From the NCBI RefSeq assembly GCF_037042905.1, contig NC_087245.1, positions 6,574,001 to 6,638,000 on the forward strand: a stretch of DNA of 64,000 nucleotides. The letters are read 5' to 3'. The number at the start of each line of letters is the position of its first letter. The stretch's first letter is position 1. A model generated the notes under the pieces. It worked only from the letters and a program-made list of their open reading frames with translations, was not told the DNA's origin and made no database searches. The position numbers and the translations under genes are program-made. This document shows, in pieces, positions 1 through 64,000 of this stretch. The DNA comes from Lytechinus pictus. Taxonomy: Eukaryota.

Positions 1-371
1 TGATAATACAAATACTTTAAGGGTTGGTAAATTAACACATTGAACTGACCAACTAATAAAGGTTATATAACATTGTAAAAAAGTATCTCATGCTGATTTT
101 TATTTGTTTTCTTGATGCCTCATGTCATTCACTTTGTTAAGAAAATGTTTGTAAGGTCTTGATACTAATAAAGTACGAAATTGATGTAATTAACATTTTT
201 AAAGCAAATTCACAATTCCCAGTTCTGGAAAGATTTACAGCAAACTGATTCATTGATAGAATTATCACTGGGCAACAAAGCAAAGTACATGTATGTACAT
301 TTTATGAATTACTTCTGATATTGACTATTGTAATTATTTCCAAGGATTTTTGTTACTTTCTATAATATCAG

Positions 372-734
372 ACTCAAGCTGTCCCTCAGATGGTGTTCAA
401 ACTATTCCTGCCTCGATGCCTTACAACATCATGTCTAAAAACTACCCAATGGACTATGATAATAACCTGAACTGTTTGTGGCTTCTCCAAGCTGATGCTA
501 ACCATTCTTTAGTCATTGACATCCTTGACTTCACATTGGAAAGTGGATATGACTATCTCTACATTGGACTTGGTCACAATCAATCAAATGAGAACTCTGT
601 TGTCCTTGAGCTAACAGGATCTATAACTCCAACTAGATACTATCTTGGAATGAAGTTGTATCTTCAATTTTTATCTGATTCATTTGTTTCACGATCTGGG
701 TTCTCATTGAATGTGACATCCATTCCATTTGAAT
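372..734 (+). CDS. Exon, CUB-A domain (unit 1)
   Basis: tcag|AC...GAAT|gtaagt, 363 nt, phase 1-1; DSSCPSDG...SIPFE. Confidence 0.9.
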
Positions 735-3700
735 GTAAGTATGTTATGAGTGTGAAGTCTTGCACAAATTTGGAGACCAAATTTGCGACTTACGGGTATA
801 TCATGGTAACGCAATTTGACTTTCTAAAGGATAATGTTAAGCCGAAAAAAGCTAATTTTTATACTTTTTGTACAAAGTCTTTGGGAGATGAAATTCATAA
901 AAGGTGATTATTTTTATTTCTATTTGGACTGCTTCATTAAATTAGGGTTCGATTTAAATGTGGAATGGGCTGCAAAAATTTCCAATGAAAACAAAAGATA
1001 AAAAAACAAAGAAATGCTAAAAAAAAAAAGGAAAGAAATGTATCAGGGAAAATTCGGTTTTTGCATTTCTTCTTTATTGAAAATTTGACATGAAATTACA
1101 TAGAGGACATCTAGGAAAAAAATAGAATATGAAGTTAAATTGGCTGTCTAATATCATATGTTTTTCACATTGAATGAATTTACATATTTTTTTTCTAATA
1201 AAAAAAAGATTATACATGTACTTGTTCATAGTTAATGTGGTAAGGAATATGCGTGCCAAATTTTGGCGCGATTCTGTGAAGGGCTGGCGGCCGTGATCAG
1301 AAGGGAGTTCATTATGGCCCCACCTTGTTCCTCAAAATCATCTTAAACAGCCCAGTCCTTTAACCCAATAGGACTGGGTTATTTGAGATGTATTGAGGAC
1401 TGGGGGGCCATGATGGCCCCCTCCCTTTCTGATCTCGGCCGCCGTTCGCGCAATCGCGCCGAAATTTGGCACGCACATTCTTTACCACATAAACTACAAG
1501 CTAGTATAAAAGAAATTTCTGGAAAAAAAATGTTTTAATTTTTATGAATAAAATATGCAAATTTATTCATGAAAACAATATTTGCATATTTAACACCCTA
1601 CATGTATTTCACTTCAAATTTTCTTCTTTTTTTACAGATGTCATCTTTGTAATTTAATTAAAAGTTTTCCACAAAGAAAATTTGCGAAAGCCAATTTTTT
1701 CCTCATGTATTTCTTTGGTTTTAGAATTTTTATGTATTTCTTGTAATTTTTCTTTTGTTTTTCAATTTTTTTTCATTGGAAATTATTACAGACCATTTAA
1801 CAACTAAATTAAACCTTGAATTAATTAAGCAGACCAATAATATAATCTCCCATAGGCTTTGTACACAGAGTACAAAAATGAGCCATTTTGAGCATGACAT
1901 TGCCTTGTAAAAAGTCATGTGATGCGCGATGGTACATTGTATACCTGTATGTCACAAATTTGGTCTCAAAAGTTGCGCGAGACTTCAAAGAAAAAAGTCA
2001 TACAATATTGAGGCGCTATCTTCTTGCATTTCAAAAATATTGTGCGAAGCGTCGAGGGCCATCATGCTGCCACCCCCCCCCCCCCCCGTCCTTCAGAGTT
2101 CAGAGAAGATTAAAAAAAACTTGTAATGTGGAAAGAGAGTGGGAAAATGACGAAAGTAAGAGAGAAGGAAAACATTCAAATGGCCGGTAATAGAAATAAG
2201 CTGCTATAAGAAAGAATGAAAAGAGTGTGTATTACATATAGTCTTTCCTCAAAAAGTTCTTTCAAATAATTGAAATGGATTCCAGGAATTTTATCTTTGA
2301 AACGCATAAGCATGTACATGTACATGTAGTAGCTGCTGTAATTTATAATACTGCATTTAATCTAGAATGCATTTAGGGTTCTAATAAGGGAAGTGATGAA
2401 TGTTTTATGAGTATGATTCTTATTGAAATATGAAATTTTGATAACAGGATTTTTTTAGATATTTTATTACAAGTAATATTTTTGTATTTTTTTCCAGTAA
2501 CTGAATCATGTGATGCAGACCAGAGAGTTCTTGAAGGATCTTATTGTGATGGAGTCATGGATTGTTTTGATAAGTCAGATGAATTTGAATGCGGTAAGTC
2601 TTATTATTTTCATAATTTTTAGTTTAGTGTTACTATTTGAATTAGCATTTTGTATGTAAATAATACATGTAGGTTTATTTATATATTGGTGCAAGAGCTT
2701 TTTTTAGGGGGAATTTCTGTTTAAATTTTTTTCTCTGTCTCCAAAAGAGAATTTGTTTGTTAAAAGAAAGACTGAAAAATATATGTCCATTAGAAGAGTG
2801 ACACGGTTTAGTGCTGTTTTTGTCTCGCCTGCATAGCAGAGCGAGACTATAAGCGCCGCTTTTCCGACGGCGGCGGCGGCGGCGTCAACATCAAATCTTA
2901 ACCTAAGGTTAAGTTTTTGAAATGACATCATAACTTGGAAAGTATATGGACCTAGTTCATGAAACTTGGACATAAGGTTGATCAAGTATTACTGAACATC
3001 CTGCCTGAGTTTCAGGTCACATGACCAAGGTCAAAGGTCATTTAGGGTCAATGAACTTAGACCATGTTGGGAAAATTATTTTCAAAATCTTAACCGAAGG
3101 TTAAGTTTTTGAAATGACATCATAACTTAGAAAGTATATGGACCTAGTTCATGAAACTTGGGCATAAGGTTAATCAAGTATTAGTGAACATCCTGGTCGA
3201 GTTTCAGGTCATGTGACCAAGGTCAAAGGTCATTTAGGGTCAATGAACTTTGGTCAAGTTGGGGGTATTTGTTGAATTACTATCATAACTTTGAAAATTT
3301 ATGGATCTAGTCCATGAAAATTAGACATTAGGTTAATCAAGTACCACTGAATATCCTGTGTGAGTTTCAGGTCATATGACCATGGTCAATGGTCATTTAA
3401 GGTCAATGAACTTTGGCCGTGTTGGGGGTATATGTTAAATTACCATCCTAGCTCTGAAAGTTTATGGATCTAGTTCATAAAACTTGGACATAAGAGTAAT
3501 CAAGTATCACTGAACATCCTGTACGAGTTTCAGGTCACATGACCATGGTCAAAGGTCATTAAAGGTCAATGAACTTTGGCCGTGTTGGGGGTATTTGTTG
3601 AATTACCATCCTAGCTCTGAAAGTTTATGGATCTAGTTCATAAAACTTGGACATAAGAGTAATCAAGTATCACTGAACATCCTGTACGAGTTTCAGGTCA

Positions 3701-6700
3701 CATGACCATGGTCAAAGGTCATTAAAGGTCAATGAACTTTCACCGGCCATCGAACGTAGGGTTAATGATAAGCTCCTCTCTCTCCAGAGGAAGGATGTCT
3801 TGTCTAGACCCATTTACCGACAACTCCGGAGCTCGTCTGGTCTATGTCCCATAATCTTTGGGCAACCGAAGATTCATAAACCAGACACTCCACTCAGACC
3901 TATTGTGTCTACTAGAGGATCTCCCACGTACGCACTGGCTCAGCATTTGACTTACATCTTACAGCCTCTTGTTGGTCAGGGCGTGCATCACGTGAGAAAC
4001 TCTAAACATTTCGTTGAGCAGATCTGTCAGATGAACGTCTCTAACAATGACCTCCTCATCAGCTTTGATGTTGAGTCATTGTTCACAAGTGTACCAGTTA
4101 AGGATGCTTGCGCCATCATCCTTGAGAGATTGAAATTTGACAGAACTCTCCCTGACAGGACACAGTTGTCTCCTCTAGAGATCCATGACCTGCTTGAGAT
4201 GTGCCTCAATTCCACCTCTTTCAGATGGAGAGACACATTCTACAGGCAAACGGAAGGGGCTGCCATGGGGTCTCCCCTGTCCCCAGTGGTAGCCAACATG
4301 TTCATGGAACATTTCGAGGAGACGGCTCTCCAGTCAGCAACCCACAAACCCAAAGTGTGGCTTAGATATGTGGACGACACTTTTGTGGTTTGGCAACACG
4401 GTGCTGAGGAAACTAGCAATTTCTTACAGCACCTCAACTCTCAACACGAATGTATCAAGTTCACCATGGAAATGGAGAATGAGGGGTCTATCCCCTTTCT
4501 TGATACAAAGATTACGAGGACGGCACAGGGATCCCTATCCCATCAGGTTTATCGGAAACCTACTCACACTGATCGGTACTTGAACTATCGTTCATTCCAC
4601 CACCCATCAGTGCTGAGATCCATCAACAAGACGTTAGTCAAACGAGCGCATGAGGTTAGTGACCAGATCCACCTGAGAGGTGAGCTTGAGCATATCAAAC
4701 GTGTTTTGAAATGTAACAACTACCCCTCACATAAGATCTGCACTGAGCTTCCCCCCTCGCGGAACCCTCGTGCAGGACAACCCAAGGCGAGAGTCGTTCT
4801 TCCATATCTGGGAGCAGCCTCTCACAAAATTCAGAGGATTTTGAGAGAAGCCGACATTGAGGTTCGTCATAGTTCCTCAAATAAGCTTCAATCTGCCGTC
4901 ACTACACATAAGGACAAGCGCAACTCCAAGGACCTCCCTGGAGTTTACCGAATTCCTTGTGAATGCGGTAAAGTTTACATCGGAGAGACGGGTCGTTCCT
5001 TCAACACTCGGATTAAGGAACACAAGGCCCATGGTAGGAGAGACGAGAGGGAAAAATCTGCAATCATCGATCATGCCCATACGCATGATCACCGGATTCT
5101 TTGGGATGAGAGCAGACTAGTCACCCGTGTCCCCTACTGGTATCAACGGAGAGTCAGAGAAGCGTTGGAGATTGAGGAACATAACACTGTTCCTCAAGAC
5201 AGCGGCCTCCAACTCAGCAATATCTGGCTTACCGTTCTAGACAAAGAGGCTAATTTGCCTAATTAGCCTACCCGGACGTTCCACACACGTGTGAGCACTG
5301 CAGTGTATGGGCGGAAGTGGTGACTTTTGTCATTCATGCTAATCCTAGCGGGAATGATAACTGACAGCAATTTCCGGTCGTCGCTGGTTTTGCGCGCCCA
5401 ATTTGTGTGTTGTCACCCACGTCCGCATATGTGGATGTCATGTGACCTATCTAGCCAATCAGAGACATGTACTCTGCGAGATACCGTGCATACGGCACTT
5501 CGACAGAGTATATAAGGCCTGCTTTTACTAACTTTGCTCATTCTCCTGAGGACGACAAGAACACACTTGTCGAAACGTCGAGATTGGGTGGTCCTTTTTA
5601 GGACCAACATATGCCCAAGAAAGAATACATGGTGTACCGTGAAACCTACTACACTAGTCCTTTCTAGCAGTCTCTTTGCTGGACTTTATCTCTTTTATTT
5701 CATGAACCCTTACAATCCCTGGTGTTTTGAGTCTTGTCTGTCTGGGGGAGGAGAATTATTCCTCTCCCCCCTTTAAGATATTGGTCGCTGATCTTGCGAC
5801 CACAAAAATGATATAAACTTTGCAATTGATCGAAATTTCACTCAATGTATATATTTTCTATGAATTAATTATGCTTATTTATGTACAAAATAATACTGGC
5901 CATTATTCACTAAATAAAGTTGCTAGAATACTTTTTTTTTTATTGTGGATATTATTTCTGGCAAAATTTTGGTACTAAAATTGGTTGTTTTTCATTGTTT
6001 TTAATTTCTTCTATCTATCTTTGTGTTTTTAACTTTTGATTTTTACAATTTTTTCAATGATTTTTTGTGAGGGCTTGCATGCCTCCAGGCAACAGTGTTG
6101 AATTTTAATTTGCGAGCCCTGGCCCATAGAAAATCCTTTTAGTGAGGATGCAAAATGACCTCACAATTTTGCACGATAAATTTGTAATATGAAAAGTTCA
6201 TATGAATTTTATGATATTTTTTGTTGTCTTACTCAACATTTGAGAACAATTTTTTTCCAAAGTTATGCAATATTTTGCAAGAACATATTACACCTGAAAT
6301 TGCTCAAAATGATGCTCAAGTGGTTATGTATTTTCACACCCAACTTTGTGGTTGCTTTTATTTGCTATTTATTGATTTTCCAGCTTATTAAGGATTGGTT
6401 GGGCAGCCAATTTTTATTTCATTTAGGTAAAAACAATTCTGATTGTATGTCCTTGTTGCCTCATTCATGTTTATCTTTAATAATAGTACAAAAAAGTTGC
6501 TATGCTTGTTTTCCTTCTTCTCCTGGAAACAGTACAGGCCACTGGCTGGTGTATTGTCGTACTGCTTGTCAATTACTAGAAGATAGATACAAAATTGATG
6601 TTGATTTCAGTTGGAAGTTCAATTTATTAATGTCAATGCTGAACTGAATGACAGCAAAGTGATTCATCAACTAACATTTTGTTTCTTTTCTTTTATTTTG

Positions 6701-7308
6701 ATTATTAGGTACAAGCTGTCCCTCTAACAATAGTATTCAGACTATTCCTTCCTCGATGCCTTACTCCATCATTTCTGACAACTACCCTTTTAATTACAAC
6801 AATAATCTTGAGTGTTTATGGCTTCTCCAAGCTGCTGCTAACCATTCTTTAGTCATTGATGTCTTGGTCTTCACATTGGAAAGTGGATATGACTATCTCT
6901 ACATTGGACTTGGTCACAACCAATCAACTAATAACTCTGTTGTCCTTGAGCTTACTGGATCTATAGCCCCAACGAGATACTATCTTGGAATGAGGTCATA
7001 TCTTCAATTTGTATCTGATTCTTCTATTTCACGGTCCGGTTTCTTATTAAAAGTGGCATCCATTACATTAGAATGTAAGTAGGCAGGGTTGTGTTAAAAA
7101 TTCAAAGTTACTAAACATGTAAGAACAAAATAGATCTTGAATAATTGTTATGAAAATAGTGGAAGTTGTAGCATTAGTATGAGAAGAACTGCTGTTATTT
7201 TCATTGTCATAATATTGGTAATGATAAAGCAGTAGTACATATAGGAGTAGTAATGATAGTTAAAGTAGTGGCAGCAGCAGTAATACTAGTAGTTGTTAGT
7301 AGTAAATA

Positions 7309-7341
<33 letters not shown>

Positions 7342-10300
7342 TGGTAGTGGTAGTGGTAGTGGTTGTGGTTGTGGTTGTAGTAGTAGTAGTAGTAGTAGTA
7401 GTAGTTGTAGTTGTAGTTGTAGTTGTAGTTGTAGTAGTAGTTGTAGTTGTAGTTGTAGTTGTAGTTGTAGTTGTAGTTGTAGTTGTAGTTGTAGTTGTAG
7501 TTGTAGTTGTAGTAGTAGTAGTAGTAGAAGAAGAATTAGTAGTGGTGGCAGAATTAGTTGTAGATGTAGTAGTAGTTGTGGTACTGGTAGTAATGATGCT
7601 ACCACTTGTCGCTGTTGTTGTATTCAGCGTAAGAAGTAGCAGAAATAGAAGTTATGATAGCAGTATTCCTTTTTATTTCTTAAAAGATTGTGATACCAAT
7701 ATACATGTATGGTATGAATTCTATATGAACTTGACATTCATTCCCTAATATATTATAATTTGAAAGAGGAACAGTATTTTTTCCAAATGATATCTATCCC
7801 TCAAAGTAGTCATTGTAAAATTGATTTTCCTCCAGTATCTGAATCTTGTGACGCAGACCAGAGAGTTCCAGTAGGATCTAAGTGTGATGGAGTCATGGAT
7901 TGTTTTGATAATTCAGATGAACTTGGATGTGGTAGGTTAATCAATTTCTTCTTGTACAACCATGCATTTCTGTACGGATTGATGCCCCATTTGTATGGGT
8001 AGTTTCAGAGTTTTGTTTTGAATACATTTGCTTTCAAAAGCACCTAGTGGGAGATCACCTACATTGTTTACACGTAAACATGTAAAATCAATATTTTTTT
8101 TCTTCCAGCAGAAGGGAGAGAAAAGGATCAGTAAAATCTTCCTCACAAGCTATATGATGGTCAGGTTAATTTTTAGGAGTTATTAGTCATGGCACCAATT
8201 TGAAGTGGTGCCTTTTTTTCTTTGAGAAGTCAAGATTTACTCTTTTCTTTATTCAATGTACATGAAGTATGGTCTATTTTGGTCAGATTATTAATACCAT
8301 TAGAATTGTGTTATTAACTGCCCTAGTGAATACAAAAAGGAATCATGCCACTGTTATGCTGAAGCCCAAGCTTACAGTTTTCTCTTCAGTCTGGATTTAT
8401 TTGTCCCAAAATTGTACTTTTTAAATCTGTTTTCAATTTCGGTTTAACATGATGGGGATGCATGTCATAATGTAATACATGTATCCTCAACATGATAAAC
8501 AACATTTCTATGTGTTTTGCTGTTTCTTATGATGTAGAATTGGTGTGAATTGAGATCTTTAATTTGATGTTGAATGTATTTTTATGTAAATTTTTTGTAA
8601 AGGGTTATTGGAATTCAGCTTTTCAGCCTTCTAGCCTTCCTTCCATCCCCCCATTGGTTTCCTCGCAATAACTCGAAAAATATTAAATGGATTTAAAAAA
8701 ATTTTGGTGTGTACATGAAGGTAGATGACACCAAAATACAGGCTAAGTTTGATTTCGGTGCCCACAGGTTGCAGCTTATTATGCATGTTGGTTTCTGCAT
8801 AGTAACTAAGGAAATAATCAACAGATTTCAAAGAACTCTGGTGTGTGTATATAGACAGATGACAGCAAAATACAGGCCAATTTCGATTGCGAAGTCTGCA
8901 GGTCAAAGGTCACAGCTCATATATGCAAGTTGGTTTCTGAATAGTAACTTAGGGAATTATAAACAAATTAACAAAATCATTGGTGTATATGCACGATATT
9001 ATTAAGTTCAATAGTATTGAATGAATTTCTGATTGCGTTAAGCGGGAGCATCTGTGTCCTTCTGTGTCCTTAGGACACGTTAAATTTCTAGTTTATTGAG
9101 TGTTTTATCCTTAAATCAGTGAGTTTTTTCATTCACATAAATGCTTCATTTTTCTAATGCAAACTGTCATTTAATTTGTATTTGATAAAATGTATTTAAT
9201 CTTTATACAACAGAGACCAGTGAAATTAATGACTCAATCAAATTTTGTTTTGAATTGGATTTATACCGTCAAACGCTTGAAAATCTCTGTTTGAAAAAGT
9301 ATAGATGTTTAACAGTTTAATTTGTTTCAATCCTAATCTAGCTAATATTTCACTCTCGGCTGGAGAAATATACAATCTGACATCACCTGGATATCCTTCC
9401 AACTATGACAACAATCTTAACCTGGTATGGACCATATTAGCACCTTCAGATTATCGCATCATCATCTATGCAACAGACATCAGCACGGAACTTAACTATG
9501 ATTTTCTTTATATTGGCGAGGGATTGACCTTTGACCTCAACAATCTCTTAATGGAGTTTACAGGGTCTTATGATAGGAGTTTACAAGTTCTTCTGCCTGG
9601 GAATAAAGCTTTTATCAGCTTCACTAGTGACTATAGTACTACAAGACAGGGATTCTTCCTTGAAATATCAACTTCTGATCAACCAGGTAGGTTAGAGGAA
9701 ATGTACATGTATGTTAGAGCATGAGAAAAAAATATGTCAAGAATTTTAAAGACAACACATAATTTTGCAGTTATATGTACATGTATCAGGTGTCATTTTT
9801 TTCTTCTGAATAGACCAAACTTGTGGGACTAACTATCAAGCATTCTGTAATTCTTTACTATTGAAAGTTTGCAAACTTTTGAACACAATCATGAAGTTTA
9901 TTTTAGCTGAGCAAATTAGACTACTACATGTACATGTATTAGGGTACGATCATGAAAGCGCGTGTTGGTTGGAAATAAGGTATAGTTTACTTTTGTTCTC
10001 AACCCATAAAGAAAAAATCTGAAGAATTACCTCAAATTTTTTGGCTGCTAACTGCAGCCTTCCTCCGCGATGACCGATGTGACCTGATTTGACCTAGTGA
10101 CATAATGAATGATAATCGGGTCATAGATTATTCACCGAGGGCCAGATTTCTTGGACATCGACACCTTAGCTCCTCTTCCTTTGGAGTATCGCAGCACAAT
10201 CACATCGAATCGCCTGGACATCACATTGACATTAACAAGGTACAAGTGCTGGACAGGTAGCCGCGGTACTTTGAGAGAGGAGTGAAAGAAGCGATCTACA

Positions 10301-13300
10301 TCCAGACGTTCAAACCTTCTCTCAGCAGTGACGGGGGTGATACAAGCTTCAAAGTGTCTACAACCCTATTATCGATCACTACGTCATTAGATCAAATTGG
10401 TTCACATCATTTATCTTTAAGGAAAGCGCCGTTAGCATCCAAAAATTTTGAGGTAATTCTTTGGATTTTTTTCTTTATGCATTGAGAACAAAAGTTCAAC
10501 TTTCCCAATTAAATACATGCTTTTGGCAAAGGGTACTAAAAGGAAGCGGGATAGTACGAGAAATCTGCATAAACTGATTTTGTACCATGTTACAATTCAA
10601 AGCTTTTCTGAAAATGCAGGCCTATAAGTGTACATGTACACTATTATTATTGTGGTACTTGTATATATGTTATTTTTTGTTTCAGCCGGTGATTGTGGGA
10701 ATTCTCTTATGTCCTGTAACTCATCAGATGTCTGTATTTCTGCCTCAGCGTTTTGCGATAGTCTATCTGATTGCCTTAATGAAGATGATGAGATAAATTG
10801 TGGTATGTAGAATAGTTTATGATAAAATCATTCCTTACGTCATCTTTAGCTAGTACATCCTTGCTTCCGATATCTTAGTGAACTCACCAGTCAATGTGAT
10901 ATAATTCAGTTTTTTTAATTTAATTTTTACCATTTCAGCTACAGTAATGAGAGTTATTAGATAATCCAGAGATATATACATGTATGTAGGAACTAGGATG
11001 GAAATAAATGAAAAGAAGATGGATGAAGTGATTGTAGGCATTCTGAAAAACAAAGAAGCAAATTGTATAAGAATAAGAGAGGAGATTAAGATATCAATGA
11101 ATCAAAGCTAATTTATTTCACTATTCATTTTGTGTGTACATGTATGCTTGTATTTGTTTATTTGTTTAGGTAATATAATAATCGTATTTATAATTTGTTT
11201 TCCATAACTTCAGATGCCAGCTGTCCGTCAGATGGTCTTCAAACTATTCCTGCATCAACACCTTTATCCATCATTTCTGACAACTACCCTATAGCCTATA
11301 GCAATTTAATCAAGTGCTTATGGCTTCTCCAAGCTGAAGTTGACCATTCCCTGGTGATTGACATCCTTGACTTCACATTGGAAAGTGGATATGACTACCT
11401 CTACATTGGACTTGGACACAATCGATTAGATGAGAACTCTGTTGTCCTTGAGCTTACTGGATCTGTAACTCCAACAAGGTACTATCTTGGAATGCAGACA
11501 TATCTCTACTTTGTTACAGATTCTACACGGACGCGATCTGGGTTCTCATTGAATGTGACATCAATTCCATTTGAATGTAAGTATGGAAAGATTTTGTTTA
11601 CAAATCAATCATCTTCTCTAAAGTGACAGTATATAAAAGTAAACAAAACATCTCAAATAATCAATGGTGACTTACTCTTTAGCTTTAATAAAAACGTTGG
11701 TAATGTTAACTACACTTGAGTAACATCAAACGTTGGAATGTTACAAATGCGTAGCAGTCATTAAATGATTAGAATAAGAATATGACCTTTTTCTTCAATT
11801 AGGATTTAAAAGTAAATGTAAGAAGTTGCAGTTGAAATAGGCCCATTTTGTATCCTTTCTCTATACCTTGGAAAGGAGCTGGGCAACATTTACCCGTCTT
11901 GCAGCTTTTCAGATCAACTAGATACCAATGAATTTAAGATACAGTGTATGAATGTAGTGATCGAGGCTGAAATGATGGATCCATATCACTATTTCTAACT
12001 TAAGTAAACTCAGATTACTGTAACCTGTCAATGCCTGAGATAACTTGGTCTAGGGTGTATAATAAAAAAGTAGGGATATAGTTTGTAAATTCACCCTTTC
12101 TCATTTTTCTATAGTAACTGAATCTTGTGATGTAGACCAGAGAGTTCCAATAGGATCTGATTGTGATGGAGTAATAGATTGTTTTGATAATTCAGATGAA
12201 CTTGGATGTGGTAAGTTTAAAATACCAACTTTACGACTTTGGCTCATGTATGCATATGGGAATGATATTGTTTTCATCAGATTTGGGGGTCATTGGGTCA
12301 AAGGTCTCAAACATGAATAAATGAAAGAAAATTGCCCTTCTGAAAATAAGAAGACTTGACAATTCAAAGGTTCAAACTTGCTATCTGATGTAGTGGTTAA
12401 AAGGATCTGGTTATATTTAGTAGTCATAAGGTCTGAAGTTGTAGAGGTCAATAAACACATAAATTGTCAACAATGCTACTGTACAACCTGCTTGTTATTC
12501 ATATGATCCATGTGACATTGATGATATCATCAGATTTGGGGTCACAGGTCATCAAGAATTAAAATGGCTCATATTTTGTATAACTTGATAGATGTAATAA
12601 GTAAATCAAATTAAACATGATTTTTGTATGCATATTAGACTGATAATAGGATTGGATATCCTGAAAGTAGTGTGCAAATTTAAATATTAAATTTGTCCCC
12701 CCAAAATGTGGCCTTGGTGGAGGTGTGAAATTTGACTGCTTGAGTTGAGAAAATAATTGATTTGAAATTGCCTGTATCTCTTGAATTAAAGAATGTGTAT
12801 TGCAATAGAACTTTATATACAGCAGGTAATTGCATGAAATATTCAAATTCATTGAATATCTGACCCCCAATATTCTAACTTTTTATTCCACTTCACTAAC
12901 TGGACAATCTATAATGATTTGAGAGTAATACAAGAAGACAAATCATTTCAGGATTGTCACACATATAAAAGGAATGGAGATACATACTTTATAAGTCTTT
13001 AATCATATTTTACTTAATTCATTTTGTTCTGTAGTATGGAAGCACTTTGAAGTTTGGGTGTTTAATGTCAATATCTGGAAATGGCAGTAGATTTTGAATT
13101 TGCTCTTTATAAAATGACTAGTAATAATATTCATAAATGTGTTTTTACCAAAATCTTTCACAGCATGACCATGATAAAAGTATGTTGAACTTTTTATTTC
13201 AGTTTCAATCGATGGATCATTTATGATAGCTGGTATATTTTCATCTGATCTGAATGACCCCTCTACAGTACTATACCAGAATACAACTTCAAGCATTATC

Positions 13301-16300
13301 GATGGTGTAAGTTGAACAGGATGATACATATTCTTATTTTGAGTAAAATGGAAAACATTCTAATGAAATCACAGACAGATCACTTGCTCTTAAGACATGA
13401 TATTTTCTCTTTGGATACAAGTTCAATGGTCATTTAGGGGATACATTCAGTTAAATATAAGGAGCAGTATCTGCACCTTTCACTATCACATACTGTAAAG
13501 CATATTTACTGTCCAAATAATACTTTTAAATGAAATAAATATTTTAAGTAAAATATATAATATTCTAATGAAATAACAGACAATCACTTGCTCTAAAGAC
13601 AGTTGAATACTTTAGTTTATGGATATTTCAATGGTCATTTAGGGGGTACATGCAGATATATGGAGCACAATATGGTTAGCTACATGTACCTTTCGTTACC
13701 ACATGCTGTAAAGCATATTCACTGTCCAAATAATACATTTAAATGAAATAAATATTTTAAGTTAAATAGAAAATATTATATTGAAATAACAGAAGATCAC
13801 TTGCTCTAAAGACATTTGATTACTTTAGTTTATGGATATTTCAATGGTCATTTAGGGGGTACATGCAGATATATGGAGCACAATATGGTTAGCTACATGT
13901 ACCTTTCGTTACCACATGCTGTAAAGCATATTAACTGTCCAAATAATACCTTTATGTTTTGGATTTTTTTGTTTAATAATAATGGTCTCTTAATGAAAAT
14001 GGATCCAATATATTTTCTACAACAGACCTTTGGTAATTTCTACGTTGTTTCTTCAAGGTGACTACTGGATAATGAATGATCTTCATATTGCATGACTGTG
14101 TACATAGTTTTGAATACGAGACTCTTTCTTATGCATAAAAAATAATCAAGAAACTTTTTAACATCTCAGTTTTACGAGAATGGCAAGTTAAAATGTAGGC
14201 CTTCTTCTCATAGAGAGTTAGTTCTTTTTTAACCAAACCACTTTAATTCATGTTTAGAATGCATGCCATGCTGTATAATTATTGAATTATTTAATCTTAA
14301 TGCAATCTGTTCTTTTCAATGACCATTTTGTATATTATTAGTTGAGATATTTATGTGAAGCACATAGAGACTTTGTGTATTATGCACTATAAAAATGTAA
14401 TTTTATTATTATTATTATTAATGGCAACATGTTTGGCATTGGTTAATACTTAAATCTAGTAGGGGTTTGGATTAAACTCTGAAATAATGAAATATTTTGA
14501 TTAGTTTGTGTTGAAAGCCAGTTGTCTAGAATTTTTCCATTCCTCAATAGATTGTGTTTTCAAATTCACTGATGTTCTTTTTTGTAATCACAAGGTTGTG
14601 ACTGGAATGGATATTTGCTTTAAAAATGAAGTCATTCCTAGTTGGCTTGTTATGTTATCCTTATGGTATTATTTTCCATGACAGATGGATGCTGTCTTTG
14701 AATCACTAGGACCTCTGTATTTTGGAGCAACTGTCACAGGTTTCAGGTATGTAAACTGTACTGTGGTATATTTAATAAGATACTTAATATGATGTAACCA
14801 ACCCAAATTACATACATGAAAAAAAATATGCTCTCCTTATTAAGATTTTGTGCTTCTGGTTCATGGGATAAAATGATGATTTATATGAATATAACTATAT
14901 CCAGAGATATTATTATTATTTTTTCAAGGAATGGAAGCATCACTACGCACTTCCAAGTTCAACTGAATAGTTTGATAGAAAGTAATGACACCAATCCTTT
15001 GATGGCTACTCAACAACTGATCAGTGATTCTATCAAGAATGGAGTAAAGAATGGGGTATTTGGAGACTTGCCTGTCATTAATGGATCTGTTGTTATATAT
15101 CAAGGTATTCCATCTACCATTGTTAAGTATTTCTCCCCATGGTACTGTCTGTTCATATTAAGAATATTTATGACACAATGATTTTCTTTGATTCTCTTAC
15201 ACTTCAATGACACTGTTCCATAACACTTTACTTCTCCTCACAATATGTGACCTATAACATCACAAACCAAGTTGTTGTTCCTATTGTAAGACGTCCTACA
15301 ATTTTTTTTAGTTTAGATAATTTGCGATGCCTAACATGTGCTTTTATGTAGATGAAGATTAGTGAATTAGGCCTTTTGAAATAATGTCAGGTATTAAGAT
15401 CAACTCCAGGTGGGCTTTTCCCAAACAAAATATAACATTTTTTTTTTTACTTTCTATGAAATCAGACTCAAGCTGTCCCTCAGATGGTGTTCAAACTATT
15501 CCTGCCTCGATGCCTTACTACATCATTTCTGAAAACTACCCAATGGACTATGATAATAACCTGAACTGTTTGTGGCTCCTCCAAGCTGATGCTAACCATT
15601 CTTTAGTCATTGACATCCTTGACTTCACATTGGAAAATGGATATGACTATCTCTACATTGGACTTGGTCACAATAAATCAACTAATAACTCTGTTGTCCT
15701 TGAGCTAACAGGATCTATGGCTCCTACAAGATACTATCTTGGAATGAAGTCATATTTGCAATTTTTATCTGATTCATCTGATTCACGATCTGGGTTCTTA
15801 TTGAATGTGACATCAATTCCATTTGAATGTAAGTATGAAGAGAGTCCTTATCTATTTCTACTGGTGATTGTTTTGTAAAATTGTGATTTAAATCTTAGTC
15901 TTGTATGAGGTTTCTTTGAAATATAACTTTTAACCTTAATCCTGGGTATATAATTGCTCCCCTTACGATCTCGGCTGTGGATTGTGTGATAGTGATACAA
16001 ATTTGCATGAGGGTAGAGAATGATAATGAGAATGGTAGAGAATGATATGATCTATGTGATGGCATACATATGTAGGTGCATTTTATAAAAATTGATATAT
16101 TTTACTTTACATGAATTAACTATCTTAATTTATTCATAAATTCTTACTTTTTGCTCTACTTCACTAAATGTGACCAGCTTCCCAATGCTAAAAAGAACTC
16201 GCCCAAAGATGAATTTTAAGATTTTCATTGAGTTTGAAAAAGTAGGTCCTGAGCTTTAAAGTAATATATACTAGCAGCTTGTGAAAACTGCTCTACAATT

Positions 16301-19300
16301 ACGTACACAAATAATAGAATGCACGAGAAACTATTAAGAGACAGCTTTCAAGAAATAAGTGGAAAACAATGTTGAAGTTCAGGTTTCACTCAAGTACTGC
16401 AAACTCGGTGAAACTTCAAAGCAGTCCACATAAACTTGTGTCTAAGCTAATCTTGTATCTTGCTTTCCGTTCAACTGTACACTTTCAATTCTGACAGTAT
16501 TTTAAAGAATAATTTATCTTCCAGATGAGTTTATTTTTTTAATTTTTGCTTTTTGAAGGCCATATTACTATTTTGGTTATTCACAGAGAACTTTTTTCTG
16601 GCAACTTTTTGTTGGTTTTGGGGTAGCTGTTCACAAATATACTCGTAGAATGCTGATTATCTTTATAGCATTCCTAACAATTGTAAATGAAAAGAATTTT
16701 GCTATCAAAATTATTTTTCTTTTTCTTTATTTTTTAATTTCTTAGGTCTTTTATCGTTTTACTTTTATTTATTTATTTATTTATTTATTTTTTTTTTTTT
16801 TGGGGGGGGCATTATTCGTTGGTGACATTACTTCAGCCATAAATAGCATCAAGTTAATTGACTTATCAATAAAAAAAAATTTAAATCACTCATTTTATAA
16901 ATATTATCTGAAAACACATATTGCATTGACTTTGTAAGTGAAAACAGGATTTTGAGCAATTTTTGGTCTTACCTGCATGTACATAATATTGTGAATTTTG
17001 TAACCACATACCAAGGCATCACTAATTTTGTCTCTTAAGTGTGCAAGACTTGAAAGTAGAAAGTCAGCTAGAGGCGTGGTTGACAATTTTGTGCAGCTGA
17101 TTTATTGCAAATAATGGAGGATAAGGGTTCAAAATAGTTTATTATGTCATATTGTCATATTTTTCTCCAATAACCCAATCTCTTTTTACACTCAAATGCC
17201 ACATTTTACTTCCATACTGTATCATCAGATTTATGCAACTCCTATAAACTAGTCCTTTCATCTTCAGAGAAAACCTTTCTTCATAGAAAAAAAAAGATAA
17301 ATTATTGGGGTTAGAATAGATTATCAAGTAAGTTTGTCACATTTTCTCCAATAATCCCCATCTTCTTCTTATTCTTTAAATGCCACATTTTACTCCCATA
17401 CTGTATCATCAAATTTATGCAACTCCTATAAACTAATCCTTTCATCTTCAGAGAAAACCCTTCCCCATATAACAACTCCACACAATCTCTATACTAGATC
17501 CATCCAAATTGATCTTTTCATATTTTTCCAGTAACTGAATCTTGTGATGCAGACCAGAGAGTTCTGGTAGGATCTAGTTGTGATGGAGTCATAGATTGTT
17601 TTGATAAATCAGATGAACTTGGATGTGGTAAGTCTGTTCCTTAGTTTAAGTATTATTTTTTATCTGGTTATTTATACAAAAAAAGAAGGTACATTAATGC
17701 ATAGTGGCAAGAGAATGAATAACTTGGCGGGGAATTTCATTGTCAACTTTTTTTACTGTGCCATAGGGTAATGTGTTGGTTAAGAGAAGAATTGAAAATT
17801 GGATTGTACACCCTTTTTAGATGCATTTTTTTAAATTGGTTTTGTTATTTACTTGATTAAAAATTGTAACTTAGAACGATTGCCCAGCAAAAAAGAAAGA
17901 TTTGTAGCTAAAATGTAGGCTTCCAACTCTTTCTTAAAGGGCAGTGACATCTTACCTGAGACTCCATTGAAGTTTCATTCTGTTTTTCTCTTATCTTATC
18001 TGTGCTAGTCTAAGCTCTAGTCTTAGGAGTTACGTGACCAGTATGTTATGTTCCTGTTAGTATATCAAGTTTATTTCACCAATTTTAGAGAAAAGTGATA
18101 TTACAAATACTTTAAGGGTTGGTAAATGAACACATTTAACTGACCAACTAATAAAGGTTATATAACATTGTAAAAAAAAGTATCTCATGCTGATTTTTAT
18201 TTGTTTTCTTGATGCCTCATGTCATTCACTTTGTTAAGAAAATGTTTGTGAGCTCTTGATACTAATAAAGTATGAAATTGATGTGATTAACATTTTTAAA
18301 GCAAATTCACAATTCCCAGTTCTGAAAAGATTTACAGCAAACTGATTCATTGATAGAATTATCACTGGGCAACAAAGCAAAGTACATGTATGTACATTTT
18401 ACAAATTACTTCTGATATTGACTATTGTAATTATTTCCAAGGATTTTTTTTACTTTCTATAATATCAGACTCAGGCTGTCCCACAGATGGTGTTCAAACT
18501 ATTTCCGCCTTGATGCCTTACAACATCATGTCTAAAAACTACCCAATGGACTATGATAATAACCTGAACTGTTTGTGGCTTCTCCAAGCTGATGCTAACC
18601 ATTCTTTAGTCATTGACATCCTTGACTTCACATTGGAAAGTGGATATGACTATCTCTACATTGGACTTGGTCACAATCAATCAAATGAGAACTCTGTTGT
18701 CCTTGAGCTTACTGGATCTATAACTACAACAAGATATTATCTTGGAATGAAGTTGTATCTTCAATTTTTATCTGATTCATCTGTTTCACGATCTGGGTTC
18801 TCATTGAATGTGACATCAATTCCATTTGAATGTAAGTATGTTATGAGTGTGAAGTCTTGCACAAATTTGGAGACCAAATTTGCGACTTACGGGTATATCA
18901 TGGTAACGCCATTTGACTTTCTAAAGGACAATGTTAAGCCGAAAAAAGCTGATTTTTATACTTTTTGTACAAAGTCTTTGGGAGATGAAATTCATAAAAG
19001 GTGATTATTTTTATTTCTATTTGGACTGCTTCATTAAATTAGGGTTCGATTTAAATGTGGAATGGGCTGCAAAAATTTCCAATGAAAACAAAAGATAAAA
19101 AAACAAAGAAATGCTAAAAAAAAAGGAAAGAAATGTATCAGGGAAAATTCGGTTTTTGCATTTCTTCTTTATTGAAAATTTGACATGAAATTACAGAGAG
19201 GACATCTAGGAAAAAAATAGAATATGAAGTTAAATTGGCTGTCTAATATCATATGTTTTTCACATTGAATGAATTTACATATTTTTTTTCTAATAAAAAA

Positions 19301-20163
19301 AAAGATTATACATGTACTTGTTCATAGTTAATGTGGTAAGGAATATGCGTGCCAAATTTTGGCGCGATTGCGTGAAGGGCTGGCGGCCGTGATCAGAAGG
19401 GAGTTCATTATGGCCCCACCTTGTTCCTCAAAATCATCTTAAACAGCCCAGTCCTTTAACCCAATGGGACTGGGTTATTTGAGATGTATTGAGGACTGGG
19501 GGGCCATGATGGCCCCCTCCCTTTCTGATCTCGGCCGCCGTTCGTGCAATCGCGCCAAAATTTGGCACGCACATTCTTTACCACATAAACTACAAGCTAG
19601 TATAAAAGAAATTTCTGAAAAAAAAATGTTTTAAATTTTTATGAATAAAATATGCAAATTTATTCATGAAAAACAATATTTGCATATTTAACACCCTATT
19701 TCACTTCAAATTTTCTTCTTTTTTTACAGATGTCATCTTTGTAATTTAATTAAAAGTTTTCCACAAAGAAAATTTGCGAAAGCCAATTTTTTCCTCATGT
19801 ATTTCTTTGGTTTTAGAATTTTTATGTATTTCTTGTAATTTTTCTTTTGTTTTTCAATTTTTTTTCATTGGAAATTATTACAGACCATTTAACAACTAAA
19901 TTAAACCTTGAATTAATTAAGCAGACCAATAATATAATCTCCCATAGGCTTTGTACACAGAGTACGAAAATGAGCCATTTTGAGCATGACATTGCCTTGT
20001 AAAAAGTCATGTGATGCGCGATGGTACATTGTATACCTGTATGTCGCAAATTTGGTCTCAAAAGTTGCGCAAGACTTCAAAGAAAAAAGTCATACAATTT
20101 TGAGGCGCTATCTTCTTGCGTTTCAAAAATATCGTGTGAAGCGTCGAGGGCCATCATGCCGCC

Positions 20164-20202
<39 letters not shown>

Positions 20203-23200
20203 TCCTTCAGAGTTCAGAGAAGATTAAAACAAACTTGTAATGTGGAAAGAGAGTGGGAAAATGACGAAAGTAAGAGAGAAGGAAAACATTCAAAAGGCCG
20301 GTAATAGAAATAAGCTGCTATAAGAAAGAATGAAAAGAGTGTGTATTACATATAGTCTTTCCTCAAAAAGTTCTTTCAAATAATTGAAATGGATTCCAGG
20401 AATTTTTTCTTTGAAACGCATAAGCATGTAGTAGCTGCTGTAATTTATAATACTGCATTTAATCTAGAATGCATTTAGGGTTCTAATAAGGGAAGTGATG
20501 AATGTTTTATGAGTATGATTCTTATTGAAATATGAAATTTTGATATCAGGATTTTTTAAGATATTTTATTACAAGTAATATTTTTGTATTTTTTTCCAGT
20601 AACTGAATCATGTGATGCAGACCAGAGAGTTCTTGAAGGATCTTATTGTGATGGAGTCATGGATTGTTTTGATAAGTCAGATGAATTTGAATGCGGTAAG
20701 TCTTATTATTTTCATAATTTTTAGTTTAGTGTTACTATTTGAATTAGCATTTTGTATGTAAATAATACATGTAGGTTTATTTATATATTGGTGCAAGAGC
20801 TTTTTTTAGGGGGAATTTCTGTTTAAATTTTTTTCTCTGTCTCTAAAAGAGAATTTGTTTGTTAAAAGAAAGACTGAAAAATATATGTCCATTAGAAGAG
20901 TGACACGGTTTAGTGCTGTTTTATAAAAGTAGTCCTTTCTAGCAGTCTCTTTGCTGGACTTTATCTCTTTTATTTCATGAACCCTTACAATCCCTGGTGT
21001 TTTGAGTCTTGTCTGTCTGGGGGAGGAGAATTATTCCTCTCCCCCCTTTAAGATATTGGTCGCTGATCTTGCGACCACAAAAATGATATAAACTTTGCAA
21101 TTGATCGAAATTTCACTCAATGTATATATTTTCTACGAATTAATTATGCTTATTTATGTACAAAATAATACTGGCCATTATTCACTAAATAAAGTTGCTA
21201 GAATACTTTTTTTTTTATTGTGGATATTATTTCTGGCAAAATCTTGGTACTAAAATTGGTTGTTTTTCATTGTTTTTAATTTCTTCTATCTATCTTTGTG
21301 TTTTTAACTTTTGATTTTTACAATTTTTTCAATGATTTTTTGTGAGGGCTTGCATGCCTCCAGGCAACAGTGTTGAATTTTAATTTGCGAGCCCTGGCCC
21401 ATAGAAAATCCTTTTAGTGAGGATGCAAAATGACCTCACAATTTTGCACGATAAATTTGTAATATGAAAAGTTCATATGAATTTCATGATATTTTTTGTT
21501 GTCTTACTCAACTTTTGAGAACAATTTTTTTCCAAAGTTATGCAATATTTTGCAAGAACATATTACACCTGAAATTGCTCAAAATGATGCTCAAGTGGTT
21601 ATGTATTTTCACACCCAACTTTGTGGTTGCTTTTATTTGCTATTTATTGATTTTCCAGCTTATTAAGGATTGGTTGGGCAGCCAATTTTTATTTCATTTA
21701 GGTAAAAACAATTCTGATTGTATGTCCTTGTTGCCTCATTCATGTTTATCTTTAATAATAGTACAAAAAAGTTGCTATGCTTGTTTTCCTTCTTCTCCTG
21801 GAAACAGTACAGGCCACTGGCTGGTGTATTGTCGTACTGCTTGTCAATTACTAGAAGATAGATACAAAATTGATGTTAATTTAAGTTGGAAATTCAATTT
21901 ATTAATGTCAATGCTGAACTGAATGACAGCAAAGTGATTCATCAACTAACATTTTGTTTCTTTTCTTTTATTTTGATTATTAGGTACAAGCTGCCCCTCT
22001 AACAATAGTATTCAGACTATTCCTTCCTCGATGCCTTACTCCATCATTTCTGACAACTACCCTTTTAATTACAACAATAATTTTGAGTGTTTTTGGCTTC
22101 TCCAAGCTGCTGCTAACCATTCTTTAGTCATTGATGTCTTGGTCTTCACATTGGAAAGTGGATATGACTATCTCTACATTGGACTTGGTCACAACCAATC
22201 AACTAATAACTCTGTTGTCCTTGAGCTTACTGGATCTATAGCCCCAACGAGATACTATCTTGGAATGAGGTCATATCTTCAATTTGTATCTGATTCTTCT
22301 ATTTCACGGTCCGGTTTCTTATTAAAAGTGGCATCCATTACATTAGAATGTAAGTAGGCAGGGTTGTGTTAAAAATTCAAAGTTACTAAAGATGTAAGAA
22401 CAAAATAGATCTTGATAATAATTGTTATGAAAATAGTGGTAGTTGTAGCATTAGTATGGGAAGTACTGCTGTCACTATCAATGTCATAGTATTGGTAATG
22501 ATAAAGCAGTAGTACATATAGGAGTAGTAATGATAGTTGAAGTAGTGGCAGCAGCAGTAATACTAGTAGTTGTTAGTAGTAGTTGTTAGTAGTAAATATA
22601 GTATTAGTATTAGTAGTAGTAGTAGTAGTTGTTAATAGTAATTATAGTAGTAGTAGTAGTAGTAGGAAGTAGAAGTGGAGTGTTGCTGCCTTGTCAATTA
22701 GTCTCCTGATTTTGAAAAAGAAGGTCATACACATGTAGGTTTGCATGTAAATCTAAGCCTTTGCGTAGTTTCCTTCTGCAAGAAATTAATCCACATTGTG
22801 CTGCACTCAACCCAGATGAGGTAAATGGGTAGCTGGCACAAATTTTATTCCTTGAAATGTTTTTAGACAGGACGTATTATGGTATCACACTCGGTGTCCG
22901 TCCGTCCGTCTGTCTGTTAATTTTTCCTTGTAAACGCAATAACTTCAGTTTGACTTAAAGGGGAATGAAACCTTTGGAATAAGTGTAGGCTTGTGTGGAA
23001 ACAGAAAAATCAAAGAATAAGAACAAAGAAAGTTTGAGAAAAATCAGACAAATAATGAGAAAGTTATGAGCATTTGAATATTGCAATCACTAATGCTATG
23101 GAGATCCTCCAATTGGCAATGCGACAAGGATGTGTGATGTCACATGTGAACAACTTTCCCTTTGATGGACTCTAAAATACCCTAAAAATGTCTCTTATTT

Positions 23201-26200
23201 CTGCTTTTTCTTGTGGTGATACAAACTCTTTATCCATGATGGATACATGCCTAGCTCCTATAGAAAGAACACATGATCTACTGATAGATGTGATAAAAGA
23301 GGCAATTTAAGTGATATATAGTAAAGTAATGGGGAGAGTTGTTCACAAGTGACATCACACATCTTTGTCGCATTGCCAATTTGAGGATCTCCATAGCATT
23401 AGTGATCGCAATATTCAAATGCTCATAACTTTCTAATTATTTGTCCGATTTTTCTCAAAATTTCGTTGATCTGTTTCTTTGATTTTTCTGTTTTCACACA
23501 AGCTATCTTGTTCCAAAGGTTTCATTCTCCTTTAAACTAGGCTCATATAATTTGGTGTGTATGATACTAGCATGGATCCCAGGAAGCCTTTTGATTTTGA
23601 GGTCAATGTCACACTGACATGTTTTCATCTTACGCTTCTGAAGTCCTTGTAAATGTGATAACTTCAGTTCAACTTAACCTAGGCTCATATAATTTGGTGT
23701 GTATGATACTAGCATGCATCCCAGGAAGCCTATTGATTTTGAGGTCCAAAGGTCTTGGTCACAGTGACATGTTTTCATCTTACCCTTCTGCAGTCCTTGT
23801 AAACGCGATAACTTTAGTTTGACTTAACTAGGCTCATATAATTTGATGTGTATGATACTAGCATGGACCCCAGGAAGCCTTTTGAATTTGAGGTGAAAAG
23901 GTCAAAGGTCAAGGTCACACTGACATTTTTCCCTCTAATACCCTTATGAAGTCCTTATAACCGTGATACATGTAACTTTAGTTTATTAACTTAACCTAGG
24001 CTAATATAATTTGGTGTGTATGATACTAGAATAGATCCCAGGAAGCCTATTGATTTTGAGGTCAGAAGGTCAAAGATGAAGTTGTCACCTTCCACTTTTC
24101 TTGCTTGACAAATAACTCTATTTACCCCGTTACAGGCGGGCGTATTATGTGCTCGCCTTAGCGACACTCTTGTTCACTGTAAACATTTTCTTCCCTTACA
24201 AGAGACCTTACAATCATAATGTGATATGCATTATACAAGATGTGCTTATTATTTGTATAAGTAGTATTAGTAGTAGAAGCAGTAGTAGTAGTTGTGGTTG
24301 TGGTACTGGTAATGATGCTACCTCTTGTCGCTGTTGTTGTATTCAGCGTAAGAAGTAGCAGAAATAGAAGTTATGATAGCAGTATTTCTTTTTATTTCTT
24401 AAAAGATTGTGATACCAATATATGGTCTGAATTCTATCTGAACTTGACATTCATTCCCTAATATTATAAGTTGAAAGAGGAACAGTATTTTTTCAAATAA
24501 TATCTATCCCTCAAAATTATCATTGTAAAAATTGATTTTCTCCAGTAACTGAATCTTGTGACGCAGACCAGAGAGTTCTTGAAGGATCTAAGTGTGATGG
24601 AGTCATAGATTGTTTTGATAATTCAGATGAATTTGGATGTGGTAGGTTAATCAATGTCTTCTTAACTATACTTACTTATTTAGTTTCAGTCATTTTATTA
24701 GTATTTTGTTCAAAAATTATATTTCCTTGTCCTGATGATCTTTCCATCGTTCGCGCAATCATGCAAAACTTGGCACGCATATTCTTTACCACATTAACTC
24801 CACGCCAGTAAAAAAAAATCAGAAAATAATTATTTTTTATTTATTAATGCAAATTACAAAAATTTGTGAAAAAACATTTTCATATTTAACACCCAATATC
24901 ACAAATCAATTTTTTTTTTTCCAGGTGTCATCTTTGTAATTTTATTTCACTTTTCATTATGCACACCGGTCGACATGATTCCTTTGCATTTTTGCACAAC
25001 CATGCATTTCTGTATGGATTGATGCCCCATTTGTCTGGGTAGTTTCAGAGATTTGTTTTGAATCTAATCTAATTTTGTTTTGAATTGGATTTATACCGTC
25101 AAATGCTTGAAAATCTCTGTTTGAAAAAGTATCGATGTTTAACAGTTTAATTTGTTTCAATCCTAATCTAGCTAATATTTCACTCTCGGCTGGAGAAATA
25201 TACAATCTGACATCACCTGGATATCCTTCCACTTATGACAACAATCTTAACTTGGTATGGACCATATTAGCACCTTCAGATTATCGCATCATCATCTATA
25301 CAACAGACATCAGCACGGAACTTGAATATGATTTTCTTTATATTGGCGAAGGATTGACCTTTGACCTCAACAATCTCTTAATGGAGTTTACAGGGTCTGA
25401 TGATAGGAGTTTACAAGTTCTTCTGCCTGGGAATAAAGCTTTTATCAGCTTCACTAGTGACTATAGTACTACAAGACAGGGATTCTTCCTTGAAATATCA
25501 ACTTCTGATCAACCAGGTAGGTTAGAGGAGGTGTACATGTATGTTAGAGCATGAGAAAAAATATGTCAAGAATATTAAAGACAACACATAATAATGTATG
25601 TTAGAGCATGAGAAAAAAATATGTCAAGAATATTAAAGACAACACATAATTTTGCAGTTATATGTACATGTATCAGATGTCATTTTCTTCTTCTGAATAG
25701 ACCAAACTTGTGGGACTAACTATCAAGCATTCTGTAATTATTTACTATTGAATGTTTGCAAACTTTTGAACACAATCTTGAAGTTTATTTTAGCTGAGCA
25801 AATTAGACTACTTCATGTATTAGGGTCATGAAAGCGCATCTGTGTTGGTTGGAAATAAGGTAAAGTTTACTTTTGTTCTCAACACATAAAGAAAAAATCT
25901 GAAGAATTACCTCAAATTTTTTGGCTGCTAACTGCAGCCTTCCTCCGCGATGACCGATGTGACCTGATTTGACCTAGTGACATAATGAATGATAATCGGG
26001 TCATAGAACGTTCACTAAGGGCCAGATTTCTTGGACATCGACGCCTTAGCTCCTCTTTGGAGTATCGCAGCACAATCACATCGAATCGCCTGGACATCAC
26101 ATTGACATTAACAAGGTACAAGTGCTGGACAGGTAGCCGCGGTACTTTGAGAGAGGAGTGAAAGAAGCGATCTACATCCAGACATTCTCTCAACAGTGAC

Positions 26201-26778
26201 GGGGGTGATACAAGCTTCCAAGTGTCTACAACCCTATTATCGATCACTACGTCATTTCAAATTGGTTCACATCAGTTATCTCTAAGGAAAGTGCCGTTAG
26301 CAGCCAAAAATTTTGGCAAAGGGTACTAAAAGGGAAGCGCGATAGTATGAGAAATCTGCATAAACTGATTTTGTACCATGTTACAATTCAAAGCTTTTCT
26401 GAGAATGCAGGCCTATAAGTGTACATGTACACTATTATTATTATTATTGTGGTACTTGTATGTATATGTTATTATTTGTTTCAGCCGGTGATTGTGGGAA
26501 ATCTCTTATGTCCTGTAACTCATCAGATGTCTGTATTTCTGCCTCAGCGTTTTGCGATAGTCTATCTGATTGCCTTAATGAAGATGATGAGATAAATTGT
26601 GGTATGTAGAATAGTTTATGATAAAATCATTCCTTACGTCATCTTTAGCTAGTACATCCTTGCTTCCGATATCTTAGTGAACTCACCAGGCAATTGTGAT
26701 ATAATTCAGTTTTTTAAATTTAATTTTTGTCTCACCTGCATAGCAGAGTGAGACTATAGGCGCCGCTTTTCCGACGGC

Positions 26779-26809
<31 letters not shown>

Positions 26810-29800
26810 GCGGCGGCGGCGTCAACACCAAATCTTAACCTGAGGTTAAGTTTTTGAAATGACAGCATAACTTAGAAAGTATATGGACCTAGTTCATGAA
26901 ACTTGGCCATAAGGTTAATCAAGTATTACTGAACATCCTGCCTGAGTTTCATGTCACATGACCAAGGTCAAAGGTCATTTAGGGTCAATGAACTTAGACC
27001 ATGTTGGGGGAATCAACATCAAAATCTTAACCTAAGGTTAAGTTTTTGAAATGTCATCATAACTTAGAAAATATATGGACCTAGTTCATGAAACTTATAC
27101 ATAATGTTAATCAAGTATCACTGAACATCCTGCATGAGTTTCACGTCACATGACCAAGGTCAAAGGTCATTTAGGGTCAATGAACTTTGGCCGAATTGGG
27201 GTATTTGTTGAATTACCATCATAACTTTGAAAGTTTATGGATCTGATTCATGAAACTTGGACATAATAGTAATCAAGTATTACTGAACATCCTGTGCAAG
27301 TTTCAGGTCACATGATCAAGGTCAAAGGTCATTTAGGGTCAATGAACTTTGGTCAAATTGGGGTATTTGTTGAATTACAGCCATAAATTTGAAAGTGTGT
27401 TGGTCTAGTTCATAAAACTTGGACATAATAGTAATCAAGTATCACTGAACATCCTGTGCGAGTTTCAGGTCACATGATCAAGGTCAAAGGTCATGTAAGG
27501 TCAAAGAACTTTGGCCACGTTGGGGGTATTTGTTGAATTGCCATCATATCTCTATAAGTGTATTGGTCTAGTTCATAAAACGTGGAAATAAGAGTAACCA
27601 AGTATCACTGAACATCTTGTGCGAGTTATAGTAGTTTTCAAAATCAGCACTGCTGCTATATTGAATCGCGTGATGCAGGTGAGACGGCCAGAGGCATTCC
27701 ACTTGTTACCATTTCAGCTACAGTAATGAGAGTTATTAGATAATCCAAAGACACATATGTAGGAACTAGGATGGAAATAAATGAAAAGAAGATGGATGAA
27801 GTGATTGTAGGCATTCTGAAAAACAAAGAAGCAAATTGTATAAGAATAAGAGAGGAGATTAAGATATCAATGTATCATAGCTAATTTATTTCACTATTCA
27901 TTTTGTGTGTACAGGTATGCTTGTATTTGTTTATTTGTTTAGGTAATATAATAATCCTATTTATAATTTGTTTTCCATAACTTCAGATGCCAGCTGTCCG
28001 TCAGATGGTCTTGAAACTATTCCTGCATCAACACCTTTATCCATCATTTCTGACAACTACCCTATAGCCTATAGCAATTTAATCAAGTGCTTATGGCTTC
28101 TCCAAGCTGAAGTTGACCATTCCCTGGTGATTGACATCCTTGACTTCACATTGGAAAGTGGATATGACTACCTCTACATTGGACTTGGACACAATCGATT
28201 AGATGAGAACTCTGTTGTCCTTGAGCTTACTGGATCTGTAACTCCAACAAGGTACTATCTTGGAATGCAGACATATCTCTACTTTGTTACAGATTCTACA
28301 CGGACGCGATCTGGGTTCTCATTGAATGTGACATCAATTCCATTTGAATGTAAGTATGGAAAGATTTTGTTTACAAATCAATCATCTTCTCTAAAGTGAC
28401 AGTTGATAAAAGTAAACAAAACATCTCAAATAATCAATGGTGACTTACTCTTTAGCTTTAATAAAAACATTGGTAATGTTAACTACACTTAAGTAACATC
28501 AAACGTTGGAATGTTACAAATGCGTAGCAGTCATTAAATGATTAGAATAAGAATATGACCTTTTTCGTCAATTAGGATTTAAAAGTAAATGTAAAAAGTT
28601 GCAGTTGAAATAGGCCCATTTTGTATCCTTTCTCTATACCTTGGAAAGGAGCTGGGCAACATTTACCCGTCTTGCAGCTTTTCAGATCAACTACATTTGT
28701 AGATACCTATGAATTTAAGATACAGTGTATGAATGTAGTGATCGAGGCTGAAATGATGGATCCATATCACTATTTCTAACTGAAGTAAACTCAGATTACT
28801 GTAACCTGTTAATGCCTGAGATAACTTGGTCTAGGGTGTATAATAAAAAAGTAGGGATATAGTTTGTAAATTCACCCTTTCTCATTTTTCTATAGTAACT
28901 GAATCTTGTGATGTAGACCAGAGAGTTCCAATAGGATCTGATTGTGATGGAGTAATAGATTGTTTTGATAATTCAGATGAACTTGGATGTGGTAAGTTTA
29001 AAATACCAACTTTACGATTTTGGCTCATGTATGCATATGGGAATGATATTGTTTTCATCAGATTTGGGGGTCATTGGGTCAAAGGTCTCACACATGAATA
29101 AATGAAAGAAAATTGCCCTTCTGAAAATAAGAAGACTTGACAATTCAAAGGTTCAAACTTGCTATCTGATGTAGGGGTTACAAGGTTCTGGTAATATTTA
29201 GCAGTCAGAAGGTCTGTACTTGGAGAGGTCAATCTACACATAGACGTTTTAACAATGTTACAACTTGCTCATATTGTAGACCTATTAGCAAAATAAGAAG
29301 ACTTGACAATTCAAAAGTTCAAACTTGCTCTCTGATGTAGGGGTTAAAAGGATCTGGTTATATTTAGTAGTCATAAGGTCTGAAGTTGTAGAGGTCAATA
29401 AACAAATAAATAGTTCAACAATGCTACAACCTGTTGTTATATTCATATGATCCATGTGACATTGATGATGTCATCAGATTTGGGGTCACAGGTCATCAAG
29501 AATGAAAATGGCTCATATTTTGTTTAACTTGATAGATATAATAAGTAAATCAAATTTAAACATGGTTTTTGTATGCATATTGGACTGATAGTCGGATTGG
29601 ATATCCTGAAAGTAGTGTGCAAATTTAAATATTAAATTTGTCCCCCCAAAATGTGGCCTTGGTGGAGGTGTGAAATTTGACTGCTTGAGTTGAGAAAATA
29701 ATTGATTTGAAATTGCCTGTATCTCTTGACTTAAAGAATGTGTATTGCAATAGAACTTTATATACAGCAGGTAATTGCATGAAATATTCAAATTCATTGA

Positions 29801-32800
29801 ATATCTGACCCCCAATATTCTTACTTTTTATTCCTTTTCACTAACTGGACAATCTATAATAATTTGAGAGTAATACTGTACAAGAAGACAAAAAAATTCA
29901 GGATTGTCACACATATAAAAGGAATGGAGATACATACTTTATAAGTCTTTAATCATATTTTACTTAATTCATTTTGTTCTGTAGTATGGAAGCACTTTGA
30001 AGTTTGGGTGTTTCATGTCAATATCTGGAAATGGCAGTAGATTTTTTATTTGCTCTTTATAAAATGACTAGTAATAATATTCATTAATGTGTTTTTACCA
30101 AAATCTTTCACAGCATGACCATGATAAAAGTATGTTGAACTTTTTATTTCAGTTTCAATCGATGGATCATTTATGATAGCTGGTATATTTTCATCTGATC
30201 TGAATGACCCCTCTACAGTACTATACCAGAATACAACTTCAAGCATTATCGATGGTGTAAGTTGAACAGGATGATACATATTCTTATTTTGAGTAAAATA
30301 GAAAACATTCTAATGAAATCACAGACAGATCACTTGCTCTAAAAACATGATACTTTCTCTTTGGATACAAGTTCAATGGTCATTTAGGGGATACATTCAG
30401 TTAAATATAAGGAGCAGTATCTGCACCTTTCACTATCACATACTGTAAAGCATATTTACTGTCCAAATAATACCTTTAAATGAAATAAATATTTTAAGTA
30501 AAATAGATAATATTCTAATGAAATAACAGAAGAACACTTGCTCTAATGACATTTGAATACTTTAGTTTATGGATATAAGTTCAATGGTCATTTAGGGGAT
30601 ACATTCAGATATATGGAGCACAATATGGTTAGCTACATGTACCTGTTGTTATCACATGCTGTAAAGCATATTTACTGTCCAAATAATACCTTTATGTTTT
30701 GGATTTTTTTGTTTAATAATAATGGTCTCTTAATGATAATGGATCCAATATATTCTCTACAACAGACCTTTGTTAATTTCTACGTTGTTTCTTCAAGGCG
30801 ACTCCTGGATAATGAATAATCTTCATATTGCATGATACATGACTGTGTACATAGTTTTGAATACGAGACTCTTTCTTTTGCATGAAAAATAATCAAGAAA
30901 CTTTTTAACATCTCAGTTTTACGAGAATGGCAAGTTAAAATGTAGGCCTCCTTCTCATAGAGAGTTAGTTCTTTTTTAACCAAACCACTTTAATTCATGT
31001 TTAGAATGCATGCCATGCTGTATAATTATTGAATTATTTAATCTTATTGCAATCTATTCTTTTCAATGACCATATTGTATATTATTAGTTGAGATATTTA
31101 TGTGAAGTGCATAGAGACTTTGTGTATTATGCACTATAAAAATGTAATTTTATTATTATCATTATTATTATTATTAATGACAACATGTTTGGCAATGGTT
31201 AATACTTAAATCTGGTAGGGGTTGGGGTTAAACTCTGAAATAATGAAATATTTTGATTAGTTTGTGTTGAAAGCCAGTTGTCTAGAATTTTTCCATTCCT
31301 CAATAGATTGTGTTTTCAAATTCAATGATGTTCTTTTTTGTAATCACAAGGTTGTGACTGGAATGGATATTTTCTTTAAAAATTAAGTCATTCCTAGTTG
31401 GCTTGTTATGTTATCCTTATGGTATTATTTTCCATGACAGATGGATGCTGTCTTTGAATCACTAGGACCTCTGTATTTTGGAGCAACTGTCACAGGTTTC
31501 AGGTATGTAAACTGTACTGTGGTACATTTAATAAGATACTTAATATGATGTAACCAACCCAAATTACATACATGAAAAAAATATGCTCTCCTTATTAAGA
31601 TTTTGTGCTTCTGGTTCATGGGATAAAATGATGATTTATATGAATATAACTATATCCAGAGATATTATTATTATTTTTTCAAGGAATGGAAGCATCACTA
31701 CGCACTTCCAAGTTCAACTGAATAGTTTGATAGAAAGTAATGACACCAATCCTTTGATGGCTACTCAACAACTGATCAGTGATTCTATCAAGAATGGAGT
31801 AAAGAATGGGGTATTTGGAGACTTGCCTGTCATTAATGGATCTGTTGTTATATATCAAGGTATTCCATCTACCATTGTTAAGTATTTCTCCCCATGGTAC
31901 TGTCTGTTCATATTAAGAATATTTATGACACAATGATTTTCTTTGATTCTCTTACACTTCAATGACACTGTTCCATAACACTTTACTTCTCCTCACAATA
32001 TGTGACCTATAACATCACAAACCGAGTTGTTGTTCCTACTGTAAGACGTCCTACAATTTTTTTTAGTTTAGATAATTTGCGATGCCTAACATGTGCTTTT
32101 ATGTAGATGAAGATTAGTGAATTAGGCCTTTTGAAATAATGTCAGGTATTAAGATCAACTCCAGGTGGGCTTTTCCCAAACAAAATATAACATTTTTTTG
32201 TTTACTTTCTATGAAATCAGACTCAAGCTGTCCCTCAGATGGTGTTCAAACTATTCCTGCCTCGATGCCTTACTACATCATTTCTGAAAACTACCCAATG
32301 GACTATGATAATAACCTGAACTGTTTGTGGCTTCTCCAAGCTGATGCTAACCATTCTTTAGTCATTGACATCCTTGACTTCACATTGGAAAGTGGATATG
32401 ACTATCTCTACATTGGACTTGGTCACAATAAATCAACTAATAACTCTGTTGTCCTTGAGCTAACAGGATCTATGGCTCCTACAAGATACTATCTTGGAAT
32501 GAAGTCATATTTGCAATTTTTATCTGATTCATCTGATTCACGATCTGGGTTCTTATTGAATGTGACATCAATTCCATTTGAATGTAAGTATGAAGAGAGT
32601 CTTTATCTATTTCTACTGGTGATTGTTTTGTAAAATTGTGATTTAAATCTTAGTCTTGTATGAGGTTTCTTTGAAATATAACTTTTAACCTTAATCCTGG
32701 GTATATAATTGCTCCCCTTACGATCTCGGCTGTGGATTGTGTGATCGTGATACAAATTTGCATGAGGGTAGAGAATGATAATGAGAATGGTAGAGAATGA

Positions 32801-35800
32801 TATGATCTATGTGATGGCATACATATGTAGGTGCATTTTATAAAAATTGATATATTTTACTTTACATGAATTAACTATCTTAATTTATTCATAAATTCTT
32901 ATTTTTTGCTCTACTTCACTAAATGTGACCAGATTCCCAATGCTAAAAAGAACTCGCCCAAAGATGAATTTTAAGATTTTCATTGAGTTTGAAAAAGCAG
33001 GTCCTGAGCTTTAAAGTAATATATACTAGTAGCTTGTGATAATTGCTCTACAATTACCTACACAAATAATAGAATGCACGAGAAACTATTAAGAGACAGC
33101 TTTAAAGAAATAAGTGGAAAACAATGTTGAAGTTCGGGTTTCACTCAAGTACTGCAAACTCGGTGAAACTTCTAAGCAATCCACATAAAGTTGTGTCTAA
33201 GATAATCTTGTATCTTGCTTTCCGTTCAACTGTACACTTTCAATTTTGACAGTATTTTGAAGAATAATTTATCTTCCAGATGAGTTTATTTTTTTAATTT
33301 TTGCTTTTTGAAGGCCATATTACTATTTTGGTTATTCACTGAGAACTTTTTTCTGGCAACTTTTTGTTGGTTTTGGGGTAGCTGTTCACAAATATACTCG
33401 TAGAATGCTGATTATCTTTATAGCATTCCTAACAATTGTAAATGAAAAGAATTTTGCTATCAAAATTATTATTATTATTTTTTTTTCTTAGGTCTTTTAT
33501 CGTTTTACTTTTATTTATTTATTTATTTTTTTTTTTTTTTTTTGGGGGGGGCATTATTCATTGGTGACATTACTTCAGCCATAAATAGCATCAAGTTAAT
33601 TGACTGTTATCAATAAAAAAAAAATTAAATCACTCATTTTATAAATATTATCTGAAAACACATATTGCATTGACTTTGTAAGTGAAAACATGATTTTGAG
33701 CAATTTTTGGTCTTACCTGCATGTACATAATATTGTGAATTTTGTAACCACATACCAAGGCATCACTAATTTTGTCTCTTAAGTGTGCAAGACTTGAAAG
33801 TAGAAAGTCAGCTAGAGGCGTGGTTGACAATTTTGTGCAGCTGATTTATTGCAAATAATGGAGGATAAGGGTTAAGAATAGTTTATTATGTCATATTGTC
33901 ATATTTTTCTCCAAAATCCCAATCTCTTTTTACACTCAAATGCCACATTTTACTTCCATACTGTGTCATCAGATTTATGCAACTCCTATAAACTAATTCT
34001 TTAATCTTCAGAGAAAACCTTTCTTCATAGAAAAGAAGATAGATTATTGGGGTTAGAATAGATTATCAAGTAAGTTTGTCACATTTTCTCCTATAATCCC
34101 CATCTTCTTCTTTTTCTTTAAATGCCACATTTTACTCCCATACTGTATCATCAAATTTATGCAACTCCTATAAACTAATCCTTTCATCTTCAGAGAAAAC
34201 CCTTCCCCATAATAACAACTCCACACAATCTCTATACTTGATCCATCCAAATTGATCTTTTCATATTTTTCCAGTAACTGAATCTTGTGATGCAGACCAG
34301 AGAGTTCTGGTAGGATCTAGTTGTGATGGAGTCATAGATTGTTTTGATAAGTCAGATGAACTTGGATGTGGTAAGTCTGTTCCTTAGTTTAAGTATTATT
34401 TTTTATCTGGTTATTAAATACAAAAATAGAAGGTAATGCATAGTGGCAAGAGAATGAATAACTTGGTGGAGAATTTCATTGTAAACTTTTTTTTACTGTG
34501 CCATAGGGTAATGTGTTGGTTAAGAGAAGAATTGAAAATTGGGTTGTACATCCTTTTTAGATGCATTATTCATTGGTTTTGTTATTTACATGTACTTGAT
34601 TACAAATTGTAACTTAGAACAATTGCCCTGCAAAAAAGACAGATTTGTAGCTAAAATGTAGGCTTTCAAATTTTTGTTAAAGGGCAGTGACATTTTACCT
34701 GCGACTCCATTGAAGTTTCATTCTGTTTTTCTCTTATCTTATCTGTGCTAGTCTAAGGAGTTACGTGACCACTATGTTATGTTCCTGTTAGTATATCAAG
34801 TTTATTTCACCAATTTTAGAGAAAAGTGATATTACAAATACTTTAAGGGTTGGTAAATGAACACATTGAACTGACCAACTAATAAAGGTTATATAACATT
34901 GTAAAAAAAGTATCTCATGCTGATTTTTATTTGTTTTCTTGATGCCTCATGTCATTCACTTTGTTAAGAAAATGTTTGTAAGCTCTTGATACTAATAAAG
35001 TACGAAATTGATGTAATTAACATTTTTAAAGCAAATTCACAATTCCCAGTTCTGAAAAGATTTACAGCAAACTGATTCATTGATAGAATTATCACTGGGC
35101 AACAAAGCAAAGTACATGTAGGTACATTTTACAAATTACTTCTGATATTGACTATTGTAATTATTTCTAAGTATTTTTTTTACTTTCTCAGGCTGTCCCT
35201 CAGATGGTGTTCAAACTATTTCCACCTTGATGCCTTACAACATCATGTCTAAAAACTACCCAATGGACTATGATAATAACCTGAACTGTTTGTGGCTTCT
35301 CCAAGCTGATGCTAACCATTCTTTAGTCATTGACATCCTTGACTTCACATTGGAAAGTGGATATGACTATCTCTACATTGGACTTGGTCACAATCAATCA
35401 AATGAGAACTCTGTTGTCCTTGAGCTAACAGGATCTATAACGCCAACTAGATACTATCTTGGAATGAGGTCATATCTTCAATTTGTATCTGATGTTTTGT
35501 TTACACGATCTGGGTTCTCATTGAATGTGACATCCATTCCATTTGAATGTAAGTATGTTATGAGTGTGTGAAGTCTTGCACAAATTTGGAGACCAAATTT
35601 GCGACTTACGAGTATATCATGGTAACGCCATTTGACTTTCCAAAGGACAATGTTAAGCCGAAAATAGCTAATTTTTATACTTTTTGTACAAAGTCTTTGG
35701 GAGATGAAATTCATAAAAGGTGATTATTTTTATTTCTATTTGGACTGCTTCATTAAATTATGATTCGATTTAAATGTGGAATGGGCTGCAAAAATTTCCA

Positions 35801-38800
35801 ATGAAAACAAAAGATAAAAAACAAAGAATTACATAAGAAATGCTAAAAAAAAGGAAAGAAATGTATCAGGGAAAATTCGGTTTTTGCATTTCTTCTTCAT
35901 TGAAAATTTGACATGAAATTACAGAGAGGACATCTAGGAAAAAAATGGAATATGAAGTTAAATTGGCTGTCTAATATCATATGTTTTTCACATTGAATGA
36001 ATTTACATATTTTTTTCCTAATAAAAAAAAGATGATACATGTACTTGTTCATAGTTAATGTGGTAAGGAATATGCGTGCCAAATTTTGGCGCGATTCTGT
36101 GAAGGGCTGGGGGCGGGGATCAGAAGGGAGTTCATTATGGCCCCACCTTGTTCCTCAAAATCATCTTAAACAGCCCAGTCCTTTAACCCAAACGGACTGG
36201 GTTATTTGAGATGTATTGAGGACAGGGGGGCCATCATGCCCCCCCCCCCCCTTTCTGATCTCGGCCGCCGTTCGCGCGATCGCGCCGAAATTTGGCACGC
36301 ACATTCTCTACCAATAAACTACAAGCTAGTATAAAAGAAATTTCTGAAAATAAATGTTTTAATTATTTTGAATAAAATATGTAAATTTATTCATGAAAAA
36401 CATTATTTGCATATTTAACACCCTACTTCACCTCAAATTTTCTTATTTTGCAGATGTTAATTTGTAATTTAATTAAAAGTTTTCCACAAAGAAAAATTGC
36501 GAAAGCCAATTTTGTCCTCATGTATTTCTTTGTTTTTAAAATTTCTTACGTATTTCTTTGTTATTTTTCTTTTGTTTTTCCATTTTTTTTCAATGGAAAT
36601 TATTACAGACCATTTAACAACTAAATTAAACCATAAATTGATTAAGCAGACCAATAATATCATCTCCCATAGGCTTTGTACACAAAGTACAAAAATGAGC
36701 CATTTTGAGCATGACATTGCCTTGTAAAAAGTCATTTGACGTCGCGATGGTATGTACATGTACCTGTATGTCGCAAATTTGGTCTCAAAAGTTGCGCGAG
36801 ACTTCAAAGAAAAAAGTCATACAGTCATTTCGAGGCACTATCTTCTTGCGTTTCAGAAATATCGTGCGAAGCGTTGAGGGCCATCATGCTACTTCTTCGC
36901 CATTTCAAGTCCGATTTCAATTCCGTTTGCTTTACCGGTATATGATAGCACTAGGTGGGGGATTCAAAACTTCTACACAGAATTTTGAAATTCATTAAAT
37001 ATGCTAATTTATGTGCATTTTTCAAAATTCACAAAAAATGTTTCTTCTTTATTTGTTGACCGATTTTGAATTCTTTGCTTCCATCTGGTAGAGCTTCATG
37101 AGGTTCATCAAACTTCTACACAGAATTTTGAAATTTTGACCAGAACAATTTTTATGCTAGTTTATGCGAAATTAATTCATGCATATTTTTAAAAATTCAC
37201 ATAAAATGCTTTTTCTTCTTTAATTGTTGACCGATTTTGATTTTTTCTCTTCCATCTGGTAGAACCTCATGAGGTTCACCAAACTTCTACACCGAATTTT
37301 GAAATTTTGACCAGAACAATTTTTATGCTTATTTATGCGAAATTAATTTATTTATATTTTTAAAAATTCACATGAAATGCTTTTTCTTCTTTAATTGTTG
37401 ACCGATTTTGATTTCTTTTCTTCCATCTGGTAGAACCTCATGAGGTTCCCCAAACTTCATTTATGCTAATTTATTCAGAAATCACAGAAAATGCCTCTTC
37501 TTTATTTGTTGACAGATTTTGATTTTTTTCTTCCATCTGGTAGAACTTCATGAGGTCCACCAAACTTCTACACAGAATTTTGAAATTTTCAGTAGAAAAT
37601 TATATATGCTAATTTACGCGAAATTTATTCATAAATCACAGAAAATGCCTCTTCTTTATTTGTTGACAGATTTTGATTTTTTTTCCTTCCATCTGGTAGA
37701 GCTACATGAAGTTCACCAAACTTGTACACAAAATTTTGAAATTTTGTCTGGAAAATTATTAATGCTAATTTATGCAAAATTTATTCATAAATCACACAAA
37801 CTAATTTTTCTTCTTCATTTGTTGATCAATTTCAATTTTGTTTGCCTTATATAATAGTTCGAGGTGGTGATACAAAATTTTAACACAGAATTTTGAAATT
37901 CATTAAATATGCTAATTTATATTTTCAAAACTCACAAAAATTACTTATTTATTTGTTGATTGATTTTGATTATTTTTGTTCCATCTGAGAGCTACATGAG
38001 GTTCACTAAGGTTCTACACAGAGTTAAGAAATTTTGACTCGAAAGTTATTTATGCTTAATTTATATGAAATTTATTCATAGATCACAAAAATTGCTTCTA
38101 TGTCATTTCTTCATCAATTTCAATTCTATATCCTCAATTATGTCACCAATATAATTCACTACAGTGACAACTGGGCTGAAATTAAAATTGTGTTAAATTT
38201 CGTTGCGAGATGCCGGATGAGCTCCACATCATTGATGTGCTAATTGTTTTTTTTCCAGTAACTGAACCATGTGATGCAGACCAGAGAGTTATTGAAGGAT
38301 CTTATTGTGATGGAGTCATGGATTGTTTTGATAAGTCAGATGAATTTGAATGTGGTAAGTCTTATTATTTTCATATTTCTTAGTTTAGTGTTACTATTTG
38401 AATTAGCATTTTGTATGTAAATAATACATGTAGGTTTATTTATATATTGATGCAAGAGCTTTTTTTAGGGGGAATTTCTGTTTAAATTTTTTTCTCTGTC
38501 TCTAAAAGAGAATTTGTTTGTAAAAAGAAAGGCTGAAAAATATTATATGTGCATTAGAAGAGTGACACGGTTTAGTGCTGTTTTATAAAAGTAGTCCTTT
38601 CTAGCAGTCTCTTTGCTGGACTTTATCTCTTTTATTTCATGAACCCTTACAATCCCTGGTGTTTTTAGTCTTGTCTGTCTGGGGGAGGAGAATTATTCCT
38701 CTCCCCCCCTTAAGATATTGGCCACTGATCGTGCAACCACAAATATGATATAAACTTTTCAATTGATCAAAATTTCACTCAATGTATATGTTTTCTATGA

Positions 38801-41800
38801 ATTGATTATGCTAATTTATGCACAAAATAATACTGGCCATTATTCACTAAATAAAGCTGCTAGAATACTTTTTTTAGTGTGGATATTATTTCTGGCAAAA
38901 TCTTGGTACTAAAATCGATTGTTTTTCATTGTTTTTAATTTCTTCTGTCTATCTTTGTGTTTTTAACTTTTGATTTTTACAATTTTCTCAATGATTTTCC
39001 GTGAGGGCTTGCATGCCTCTGGGCAACAGTGTTGAATTTTAATTTGCGAGCCCTGGCCCATAGAAAATCCTTTGAGTGAGGATGCAAAATGAGTAAAATG
39101 ACCTCACAATTTTGCACGATAAATTTGTAATATGAAAAGCTCATGATTTTTATGATATTTTACTTGTCTACCTCAACTTTTGAGAATTTTTTTTCTCCAA
39201 AGTTATGAAATATTTTGCAAGAACATATTACATGTGAAATTGCTCAAAAGGATGCTCAAGTGGTTATTTTTTTCACCCATCTTTTTGGTTGCTTTCATTT
39301 GCTATTTATTGATTTTCCAGCTTGGATTGGCTGCCAGTATATATTTTATTTAGGTAAAAAAATGTATGTCCTTATTGCCTCACTCATGTTTACCTTTAAT
39401 AATAGTACAACAAAAGTTACTATGTTTCTTTTTCTTCTTCTTCCGGAAACAGTACAGGCCACTGGCTGGTGTATTGTCATACTGCTTGAATGTTAATTAC
39501 TAGAAGATAGATACAAAATTGATTAATTCAGTTGGAAATTCAATTAATTAATGTCGATGCTGAACTGAATGACAGCAAATTAAAGTGATTCATCAACTGA
39601 CATTTTGTTTCTTTTCTTTTGATTATTAGGCACAAGCTGCCCCTCCAACAATAGTATTCAGACTATTCCTTCCTCGATGCCTTACTCCATCATTTCTGAC
39701 AACTACCCTTTTAATTACAACAATAATCTTGAGTGTTTATGGCTTCTCCAAGCTGCTGCTAACCATTCTTTAGTCATTGATGTCTTGGTCTTCACATTGG
39801 AAAGTGGATATGACTATCTCTACATTGGACTTGGTCACAACCAATCAACTAATAACTCTGTTGTCCTTGAGCTTACTGGATCTATAGCCCCAACGAGATA
39901 CTATCTTGGAATGAGGTCATATCTTCAATTTGTATCTGATTCTTCTATTTCACGGTCCGGTTTCTTATTGAAAGTGGCATCCATTACATTAGAATGTAAG
40001 TAGGCAGGGTTGTGTTAAAAATTCAAAGGTACTAAAGATGTAAGAACGAAATAGATCTTGAATAATCGTTATGAAAATAGTGGTAGTTGTAGCATTAGTA
40101 TGGGAAGTACTGCTGTCACTATCATTGTCATAGTATTGGTAATGATAAAGCAGTAGTACATATAGGAGTAGTAATGATAGTTAAAGTAGTGGCGGCAGCA
40201 GTAATACTAGTAGTTGTTAGTAGTAGTAATTATAGTAGTAGTAGTTGTTAGTATACAAATATATCAGGCTTTGAGAAAGTATAGTGGGAAATATTTATCC
40301 GAGGTTGGTCTGGCAATTACTTTTTTTCCCGAGGAAAAATAGTAATATTGCCAGTCCAAACGAGGATTAATAATTTCCCACAATGCTTTCGAAGGAAACG
40401 CCTGATATATTTGTTTTATATCCCTTCTGTAAGTGAGAACTGTTGTGTAATCAATCTGGACCAAAACGTTAGATCGACCTGGCTAAAAAAAAAAAAAGAC
40501 GGTCTAGACCTAGCGCCTGAGCTAATGCTATCCAGCTTTTGGGTAGGCTGCGCGCGGCTTCTACCTGACTCCGGTTAATGAGAGGTCCGCTGAGTTGCGC
40601 TCCTGCTGCTTTTTCACTCAAGTCAAATTGCAACGCGCTGGCCGGCTAACGTTAGTTACGTCGGATCTTAATTGACTCACTTTGTCATGCTTCTCACAAT
40701 TTAATTATCCTGTATGAAGTTGCAGAATATAGCGATCAAAAGATGGCAGTTTCTGCAAGTGCAAGGGCTCTTGATTAGAGCATACCGTTCCAGCGCAGCT
40801 CGCCGAAACTTTCCCGTAGCATGCACGTAGCGCGTGGTACTAGCCAGCTAGCGCGTCGCACAGTTCGCGAATCGAGGGGGGTCGAAAAAAAATGTATAGT
40901 TCATATTTCCCCTAGGGAAAAAATGGACTATGCGTGACGTCAGCAAGGAAAATGAACTATTTAATGGCAAACGTTTTTCGTAGTAAAACTATGCTTTTTC
41001 TTCTTGTGTACACTCTCAATGAGACAATCTTAAAGGGGAATCCAGCCTTGGCCATATAATGTTGTGTTGGGAAGGAGAAAAATAAATTAAACAGAATGGT
41101 GAAAGTTTGAAAGAAATTGGACAAGCAATAAGAAAGTTATAGCTGTTTTTAAATTGAGATCACTAATACTATGTAGATTTCAAATTGGCAACTGGGTAAG
41201 TAAATTATGACAAGGGGCAAGGACAACTTTTCCATAGGCCATGTACTTTATTATCAGGGATTTGTGGTTTTCTCCTAAGTACCCATTCCCGTGGGGCAGT
41301 AATCTAAATATAACCCAGGTAGTATATTGTTTTTTATATCCTACATAGAGTAAATCCTGTATAGTGATTGGTTCAAATAGCATCATGTGACCGAATATAT
41401 TTCAACTATGATGTTGCGTGACGTCAGACCTCGATATATTTTTGGATATACCAATATTCTGACGTCATTATTTCACAAAACTGGATATCTCTGCGCACCG
41501 GCTTGCGCGCTCTCTCTCCCGGGCAAGTCCAGCGCGATGCGTCAGCGCATCTCTGTTCCGCTGAGCGCGGTGGCTCGGAGAAAAGTAGGTAATTCAACGC
41601 AAGTAACAGGACTTTGCATGCTCAACGCATAGATTTTGGTTATGAATTATTAAAAGTAGGATATAAAACAAATATATCAGGCGTTTCATTCGAAAGCATA
41701 GTGGGAATTATTAATCCTCGGTTGGACTGGCAAACCTACTATTTTTCTCGAGGGGTAGTTTTGCCAGTCCAACCGAGGATTAATAATTCCCACTATGCTT

Positions 41801-42454
41801 TCGAATGAAACGCCTGGTATATTTGTTTTATATCCTACTTTTGATAATTTACAACCAAAATCTATGTGTTGAGCTTGCAAAGTCCGGTTACTTGAGTTGA
41901 ATTACCTACTTTTCTCCGAGCCACCGCGCTCAGCGGAACACAGATTAGTGCCTGCGCCGACGCATCGCTGGACTTGCCCGGGAGAGAGAGCGCGCTGGCC
42001 GGTGCGCCCGAGAGTTTAGCTAGATATCCAGTTTTGCGAAATAATGACGTCAGACCTCGATATATCCAAAAATATATCGAGGTCTGACGTCACGCAACGT
42101 CATAGTTGAAATATATTAGGTCACATGATCTACTTGAACCAATCACTATACAGGATTTACTCTATGTAGTCCTTGCCTTACATCACTATGACATCCCATA
42201 TGCGGCCAATTTGAATTGTCTCCATGGGTATAGTGATTACCACTATTTACAACTATTAAAGATTCATAACTTTCTTGTTGTTTATCCAATATTGTTCAAA
42301 CTTTCACCTATCAACTTGTCAAATTTTTCTTTTCCTTATGAAAACAAGTTTTTATTTGGGTTGGATTCCCCTTTAAGTAAGGGATATAATAGTAATGGTA
42401 GTATTAGTAGTTGTTAGTAGTAGTAGCAGTAGCAGTAGTAGTAGTAGTAGTAGT

Positions 42455-42513
<59 letters not shown>

Positions 42514-42516
42514 GAT

Positions 42517-42549
<33 letters not shown>

Positions 42550-45500
42550 AGTAGTAGTAAGTAGTAGTAAGTAGTAGTTAGTAGTAGTAAGTAGTAGTTA
42601 GTAGTAGTTAGTAGTAGTAAGTAGTAGTAAGTAGTAGTAAGTAGTAGTAAGTAGTAGTAAGTAGTAGTTAGTAGTAGTAAGTAGTTGTAGTGGTGGTGGT
42701 GGTGGTGGTGGTGGTGGTGGTGGTAGTGGTAGTGGTAGTAGTAGTAGTAGTAGTAAGTTAGAAGTTGAGTGTTGCTGCCTCGTCAATTAGTCTCTTGATT
42801 TTGAAAAAGAAGGTCATAGGTTTACATGTTAATCCCAGCCATTGCGTAGTTTCCTTCTACAAGAAATTGATCCACATTGTGCTGCACTCAACCCAGGTGA
42901 GGTAAATGGGTAGCTGGCACAAATTTATTCCTTGAAATGTTTTTTATTATACGCCCGTCCTAGACAGGACGTACTACATGTATGGTATCACGCTCGGTGT
43001 CCGTCCGTCCATTTATTTTTCCTTGTAAACGCGATAACTTCAGTTTGACTTAACCTAGGCTCATATAATTTGGTGTGTATGATACTAGCATGGATCCCAG
43101 GAAGCCTTTTGATTTTGAGGTCCAAAGGTCAAGGTCACACTGACATGTTTTCCTCTAATACCCTTATGAAGTCCGTGTAAACGTGATCGATAACTTTAGT
43201 TTATTAACTTAACCTAGGCTAATATAATTTGATGTGTATGATACTAGAATGGATCCCATGAAGCCTATTGATCTTGAGGTCAGAAGGTCAAAGGTGAAGT
43301 TGCCACCTTCCACTTTTCTTGCTTGACCAATAACTCTATTTACCACGTTACAGGCGGGCGTATTATGTGCTCGCCTAGCGACACTCTTGTTCACTGTAAA
43401 TATTTTCTTCCCTTACAAGAGACCTTACAATCATAATGTGATATGCAATGGTATACAAGATGTGCTTATTATTTGTATAAGTAGTACTAGTAGTAGAAGA
43501 AGTAGAATTAGTGGTGGCAGAAATAGTTGTAGATGGAGTAGAAGTCCACGTAGTAGCAGTAGTAGAAGAAGTAGTAGTAGTTGTGGTACTGGTAGTAATG
43601 ATGCTACCACTTGTCGCTGTTGTTGTATTCAGCTTAAGAAGAAGTAGCAGAAATAGACATTATGATAGCAGTATTCCTTTTTATTTCTTAAAAGATTGTG
43701 ATACCAATATATGGTATGAATTCTATATGAACTTGACATTCATTCCCTAATATATTATAATTTGAAAGAGGAACAGTATTTTTTCCAAATGATATCTATC
43801 CCTCAAAATAGTCATTGTAAAATTGATTTTTCTCCAGTATCTGAATCTTGTGACGCAGACCAGAGAGTTCCAGTAGGATCTAAGTGTGATGGAGTCATGG
43901 ATTGTTTTGATAATTCAGATGAACTTGGATGTGGTAGGTTAATCAATTTCTTCTTGTACAACCATGCATTTCTGTATGGATTGATGCCCCATTTGTCTGG
44001 GTAGTTTCAGAGTTTTGTTTTGAATACATTTGCTTTCAAAAGCACCTAGTGGGAGATCACCTACATTGTTTACACGTAAACATGTAAAATCAATATTTTT
44101 TTCTTCCAGCAGAAGGGAGAGAAAAGGATCAGTAAAATCTTCCTCACAAGCGATATGATGGTCAGGTTCTTTTTTTAGGAGTTATTAGTCATGGCACCAA
44201 TTTGAAAGTGGTGCCTTTTTTTCTTTGAGAAGTCAAGATTTACTCTTTTATTTATTCAATGTACATGAAGTATGGTCTATTTTGGTCAGATTATTAATAC
44301 CATTAGAATTGTTTGTGTTATTAACTGCCCTAGTGAATACAAAAAGGAATCATGCCACTGTTATGCTGAAGCCCAAGCTTACAGTTTTCTCTTCAGTCTG
44401 GATTTATTTGTCCCAAAATTGTACTTTTTAAATCTGTTTTCAATTTCGGTTTAACATGATGGGGATGCATGTCATAATGTAATACATGTATCCTCAACAT
44501 GATAAACAACATTTCTATGTGTTTTGCTGTTTCTTATGATGTAGAATTGGTGTGAATTGAGATCTTTAATTTGATGTTTGAATGTATTTTTATGTAATTT
44601 TTTTGTAAAGGGTTATTGGAATTCAGCCTTCCAGCCTTCCTTCCATCCCCCCATTGGTTTAAAAAAATATTAAATGGATTTAAATTTTTTTTGGTGTGTA
44701 CATGTAGGTAGATGACACCAAAATACAGGCTAAGTTTGAATTCAGAGTCCGTAGGTCAAAGGTGACAGCTCGTTAGATATGCGAGTTGGTTTCCGCATGA
44801 TAACTTACATGTATGAAATATTCAACGGATTAAAGAAGTTTGGGTGTGTACATGTAGGTAGATGACACCAAAATACAGGCTAAGTTCGAATTCGGAGTCC
44901 GCAGGTCAAAGGTCACAGCTCATTAAATATGCGAGTTGGTTTCCGCATGATAACTTATGAAATATTCAATAGATTTTAAAAAATTTTGGTGACTCTGTAG
45001 ATGACAGCAAAATACAGGCTAAGTTTGATTTCGGAGCCCACAGGTTGAAGCTTATTATGCATGTTGGTTTCTGCATAGTAACTTAGGAAATAATCAACAG
45101 ATTTCAAAGAATTCTGGAGTGTGTATATAGGCAGATGACAGCAAAATACAGGCTAAGTTCGATTGCGAAGTCCGCAGGTCAAAGGTCACAGCTCATTATA
45201 TATGCAAGTTGGTTTCTGAATAGTAACTTAGTAAATCAGTAAATTATTGGTATATATGCACGATATTAAGTTCAATAGTATTGAATGAATTTCTGATCGC
45301 GTTAAGCGGGAGCATCTGTGTCTTTCTGTGTCCTTTGGACAAGTTAAATTTCTAGTTTATTGAGTGTTTTATCCTTAAATCAGTGAGTTTCTTCATTCAC
45401 ATAAATGCTTCATTTTCCTAATGCAAACTGTCATTTAATTTGTATTTGATAAAATGCATTTAATCTTTATACATCAGAGACCAATGAAATTAATGACTCA

Positions 45501-48500
45501 ATCAAATTTTGTTTTGAATTGGATTTGTACCGTCAAACACTTGAAAATCTCTTTTTGAAAAACTATAGATGTTTAATAGTTAAATTTGTTTCAATCCTAA
45601 TCTAGCTAATATTTCACTCTCGGTTGGAGAAATATACAATCTGACATCACCTGGATATCCTTTCAACTATGACAACAATCTTAACCTGGTATGGACCATA
45701 TTAGCACCTTCAGATTATCGCATCATCATAAACGCAACAAGCATCAGCACAGAACTTGAATATGATTTTCTATATATTGGTGAGGGATTGACCTTTGACC
45801 TCAACAATCTCTTAATGGAGTTTACAGGGTCTTATGATAGGAGTTTACAAGTTCTTCTGCCTGGGAATAAAGCTTTTATCAGCTTCACTAGTGACTATAG
45901 TACTACAAGACAGGGATTCTTCCTTGAAATATCAACTTCTGATCAACCAGGTAGGTTAGAGGAAGTGTACATGTATGTTAGGTTTACATGGATCTATTGC
46001 TTGATATATTAAATATAACTTTTCTGATATAAAAGCGATCTTAAGGTGGTTCCTGTAGTTCTATATAGGATATTTTTATCCTGCTGCCAAACAAATTTTG
46101 TGAGTGGTATATTAGAATCAGCATATTGGTTGGGTGGTCAGGTAGACGGATGGTAGGTTTGTCTGTTTAAAATGTGAGGTTTTTTTCAGTTTTTATGAAA
46201 TTTTGCTGACATATTGGTCATGAGGTTAAGAAGGGTGTGATATATTTCCCCTTGTATTACCATATTAATATAGTATGGCAAAAATTAGTTAAACGTGATG
46301 TTGTTTGAACTTCTTCCTCAATTTTTGAGAAGTGCATGCTCATGAATTTTGGCACAAATATTGGTCTTGGAGTACAGGCATGGAAGACCTACATGTATCT
46401 CTCAAATGTGTTGGAAACTGCATGGCTATATCATACAGCTGGGATGGTATGAATCACCTTTAGTGATATTCTAGAAACTAATCAAAAAGCCAATATTATT
46501 ATCAAAAGCAGGAAACAGAATCAAATGATTTGATGCCCATGAGAGGAGAAGGCGATTCCTAGGGATCCAAATGGTGTCCATTTGTCATTCGTCATCCGCA
46601 AGAATCTCTGTGACTAATTCTTCAAGTCATATATGTTCAGACATTGAACAAACTTGTTTCATAGATGCACTGAGTTACCTTCATGCAGAGCTGCCAACTA
46701 TTATAAAGAAAAGTCATAAATATTACGCTTTTAACACCTTATGCCACTACGCTTACTACTTCTATTACCAAAAATGCTGATACACACATAATGCTGTACA
46801 TTGTGCTGAGGCAAACTTATTCATAGGTGGGCCATTACATGCATGATTGTGACTCTTTGTTTACATCGCTGCACATGTGATTGTGTGAAAATGAAATTTG
46901 AAGGAGATATATGGGAATCAGTTTACGGTCGGTCGGTCCATTGCAAATCTTGCGTTTTGAATGACTTCCTCAATTTAACCAATTCTTGTGAAATTTAGAG
47001 CACACATTGGTCCTGGGGTAAAGTTTGAAATTGTGTTGCCATGTGCGCACATCATATTAAGCAACACAGAAAAACAGCAAAACATCAATCTGCTATAGAG
47101 ATCAACAAAGGATAGGACATTATTTACTTAGATATGTGTGCCATTTTTTTTGTAAACATGCTGTATCATGCATCTTGTCTTACTACTTCAAAGAAATTTA
47201 CTGAGCGGCGTGAATTGAATTGAATTGAATTTATTAGAACGTCATTGGCATTCGTTAATATGTTGTTCAAAACAAGAAGTACAAAATAATCAAAATAAAT
47301 ATATACAATTCAAGGAATATAGGCAGATAAACAAAAACAGTATTTCATCAAAAAGAGAAACAACTTATAAATAGTAAATGCCTCATGACATAAATAAAAA
47401 AGGGAGTGATAAGCATGCAGGTAACATTATACACATATACATATACATGCACATATACATACACATATATGTACATGCACACACATAATTATACATACAT
47501 ACATACATACACACATACATACATGCATACATACACACATATATATACACAATATACATATATAAATGCGTATACAAATATACACAATCAACATAGGAAT
47601 CATTCGGATAGATATTTTGACGATGATAATGTAAAGACTGATGTCCAAGAAAAGATAAAGAAGTGAGGGAGGAAAGGGAAAAAAGAGGAAAGATGTTTGA
47701 GAATGGAGAGAGCGGGAAAGAGAGGAAGAAGAGGCGTGTATGAAGTTACCCTTTGTCTCAAAATTATGAATTTTGAGCTTCTGGATAAGGTTGGCAGCTC
47801 TGCTTCATAAAGTTCATGTCATGGTAGTGTCAAGGTCAAAGGTCATTTAAGTTCACCTGCAGGGACCTTCTACTGACAAGCATTGACATGAGTTGTTTGG
47901 ATGGAAACCAAACTTGGTCATGGATCCAGTGGTGGTACATTCATATTATTACTCCTTCAGAAGTCACTTGGTATTAAAAAGGGCAAAGTTCAAAGTTAAC
48001 CTGTATTACATTTGCCTTTTACCCACTATAGTATCTTGATAATTTCTTTTTGTTCATTCCTTCATATAGTTTAGAACCTTCTTAAATATATCTTATTTTC
48101 ATTTATAGTTTCAGATTAAAGTTTTCTTTATTAAAATTATTGGGGTTAAATGGAAGAAATAGTCCTTAGGAATAATTTTTAATGATTGCAAATGAACAAA
48201 TATGCATTCATTACTTTGTTCTATAATTTTGTTTTCAGCCGGGAATTGTGGGAATTCTCTTATCACCTGTAGCTCATCAGATGTCTGTATTTCTGCCTCA
48301 GCTTTTTGTGATGAAATGTCTGCATGCATTAATGGAGATGATGAGATTAATTGTGGTATGTAGAACATTGTTTCTTCATTAATATAAAGATTAAATCATT
48401 CCTCTTTAAACCGGTTGCACCATTGAAAATTTTGAACCATCAGATTTACAGAATGTCAGATTTTAAGCATGCAATATCTCTCTTCATTTATGCTTAGTTA

Positions 48501-51500
48501 TTTAATCCAGGGCTGGTATTCTTTTTTTTTAAGTATTCTTTTTTTAAGTATTTTACTTAGTGCTTAAAAACTTGACTAAGTAAAATGCTTAAACTCGTAT
48601 TCCGATTACATTCAAGTATTTCACTTAATCATGCCAAATATAAGTAAAATACTTACTAATAACAATTGTGACGTCATATATTTGAGCCAAATAGCGAGCA
48701 ATGTATGTATCCATCTTTGCGCAGAATGTATGAGTGGGAATAACACTTTGTAAACTGCAAACAAGCTATACTTAGTCTTGTAGGTGGCTGACTTAGATTT
48801 AAGCAAAATGCTTTGCCAAAAAAATGCATTTGCATACCAAAGATGGATAAGCATTTTATTTACCACAATAACTGTGAGACACCTGCTCTGTATGCTAGTT
48901 CTGCTCTGGAACGTGCCAGCTGATAGTAGTACCCAGAATTCTACGCGTGCACTACCAAACTCAACGCACGCCAACCTAATTCTTCCTCTTTTGCTCTCGA
49001 GCCTTCGCCGAGTTAACATCACAAAGCTAAGTACACTCTCCAATTTGCGAATTTTGGTATTTATTTTATGCTTACACATGTAGTTTTGTTTGCCAATCTT
49101 ACTATCTTGTTTAGTTTAGATTGTGTTCTACCACCAAGCACATTACAAAGGAGTCTGTTATTTTAACTGTATTCGTTCGAGTTTGTGTTTCATTGACATA
49201 TCAGTGTGTATTGCATTGGCACTTGGTGCCTGTGCAGAAGGGTCGCCATTGGGAACCCTCCCCCCCCCCAGCTCTCACGCTTGTGTTTCGTGCGTTTTAG
49301 TGCTTGTTAATTTATTCTAGTCTCTTCCTTTATCCTTTGCTTTTAGGTAGGAGTTGGATGGTATCGCCATTTGTTTATTGTTTTAATTGAAACTCTCGTT
49401 TTACTTCTCTTTTTGAGTTAGCTTTTTGTTTCTTTTCTCTAGGTTGATTATTCAATTGTTTAATTGTAACCCTTTGTTTTGTCAATTGATTATTTAGCAT
49501 AATTAATTTTTGAATTACTGTGCTTAATTAATTGATGCTTCCGGTCCTAGGAATTTTTTTCTTACAGACTTTTCCTGACGTCTTGAAAAAAAAATTATTC
49601 TTACAGGTGGACTTCTTATTCTTGTCTTTGGACTTTGCTCTTTTAGGAAGCCTCCTTTTGCTTAATTAGTTACGGCTTAATTAATTAAAAAGAAATATTT
49701 TCAGGCGAGCTTCTGTTGACTTCTCCGTAGCCGTATCTTTGCTTAATTAAGTATCAACCTTTTATTCATCTTAATTAATTTAAAACAAAGAAAAATTTGT
49801 TTTTTCTTTTAGGTGGCTTCTTAATCCTTTGTCTTTGAGTTTTAGCTTTTAAGAAGACTTCTCCTTTTTGATTTATTTAATTAATTAAAAAAAAATCTTG
49901 TCTTTTCTCTGTTGGTTTTCTTAATCTTTTCCTTGGACTTAGATTTAAGAAGCCTTGTTTGTGTTTAATTTATTCACGACTTCAGTTTGTTTTAATGAAA
50001 AAAAAATAATCATTTAGTAAAACAAGACAAATATTTTCATTTGTTTTGTTTTCAGGCACCCTTTGGAAATCTTTGATCCCTACAGGTTCGCCTTTGTGGC
50101 TTTATCTTGTTGTAACGGACTTGGGAATTCTGTTTTGATTCCTGGCTTGTCCCCCCCCCCCCCACCCCCTCTGTTTTTCTCTTTTTTTTTCTTTCAGAGC
50201 TATAGAACTTCCAAGAGAATGAGCTTGTCTGACTCATCAATTGATGAACCAGCTGCCACTGACAAGGTAACAAATCTCTGGTGTCTTGTTAAATCAGGGG
50301 CGGTGAATATGAGAGTAACAGAGAGAGTTCCTTTGCGCAGGGCTCTTGTAAGGTTGGTACTGTGGAGCCACGTTGATGTGCCCCAGAGAAGAAGGGTGGA
50401 AGCACATCCACGTGCCATTTGCGGGGAGTGTAGCACTAGCTGAGAAAACTACATCTCCTCCAGGGCTGCCTAACCCACCGGCTATCAGGTCACACCAAGA
50501 CAGGGATGAGAGCTCAGGTCTCTCTTCCCAGCACAGACTAGGCTCGATGCTCTTTCAGGGAGCATTAGCAAAGGGCTACCAGCCCCTAGTCGAAAGAGAC
50601 GGCAAAGCCAGACCCCGTCTGGCTCACGCACTAATCTGACCCCGTCAGATTTGGGGGACGTTTCTTCCTTGCCAACGGCCGCTCCTAGGGGGAAGGCTAA
50701 ATGTAAGGATTCATGCCCCCCAAGTCTTTTGCACCTTCTTCTGCTCTCTCTGTGGAGCCCGCTCAAAAGAAGAGGAAAGCCAAGGCTGCAAGTCCCGCTA
50801 ACCTGCGCACACCTTTTCTGATTCTGGTGCCAGCGGCCAAGTGTCAAAACTACTTATGTTGCTCCAGTGCGCCTTTGAGCAGTGCGGGTTCGCCTCACGC
50901 TCCTCGTCATCTTTAGCCGCCGTGTCCCCAAGCACCGTGCAGATCAAGCAGGCACCCGCCAACCCGCACCCTGGGGAGCCTCTAGCGATTCACTTGAATC
51001 GTTGTCTCATTCACCTGCATCTGGATACCCCTGTAAATTCACAGACACCTCAGACTTATCCCCAGTCTGTTGTCAGGCCCCCGAGTCTACCAGCGAACCG
51101 CTCTCAGGGCCGTATGGCTCCCGTGGCTCTCGATGCTCTGCCGGGAGAGGAGTCTTTAACTCGGGACGAACCTCTTATATACTCCATGGAGGAGGTTCTG
51201 TCTGAGGATGAACCTCCCTCAGACTCATCGGGCAGTCTGGCTCCCCAGCCTACTGCCAGTACCGCACAGGATGCACAGGAGAGAGCTCCTCCAGCGGTAT
51301 CTCCCTCATATCTACCTGAGTGGCCCGGTAGTTGATGAGGAAAACTCCCTCTTTTTCACCAAGACGACTACACATCAGGGCATTCCATTAACGAGGGCCT
51401 TCAAGTCTGCCTATGAGAGGGCAGCCAGTCAAACCTTCCGCTCAGTCGAGAAGGCCGGCGGTCTTCGGTAGGGGCTTCACCTTTTGTAATGACACTGAAG

Positions 51501-54500
51501 CCTTTTTCGACCCCAAGTCCTTAGGCACCTGCTTCACCGGCGCTTGGTTTGCTGCTGAAGAAAAATTTGATTGCCGATACGAGCTATATACATGTTCTGC
51601 GCTCAGACTCACGGCCTTCCTCGATGCTTTGATGGGTTTACGAGCACAAGCATCTGAGTTAAATATCATGGCGAGCGACATGGATGAAGCTTTGCTAGTG
51701 CTATTCGATGCGTTTTGGATGCAGCTGGCTACAGCCGATACCACGGCATGGAACGCCTGGAGGAAGCGGGTTCACACCAAACTTGGTATCCCTCCTAAGG
51801 ACATTCAGGGCTTAACCCTGGCATCCCCCAGGTGGATAAACGCCTCTTCGGGCAAGACGTGGCCAAACTTCTTAGAGAGAATAAATTGAAAGTCGTAAGC
51901 AGAAGACTTAGTTCATTAAGGATCTCAAATCCTCCCGCCCATCGGCAGCTTCCACTAGGAAGCCTGCTCCGAGGGCGCAACCCCAGAGCCGCCCTACGAT
52001 TGCTCAGAGACAGCCCTGGGCTCCCGCCCCATTGCTTTGACGTTGTGTTAGGGTTAACTCCCGTGGCAGCAGGGGTAGAAGCAGGCGGCCCACTGCCAGG
52101 CCTCCAGCCAAAGCCAAGCAGTCTGTTTGGCAGGGTGTCTCTATCACTTCCTCCCCGTGTGGGAGTGAGTGACAGATGACGCATTCATCTTGTCTGTCGT
52201 GCGAGAGGGCTTCTTTGTAGATAAAAGAAGCCTTCCTACACGGCGCAATTTAAGTCGCCTCGCCGACTATTCCCATCCTCCACCAGCAGTACATCGCAAC
52301 AGAGATCAACGCACAGCTGGAGAAAGATGCGATCGGGAGGGTAACAGACAATCCACATCTTTGTTTATCCCGATCTTTGTCATTCCCAAGCGTTCAGGCA
52401 AAGGGAGAATGATCCTGAATATGAAAAATTTTCCTGCATCAGGAGCACTTTCGAATGGATACTTCAGCCTCTATTCTCCCGCCGTTGGAGGCGTCAGATC
52501 TCGCCGTCTATTTTCACATCTCCATCCATCCCGCTTCATGTTGGGATTTCAGTTCCGCGGGCCTGCACCTCTTCGTCTACCTAGACGACTGGCTTCTCGT
52601 CGCCTACTTGGAGGTGAAGCTTTGCTCCCACCATTGCCTTACTCCTTTAGGGGACTCAGGAACTGGGGTTTATCATCAAACGGGATAAGTTAGAACTTCC
52701 TCTCACGTGCCCACTTACTTAGGTGCCGAGAAAGATAAGGTCGACCCAACCCCTACAGGGTACGGGCACTCACTTGCTCGCTCTCTCCGGGAATGCTAAC
52801 AGGTAAAAGCCCGGGTCTGGCTTCGACTCTTTGGTTACAAGGCCAGTCTAGTCGACATCTTATCAGACTGTTGCCTACACATGAGGCCATTTCAGAGGCA
52901 CCTTCTTCACCATTACAGTTCTGGCGTAGACTTGCTGCTGTTGAGGATCCCCCTTCTGGCAGGCATCCGACACAGTCTAGCCCCGTGGAGCCGCCCATCA
53001 TTCATGGCCCAAGGCAAGCCTCTTTGCACTCCCCTTCTTTCTGCCTCAGTAACCACAGACGTCTAGCTCTCGGGCTGGGGCGGTTACTGTGCGGGGGAGA
53101 TGACGTCGGGGGCCTGGCCTCAGCCGCACATCCTTCCACACATAATGTTCTCGAGATGCGGGCTGTACACAACTCCCTCCATCACTTCCAGCACATGCTG
53201 GTTGGCCGGACTGTTGATCCGCACGGACAATAGGTCTGTTGTGGCCTACATAAATCTGCAGGGCGGCATTCGGTCGAGTTCTCTCAGTGTGCTTGCCGCG
53301 GTTCTTTGGAGGTGGTGCTGCTCGATGTAGATCGTCCCAATTGCCTCGTACATTCCAGGCAGGGACAACCTTTTAGCAGACTCTCTCTTTTGGGCGTTGT
53401 CTACCCTCCGAGTGGTCTCTCCACCCAGAGATCTTTCGGTTGATCCAAGCCCGCTGGGGGCCGTTGGAGTTGTACTTTTTTGCCACAGCTCTCAATAAAA
53501 AGCTGCCAGTGTTCTGTTCGCGGGTGAAGGAAACAGAAGCCGCCTTTCTAGACACCTTCTCCTTTCATTGGGGGCATTCGAGATGCCACACGCTTCCTCC
53601 CTTCGCATGAATACCTCCGGCGCTGAGCTAAGTAAGGGAGGACAAGGCCTGTGAGCTTCTGGTATCTCCAAATCCTTGATCTTTTGGAGGGGGAACCTCT
53701 CTCCCTTCCCGAGAGGTCAGATCTTGTCTCGCAACCTCTCTCGGGAATCAAGCATCCGCGGCCGGTGGGGAGGATGCATGTGCCTTATTGAATCACAAAT
53801 GAATTATTGTTGTGAGATATGGGGAAATCGTTTTCAGATTCATGTGGATCGAATTACCAAACTCCAAAAAAGAGCAGCCCGTTTGATCCTTAGATGTCAC
53901 ATATATACCCCATCTAAAGAAATGTTTTCAAATCTAGATTGGACAACCTTCAAGTACAGAATCATTTATTTTCGATATATATTTGTTTATAAATGTGTTC
54001 ATGGACTCGCACCAGAATACTACTCAAATTATTTTCAGGATCTAAACAAAACTTATTCGAAAAATATGAGGCAGTCCGTCAGACACGATCTTGTTATTCC
54101 AAGGTGTCGTTCTGATTATTGCAAGCATTCCTTATTTTACGCCTGTCCAAAACTGGAATAGCTTGCTGGTCATCATACGGGAATCGTCATCTTTAAATTC
54201 ATTTAAATATAATCTTTAAAAACATCTCGGGTCGATTGACAATTAAGGTTTACGCTGGCACTTACTACTTTGTAAAATTTATGTATTTGAATGTTTGAAT
54301 ACCATTGAAATAATCTCTCTAATTTTGCAATGTTTATTATTGATGTCTTCGCAATACAGCTTGTATTACATTTTTTGCATATGTTAAGCTATTTTGAATG
54401 TTTTTATCTGTAAATATTTTCTGTTATTATATTCTTGTGTATAGGGGCCCCATGGGAGATCAACTGATGTTGAATAGGCTACCCCTTATTGAATAAACAA

Positions 54501-56094
54501 TAAACAATAACCAATAAAAAACAAAACAATAATGGCCTTAGGGCTCTACGAGCGAGCGGCTCAATTTGTGGCCGAAAGCCGTAGAGGCTCCACTCCAGGC
54601 TTATACAACTCCCAAATTGGTTGTTTTTCGGATTGGTGTTGAGCCACACAGTGCTCCAGTAGCTTCCATCGCGGATCTTCTTGTCAGACTCTTCGACAAC
54701 TGTGACTACGGCATCTTTGCATAATTTATCCATCAAGACCGCCTTTCCAATTGCGATTGCCTCTGGTCAGAGGCTTAGTTCTTTGCATGCGTTATGCGTT
54801 TCTCACGGACACATTTGGTGAGAGAGGCTTCAAGTCAGCTTGATTCCCAAGCCAAGAACCAAACGATTTCGTCTGGTTCTGTGGAGGTGTTTCTCGCTCC
54901 TATTTCGGACTTTTCCTCCATTCCGGAGGATAAAGTGTGATGCCCTGTCCGGGCTTTGAAATGGTATCTTGACAAAACAAAGGCTGTTCGTAAATCTGAT
55001 CAACTCTTTGTCATTTCTTGTGTGCCTTTCACTGCAGCGTTTCGCGTCTCTCTCGCGCTGGATCGTCGAGGCGATTAGAGCGGTGGGCGCAGGCGAGCTC
55101 CTTTCGGATATGAGGCCGAAGGCCCATGATACCTTGGGCCCGTCTTATAAAGAGTTGCGATTGATGGAAAGCCAGCAAAGTCAACATATAAAATGCATGT
55201 TTGCTCAAAAATTTTCTAGATATGAATGTATATCCATAAATTCATTGATTTCTTGCCAATTTGGTGTTTTTTTCTCCTTTGTTTACAAAAAACATTTTGC
55301 AAATTTCCTGTAGAAAAAATTATGACACTGTTGGATTTCCATAGATAACTGGCGACACCTGCTCGGGTTCCTCCCGTCAACCCATTGCCTTGCGTGGCAA
55401 CATGTCTTTACATCCCGGCTCGATTATAGGAAGAATTTGGTTGGCGTGCGTTGAGCTTGGGTAGTGTGCGCGTAGGGAGATAGGCACTCTTGCTCAAGAA
55501 TTCTGTGTTCTACTATCAGCTGGCACGTTCCAGAGCGGAACTAGCATACTGAGCAGGTGTCTCCAGTTATCTAGTAAACAAAAAATCACAGTAAAAAGTA
55601 TTTTCATGACTTATTAAACAAAATACTATGTAAAATGATTAAAATTCTGACTGAAGTATCGATTTGAATACCTGCCTTGGTGCATAAATGTTTTATAATT
55701 TCCTATGTTTAATTTTCCTCCATAAAATCAGATCCACGCTGTCCCTCAGATGGTGTTCAAACTATTCCTGCCTCGTTGCCTTACTACATCCTTTCTGACA
55801 ACTACCCAATGGACTATGATAATAACCTGAACTGTTTGTGGCTTCTCCAAGCTGATGCTAACCATTCTTTAGTCATTGACATCCTTGACTTCACATTGGA
55901 AAGTGGCTATGACTATCTCTACATTGGACTGGGTCACAATCGAGCAAATGAGAACTCTGCTGTCCTTGAGCTAACTGGAGTTCTAGCCCCAACAAGGTAC
56001 TATTTTGGAATGCAGACATATCTGCACTTTGTCACAGATTCTACACAGACGCGATCTGGGTTTTCATTGAATATCACATCTATTCCGTTTGAAT
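372..56094 (+). CDS. Internal part of a giant multi-exon gene encoding a CUB/LDLa/SEA tandem-repeat extracellular protein (33 exons, 2342 codons in window; both termini outside)
   Basis: All exons below have AG/GT boundaries and compatible phases (phase 1, except 0 and 2 inside SEA), and I saw no in-frame stops. Domain motifs: CUB (YP..Y..N..C.W, LE.GYDYL, F.SD....R.GF), LDLa (CDG..DC.D.SDE..C), SEA (F..DL.DPS..LY, GFRNGSI). Confidence 0.9.
750..2095. mobile_element. Two related MITE-like elements head-to-head forming an imperfect ~1.3 kb palindrome (repeated at ~18850-20210 and ~35570-36890)
   Basis: 754-789 is inverted relative to 1951-1986, and ~1200-1355 relative to ~1372-1560; the right element starts ttaaccc at ~1359, a piggyBac-like terminus (inference). 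Confidence 0.55.
2498..2593 (+). CDS. Exon, 4-Cys LDLa module (unit 1)
   Basis: ccag|TA...TGCG|gtaagt, 96 nt; TESCDADQRVLEGSYCDGVMDCFDKSDEFEC. Confidence 0.88.
2822..3740 (+). mobile_element. Helentron-associated (HINE/DINE-1-like) non-autonomous element, 3'-truncated by the Penelope insertion
   Basis: 5' hairpin gtctcgcctgcatagcagagcgagac, (GGC)n, ~180-bp internal tandem repeats with aaggtcaaaggtca, inserted in a T run; absent from the equivalent site near 20920; full-length relative at 26729-27707. Confidence 0.7.
3800..5266 (+). CDS. Penelope-type reverse transcriptase plus GIY-YIG endonuclease (N-terminally truncated; frame is open back to the 3741 junction)
   Basis: PKIHK..PLRPIVS, SFDVESLFTSVP, GAAMGSPLSP, RYVDD, PFLD, YRKPT; GVYRIPCECGKVYIGETGR...RIKEH. 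Confidence 0.93.
   Translation: MSRPIYRQLRSSSGLCPIIFGQPKIHKPDTPLRPIVSTRGSPTYALAQHLTYILQPLVGQGVHHVRNSKHFVEQICQMNVSNNDLLISFDVESLFTSVPVKDACAIILERLKFDRTLPDRTQLSPLEIHDLLEMCLNSTSFRWRDTFYRQTEGAAMGSPLSPVVANMFMEHFEETALQSATHKPKVWLRYVDDTFVVWQHGAEETSNFLQHLNSQHECIKFTMEMENEGSIPFLDTKITRTAQGSLSHQVYRKPTHTDRYLNYRSFHHPSVLRSINKTLVKRAHEVSDQIHLRGELEHIKRVLKCNNYPSHKICTELPPSRNPRAGQPKARVVLPYLGAASHKIQRILREADIEVRHSSSNKLQSAVTTHKDKRNSKDLPGVYRIPCECGKVYIGETGRSFNTRIKEHKAHGRRDEREKSAIIDHAHTHDHRILWDESRLVTRVPYWYQRRVREALEIEEHNTVPQDSGLQLSNIWLTVLDKEANLPN
5537..5588 (+). ncRNA. Minimal type I hammerhead ribozyme
   Basis: tctc-CTGAGGA-c-gacaag/aacaca/cttgtc-GAAAC-GTC-gaga: both core boxes, 6-bp stem II, minimal stem III, stem I tctc/gaga. 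Confidence 0.85.
6709..7074 (+). CDS. Exon, CUB-B domain (unit 1)
   Basis: ttag|GT...GAAT|gtaagt, 366 nt, phase 1-1. Confidence 0.88.
7285..7580. repeat. Compound (GTA)n/(GTAGTT)n/(GTG)n microsatellite
   Basis: Directly visible; homologous tracts at ~22560-22670 and ~42400-42760. Confidence 0.95.
7836..7931 (+). CDS. Exon, 4-Cys LDLa (unit 1)
   Basis: ccag|TA...TGTG|gtaggt, 96 nt; SESCDADQRVPVGSKCDGVMDCFDNSDELGC. Confidence 0.88.
8612..9095 (+). mobile_element. Decayed HINE-like element with ~125-bp internal repeats (2 here, 4 in the copy at ~44620-45355)
   Basis: (cctt)n-like head, repeated gtagatgaca.caaaatacaggc.aa, 3' hairpin tgtccttaggaca. Confidence 0.5.
9342..9686 (+). CDS. Exon, cysteine-free CUB-C domain (unit 1)
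   Basis: ctag|CT...CCAG|gtaggt, 345 nt; TSPGYPSNYDNNLNLVW...YDFLYI...FTSDYSTTRQGF. Confidence 0.88.
10022..10462 (+). mobile_element. Decayed Penelope-like 3' fragment with inverted pLTR at its 5' side (second copy ~25902-26315)
   Basis: Degenerate GIY-YIG C-terminus (ERGVKEAIYIQTFKPSL..DGG); 10022-10052 is the imperfect reverse complement of ~10431-10462. Confidence 0.65.
10686..10802 (+). CDS. Exon, canonical 6-Cys LDLa (unit 1)
   Basis: tcag|CC...TGTG|gtatgt, 117 nt; GDCGNSLMSCNSSDVCISASAFCDSLSDCLNEDDEINC. Confidence 0.88.
11214..11576 (+). CDS. Exon, CUB-D domain (unit 1)
   Basis: tcag|AT...GAAT|gtaagt, 363 nt. Confidence 0.9.
12115..12210 (+). CDS. Exon, 4-Cys LDLa (unit 1)
   Basis: atag|TA...TGTG|gtaagt, 96 nt; TESCDVDQRVPIGSDCDGVIDCFDNSDELGC. 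Confidence 0.88.
13203..13306 (+). CDS. Exon, SEA domain part 1 (unit 1)
   Basis: tcag|TT...GGT|gtaagt, 104 nt, phase 1-0; VSIDGSFMIAGIFSSDLNDPSTVLYQNTTSSIIDG. Confidence 0.82.
13345..13950. repeat. Intronic ~210-bp tandem repeat, 3 copies (2 copies in unit 2 at ~30295-30690)
   Basis: Recurring gaaat.acaga...tcacttgctct and caatggtcatttagggg. Confidence 0.75.
14685..14746 (+). CDS. Exon, SEA domain part 2 (unit 1)
   Basis: acag|ATG...TTCAG|gtatgt, 62 nt, phase 0-2; MDAVFESLGPLYFGATVTGF. Confidence 0.82.
14929..15104 (+). CDS. Exon, SEA domain part 3 with GS motif (unit 1)
   Basis: caag|G AAT GGA AGC...CAAG|gtattc, 176 nt, phase 2-1; RNGSITTHFQVQL...; the donor is weak but restores phase 1. 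Confidence 0.78.
15466..15828 (+). CDS. Exon, CUB-E domain (unit 1)
   Basis: tcag|AC...GAAT|gtaagt, 363 nt. Confidence 0.9.
17150..17510 (-). mobile_element. Highly decayed, locally duplicated LINE (RTE-like) fragment (also ~33895-34250)
   Basis: Minus-strand FSLKMKGLVYRSCINLMIQYGSKMW resembles the post-RT KG.VY...V...M.YG.E.W motif of RTE-type LINEs. Confidence 0.45.
17532..17627 (+). CDS. Exon, 4-Cys LDLa (unit 1, last exon)
   Basis: ccag|TA...TGTG|gtaagt, 96 nt. Confidence 0.88.
18469..18831 (+). CDS. Exon, CUB-A (unit 2)
   Basis: tcag|AC...GAAT|gtaagt, 363 nt; flanking introns match those of 372-734. Confidence 0.9.
20600..20695 (+). CDS. Exon, 4-Cys LDLa (unit 2)
   Basis: ccag|TA...TGCG|gtaagt, 96 nt. 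Confidence 0.88.
21984..22349 (+). CDS. Exon, CUB-B (unit 2)
   Basis: ttag|GT...GAAT|gtaagt, 366 nt. Confidence 0.88.
22864..24174 (+). mobile_element. HINE/DINE-like element, second family (shorter copy at ~42947-43390)
   Basis: (GTCC)n microsatellite near the 5' end, internal tandem repeats with aggtcaaaggtca, subterminal gcgggcgta (inverse tacgcccg seen in the 42950 copy), 3' hairpin then ttgtt. Confidence 0.65.
22959..23531. mobile_element. MITE with long TIRs and TTAA target duplication (Kolobok/piggyBac-type), nested in the HINE
   Basis: TTAA|aggggaatgaaacctttggaa...ttccaaaggtttcattctcct|TTAA; empty site gacttaacctagg at ~43048. Confidence 0.85.
24546..24641 (+). CDS. Exon, 4-Cys LDLa (unit 2)
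   Basis: ccag|TA...TGTG|gtaggt, 96 nt; TESCDADQRVLEGSKCDGVIDCFDNSDEFGC. Confidence 0.88.
25172..25516 (+). CDS. Exon, cysteine-free CUB-C (unit 2)
   Basis: ctag|CT...CCAG|gtaggt, 345 nt. Confidence 0.88.
26485..26601 (+). CDS. Exon, 6-Cys LDLa (unit 2)
   Basis: tcag|CC...TGTG|gtatgt, 117 nt. Confidence 0.88.
26729..27707 (+). mobile_element. Full-length HINE/DINE-1-like element
   Basis: Subterminal inverted repeat gtctcacctgcat / atgcaggtgagac, (GGC)n, internal tandem repeats; inserted in a T run; empty site taatttttaccatt at 10921. Confidence 0.8.
27987..28349 (+). CDS. Exon, CUB-D (unit 2)
   Basis: tcag|AT...GAAT|gtaagt, 363 nt. Confidence 0.9.
28896..28991 (+). CDS. Exon, 4-Cys LDLa (unit 2)
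   Basis: atag|TA...TGTG|gtaagt, 96 nt. Confidence 0.88.
30153..30256 (+). CDS. Exon, SEA part 1 (unit 2)
   Basis: Matches 13203-13306, 104 nt. Confidence 0.82.
31441..31502 (+). CDS. Exon, SEA part 2 (unit 2)
   Basis: Matches 14685-14746, 62 nt. Confidence 0.82.
31684..31859 (+). CDS. Exon, SEA part 3 (unit 2)
   Basis: Matches 14929-15104, 176 nt. Confidence 0.78.
32221..32583 (+). CDS. Exon, CUB-E (unit 2)
   Basis: tcag|AC...GAAT|gtaagt, 363 nt. Confidence 0.9.
34275..34370 (+). CDS. Exon, 4-Cys LDLa (unit 2, last exon)
   Basis: ccag|TA...TGTG|gtaagt, 96 nt. Confidence 0.88.
35192..35548 (+). CDS. Exon, CUB-A (unit 3), two codons shorter owing to a shifted acceptor
   Basis: tttctcag|GC TGT CCC...GAAT|gtaagt, 357 nt, phase 1-1. 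Confidence 0.8.
36891..38250 (+). mobile_element. Tandem-repeat-containing (HINE-like) element unique to unit 3, abutting a splice acceptor
   Basis: Repeated ttccatctggtaga.c.tcatgaggt at ~37080, 37251, 37422, 37531, 37687; 3' hairpin cacatcattgatgtg followed by a T run. Confidence 0.6.
38259..38354 (+). CDS. Exon, 4-Cys LDLa (unit 3)
   Basis: ccag|TA...TGTG|gtaagt, 96 nt; TEPCDADQRVIEGSYCDGVMDCFDKSDEFEC. Confidence 0.87.
39630..39995 (+). CDS. Exon, CUB-B (unit 3)
   Basis: ttag|GC...GAAT|gtaagt, 366 nt. Confidence 0.88.
41034..42372. mobile_element. TTAA-duplicating MITE (same aggggaat terminus as 22959-23531)
   Basis: TTAA|aggggaatcca...tggattcccct|TTAA. Confidence 0.8.
41344..42166. mobile_element. 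~820-bp near-perfect foldback element with TA target duplication
   Basis: TA|catagagtaaatcctgtatagtgattggttcaa...ttgaaccaatcactatacaggatttactctatg|TA; arms pair almost to the centre at ~41750. Confidence 0.85.
42400..42760. repeat. Compound (GTA)n/(GCA)n/(GTAGTAGTAA)n/(GTG)n microsatellite
   Basis: Directly visible. Confidence 0.95.
43838..43933 (+). CDS. Exon, 4-Cys LDLa (unit 3)
   Basis: ccag|TA...TGTG|gtaggt, 96 nt; matches 7836-7931. Confidence 0.88.
45606..45950 (+). CDS. Exon, cysteine-free CUB-C (unit 3)
   Basis: ctag|CT...CCAG|gtaggt, 345 nt. Confidence 0.88.
47212..47745 (-). mobile_element. 3' UTR and tail of a CR1/L2-type LINE, antisense
   Basis: Minus strand reads a pyrimidine-rich tract, TATG/TG microsatellite, AATAAA and a (TTCAA)n tail. 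Confidence 0.55.
48239..48355 (+). CDS. Exon, 6-Cys LDLa (diverged paralogue)
   Basis: tcag|CC...TGTG|gtatgt, 117 nt; GNCGNSLITCSSSDVCISASAFCDEMSACINGDDEINC. Confidence 0.87.
48855..55584 (+). mobile_element. Decayed DIRS1-like tyrosine-recombinase retrotransposon
   Basis: Inverted terminal repeats (~48868-48987 vs ~55427-55570); frameshifted RT (PIFVIPKRSGKGRMILN, VYLDDWL), RNase H (HNVLEMRAV, RTDNRSVVAYINLQGG), MT-like segment (EWSLHP...FFAT..NKKLPVFCS), YR remnants (IASGQR.SSLHAL, PVRALKWYL, SRWI...AHDT). Confidence 0.85.
53780..54533 (+). mobile_element. 3' fragment of an L2/CR1-group LINE inserted into the DIRS element
   Basis: NYCCEIWG...LQKRAARLIL post-RT motif, AT-rich 3' UTR, (AATAAAC)n tail at ~54492. 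Confidence 0.8.
55732..56094 (+). CDS. Exon, CUB domain (diverged; last exon detected)
   Basis: tcag|AT CCA CGC TGT...GAAT|gtaagt, 363 nt, phase 1-1. Confidence 0.88.
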
Positions 56095-56383
56095 GTAAGT
56101 ACATATAGGTGCAGTTTAAATTATAAATGTTCTCTTTTTAAGTTACATGTACATTTGACAGGAATATAAAAATGCATCGTATAGATTTAAAAATAAATAG
56201 TAGTAGAAGTGGTGGTGGTGGTGGTAGTAGTAGTATTAGTAGAAATAGTGGTAAGATAAGATAAGATGTTCATTTGTATTTCTTTCTTTCTGCACAAACA
56301 TTTACATGTTATTTACAAGGGTGTTTTTTTTCACATTCAAGCAATATAGATCTTCAGTATAATCATAAAAAATCATCACAGTA

Positions 56384-56475
56384 AGAGCATTGTGGTGTAG
56401 CAGTCCAGACTCTTGCCTTGCAATCAGGGAGTCATGTATTCAAATCCCACTGCGGCCTAGTGTCCTCTGGAACCC
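56384..56475 (+). mobile_element. Decayed tRNA-derived SINE head
   Basis: A-box-like tggtgtagcag and B-box-like ttcaaatccc followed by tagtgtcct. Confidence 0.45.
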
Positions 56476-57134
56476 TTCTTTGTGCCAAGTAAATGATTTT
56501 TACCTAAAAAAAAAACCTTAAAAAACCCACAAAAGCAAAGCAAAAAAACTATGACAACATATAATACATCGCTTAAAATTACATGTAAATTATAAGGTGA
56601 AAAGAGAAATGAACTAAACAATAACAAAATGAAGTGATTTATATATACATATATATTATTTAACTGCAATGTATGTGCTATGAGACAGTCGTAGCTTCTA
56701 TAAAGTCCTTCTTTATCAGTTGTATAGCTTTTGAACTTTGATCCTTACCAGGATGAGTAATGGAGGTCCAGTTGGTTTACATCTGAATGGTTCTTTTGCA
56801 GAAATTAAAGTAGTTCTCAATGATCTGTATTATAAAGCGTGCCTAGGAGACTAGCCTGGTCTTGGTTTCATCAGATTTTAATACAAGCTTGCAGCCATCT
56901 GGCCTTCTTCTTTAACTATCTGAATATATACAAGAGATAAAATGGTTCAAACAAAATCGTCATGTGAGGATATTCGTATTATATTGGATGGCTCAGAATG
57001 GAGTACCAGAAATATTCCAAGAGTTAGGGCAAATATTCCATAAATCGCAGATGAGTGGAATATTGGCCCTAACGAGTGGAATATTTCTGGTATTTCATAA
57101 AAAATACCCATTCAATATAATAATTATCATCAGT

Positions 57135-58560
57135 ACCCCAAGTACCGAGCGGATCAAGCAGACACTCGCCTTCCTGCACCTCGGGGAGCCTCCAGCGATT
57201 CGTCTGAATCGGCGGCCCACTCACCTGCATGGGACACCCCTGCTAGTATGCAGGTGCTACCGACACACGGGTTTCAACCCGTCTTTCGGTAGGCTTCCGA
57301 TAGCCGATGGCCAGGCATCACAACTTTATATGTTGCTCCAGAACGTTTTCGACCAGTGCGGGTTTGTACCCCTACGCTTCACGAGCAGATCACGCAGACG
57401 CCTGTCATCCCGCACTCTGGGGAGCCTCCAGCAATTCGTCTGCATCGCCGGCCCCTCTCACCTGCACAGGAAACTCTCAAGTATGCAGGTGCTACCGACA
57501 CACGGAATTCGTCCCCAGTCTGTCGGCAGGCTCCCGAGTCTGTCCGTGATTCGATCACGGGGCCGTATAGACTCCCCAGGCAGTACCGCCCACCAGCCTA
57601 CCGCCAGCCCCTCACAGGAGGCCAGAGTGCTCCTCCAGTGGAACCTCCCTCACATCTACCTCTCAAGTGGATCTGTGGATTACGAGGAAGAATCCCTCTG
57701 TTCTCTGTTTTGCCCAGGCTTATACACTGCTTCAGGGCATCCCACTCGAAAGGGATTTTTAAGGCTGCCTTCGAGTGGGCAGTGCCCTCCACTCAGACGA
57801 GGAAGCCGCCGGTCTTTGACAGAAGCTTCACCTTCTATACAGAAGATACGGAAGTCCTTTTTGCCACTAATTCCTACTCTCCCCCACTCGATCGAGTCAG
57901 GGCTAGACTGGGCACCAGTTTCTCTAGCGGTCACCGCTGTAGAGAGTTTTAATCTCAGATAACAGCATCATACATGCTCAGCAGTTAGGCTCACTGCCTT
58001 CCTCAGAGCCGTGCTGGGCTTACAAGCGCAAGCATCAGAGTTGAATGTCATGACGAACATATTTCTGGACGAAGCTACGCTATCACTGGTCGGTGCCCTA
58101 TATGAATGCAGCTTGCACTGCTGCTACCATGGCATCGAACGCCTGAAAGGAACAGCTGTTTTCCAAGCTAGATATCTCTCCCTCGAACATTTAAGGCTTT
58201 ATTCATGCCGTCGTTCAGTTGATTTTCCATTGCTTGAGTATCAGCATCCCTCAGACGGAGGAGTGCCTGTTCGGGAAGTAGTTTGATAGCATTTTGTAGC
58301 GAGAATTGGATTTACGAAAACAGGTGGTGGAGCTTTCTTAACAGCTCAAGCCCAAACCCCCTGCTTCCCTTTGTAAAAAGTCACAGAAGCAGGGTGTATG
58401 CTACCAAACCTTCCATGGCTGAGACAGCTCAGCCTAGGCTTGCTGCATCTGCTACTCATGCTAGACCAGCTCATGGCAGGGGCTCCAAGAATAGAGGTGG
58501 CTCTTAAGCCTGTAGTGGCATGGTTCCGGCCAGGGTTTTTGTTGGTGTGCCCCTAGCCCG
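57135..58560 (+). mobile_element. Second, related DIRS-like fragment (ORF1/gag region)
   Basis: Resembles ~50860-52090, e.g. gatcaagcag.cac.cgcc..cc.gcacc..ggggagcctc.agcgattc and ctcac.gccttcctc...caagcatc.gagtt.aat.tcatg. Confidence 0.7.
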
Positions 58561-58699
58561 GTGGGGAGTGGAGGGGGGGGGGCACCCAAATTATATTTTA
58601 ATGTGGGTGTGCTTCACAAAACCCTGAAATGGGGGTCTAAGGAACTCACTACAAGAGTGAAATACGGGGTCTTGAAAACTACTTTATACCAGGTGGTGT

Positions 58700-61600
58700 G
58701 AAAAACAGTCTACGGAATGGGATTGCAATACTGTAGGTATGGTGCACGCTAGCACTTTGCATGTACAGTGCATCCCACAAAAAAGATGTGAAAACAAAAT
58801 ACCAGTCATTGTGACATCACGTTTGTCACACCAACCTAGAATTCTCAAGGGGAGCAACCCAAAGAACCTAAGAAATTTGGAAATGTGCAAACCTGCTTCT
58901 ATGCCATACGATCTTCCGCGAGTTTTCCTGGCTAATGTTAGATCGATTAACAATAAGCTAGATGAACTTGATGTTGTTACCAGAAGTTATAATAGTGATG
59001 TTCTAGCAATTACAGAAACCTGGATAACCCAGGATGCACCACTTGAAATATTGTCGATACCAGGTTACACTATGTTTTCTAGACCTAGGATAGGAAGGCA
59101 AGGAGGTGGAGTCGCTCTTTACGCACGACATAGACTAAATCCACGAATTCTACAAGTTGATGTTCCAGATGATGTTGAGGCCTTGTGGATAATGCTCCGC
59201 CCTCTGCGTTTACCACGACGAATATCTTGTATAATAGTATGTGTTACATACTATCCACCCAGAAAGCCGAATGCTGACGAATATTTAGATCACTACACCT
59301 CTACAATAGATAATCTACTGATGAAGTATCCAGATGCTGGAATCTCGCTAGTTGGAGACTTTGATATTCGACCGCTTTTGTATAACACCCGCTTCAAACA
59401 AGTTGTTACCCAGCCAACGAGAGGAGCTAACATACTAGATAAGATTATCACCAACTATCATCAGTCCTACTCTCCAGTATCATTGGTCTCTCCTGTTGGC
59501 ATGAGTGACCACAATGGTGTTTTGTGGTCTCCCATCCATACCTACCATGATCGACCACAGAACACAGTTCGGCGAAAGCTAGTCAGACCTTTGAAAGACA
59601 GTGGAATACGATCTTTCGGCCAGTGGCTCACACATCAGTCTTGGAATGAGCTCTTGCAAACAAAAGATCCATCAGAAAAGTGTTATATATTGCATACTAC
59701 GATCATGTCAGAACTAGACCAACACCTACCTGTAAAAGAAGTTCGGCTCCATAGCACAGACAAGCCCTGGATGACCCCAGCTATCAAGTCAACAATTATC
59801 AGAAGGCAGGAAGCTTCTATCAACAAGCATCTCATTTCCATAGCAGCTGATCTCCCTCCTCTGGAGAGAGGTTCCCTTCCTGCGTACTTACCATCTCCAA
59901 GTCAGTGCCCCATCGTCCAACCATGGGAAGTACATGTACTTTGAAAGCTTAAACACTTAAATTCTTCCAAAGCAGGGATCAAGGATGACATACCTGTTAG
60001 AGTTGTAAAGGAATTTGCTCTTGAATTGTCTGTGCCCCTTACTGATATCTTGAACACTTCTTTCCAACTTGGGGTTGTACCAGATCAATGGAAGCTCTCC
60101 CAGATTACCCCGATACCTACATGTAAGGCACTACCCGCGTCTATCGACAACATTCGACCAATCGCTCTCACAAGTAACTTTGCCAAAATAGCTGAATGTT
60201 TTGTGGCAAAATGGCTTTTGCAAGACATTGAAAAACACATTGAATCACGTCAGTTTGGTAATAGGACTGGACTTTCCACTACTCACTATTTGGTACAGCT
60301 TCTTCATTGTCTTTTTGAAAATGCAGAAAAAAGTAAATCGATTTCTACCATTGTGTGTACTGATTTTAGTAAAGCCTTTGACAGGCTTGACCATACCATC
60401 CTTATCCGTAAAATGATTGATCTTGATGTACGACCATGCTTAATCCAGTGGGTTGTTGATTTCCTAGAATGTCGTCAACAGTGTGTTAAGTATCGGTAAA
60501 ATATGTCAAAATATGTCAATGTTTGGAAAATAATGCAGGAGTACCGCAAGGTACAAAACTAGGTCCGTTACTATTTCTGATTATGATCAATGACGCATGT
60601 AATTCTTCGACTATTCCTTACTTTAAATATGTTGATGATCTAACTTTGGCAGAATGTAGAGTAATATCATCACCCTCCAAAATACAAGAATGTCTCAATG
60701 AATTGCAAAATTGGTCGACAAATAACCATATGAAATTGAATCCCTCCAAGTGCTTTGGTATGAATGTAACTTTCATGAAAACACCCCCTATTCGTAATGA
60801 CCTACACATTGGTGAATCTGTACTAGCATTCGTCACTTCCGCTAAGATACTGGGTGTAACAATACAGTCAAATTTGAAATGGGATGAACACGTAGGTGAA
60901 ATTCTTAAGAAGTGTAATAGGAAAATTTATATGTTCAGATCACTCAAGCAATATGGAATGCCCGTTGAAGACCTAAAAACTGTCTATGTTGGATACATCC
61001 GTCCCTTATTAGAATATTGCACACCGGTTTTCAATGGGGCTTTGACCAAACAACAGATCGCTGACCTAGAAAGAGTACAGAAACGAGTATGCAAAATTAT
61101 ATTAGGACGTAACTACTCGTCGTATGAAGATGCTTGCCAAACAATCAACCTTGAAACTTTAAATTCTAGACGGAAAATTCTTGCTCAAAAATTTGCCAAA
61201 TCTCTTACAATCAATCCACACTGCAAAACTTGGCTCCCTCCTCCCAAAAGGCTAGACATTTCGCTAAGGAAAATCCCTAAGTACAATCAATTCAAATGCA
61301 AAACCAACCGATTCCGAAATAGTCCCATCCCCTACTTCATAGATTTACTAAACGAGAACTAGATACATTTGTTGCCCCCCCCCCCCCCCGGAAGATATGA
61401 TAGATATAGTTTTCTTTATTTGCTAGGATAGTCATCCTCATTTTATACCGCCTTGCCTCACTTAGGCTGCGTTTATGCGACCTCAAGCCAGAATCATGAT
61501 TTGAATCATGATTCGAATCATGATTCAAAACACAAACATGAATCACAATATCACAGAATCAGCGTTTAGACGACCTTCATTCCAATGCTGTTTCTCCTCA

Positions 61601-62967
61601 GATTCGGGCCAATCCAGTGCGCATCACTAGTGCGCAGTTTGACAGAGGAAATTTTTTCGCACGTGTTTCGGCTCTCGAAAAATCTTTTGCTTCTAGAATT
61701 CAGTCTACATCTCATTTTGTTTACTTCTATCATATAGGGTCCATATGCTTCTATTCATCTTGTTAGTTTATCCAAAATGGTGTTCGGAAGTGAATTTCAG
61801 CGTAGGTCCAATTACTCATCAACAACTGAGATCATTGTCTGTCCAGTTAATTTATTTACTAGAACTTGAAGACATGACCAAAAAATGAAAAGTAGTGGAC
61901 GATGCGATGACCAACACAGAACTTGAATCATGTACATACAATGAGCATATAGAGTGCCTTGAGCTTGGCAAGAGTCAAACCGAAAGTAGCCCGACACAAC
62001 AGTGAGGTCATAGAATCATGATTGTAATCACGATATCGTTTATTCGAACATTTTCGTACGTGATTCTGCAGAAACGTCTTTCCAAACGCCCCTTTTTTTG
62101 TGTTTCATGTTTGTGATTCTAATCATGATTATATTCAATTTCGACTAAACGCAATCGTGATTCTGCAGAATCATGATTTGAATCATGATTCAGATCATGA
62201 TTCTAGGGTAAAAAAGTGGCGGATAAACGCACCCTTAGTGTACTCTGTACTTAATTTGTTTCTGGCCCAATCCTCTCTCTGTACTTTCTACCTATATCTC
62301 TAAGTACAATCAATTTAAATGCAAAACCAACCGATTCCGAAATAGTCCCATCCCCTACTTCATAGATTTACTAAACGAGAACTAGATACATTTGTTGCCC
62401 CCCACCGGGAAGATATGATAGATATAGTTTTCTTTATTTGCTAGGATAGTCATCCTCATTCTATACCGCCTTGCCTAGCTCACTTAGTGTACTCTGTACT
62501 TAATTTGTTGTCATACATGCATGGTTTTGTTTGTTTTCAATCTTCGCCACTACTTTCTTCATCTTTCTGGCCCAATCCTCTCTCTGTACTTTCTACCTAT
62601 ATCTCCTTTTAATTACCCTTTACCCTTACTCACTTTTTCTCTGTCTGTCTCCCTATGCCGTCTTTATCCTTCCCCATCTTTTCTTTTCTAACACTTTTCA
62701 TTCATGCATGTACAATGTGCCTCATTGTAGTGGTTAGAATTTGCGTACTTAATATGTATTATGTTCAATACAATGTATAACTTTATTTACCTTCAACAAT
62801 TTATTTCCTTGTATTATAATAAGAAGTACTAGTAATTTTATATCATTCCATGTTTGTATTTGAGTATTATTCTATTGTTGTAAATTGTACACATGTTTTT
62901 ATTCAGCCTTTGGCTCCGAGGCATGTTTTTAATAAACCATTATTGAATTGAATTGAATTGAATTGAA
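58700..62967 (+). mobile_element. CR1/L2-group LINE with disabled ORF2 (APE endonuclease + RT), 3' UTR and (TTGAA)n tail
   Basis: ANVRSI, AITETW, GGGVALY, VGDF, LDKII, SDH; RPIALTS, DFSKAFD, GVPQGTKLGPLLFLIMIND, KYVDD; stops at 59942 and 60497; ORF ends at 61362; AATAAA at 62931. Confidence 0.9.
61465..62234. mobile_element. PIF/Harbinger-type MITE with TTA target duplication
   Basis: TTA|ggctgcgtttatgcg...cggataaacgcaccc|TTA; subterminal palindromic gaatcatgatt repeats; empty site cacttagtgtac at 62481. Confidence 0.85.
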
Positions 62968-64000
62968 AAGAAAACCCATTTTCAGAAATAGATTTCCCAA
63001 TTATTGAATATGTTTTACTATTAATTTGATATTCATGGCAAGAGTTGAATCTCATCTCTCGTTTGAAACCAACAGCTTAGCAAATCGTTCATACATGGCA
63101 GATTACAAACAATAAATTTTGAGGCATACCAGAAATGATTTGCACAGAAACTTACCTGTGAATCTGAAGCCACTCTAATTTCAGGGATCAGTGAGAGAAG
63201 CTAAAATAGAAAAGAAATAATAAAGAGCCAATCGTTGAATATGCACTTTTGTCGTACCACAAAGCAATCTTGTCTAATTTTTCTGCGCACACTGGTTTTG
63301 ACATCAAAATTTTAAACTTGTCTTGCTCATCAATGCTTAAGTGTATGTCTCATTTAAGGTATCAAAATAAAGAGGAATAATTAAATTATATGATTATGTA
63401 AATGAAATATAATTCATTTGCCTTTTTTTAAAAAGGTGTTGGAAACCCGGTTTCCTTTTTTCTGGGACGCACTCTACATGTATATATGGGCGCTAGCCAT
63501 GCATGGAGCTGTTAGCAGCTACTTATGGAGGGGGTTCAAGAGCTGTATGTGCAACTCTCGCATACGGTGCTTGTGCTGGGGAACTGAGATGTTTTTGTAA
63601 AATGGGTCTTGTGAGTGGGGTGGGGCTTTTGTCAACTTTTGTCATTCGGAGTATCTAGAGAACTGAAAATTAGGTCTGAAAAGGTGGGTCATGTACCACC
63701 AATATACATGTGAATCCCCCCCCCCTTCCCCTTGGCCCCGAGCTTACTATCCTGTTTAGTGCTGTTATCGAAAATCTCTTTATTGCTAGTCTTGTTGATA
63801 ATCGCTTGTTTTTTGCCACTTAGCGATATCGATAACCTTTCTCTCGTTGTTGATAATACACGCTATTATGTAGGGACATGACAGTGATTTTCTGCGTTTC
63901 ACAGAATTCATGGAAACAGCCTTTTGGCTTTTCAAATGGAAAATCACAGAAAATGTATTTTTTCTCAAAATGCACAGAACAGCAACAGAAATTACTCCAA

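Follow-up and report, generated by a model that had tools for sequence, protein, structure and literature searches.

What protein is encoded where one block of CUB, LDLa and SEA exons is repeated in tandem along a sea urchin contig? The window analyzed here, a stretch of 64,000 nucleotides from contig NC_087245.1 of Lytechinus pictus, was tentatively read by the first-pass annotation as part of an unfamiliar receptor unlike enteropeptidase or matriptase, with gamete recognition, immunity and mucus among its possible roles. When the gene model was carried into both flanks, the entire window (1..64000, + strand) fell in the interior of one gene. The flanks added a transmembrane helix, further SEA domains, Frizzled domains and two protease domains, and the receptor reading gave way to that of a serine protease of the type II transmembrane class (TTSP). 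Judged from the sequence, the array is very likely the mid-stalk of one sea urchin TTSP with two catalytic domains. Coordinates below are counted from the start of the window; coordinates that are negative or exceed 64,000 belong to the flanks, and the contig position is 6,574,000 plus the coordinate. All exons of the gene are on the + strand.

Self-BLAST of the window returned large repeats offset by approximately 15-18 kb and 33-36 kb. The 13 exons spanning 372-17627 summed to 2,643 nt and read through, and the exon order started anew at 18469 and 35192, in agreement with the unit length and the three starts given in the first-pass annotation. All 33 exons in the window (33/33) had AG/GT ends, compatible phases and no stop, as it had also reported. 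Introns were duplicated alongside the exons; in the register of that annotation, their mismatch was 2.5-3.1% among the three full copies and 5.7-6.8% between those and the last copy. The copies carried private intron insertions (e.g., an RT-bearing element at 3677-5263), and RT or endonuclease domains were recognized by Pfam in 4/8 tested intronic ORFs, confirming the heavy transposable element traffic. As a control for chance openness, 11 of 160 AG..GT stretches of 363 nt outside the exons were open; the control is weak because ORFs of intronic elements are also open. The repeat of the exon order from three starts stood, and the first two of these open full copies. However, the copy from 35192 was incomplete within the window (7 exons, no SEA, first exon 6 nt shorter), the array extended 25 kb upstream of the window, and its natural register began at the SEA. 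Read in that register, the gene contained four complete 13-exon units of 881, 881, 881 and 879 aa, with nucleotide identities of 95.4-99.8%.

Unit 2 begins upstream of the window, with its first five exons at -5142..-474. Within the window it continues with a CUB exon at 372..734 (Pfam CUB, E 2.6e-15), a short 4-Cys LDL exon at 2498..2593 (by Cys count, with Pfam below cut-off), a CUB at 6709..7074, a short 4-Cys LDL at 7836..7931, a divergent CUB exon termed CUBb at 9342..9686 (Pfam CUB, E 1.2e-12), a 6-Cys LDLa at 10686..10802 (Pfam, E 3.6e-6) and a CUB at 11214..11576, and it closes with a short 4-Cys LDL at 12115..12210; exons without a Pfam value were placed by the exon chain, the two later short LDL exons also by Cys count. 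Unit 3 opens with a SEA in three exons (13203-13306, 14685-14746 and 14929-15104), recognized by a SEA profile and carrying GFxxGS[IV] at the second junction; the same joints were found in RNA for the identical upstream copy. The remainder of unit 3 (15466..28991, exon chain) comprises CUB 15466-15828, LDL 17532-17627, CUB 18469-18831, LDL 20600-20695, CUB 21984-22349, LDL 24546-24641, CUBb 25172-25516, LDLa 26485-26601, CUB 27987-28349 and LDL 28896-28991. Unit 4 opens with a three-exon SEA at 30153-30256, 31441-31502 and 31684-31859 (exon chain and SEA profile). Its remainder within the window (32221..56094, exon chain) comprises CUB 32221-32583, LDL 34275-34370, CUB 35192-35548, LDL 38259-38354, CUB 39630-39995, LDL 43838-43933, CUBb 45606-45950, LDLa 48239-48355 and the terminal CUB 55732-56094 (the most divergent tail); the final LDL exon of the unit lies just past the window.

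The proposed domain content, (CUB-LDLa)x4-SEA-CUB-LDLa, was supported for CUB and the 6-Cys LDLa by Pfam and for SEA by profile. However, four of the five LDL modules per unit were of the short, 4-Cys form. One of these scored 20.5 bits in Pfam, under the 24.1 cut-off, and those inspected (5/17) had 4 Cys in place of the six of class A, with the acidic C-terminal motif retained; the long LDLa modules inspected (5/8) had all six Cys. A single-sequence AlphaFold run on one CUB exon gave no usable model (pLDDT 42).

Several elements lie in the introns. The element at 3677-5263 (+), in the intron of unit 2 only, has a 529-aa open frame with Pfam RVT_1 and, by eye, a GIY-YIG-like tail, and looks by eye like a Penelope-like retroelement; a similar broken element occurs in the upstream flank. 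Endonuclease and RT frames of a LINE-type element, broken by stops or frameshifts, lie at 58676-61359 (+). Two GC-rich insertions (up to 52%) with several long frames, at 50000-54200 and 56900-58500, are probably degenerate retroelements; 4/4 of the frames tested had no Pfam match.

All 17 genome matches of the CUB exon fell at 6.548-6.630 Mb on the same contig, and the flanks of the window were therefore examined, over 120 kb upstream and 100 kb downstream. The hand-built gene model has 111 exons over 193 kb and encodes 7,481 aa (22,446 nt, approximately 806 kDa), with AG/GT at every junction and a single stop at the end. Three of its exons were added from an orthologue, and a broken HYR remnant at -51548..-51414 was excluded. 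The domain order is tail-TM-SEA-HYR10-SEA-HYR2-SEA-HYR15-LDLa-SP1 in the N half and FZ-CUB-LDLa2-CUB-LDL-[SEA-(CUB-LDL)3-CUBb-LDLa-CUB-LDL]x4-LDLa-FZ-SP2 in the C half, with totals of 7 SEA, 27 HYR, 22 CUB, 2 Frizzled (FZ) and 2 protease domains (SP1 and SP2).

Upstream of the window, as far as 117 kb away, are the anchor, the half with HYR and SEA, protease 1 and unit 1. The model places the ATG exon at -117341..-117330, the cytoplasmic tail and transmembrane exon at -111754..-111271, linkers, SEA1 and a Ser/Thr exon at -100461..-94743, the 27 HYR exons (Pfam HYR in the one tested) with SEA2 and SEA3 interspersed at -85177..-41418, an LDLa with the four exons of protease 1 (Pfam Trypsin) at -39227..-30010, Frizzled 1 (Pfam Fz), a CUB, two LDLa, a CUB and a short LDL at -29501..-22927, and unit 1 at -22135..-6301. 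The last LDL of unit 4 (66713..66808), an LDLa (67399..67506), Frizzled 2 (69702..70064, Pfam Fz) and the four exons of protease 2 with the stop (72129..76005, Pfam Trypsin) lie 3-12 kb downstream. Pfam recognized the flanking exons tested as HYR (1/1), Trypsin (6/6) and Fz (2/2), and matched the unique CUB in the flank under the cut-off. One helix was found near the N-terminus (hydropathy 3.11, next best 2.0) after approximately 135 hydrophilic residues, and was also present in the L. variegatus and Diadema orthologues. The model contains 174 N-glycosylation sequons, and its largest unassigned gap after the first SEA is 52 aa or less. A GRL101-type 7TM or C-terminal TM ending was sought downstream and was excluded, because the model terminates in protease 2 and a stop. 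The next gene downstream (+) resembles by eye an organic anion transporter (OATP/SLCO family).

Both protease domains have an R-IVGG activation site (Arg2830 in protease 1 and Arg7247 in protease 2), a preceding Cys with its partner Cys, and the His/Asp/Ser triad. Protease 2 has Asp189, the trypsin-type pocket, and its residues predict trypsin-like activity; its triad, activation site and Asp189 were kept in 5/5 aligned sequences. The pocket of protease 1 was atypical in 4/4 sequences (Ser189, Asn216, and Asp or Asn226, in chymotrypsin numbering), and protease 1 also has GDSGSS in place of GDSGGP. Such a pocket would be non-tryptic, and the domain may be weak or regulatory. The best solved-structure match for the S. 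purpuratus C-terminal orthologue (647 aa) was enteropeptidase.

TTSPs are described as having one N-terminal helix and a C-terminal trypsin domain that is activated by a cut before the domain (PMC10376093, available text). An N-terminal helix, a C-terminal trypsin domain with triad, and an activation site with Cys were all found in the present gene, together with the TTSP stem modules SEA, CUB, LDLa and Frizzled. In the available parts of PMC10376093 and PMC9663175, enteropeptidase (TMPRSS15), matriptase and corin share this plan of N-terminal helix, SEA, CUB/LDLa stem and trypsin end, as the protein here does, and corin also has two Frizzled domains in the stem. Unlike these, the present protein has 7,481 aa against 1,019 in human enteropeptidase, seven SEA, 27 HYR, near-identical multi-domain repeats and a second, mid-chain protease. 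Pfam scans of the orthologues from L. variegatus and Diadema found neither of the enteropeptidase domains MAM and SRCR, and the corin set (two Frizzled, eight LDLa, one SRCR) was matched in the two Frizzled but not in SRCR, with 22 CUB present. Human polyserase-1 likewise has multiple protease domains in a chain with LDLa and a type II anchor (PMC1435904, available text), and here too two protease domains lie in one open frame, as in single proteins of three other species. However, its three domains are in tandem, whereas the two here are separated by approximately 4,150 residues of FZ, CUB, LDL and SEA, and the likeness comes without shown orthology. In lamprey enteropeptidase XP_078738558.1, too, repetition of a multi-domain block has lengthened the protease stem, but that block is MAM-LDLa-CUB, with no SEA or HYR match and a single protease.

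Could the units, or the two protease regions, instead belong to separate genes? Four of 24 listed public runs (three raw RNA, one contig) were searched over a 10-kb stretch that begins at the last SP1 exon and runs into the array. Nine of the ten predicted splice joints in this region were among the 15 joints listed, all GT..AG. Protease 1 ended at a consensus donor and was spliced to Frizzled 1 in 4/4 runs, with 26, 18 and 9 reads in the three raw runs; in the contig run, one contig spanned six exons, this joint included, with 0 differences. In two runs, first mates over the exons were nearly all on the - strand, as expected for a + strand transcript. Within the array, the SEA to CUB joint had 47-55 reads and the short LDL to CUB-start joint 21-30 reads in two runs, each with 0 in the third raw run, which carries a second species label; the joint from the second LDLa to the first array CUB was absent among the best 15 of 58 joints. 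The array exons are spliced in RNA, which supports the giant mosaic protein of the first-pass annotation. A short intronic repeat at positions 4100-4260 of the tested 10 kb drew thousands of strand-biased RNA reads from elsewhere and is probably a highly transcribed SINE or small-RNA-derived repeat.

Two or more neighboring genes (HYR-protease 1 and CUB-LDL-protease 2), or separate unit genes, would account for the database fragments of 355, 647 and 3,853 aa and for the public run that was far deeper on the array than on the protease 1 block. However, besides the protease 1 to Frizzled 1 splice, there is no stop within the array, and four database proteins, which come from three species, combine both proteases in a single chain; we regard separate genes as all but excluded. 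The short reads link protease 1 to the next block and array exons to each other, and none bridges both proteases. Since the reads cover 10 kb around protease 1 and the array start, we only infer a single full-length mRNA over the whole model.

The SEA domains are split over exons, and single exons gave no Pfam SEA match (0/5 distinct exons). However, the spliced-SEA profile matched Pfam-verified SEA at E 2e-10 (163 proteins searched), and the L. variegatus orthologue has four Pfam SEA stretches. The self-cleavage-type motif GFxxGS[IV] was present in 7/7 SEA domains, and SEA homology thus coincides with a Gly-Ser-hydrophobic motif of the self-cleaving type. The described motif is GSVVV or GSIVA, and the halves remain bound until force parts them (PMC6954182, available text); the array motif reads GSITT, which differs from GSVVV. 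On these motifs, SEA cleavage and shedding in this protein are somewhat favored. The SEA copies were 100% identical here, 98% within L. variegatus and 93-94% across the two species. Their three exons were nucleotide-identical in all four units, whereas the CUB exons of those units differed by up to 4% or more, reflecting either local conversion or strong constraint.

Near-identity of the units also raises the question of whether all four are real. Assembly of haplotypes in tandem, with at least one unit false and a true gene of three units, is an unlikely alternative. One unit may be such a haplotype duplicate because units 1 and 2 are no further apart than alleles: they differ at 5 of the 2,643 coding bases and at 0.96% of the genomic sequence, similar to the difference between the assembly and an older L. 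pictus model (9/1,360 and 3/630 residues). In the three raw RNA runs, the SEA exons reached 2.0-3.7 times the depth of single-copy exons, against an expected 4. However, short exons lose depth, and the contig run gave 16-17 times single-copy depth; contig depth is a poor measure, and this value could reflect shorter transcripts, an array that is much longer, or 3' bias. Four SEA blocks cannot come from two haplotypes, the units carry private intron insertions and 1-4% differences, and in L. variegatus, which has two units, the internal CUBs pair with the internal ones here and the terminal CUBs with the terminal ones.

Orthologues were sought by HMMER among 1.84 billion representatives, with a follow-up using a longer query, in proteins of at most 5,000 aa. 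A word-index protein search gave 1 of 155 candidates with one CUB exon and 0 of 3,942 with the three-SEA alignment. The near-identical named database proteins were from L. pictus. L. variegatus XP_041480192.1 (isoform X25, 4,800 aa; LOC121427594) has the same order with two SEA units and 85-91% identity over most long aligned stretches. Diadema setosum XP_072175569.1 and two D. antillarum proteins (approximately 3,000 aa) have the same order with one SEA between the proteases, in a single SEA-CUB-LDLa-CUB-LDL block that is likely the ancestral form. The S. purpuratus model LOC105446087 (4,966 aa), without TM and SP1, has a CUB-LDLa-CUB-LDL block in four copies, which are 95-100% identical and are separated by one or two HYR. 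Protease 2 was 93% identical to that of L. variegatus and 69-70% to those of Diadema and S. purpuratus; for protease 1, absent from the S. purpuratus model, the values were 93% and 59%. The proposal of a giant mosaic enlarged by tandem 13-exon duplication was upheld. The unit counts are four here, two in L. variegatus and one in Diadema, with a different block in S. purpuratus.

In the CUB tree (48 rows, with the long-branched Diadema rows not used for conclusions), the terminal CUBs of both Lytechinus species paired, as did the internal ones (98/88 and 97/88), suggesting that at least two units are probably older than the split of the two species. Two other CUB positions (98/95 and 94/74) and the SEA domains grouped by species, which points to homogenization of the units within species. 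Omega was 0.41-0.57 in 5/6 unit pairs (units 1 and 2 differed by 5 nonsynonymous and 0 synonymous changes) and 0.28-0.70 between older CUB paralogues; the units are under purifying selection.

Is the number of units itself selected? Neutral copy number, in which unequal crossing-over between symmetrical phase-1 exons adds and removes units at a repeat-rich locus, with every in-frame product tolerated, is compatible with the protease identity of the gene, and we judge neutral expansion to be roughly an even bet, if anything slightly below. One unit suffices in Diadema and two in L. variegatus isoform X25, S. purpuratus repeats a different block, the HYR count varies between the older L. pictus model (19) and the present assembly (15), and lamprey enteropeptidase repeats its own MAM-LDLa-CUB block. 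On the other side, omega stays under 1 both for the units and for older CUB paralogues, frame and splice sites are intact in 33/33 window exons despite retroelement insertions, and the blocks that lengthened this one position differ between two lineages. These three observations do not amount to selection on copy number itself, and any function of unit number has less than an even chance. The run of 15 HYR exons is a recent tandem expansion in its own right, and near-identical HYR also form long runs in S. purpuratus.

EBR1 is built of CUB/TSP1 repeats and hyalin of HYR repeats; CGSP1, a cortical granule protease, was considered as well. EBR1 and hyalin resemble the present protein in their tandem CUB or HYR repeats, but the latter has a predicted type II anchor and protease domains, and TSP1 was absent in Pfam scans of two orthologues, unlike the EBR1-type CUB/TSP1 arrangement. 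A protein mainly for adhesion or matrix, in the hyaline layer or at the egg surface, with the proteases secondary, would fit the 27 HYR and 22 CUB domains, and the S. purpuratus orthologue bears the UniRef label 'Hyalin'. Sp-Ebr1_5, a TM-SEA-HYR7 gene, has HYR repeats under positive selection (PMC5521101, available text). That it is this gene is weakly disfavored because base composition differs: the available data give GC 0.503 and GC3 0.528 for Ebr1_5, against 0.44 and 0.34 in the first 1,243 codons here. Conservation of the protease 2 triad, activation site and Asp189 also argues against a mainly adhesive role, which we regard as improbable. The findings also suggest that fragments of one gene have received separate database names, such as 'ANP-converting enzyme', 'CUB and sushi', 'Hyalin' and 'serine-rich adhesin'.

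Taken as a whole, a two-headed TTSP with a CUB-LDL stalk and SEA joints is a likely explanation. The exon chain, domains, helix, activation sites and triads, splicing inside the array and from protease 1 into the Frizzled-CUB-LDLa block, and orthologue frame were demonstrated here; the steps that follow draw on what is known of TTSP and SEA chemistry. The protein would be made as one zymogen with heavy N-glycosylation. Each SEA would cut itself at Gly/Ser on folding, with the pieces staying bound, and cuts at Arg2830 and Arg7247 would activate the two domains, each held by its conserved pro-region disulfide. The C-terminal 4,650 residues would then hang on the protease 1 disulfide and four cleaved SEA joints, and the joints would serve as shedding points that free protease 2. 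In enteropeptidase, the CUB binds substrate and CUB-LDLR-SRCR clamp the catalytic domain (PMC9663175, available text); by analogy with this CUB binding, the CUB-LDL repeats may be docking sites for substrate or matrix, as well as a spacer. Given R-IVGG with its Cys, the enteropeptidase analogy and the 7/7 SEA motifs, the surface zymogen may mature into non-covalent and disulfide-linked segments, with a trypsin-like head on a long sheddable stalk of at most approximately 310 nm by assumed domain sizes. The array may have been built in two rounds of unequal crossing-over between phase-1 exons, of CUB-LDL pairs and then of the 13-exon block, with its uniformity upheld by conversion or recent turnover. 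The most likely job of the protein would be pericellular proteolysis, either on the apical surface of an epithelium or on a matrix surface.

A further reading, which we think rather doubtful as a whole, is that the stalk is a tunable tether. Unit number would set the reach of the trypsin-like head from the membrane and from the second head, by up to approximately 40 nm per unit on assumed domain sizes, and a pull by force or ligand at any of the seven self-cleaved SEA joints would shed fragments that bear a protease. Copy number might range from approximately 3 to 16 between animals (one run having 16-17 times depth), and two urchin lineages would have lengthened the stalk independently with different blocks, possibly at an egg or hyaline-layer surface.

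Searches of the open-access literature yielded no paper on this gene. The suggestion of an undescribed protein stood to that extent; however, the gene is already in databases, where its orthologues in L. variegatus, S. purpuratus and two Diadema species are NCBI models named 'uncharacterized'. As a system it is not of a new kind: gene models from echinoderms (sea urchins and a sea cucumber) and from a hemichordate also included other mosaics, with 2-5 protease domains each, among them an L. pictus protein with four. On the same contig, NC_087245.1:11,034,000-11,164,000 (minus strand) has 14 matches to the Frizzled exon alternating with 14 to the trypsin C-terminal exon. This second and larger tandem array of Frizzled and protease is either a many-domain polyserase or a gene cluster. 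The gene is an extreme, uncharacterized variant of the known TTSP family and not a new receptor. It is approximately 7 times the length of human enteropeptidase, and HYR arrays, seven SEA and two spaced catalytic domains are not described for human TTSPs in the available text of the sources cited. Genes with one, two and four units, along with the different Strongylocentrotus unit, form a natural series for studying repeat growth and homogenization, and the same series allows asking whether SEA self-cleavage acts as a serial mechanical fuse.
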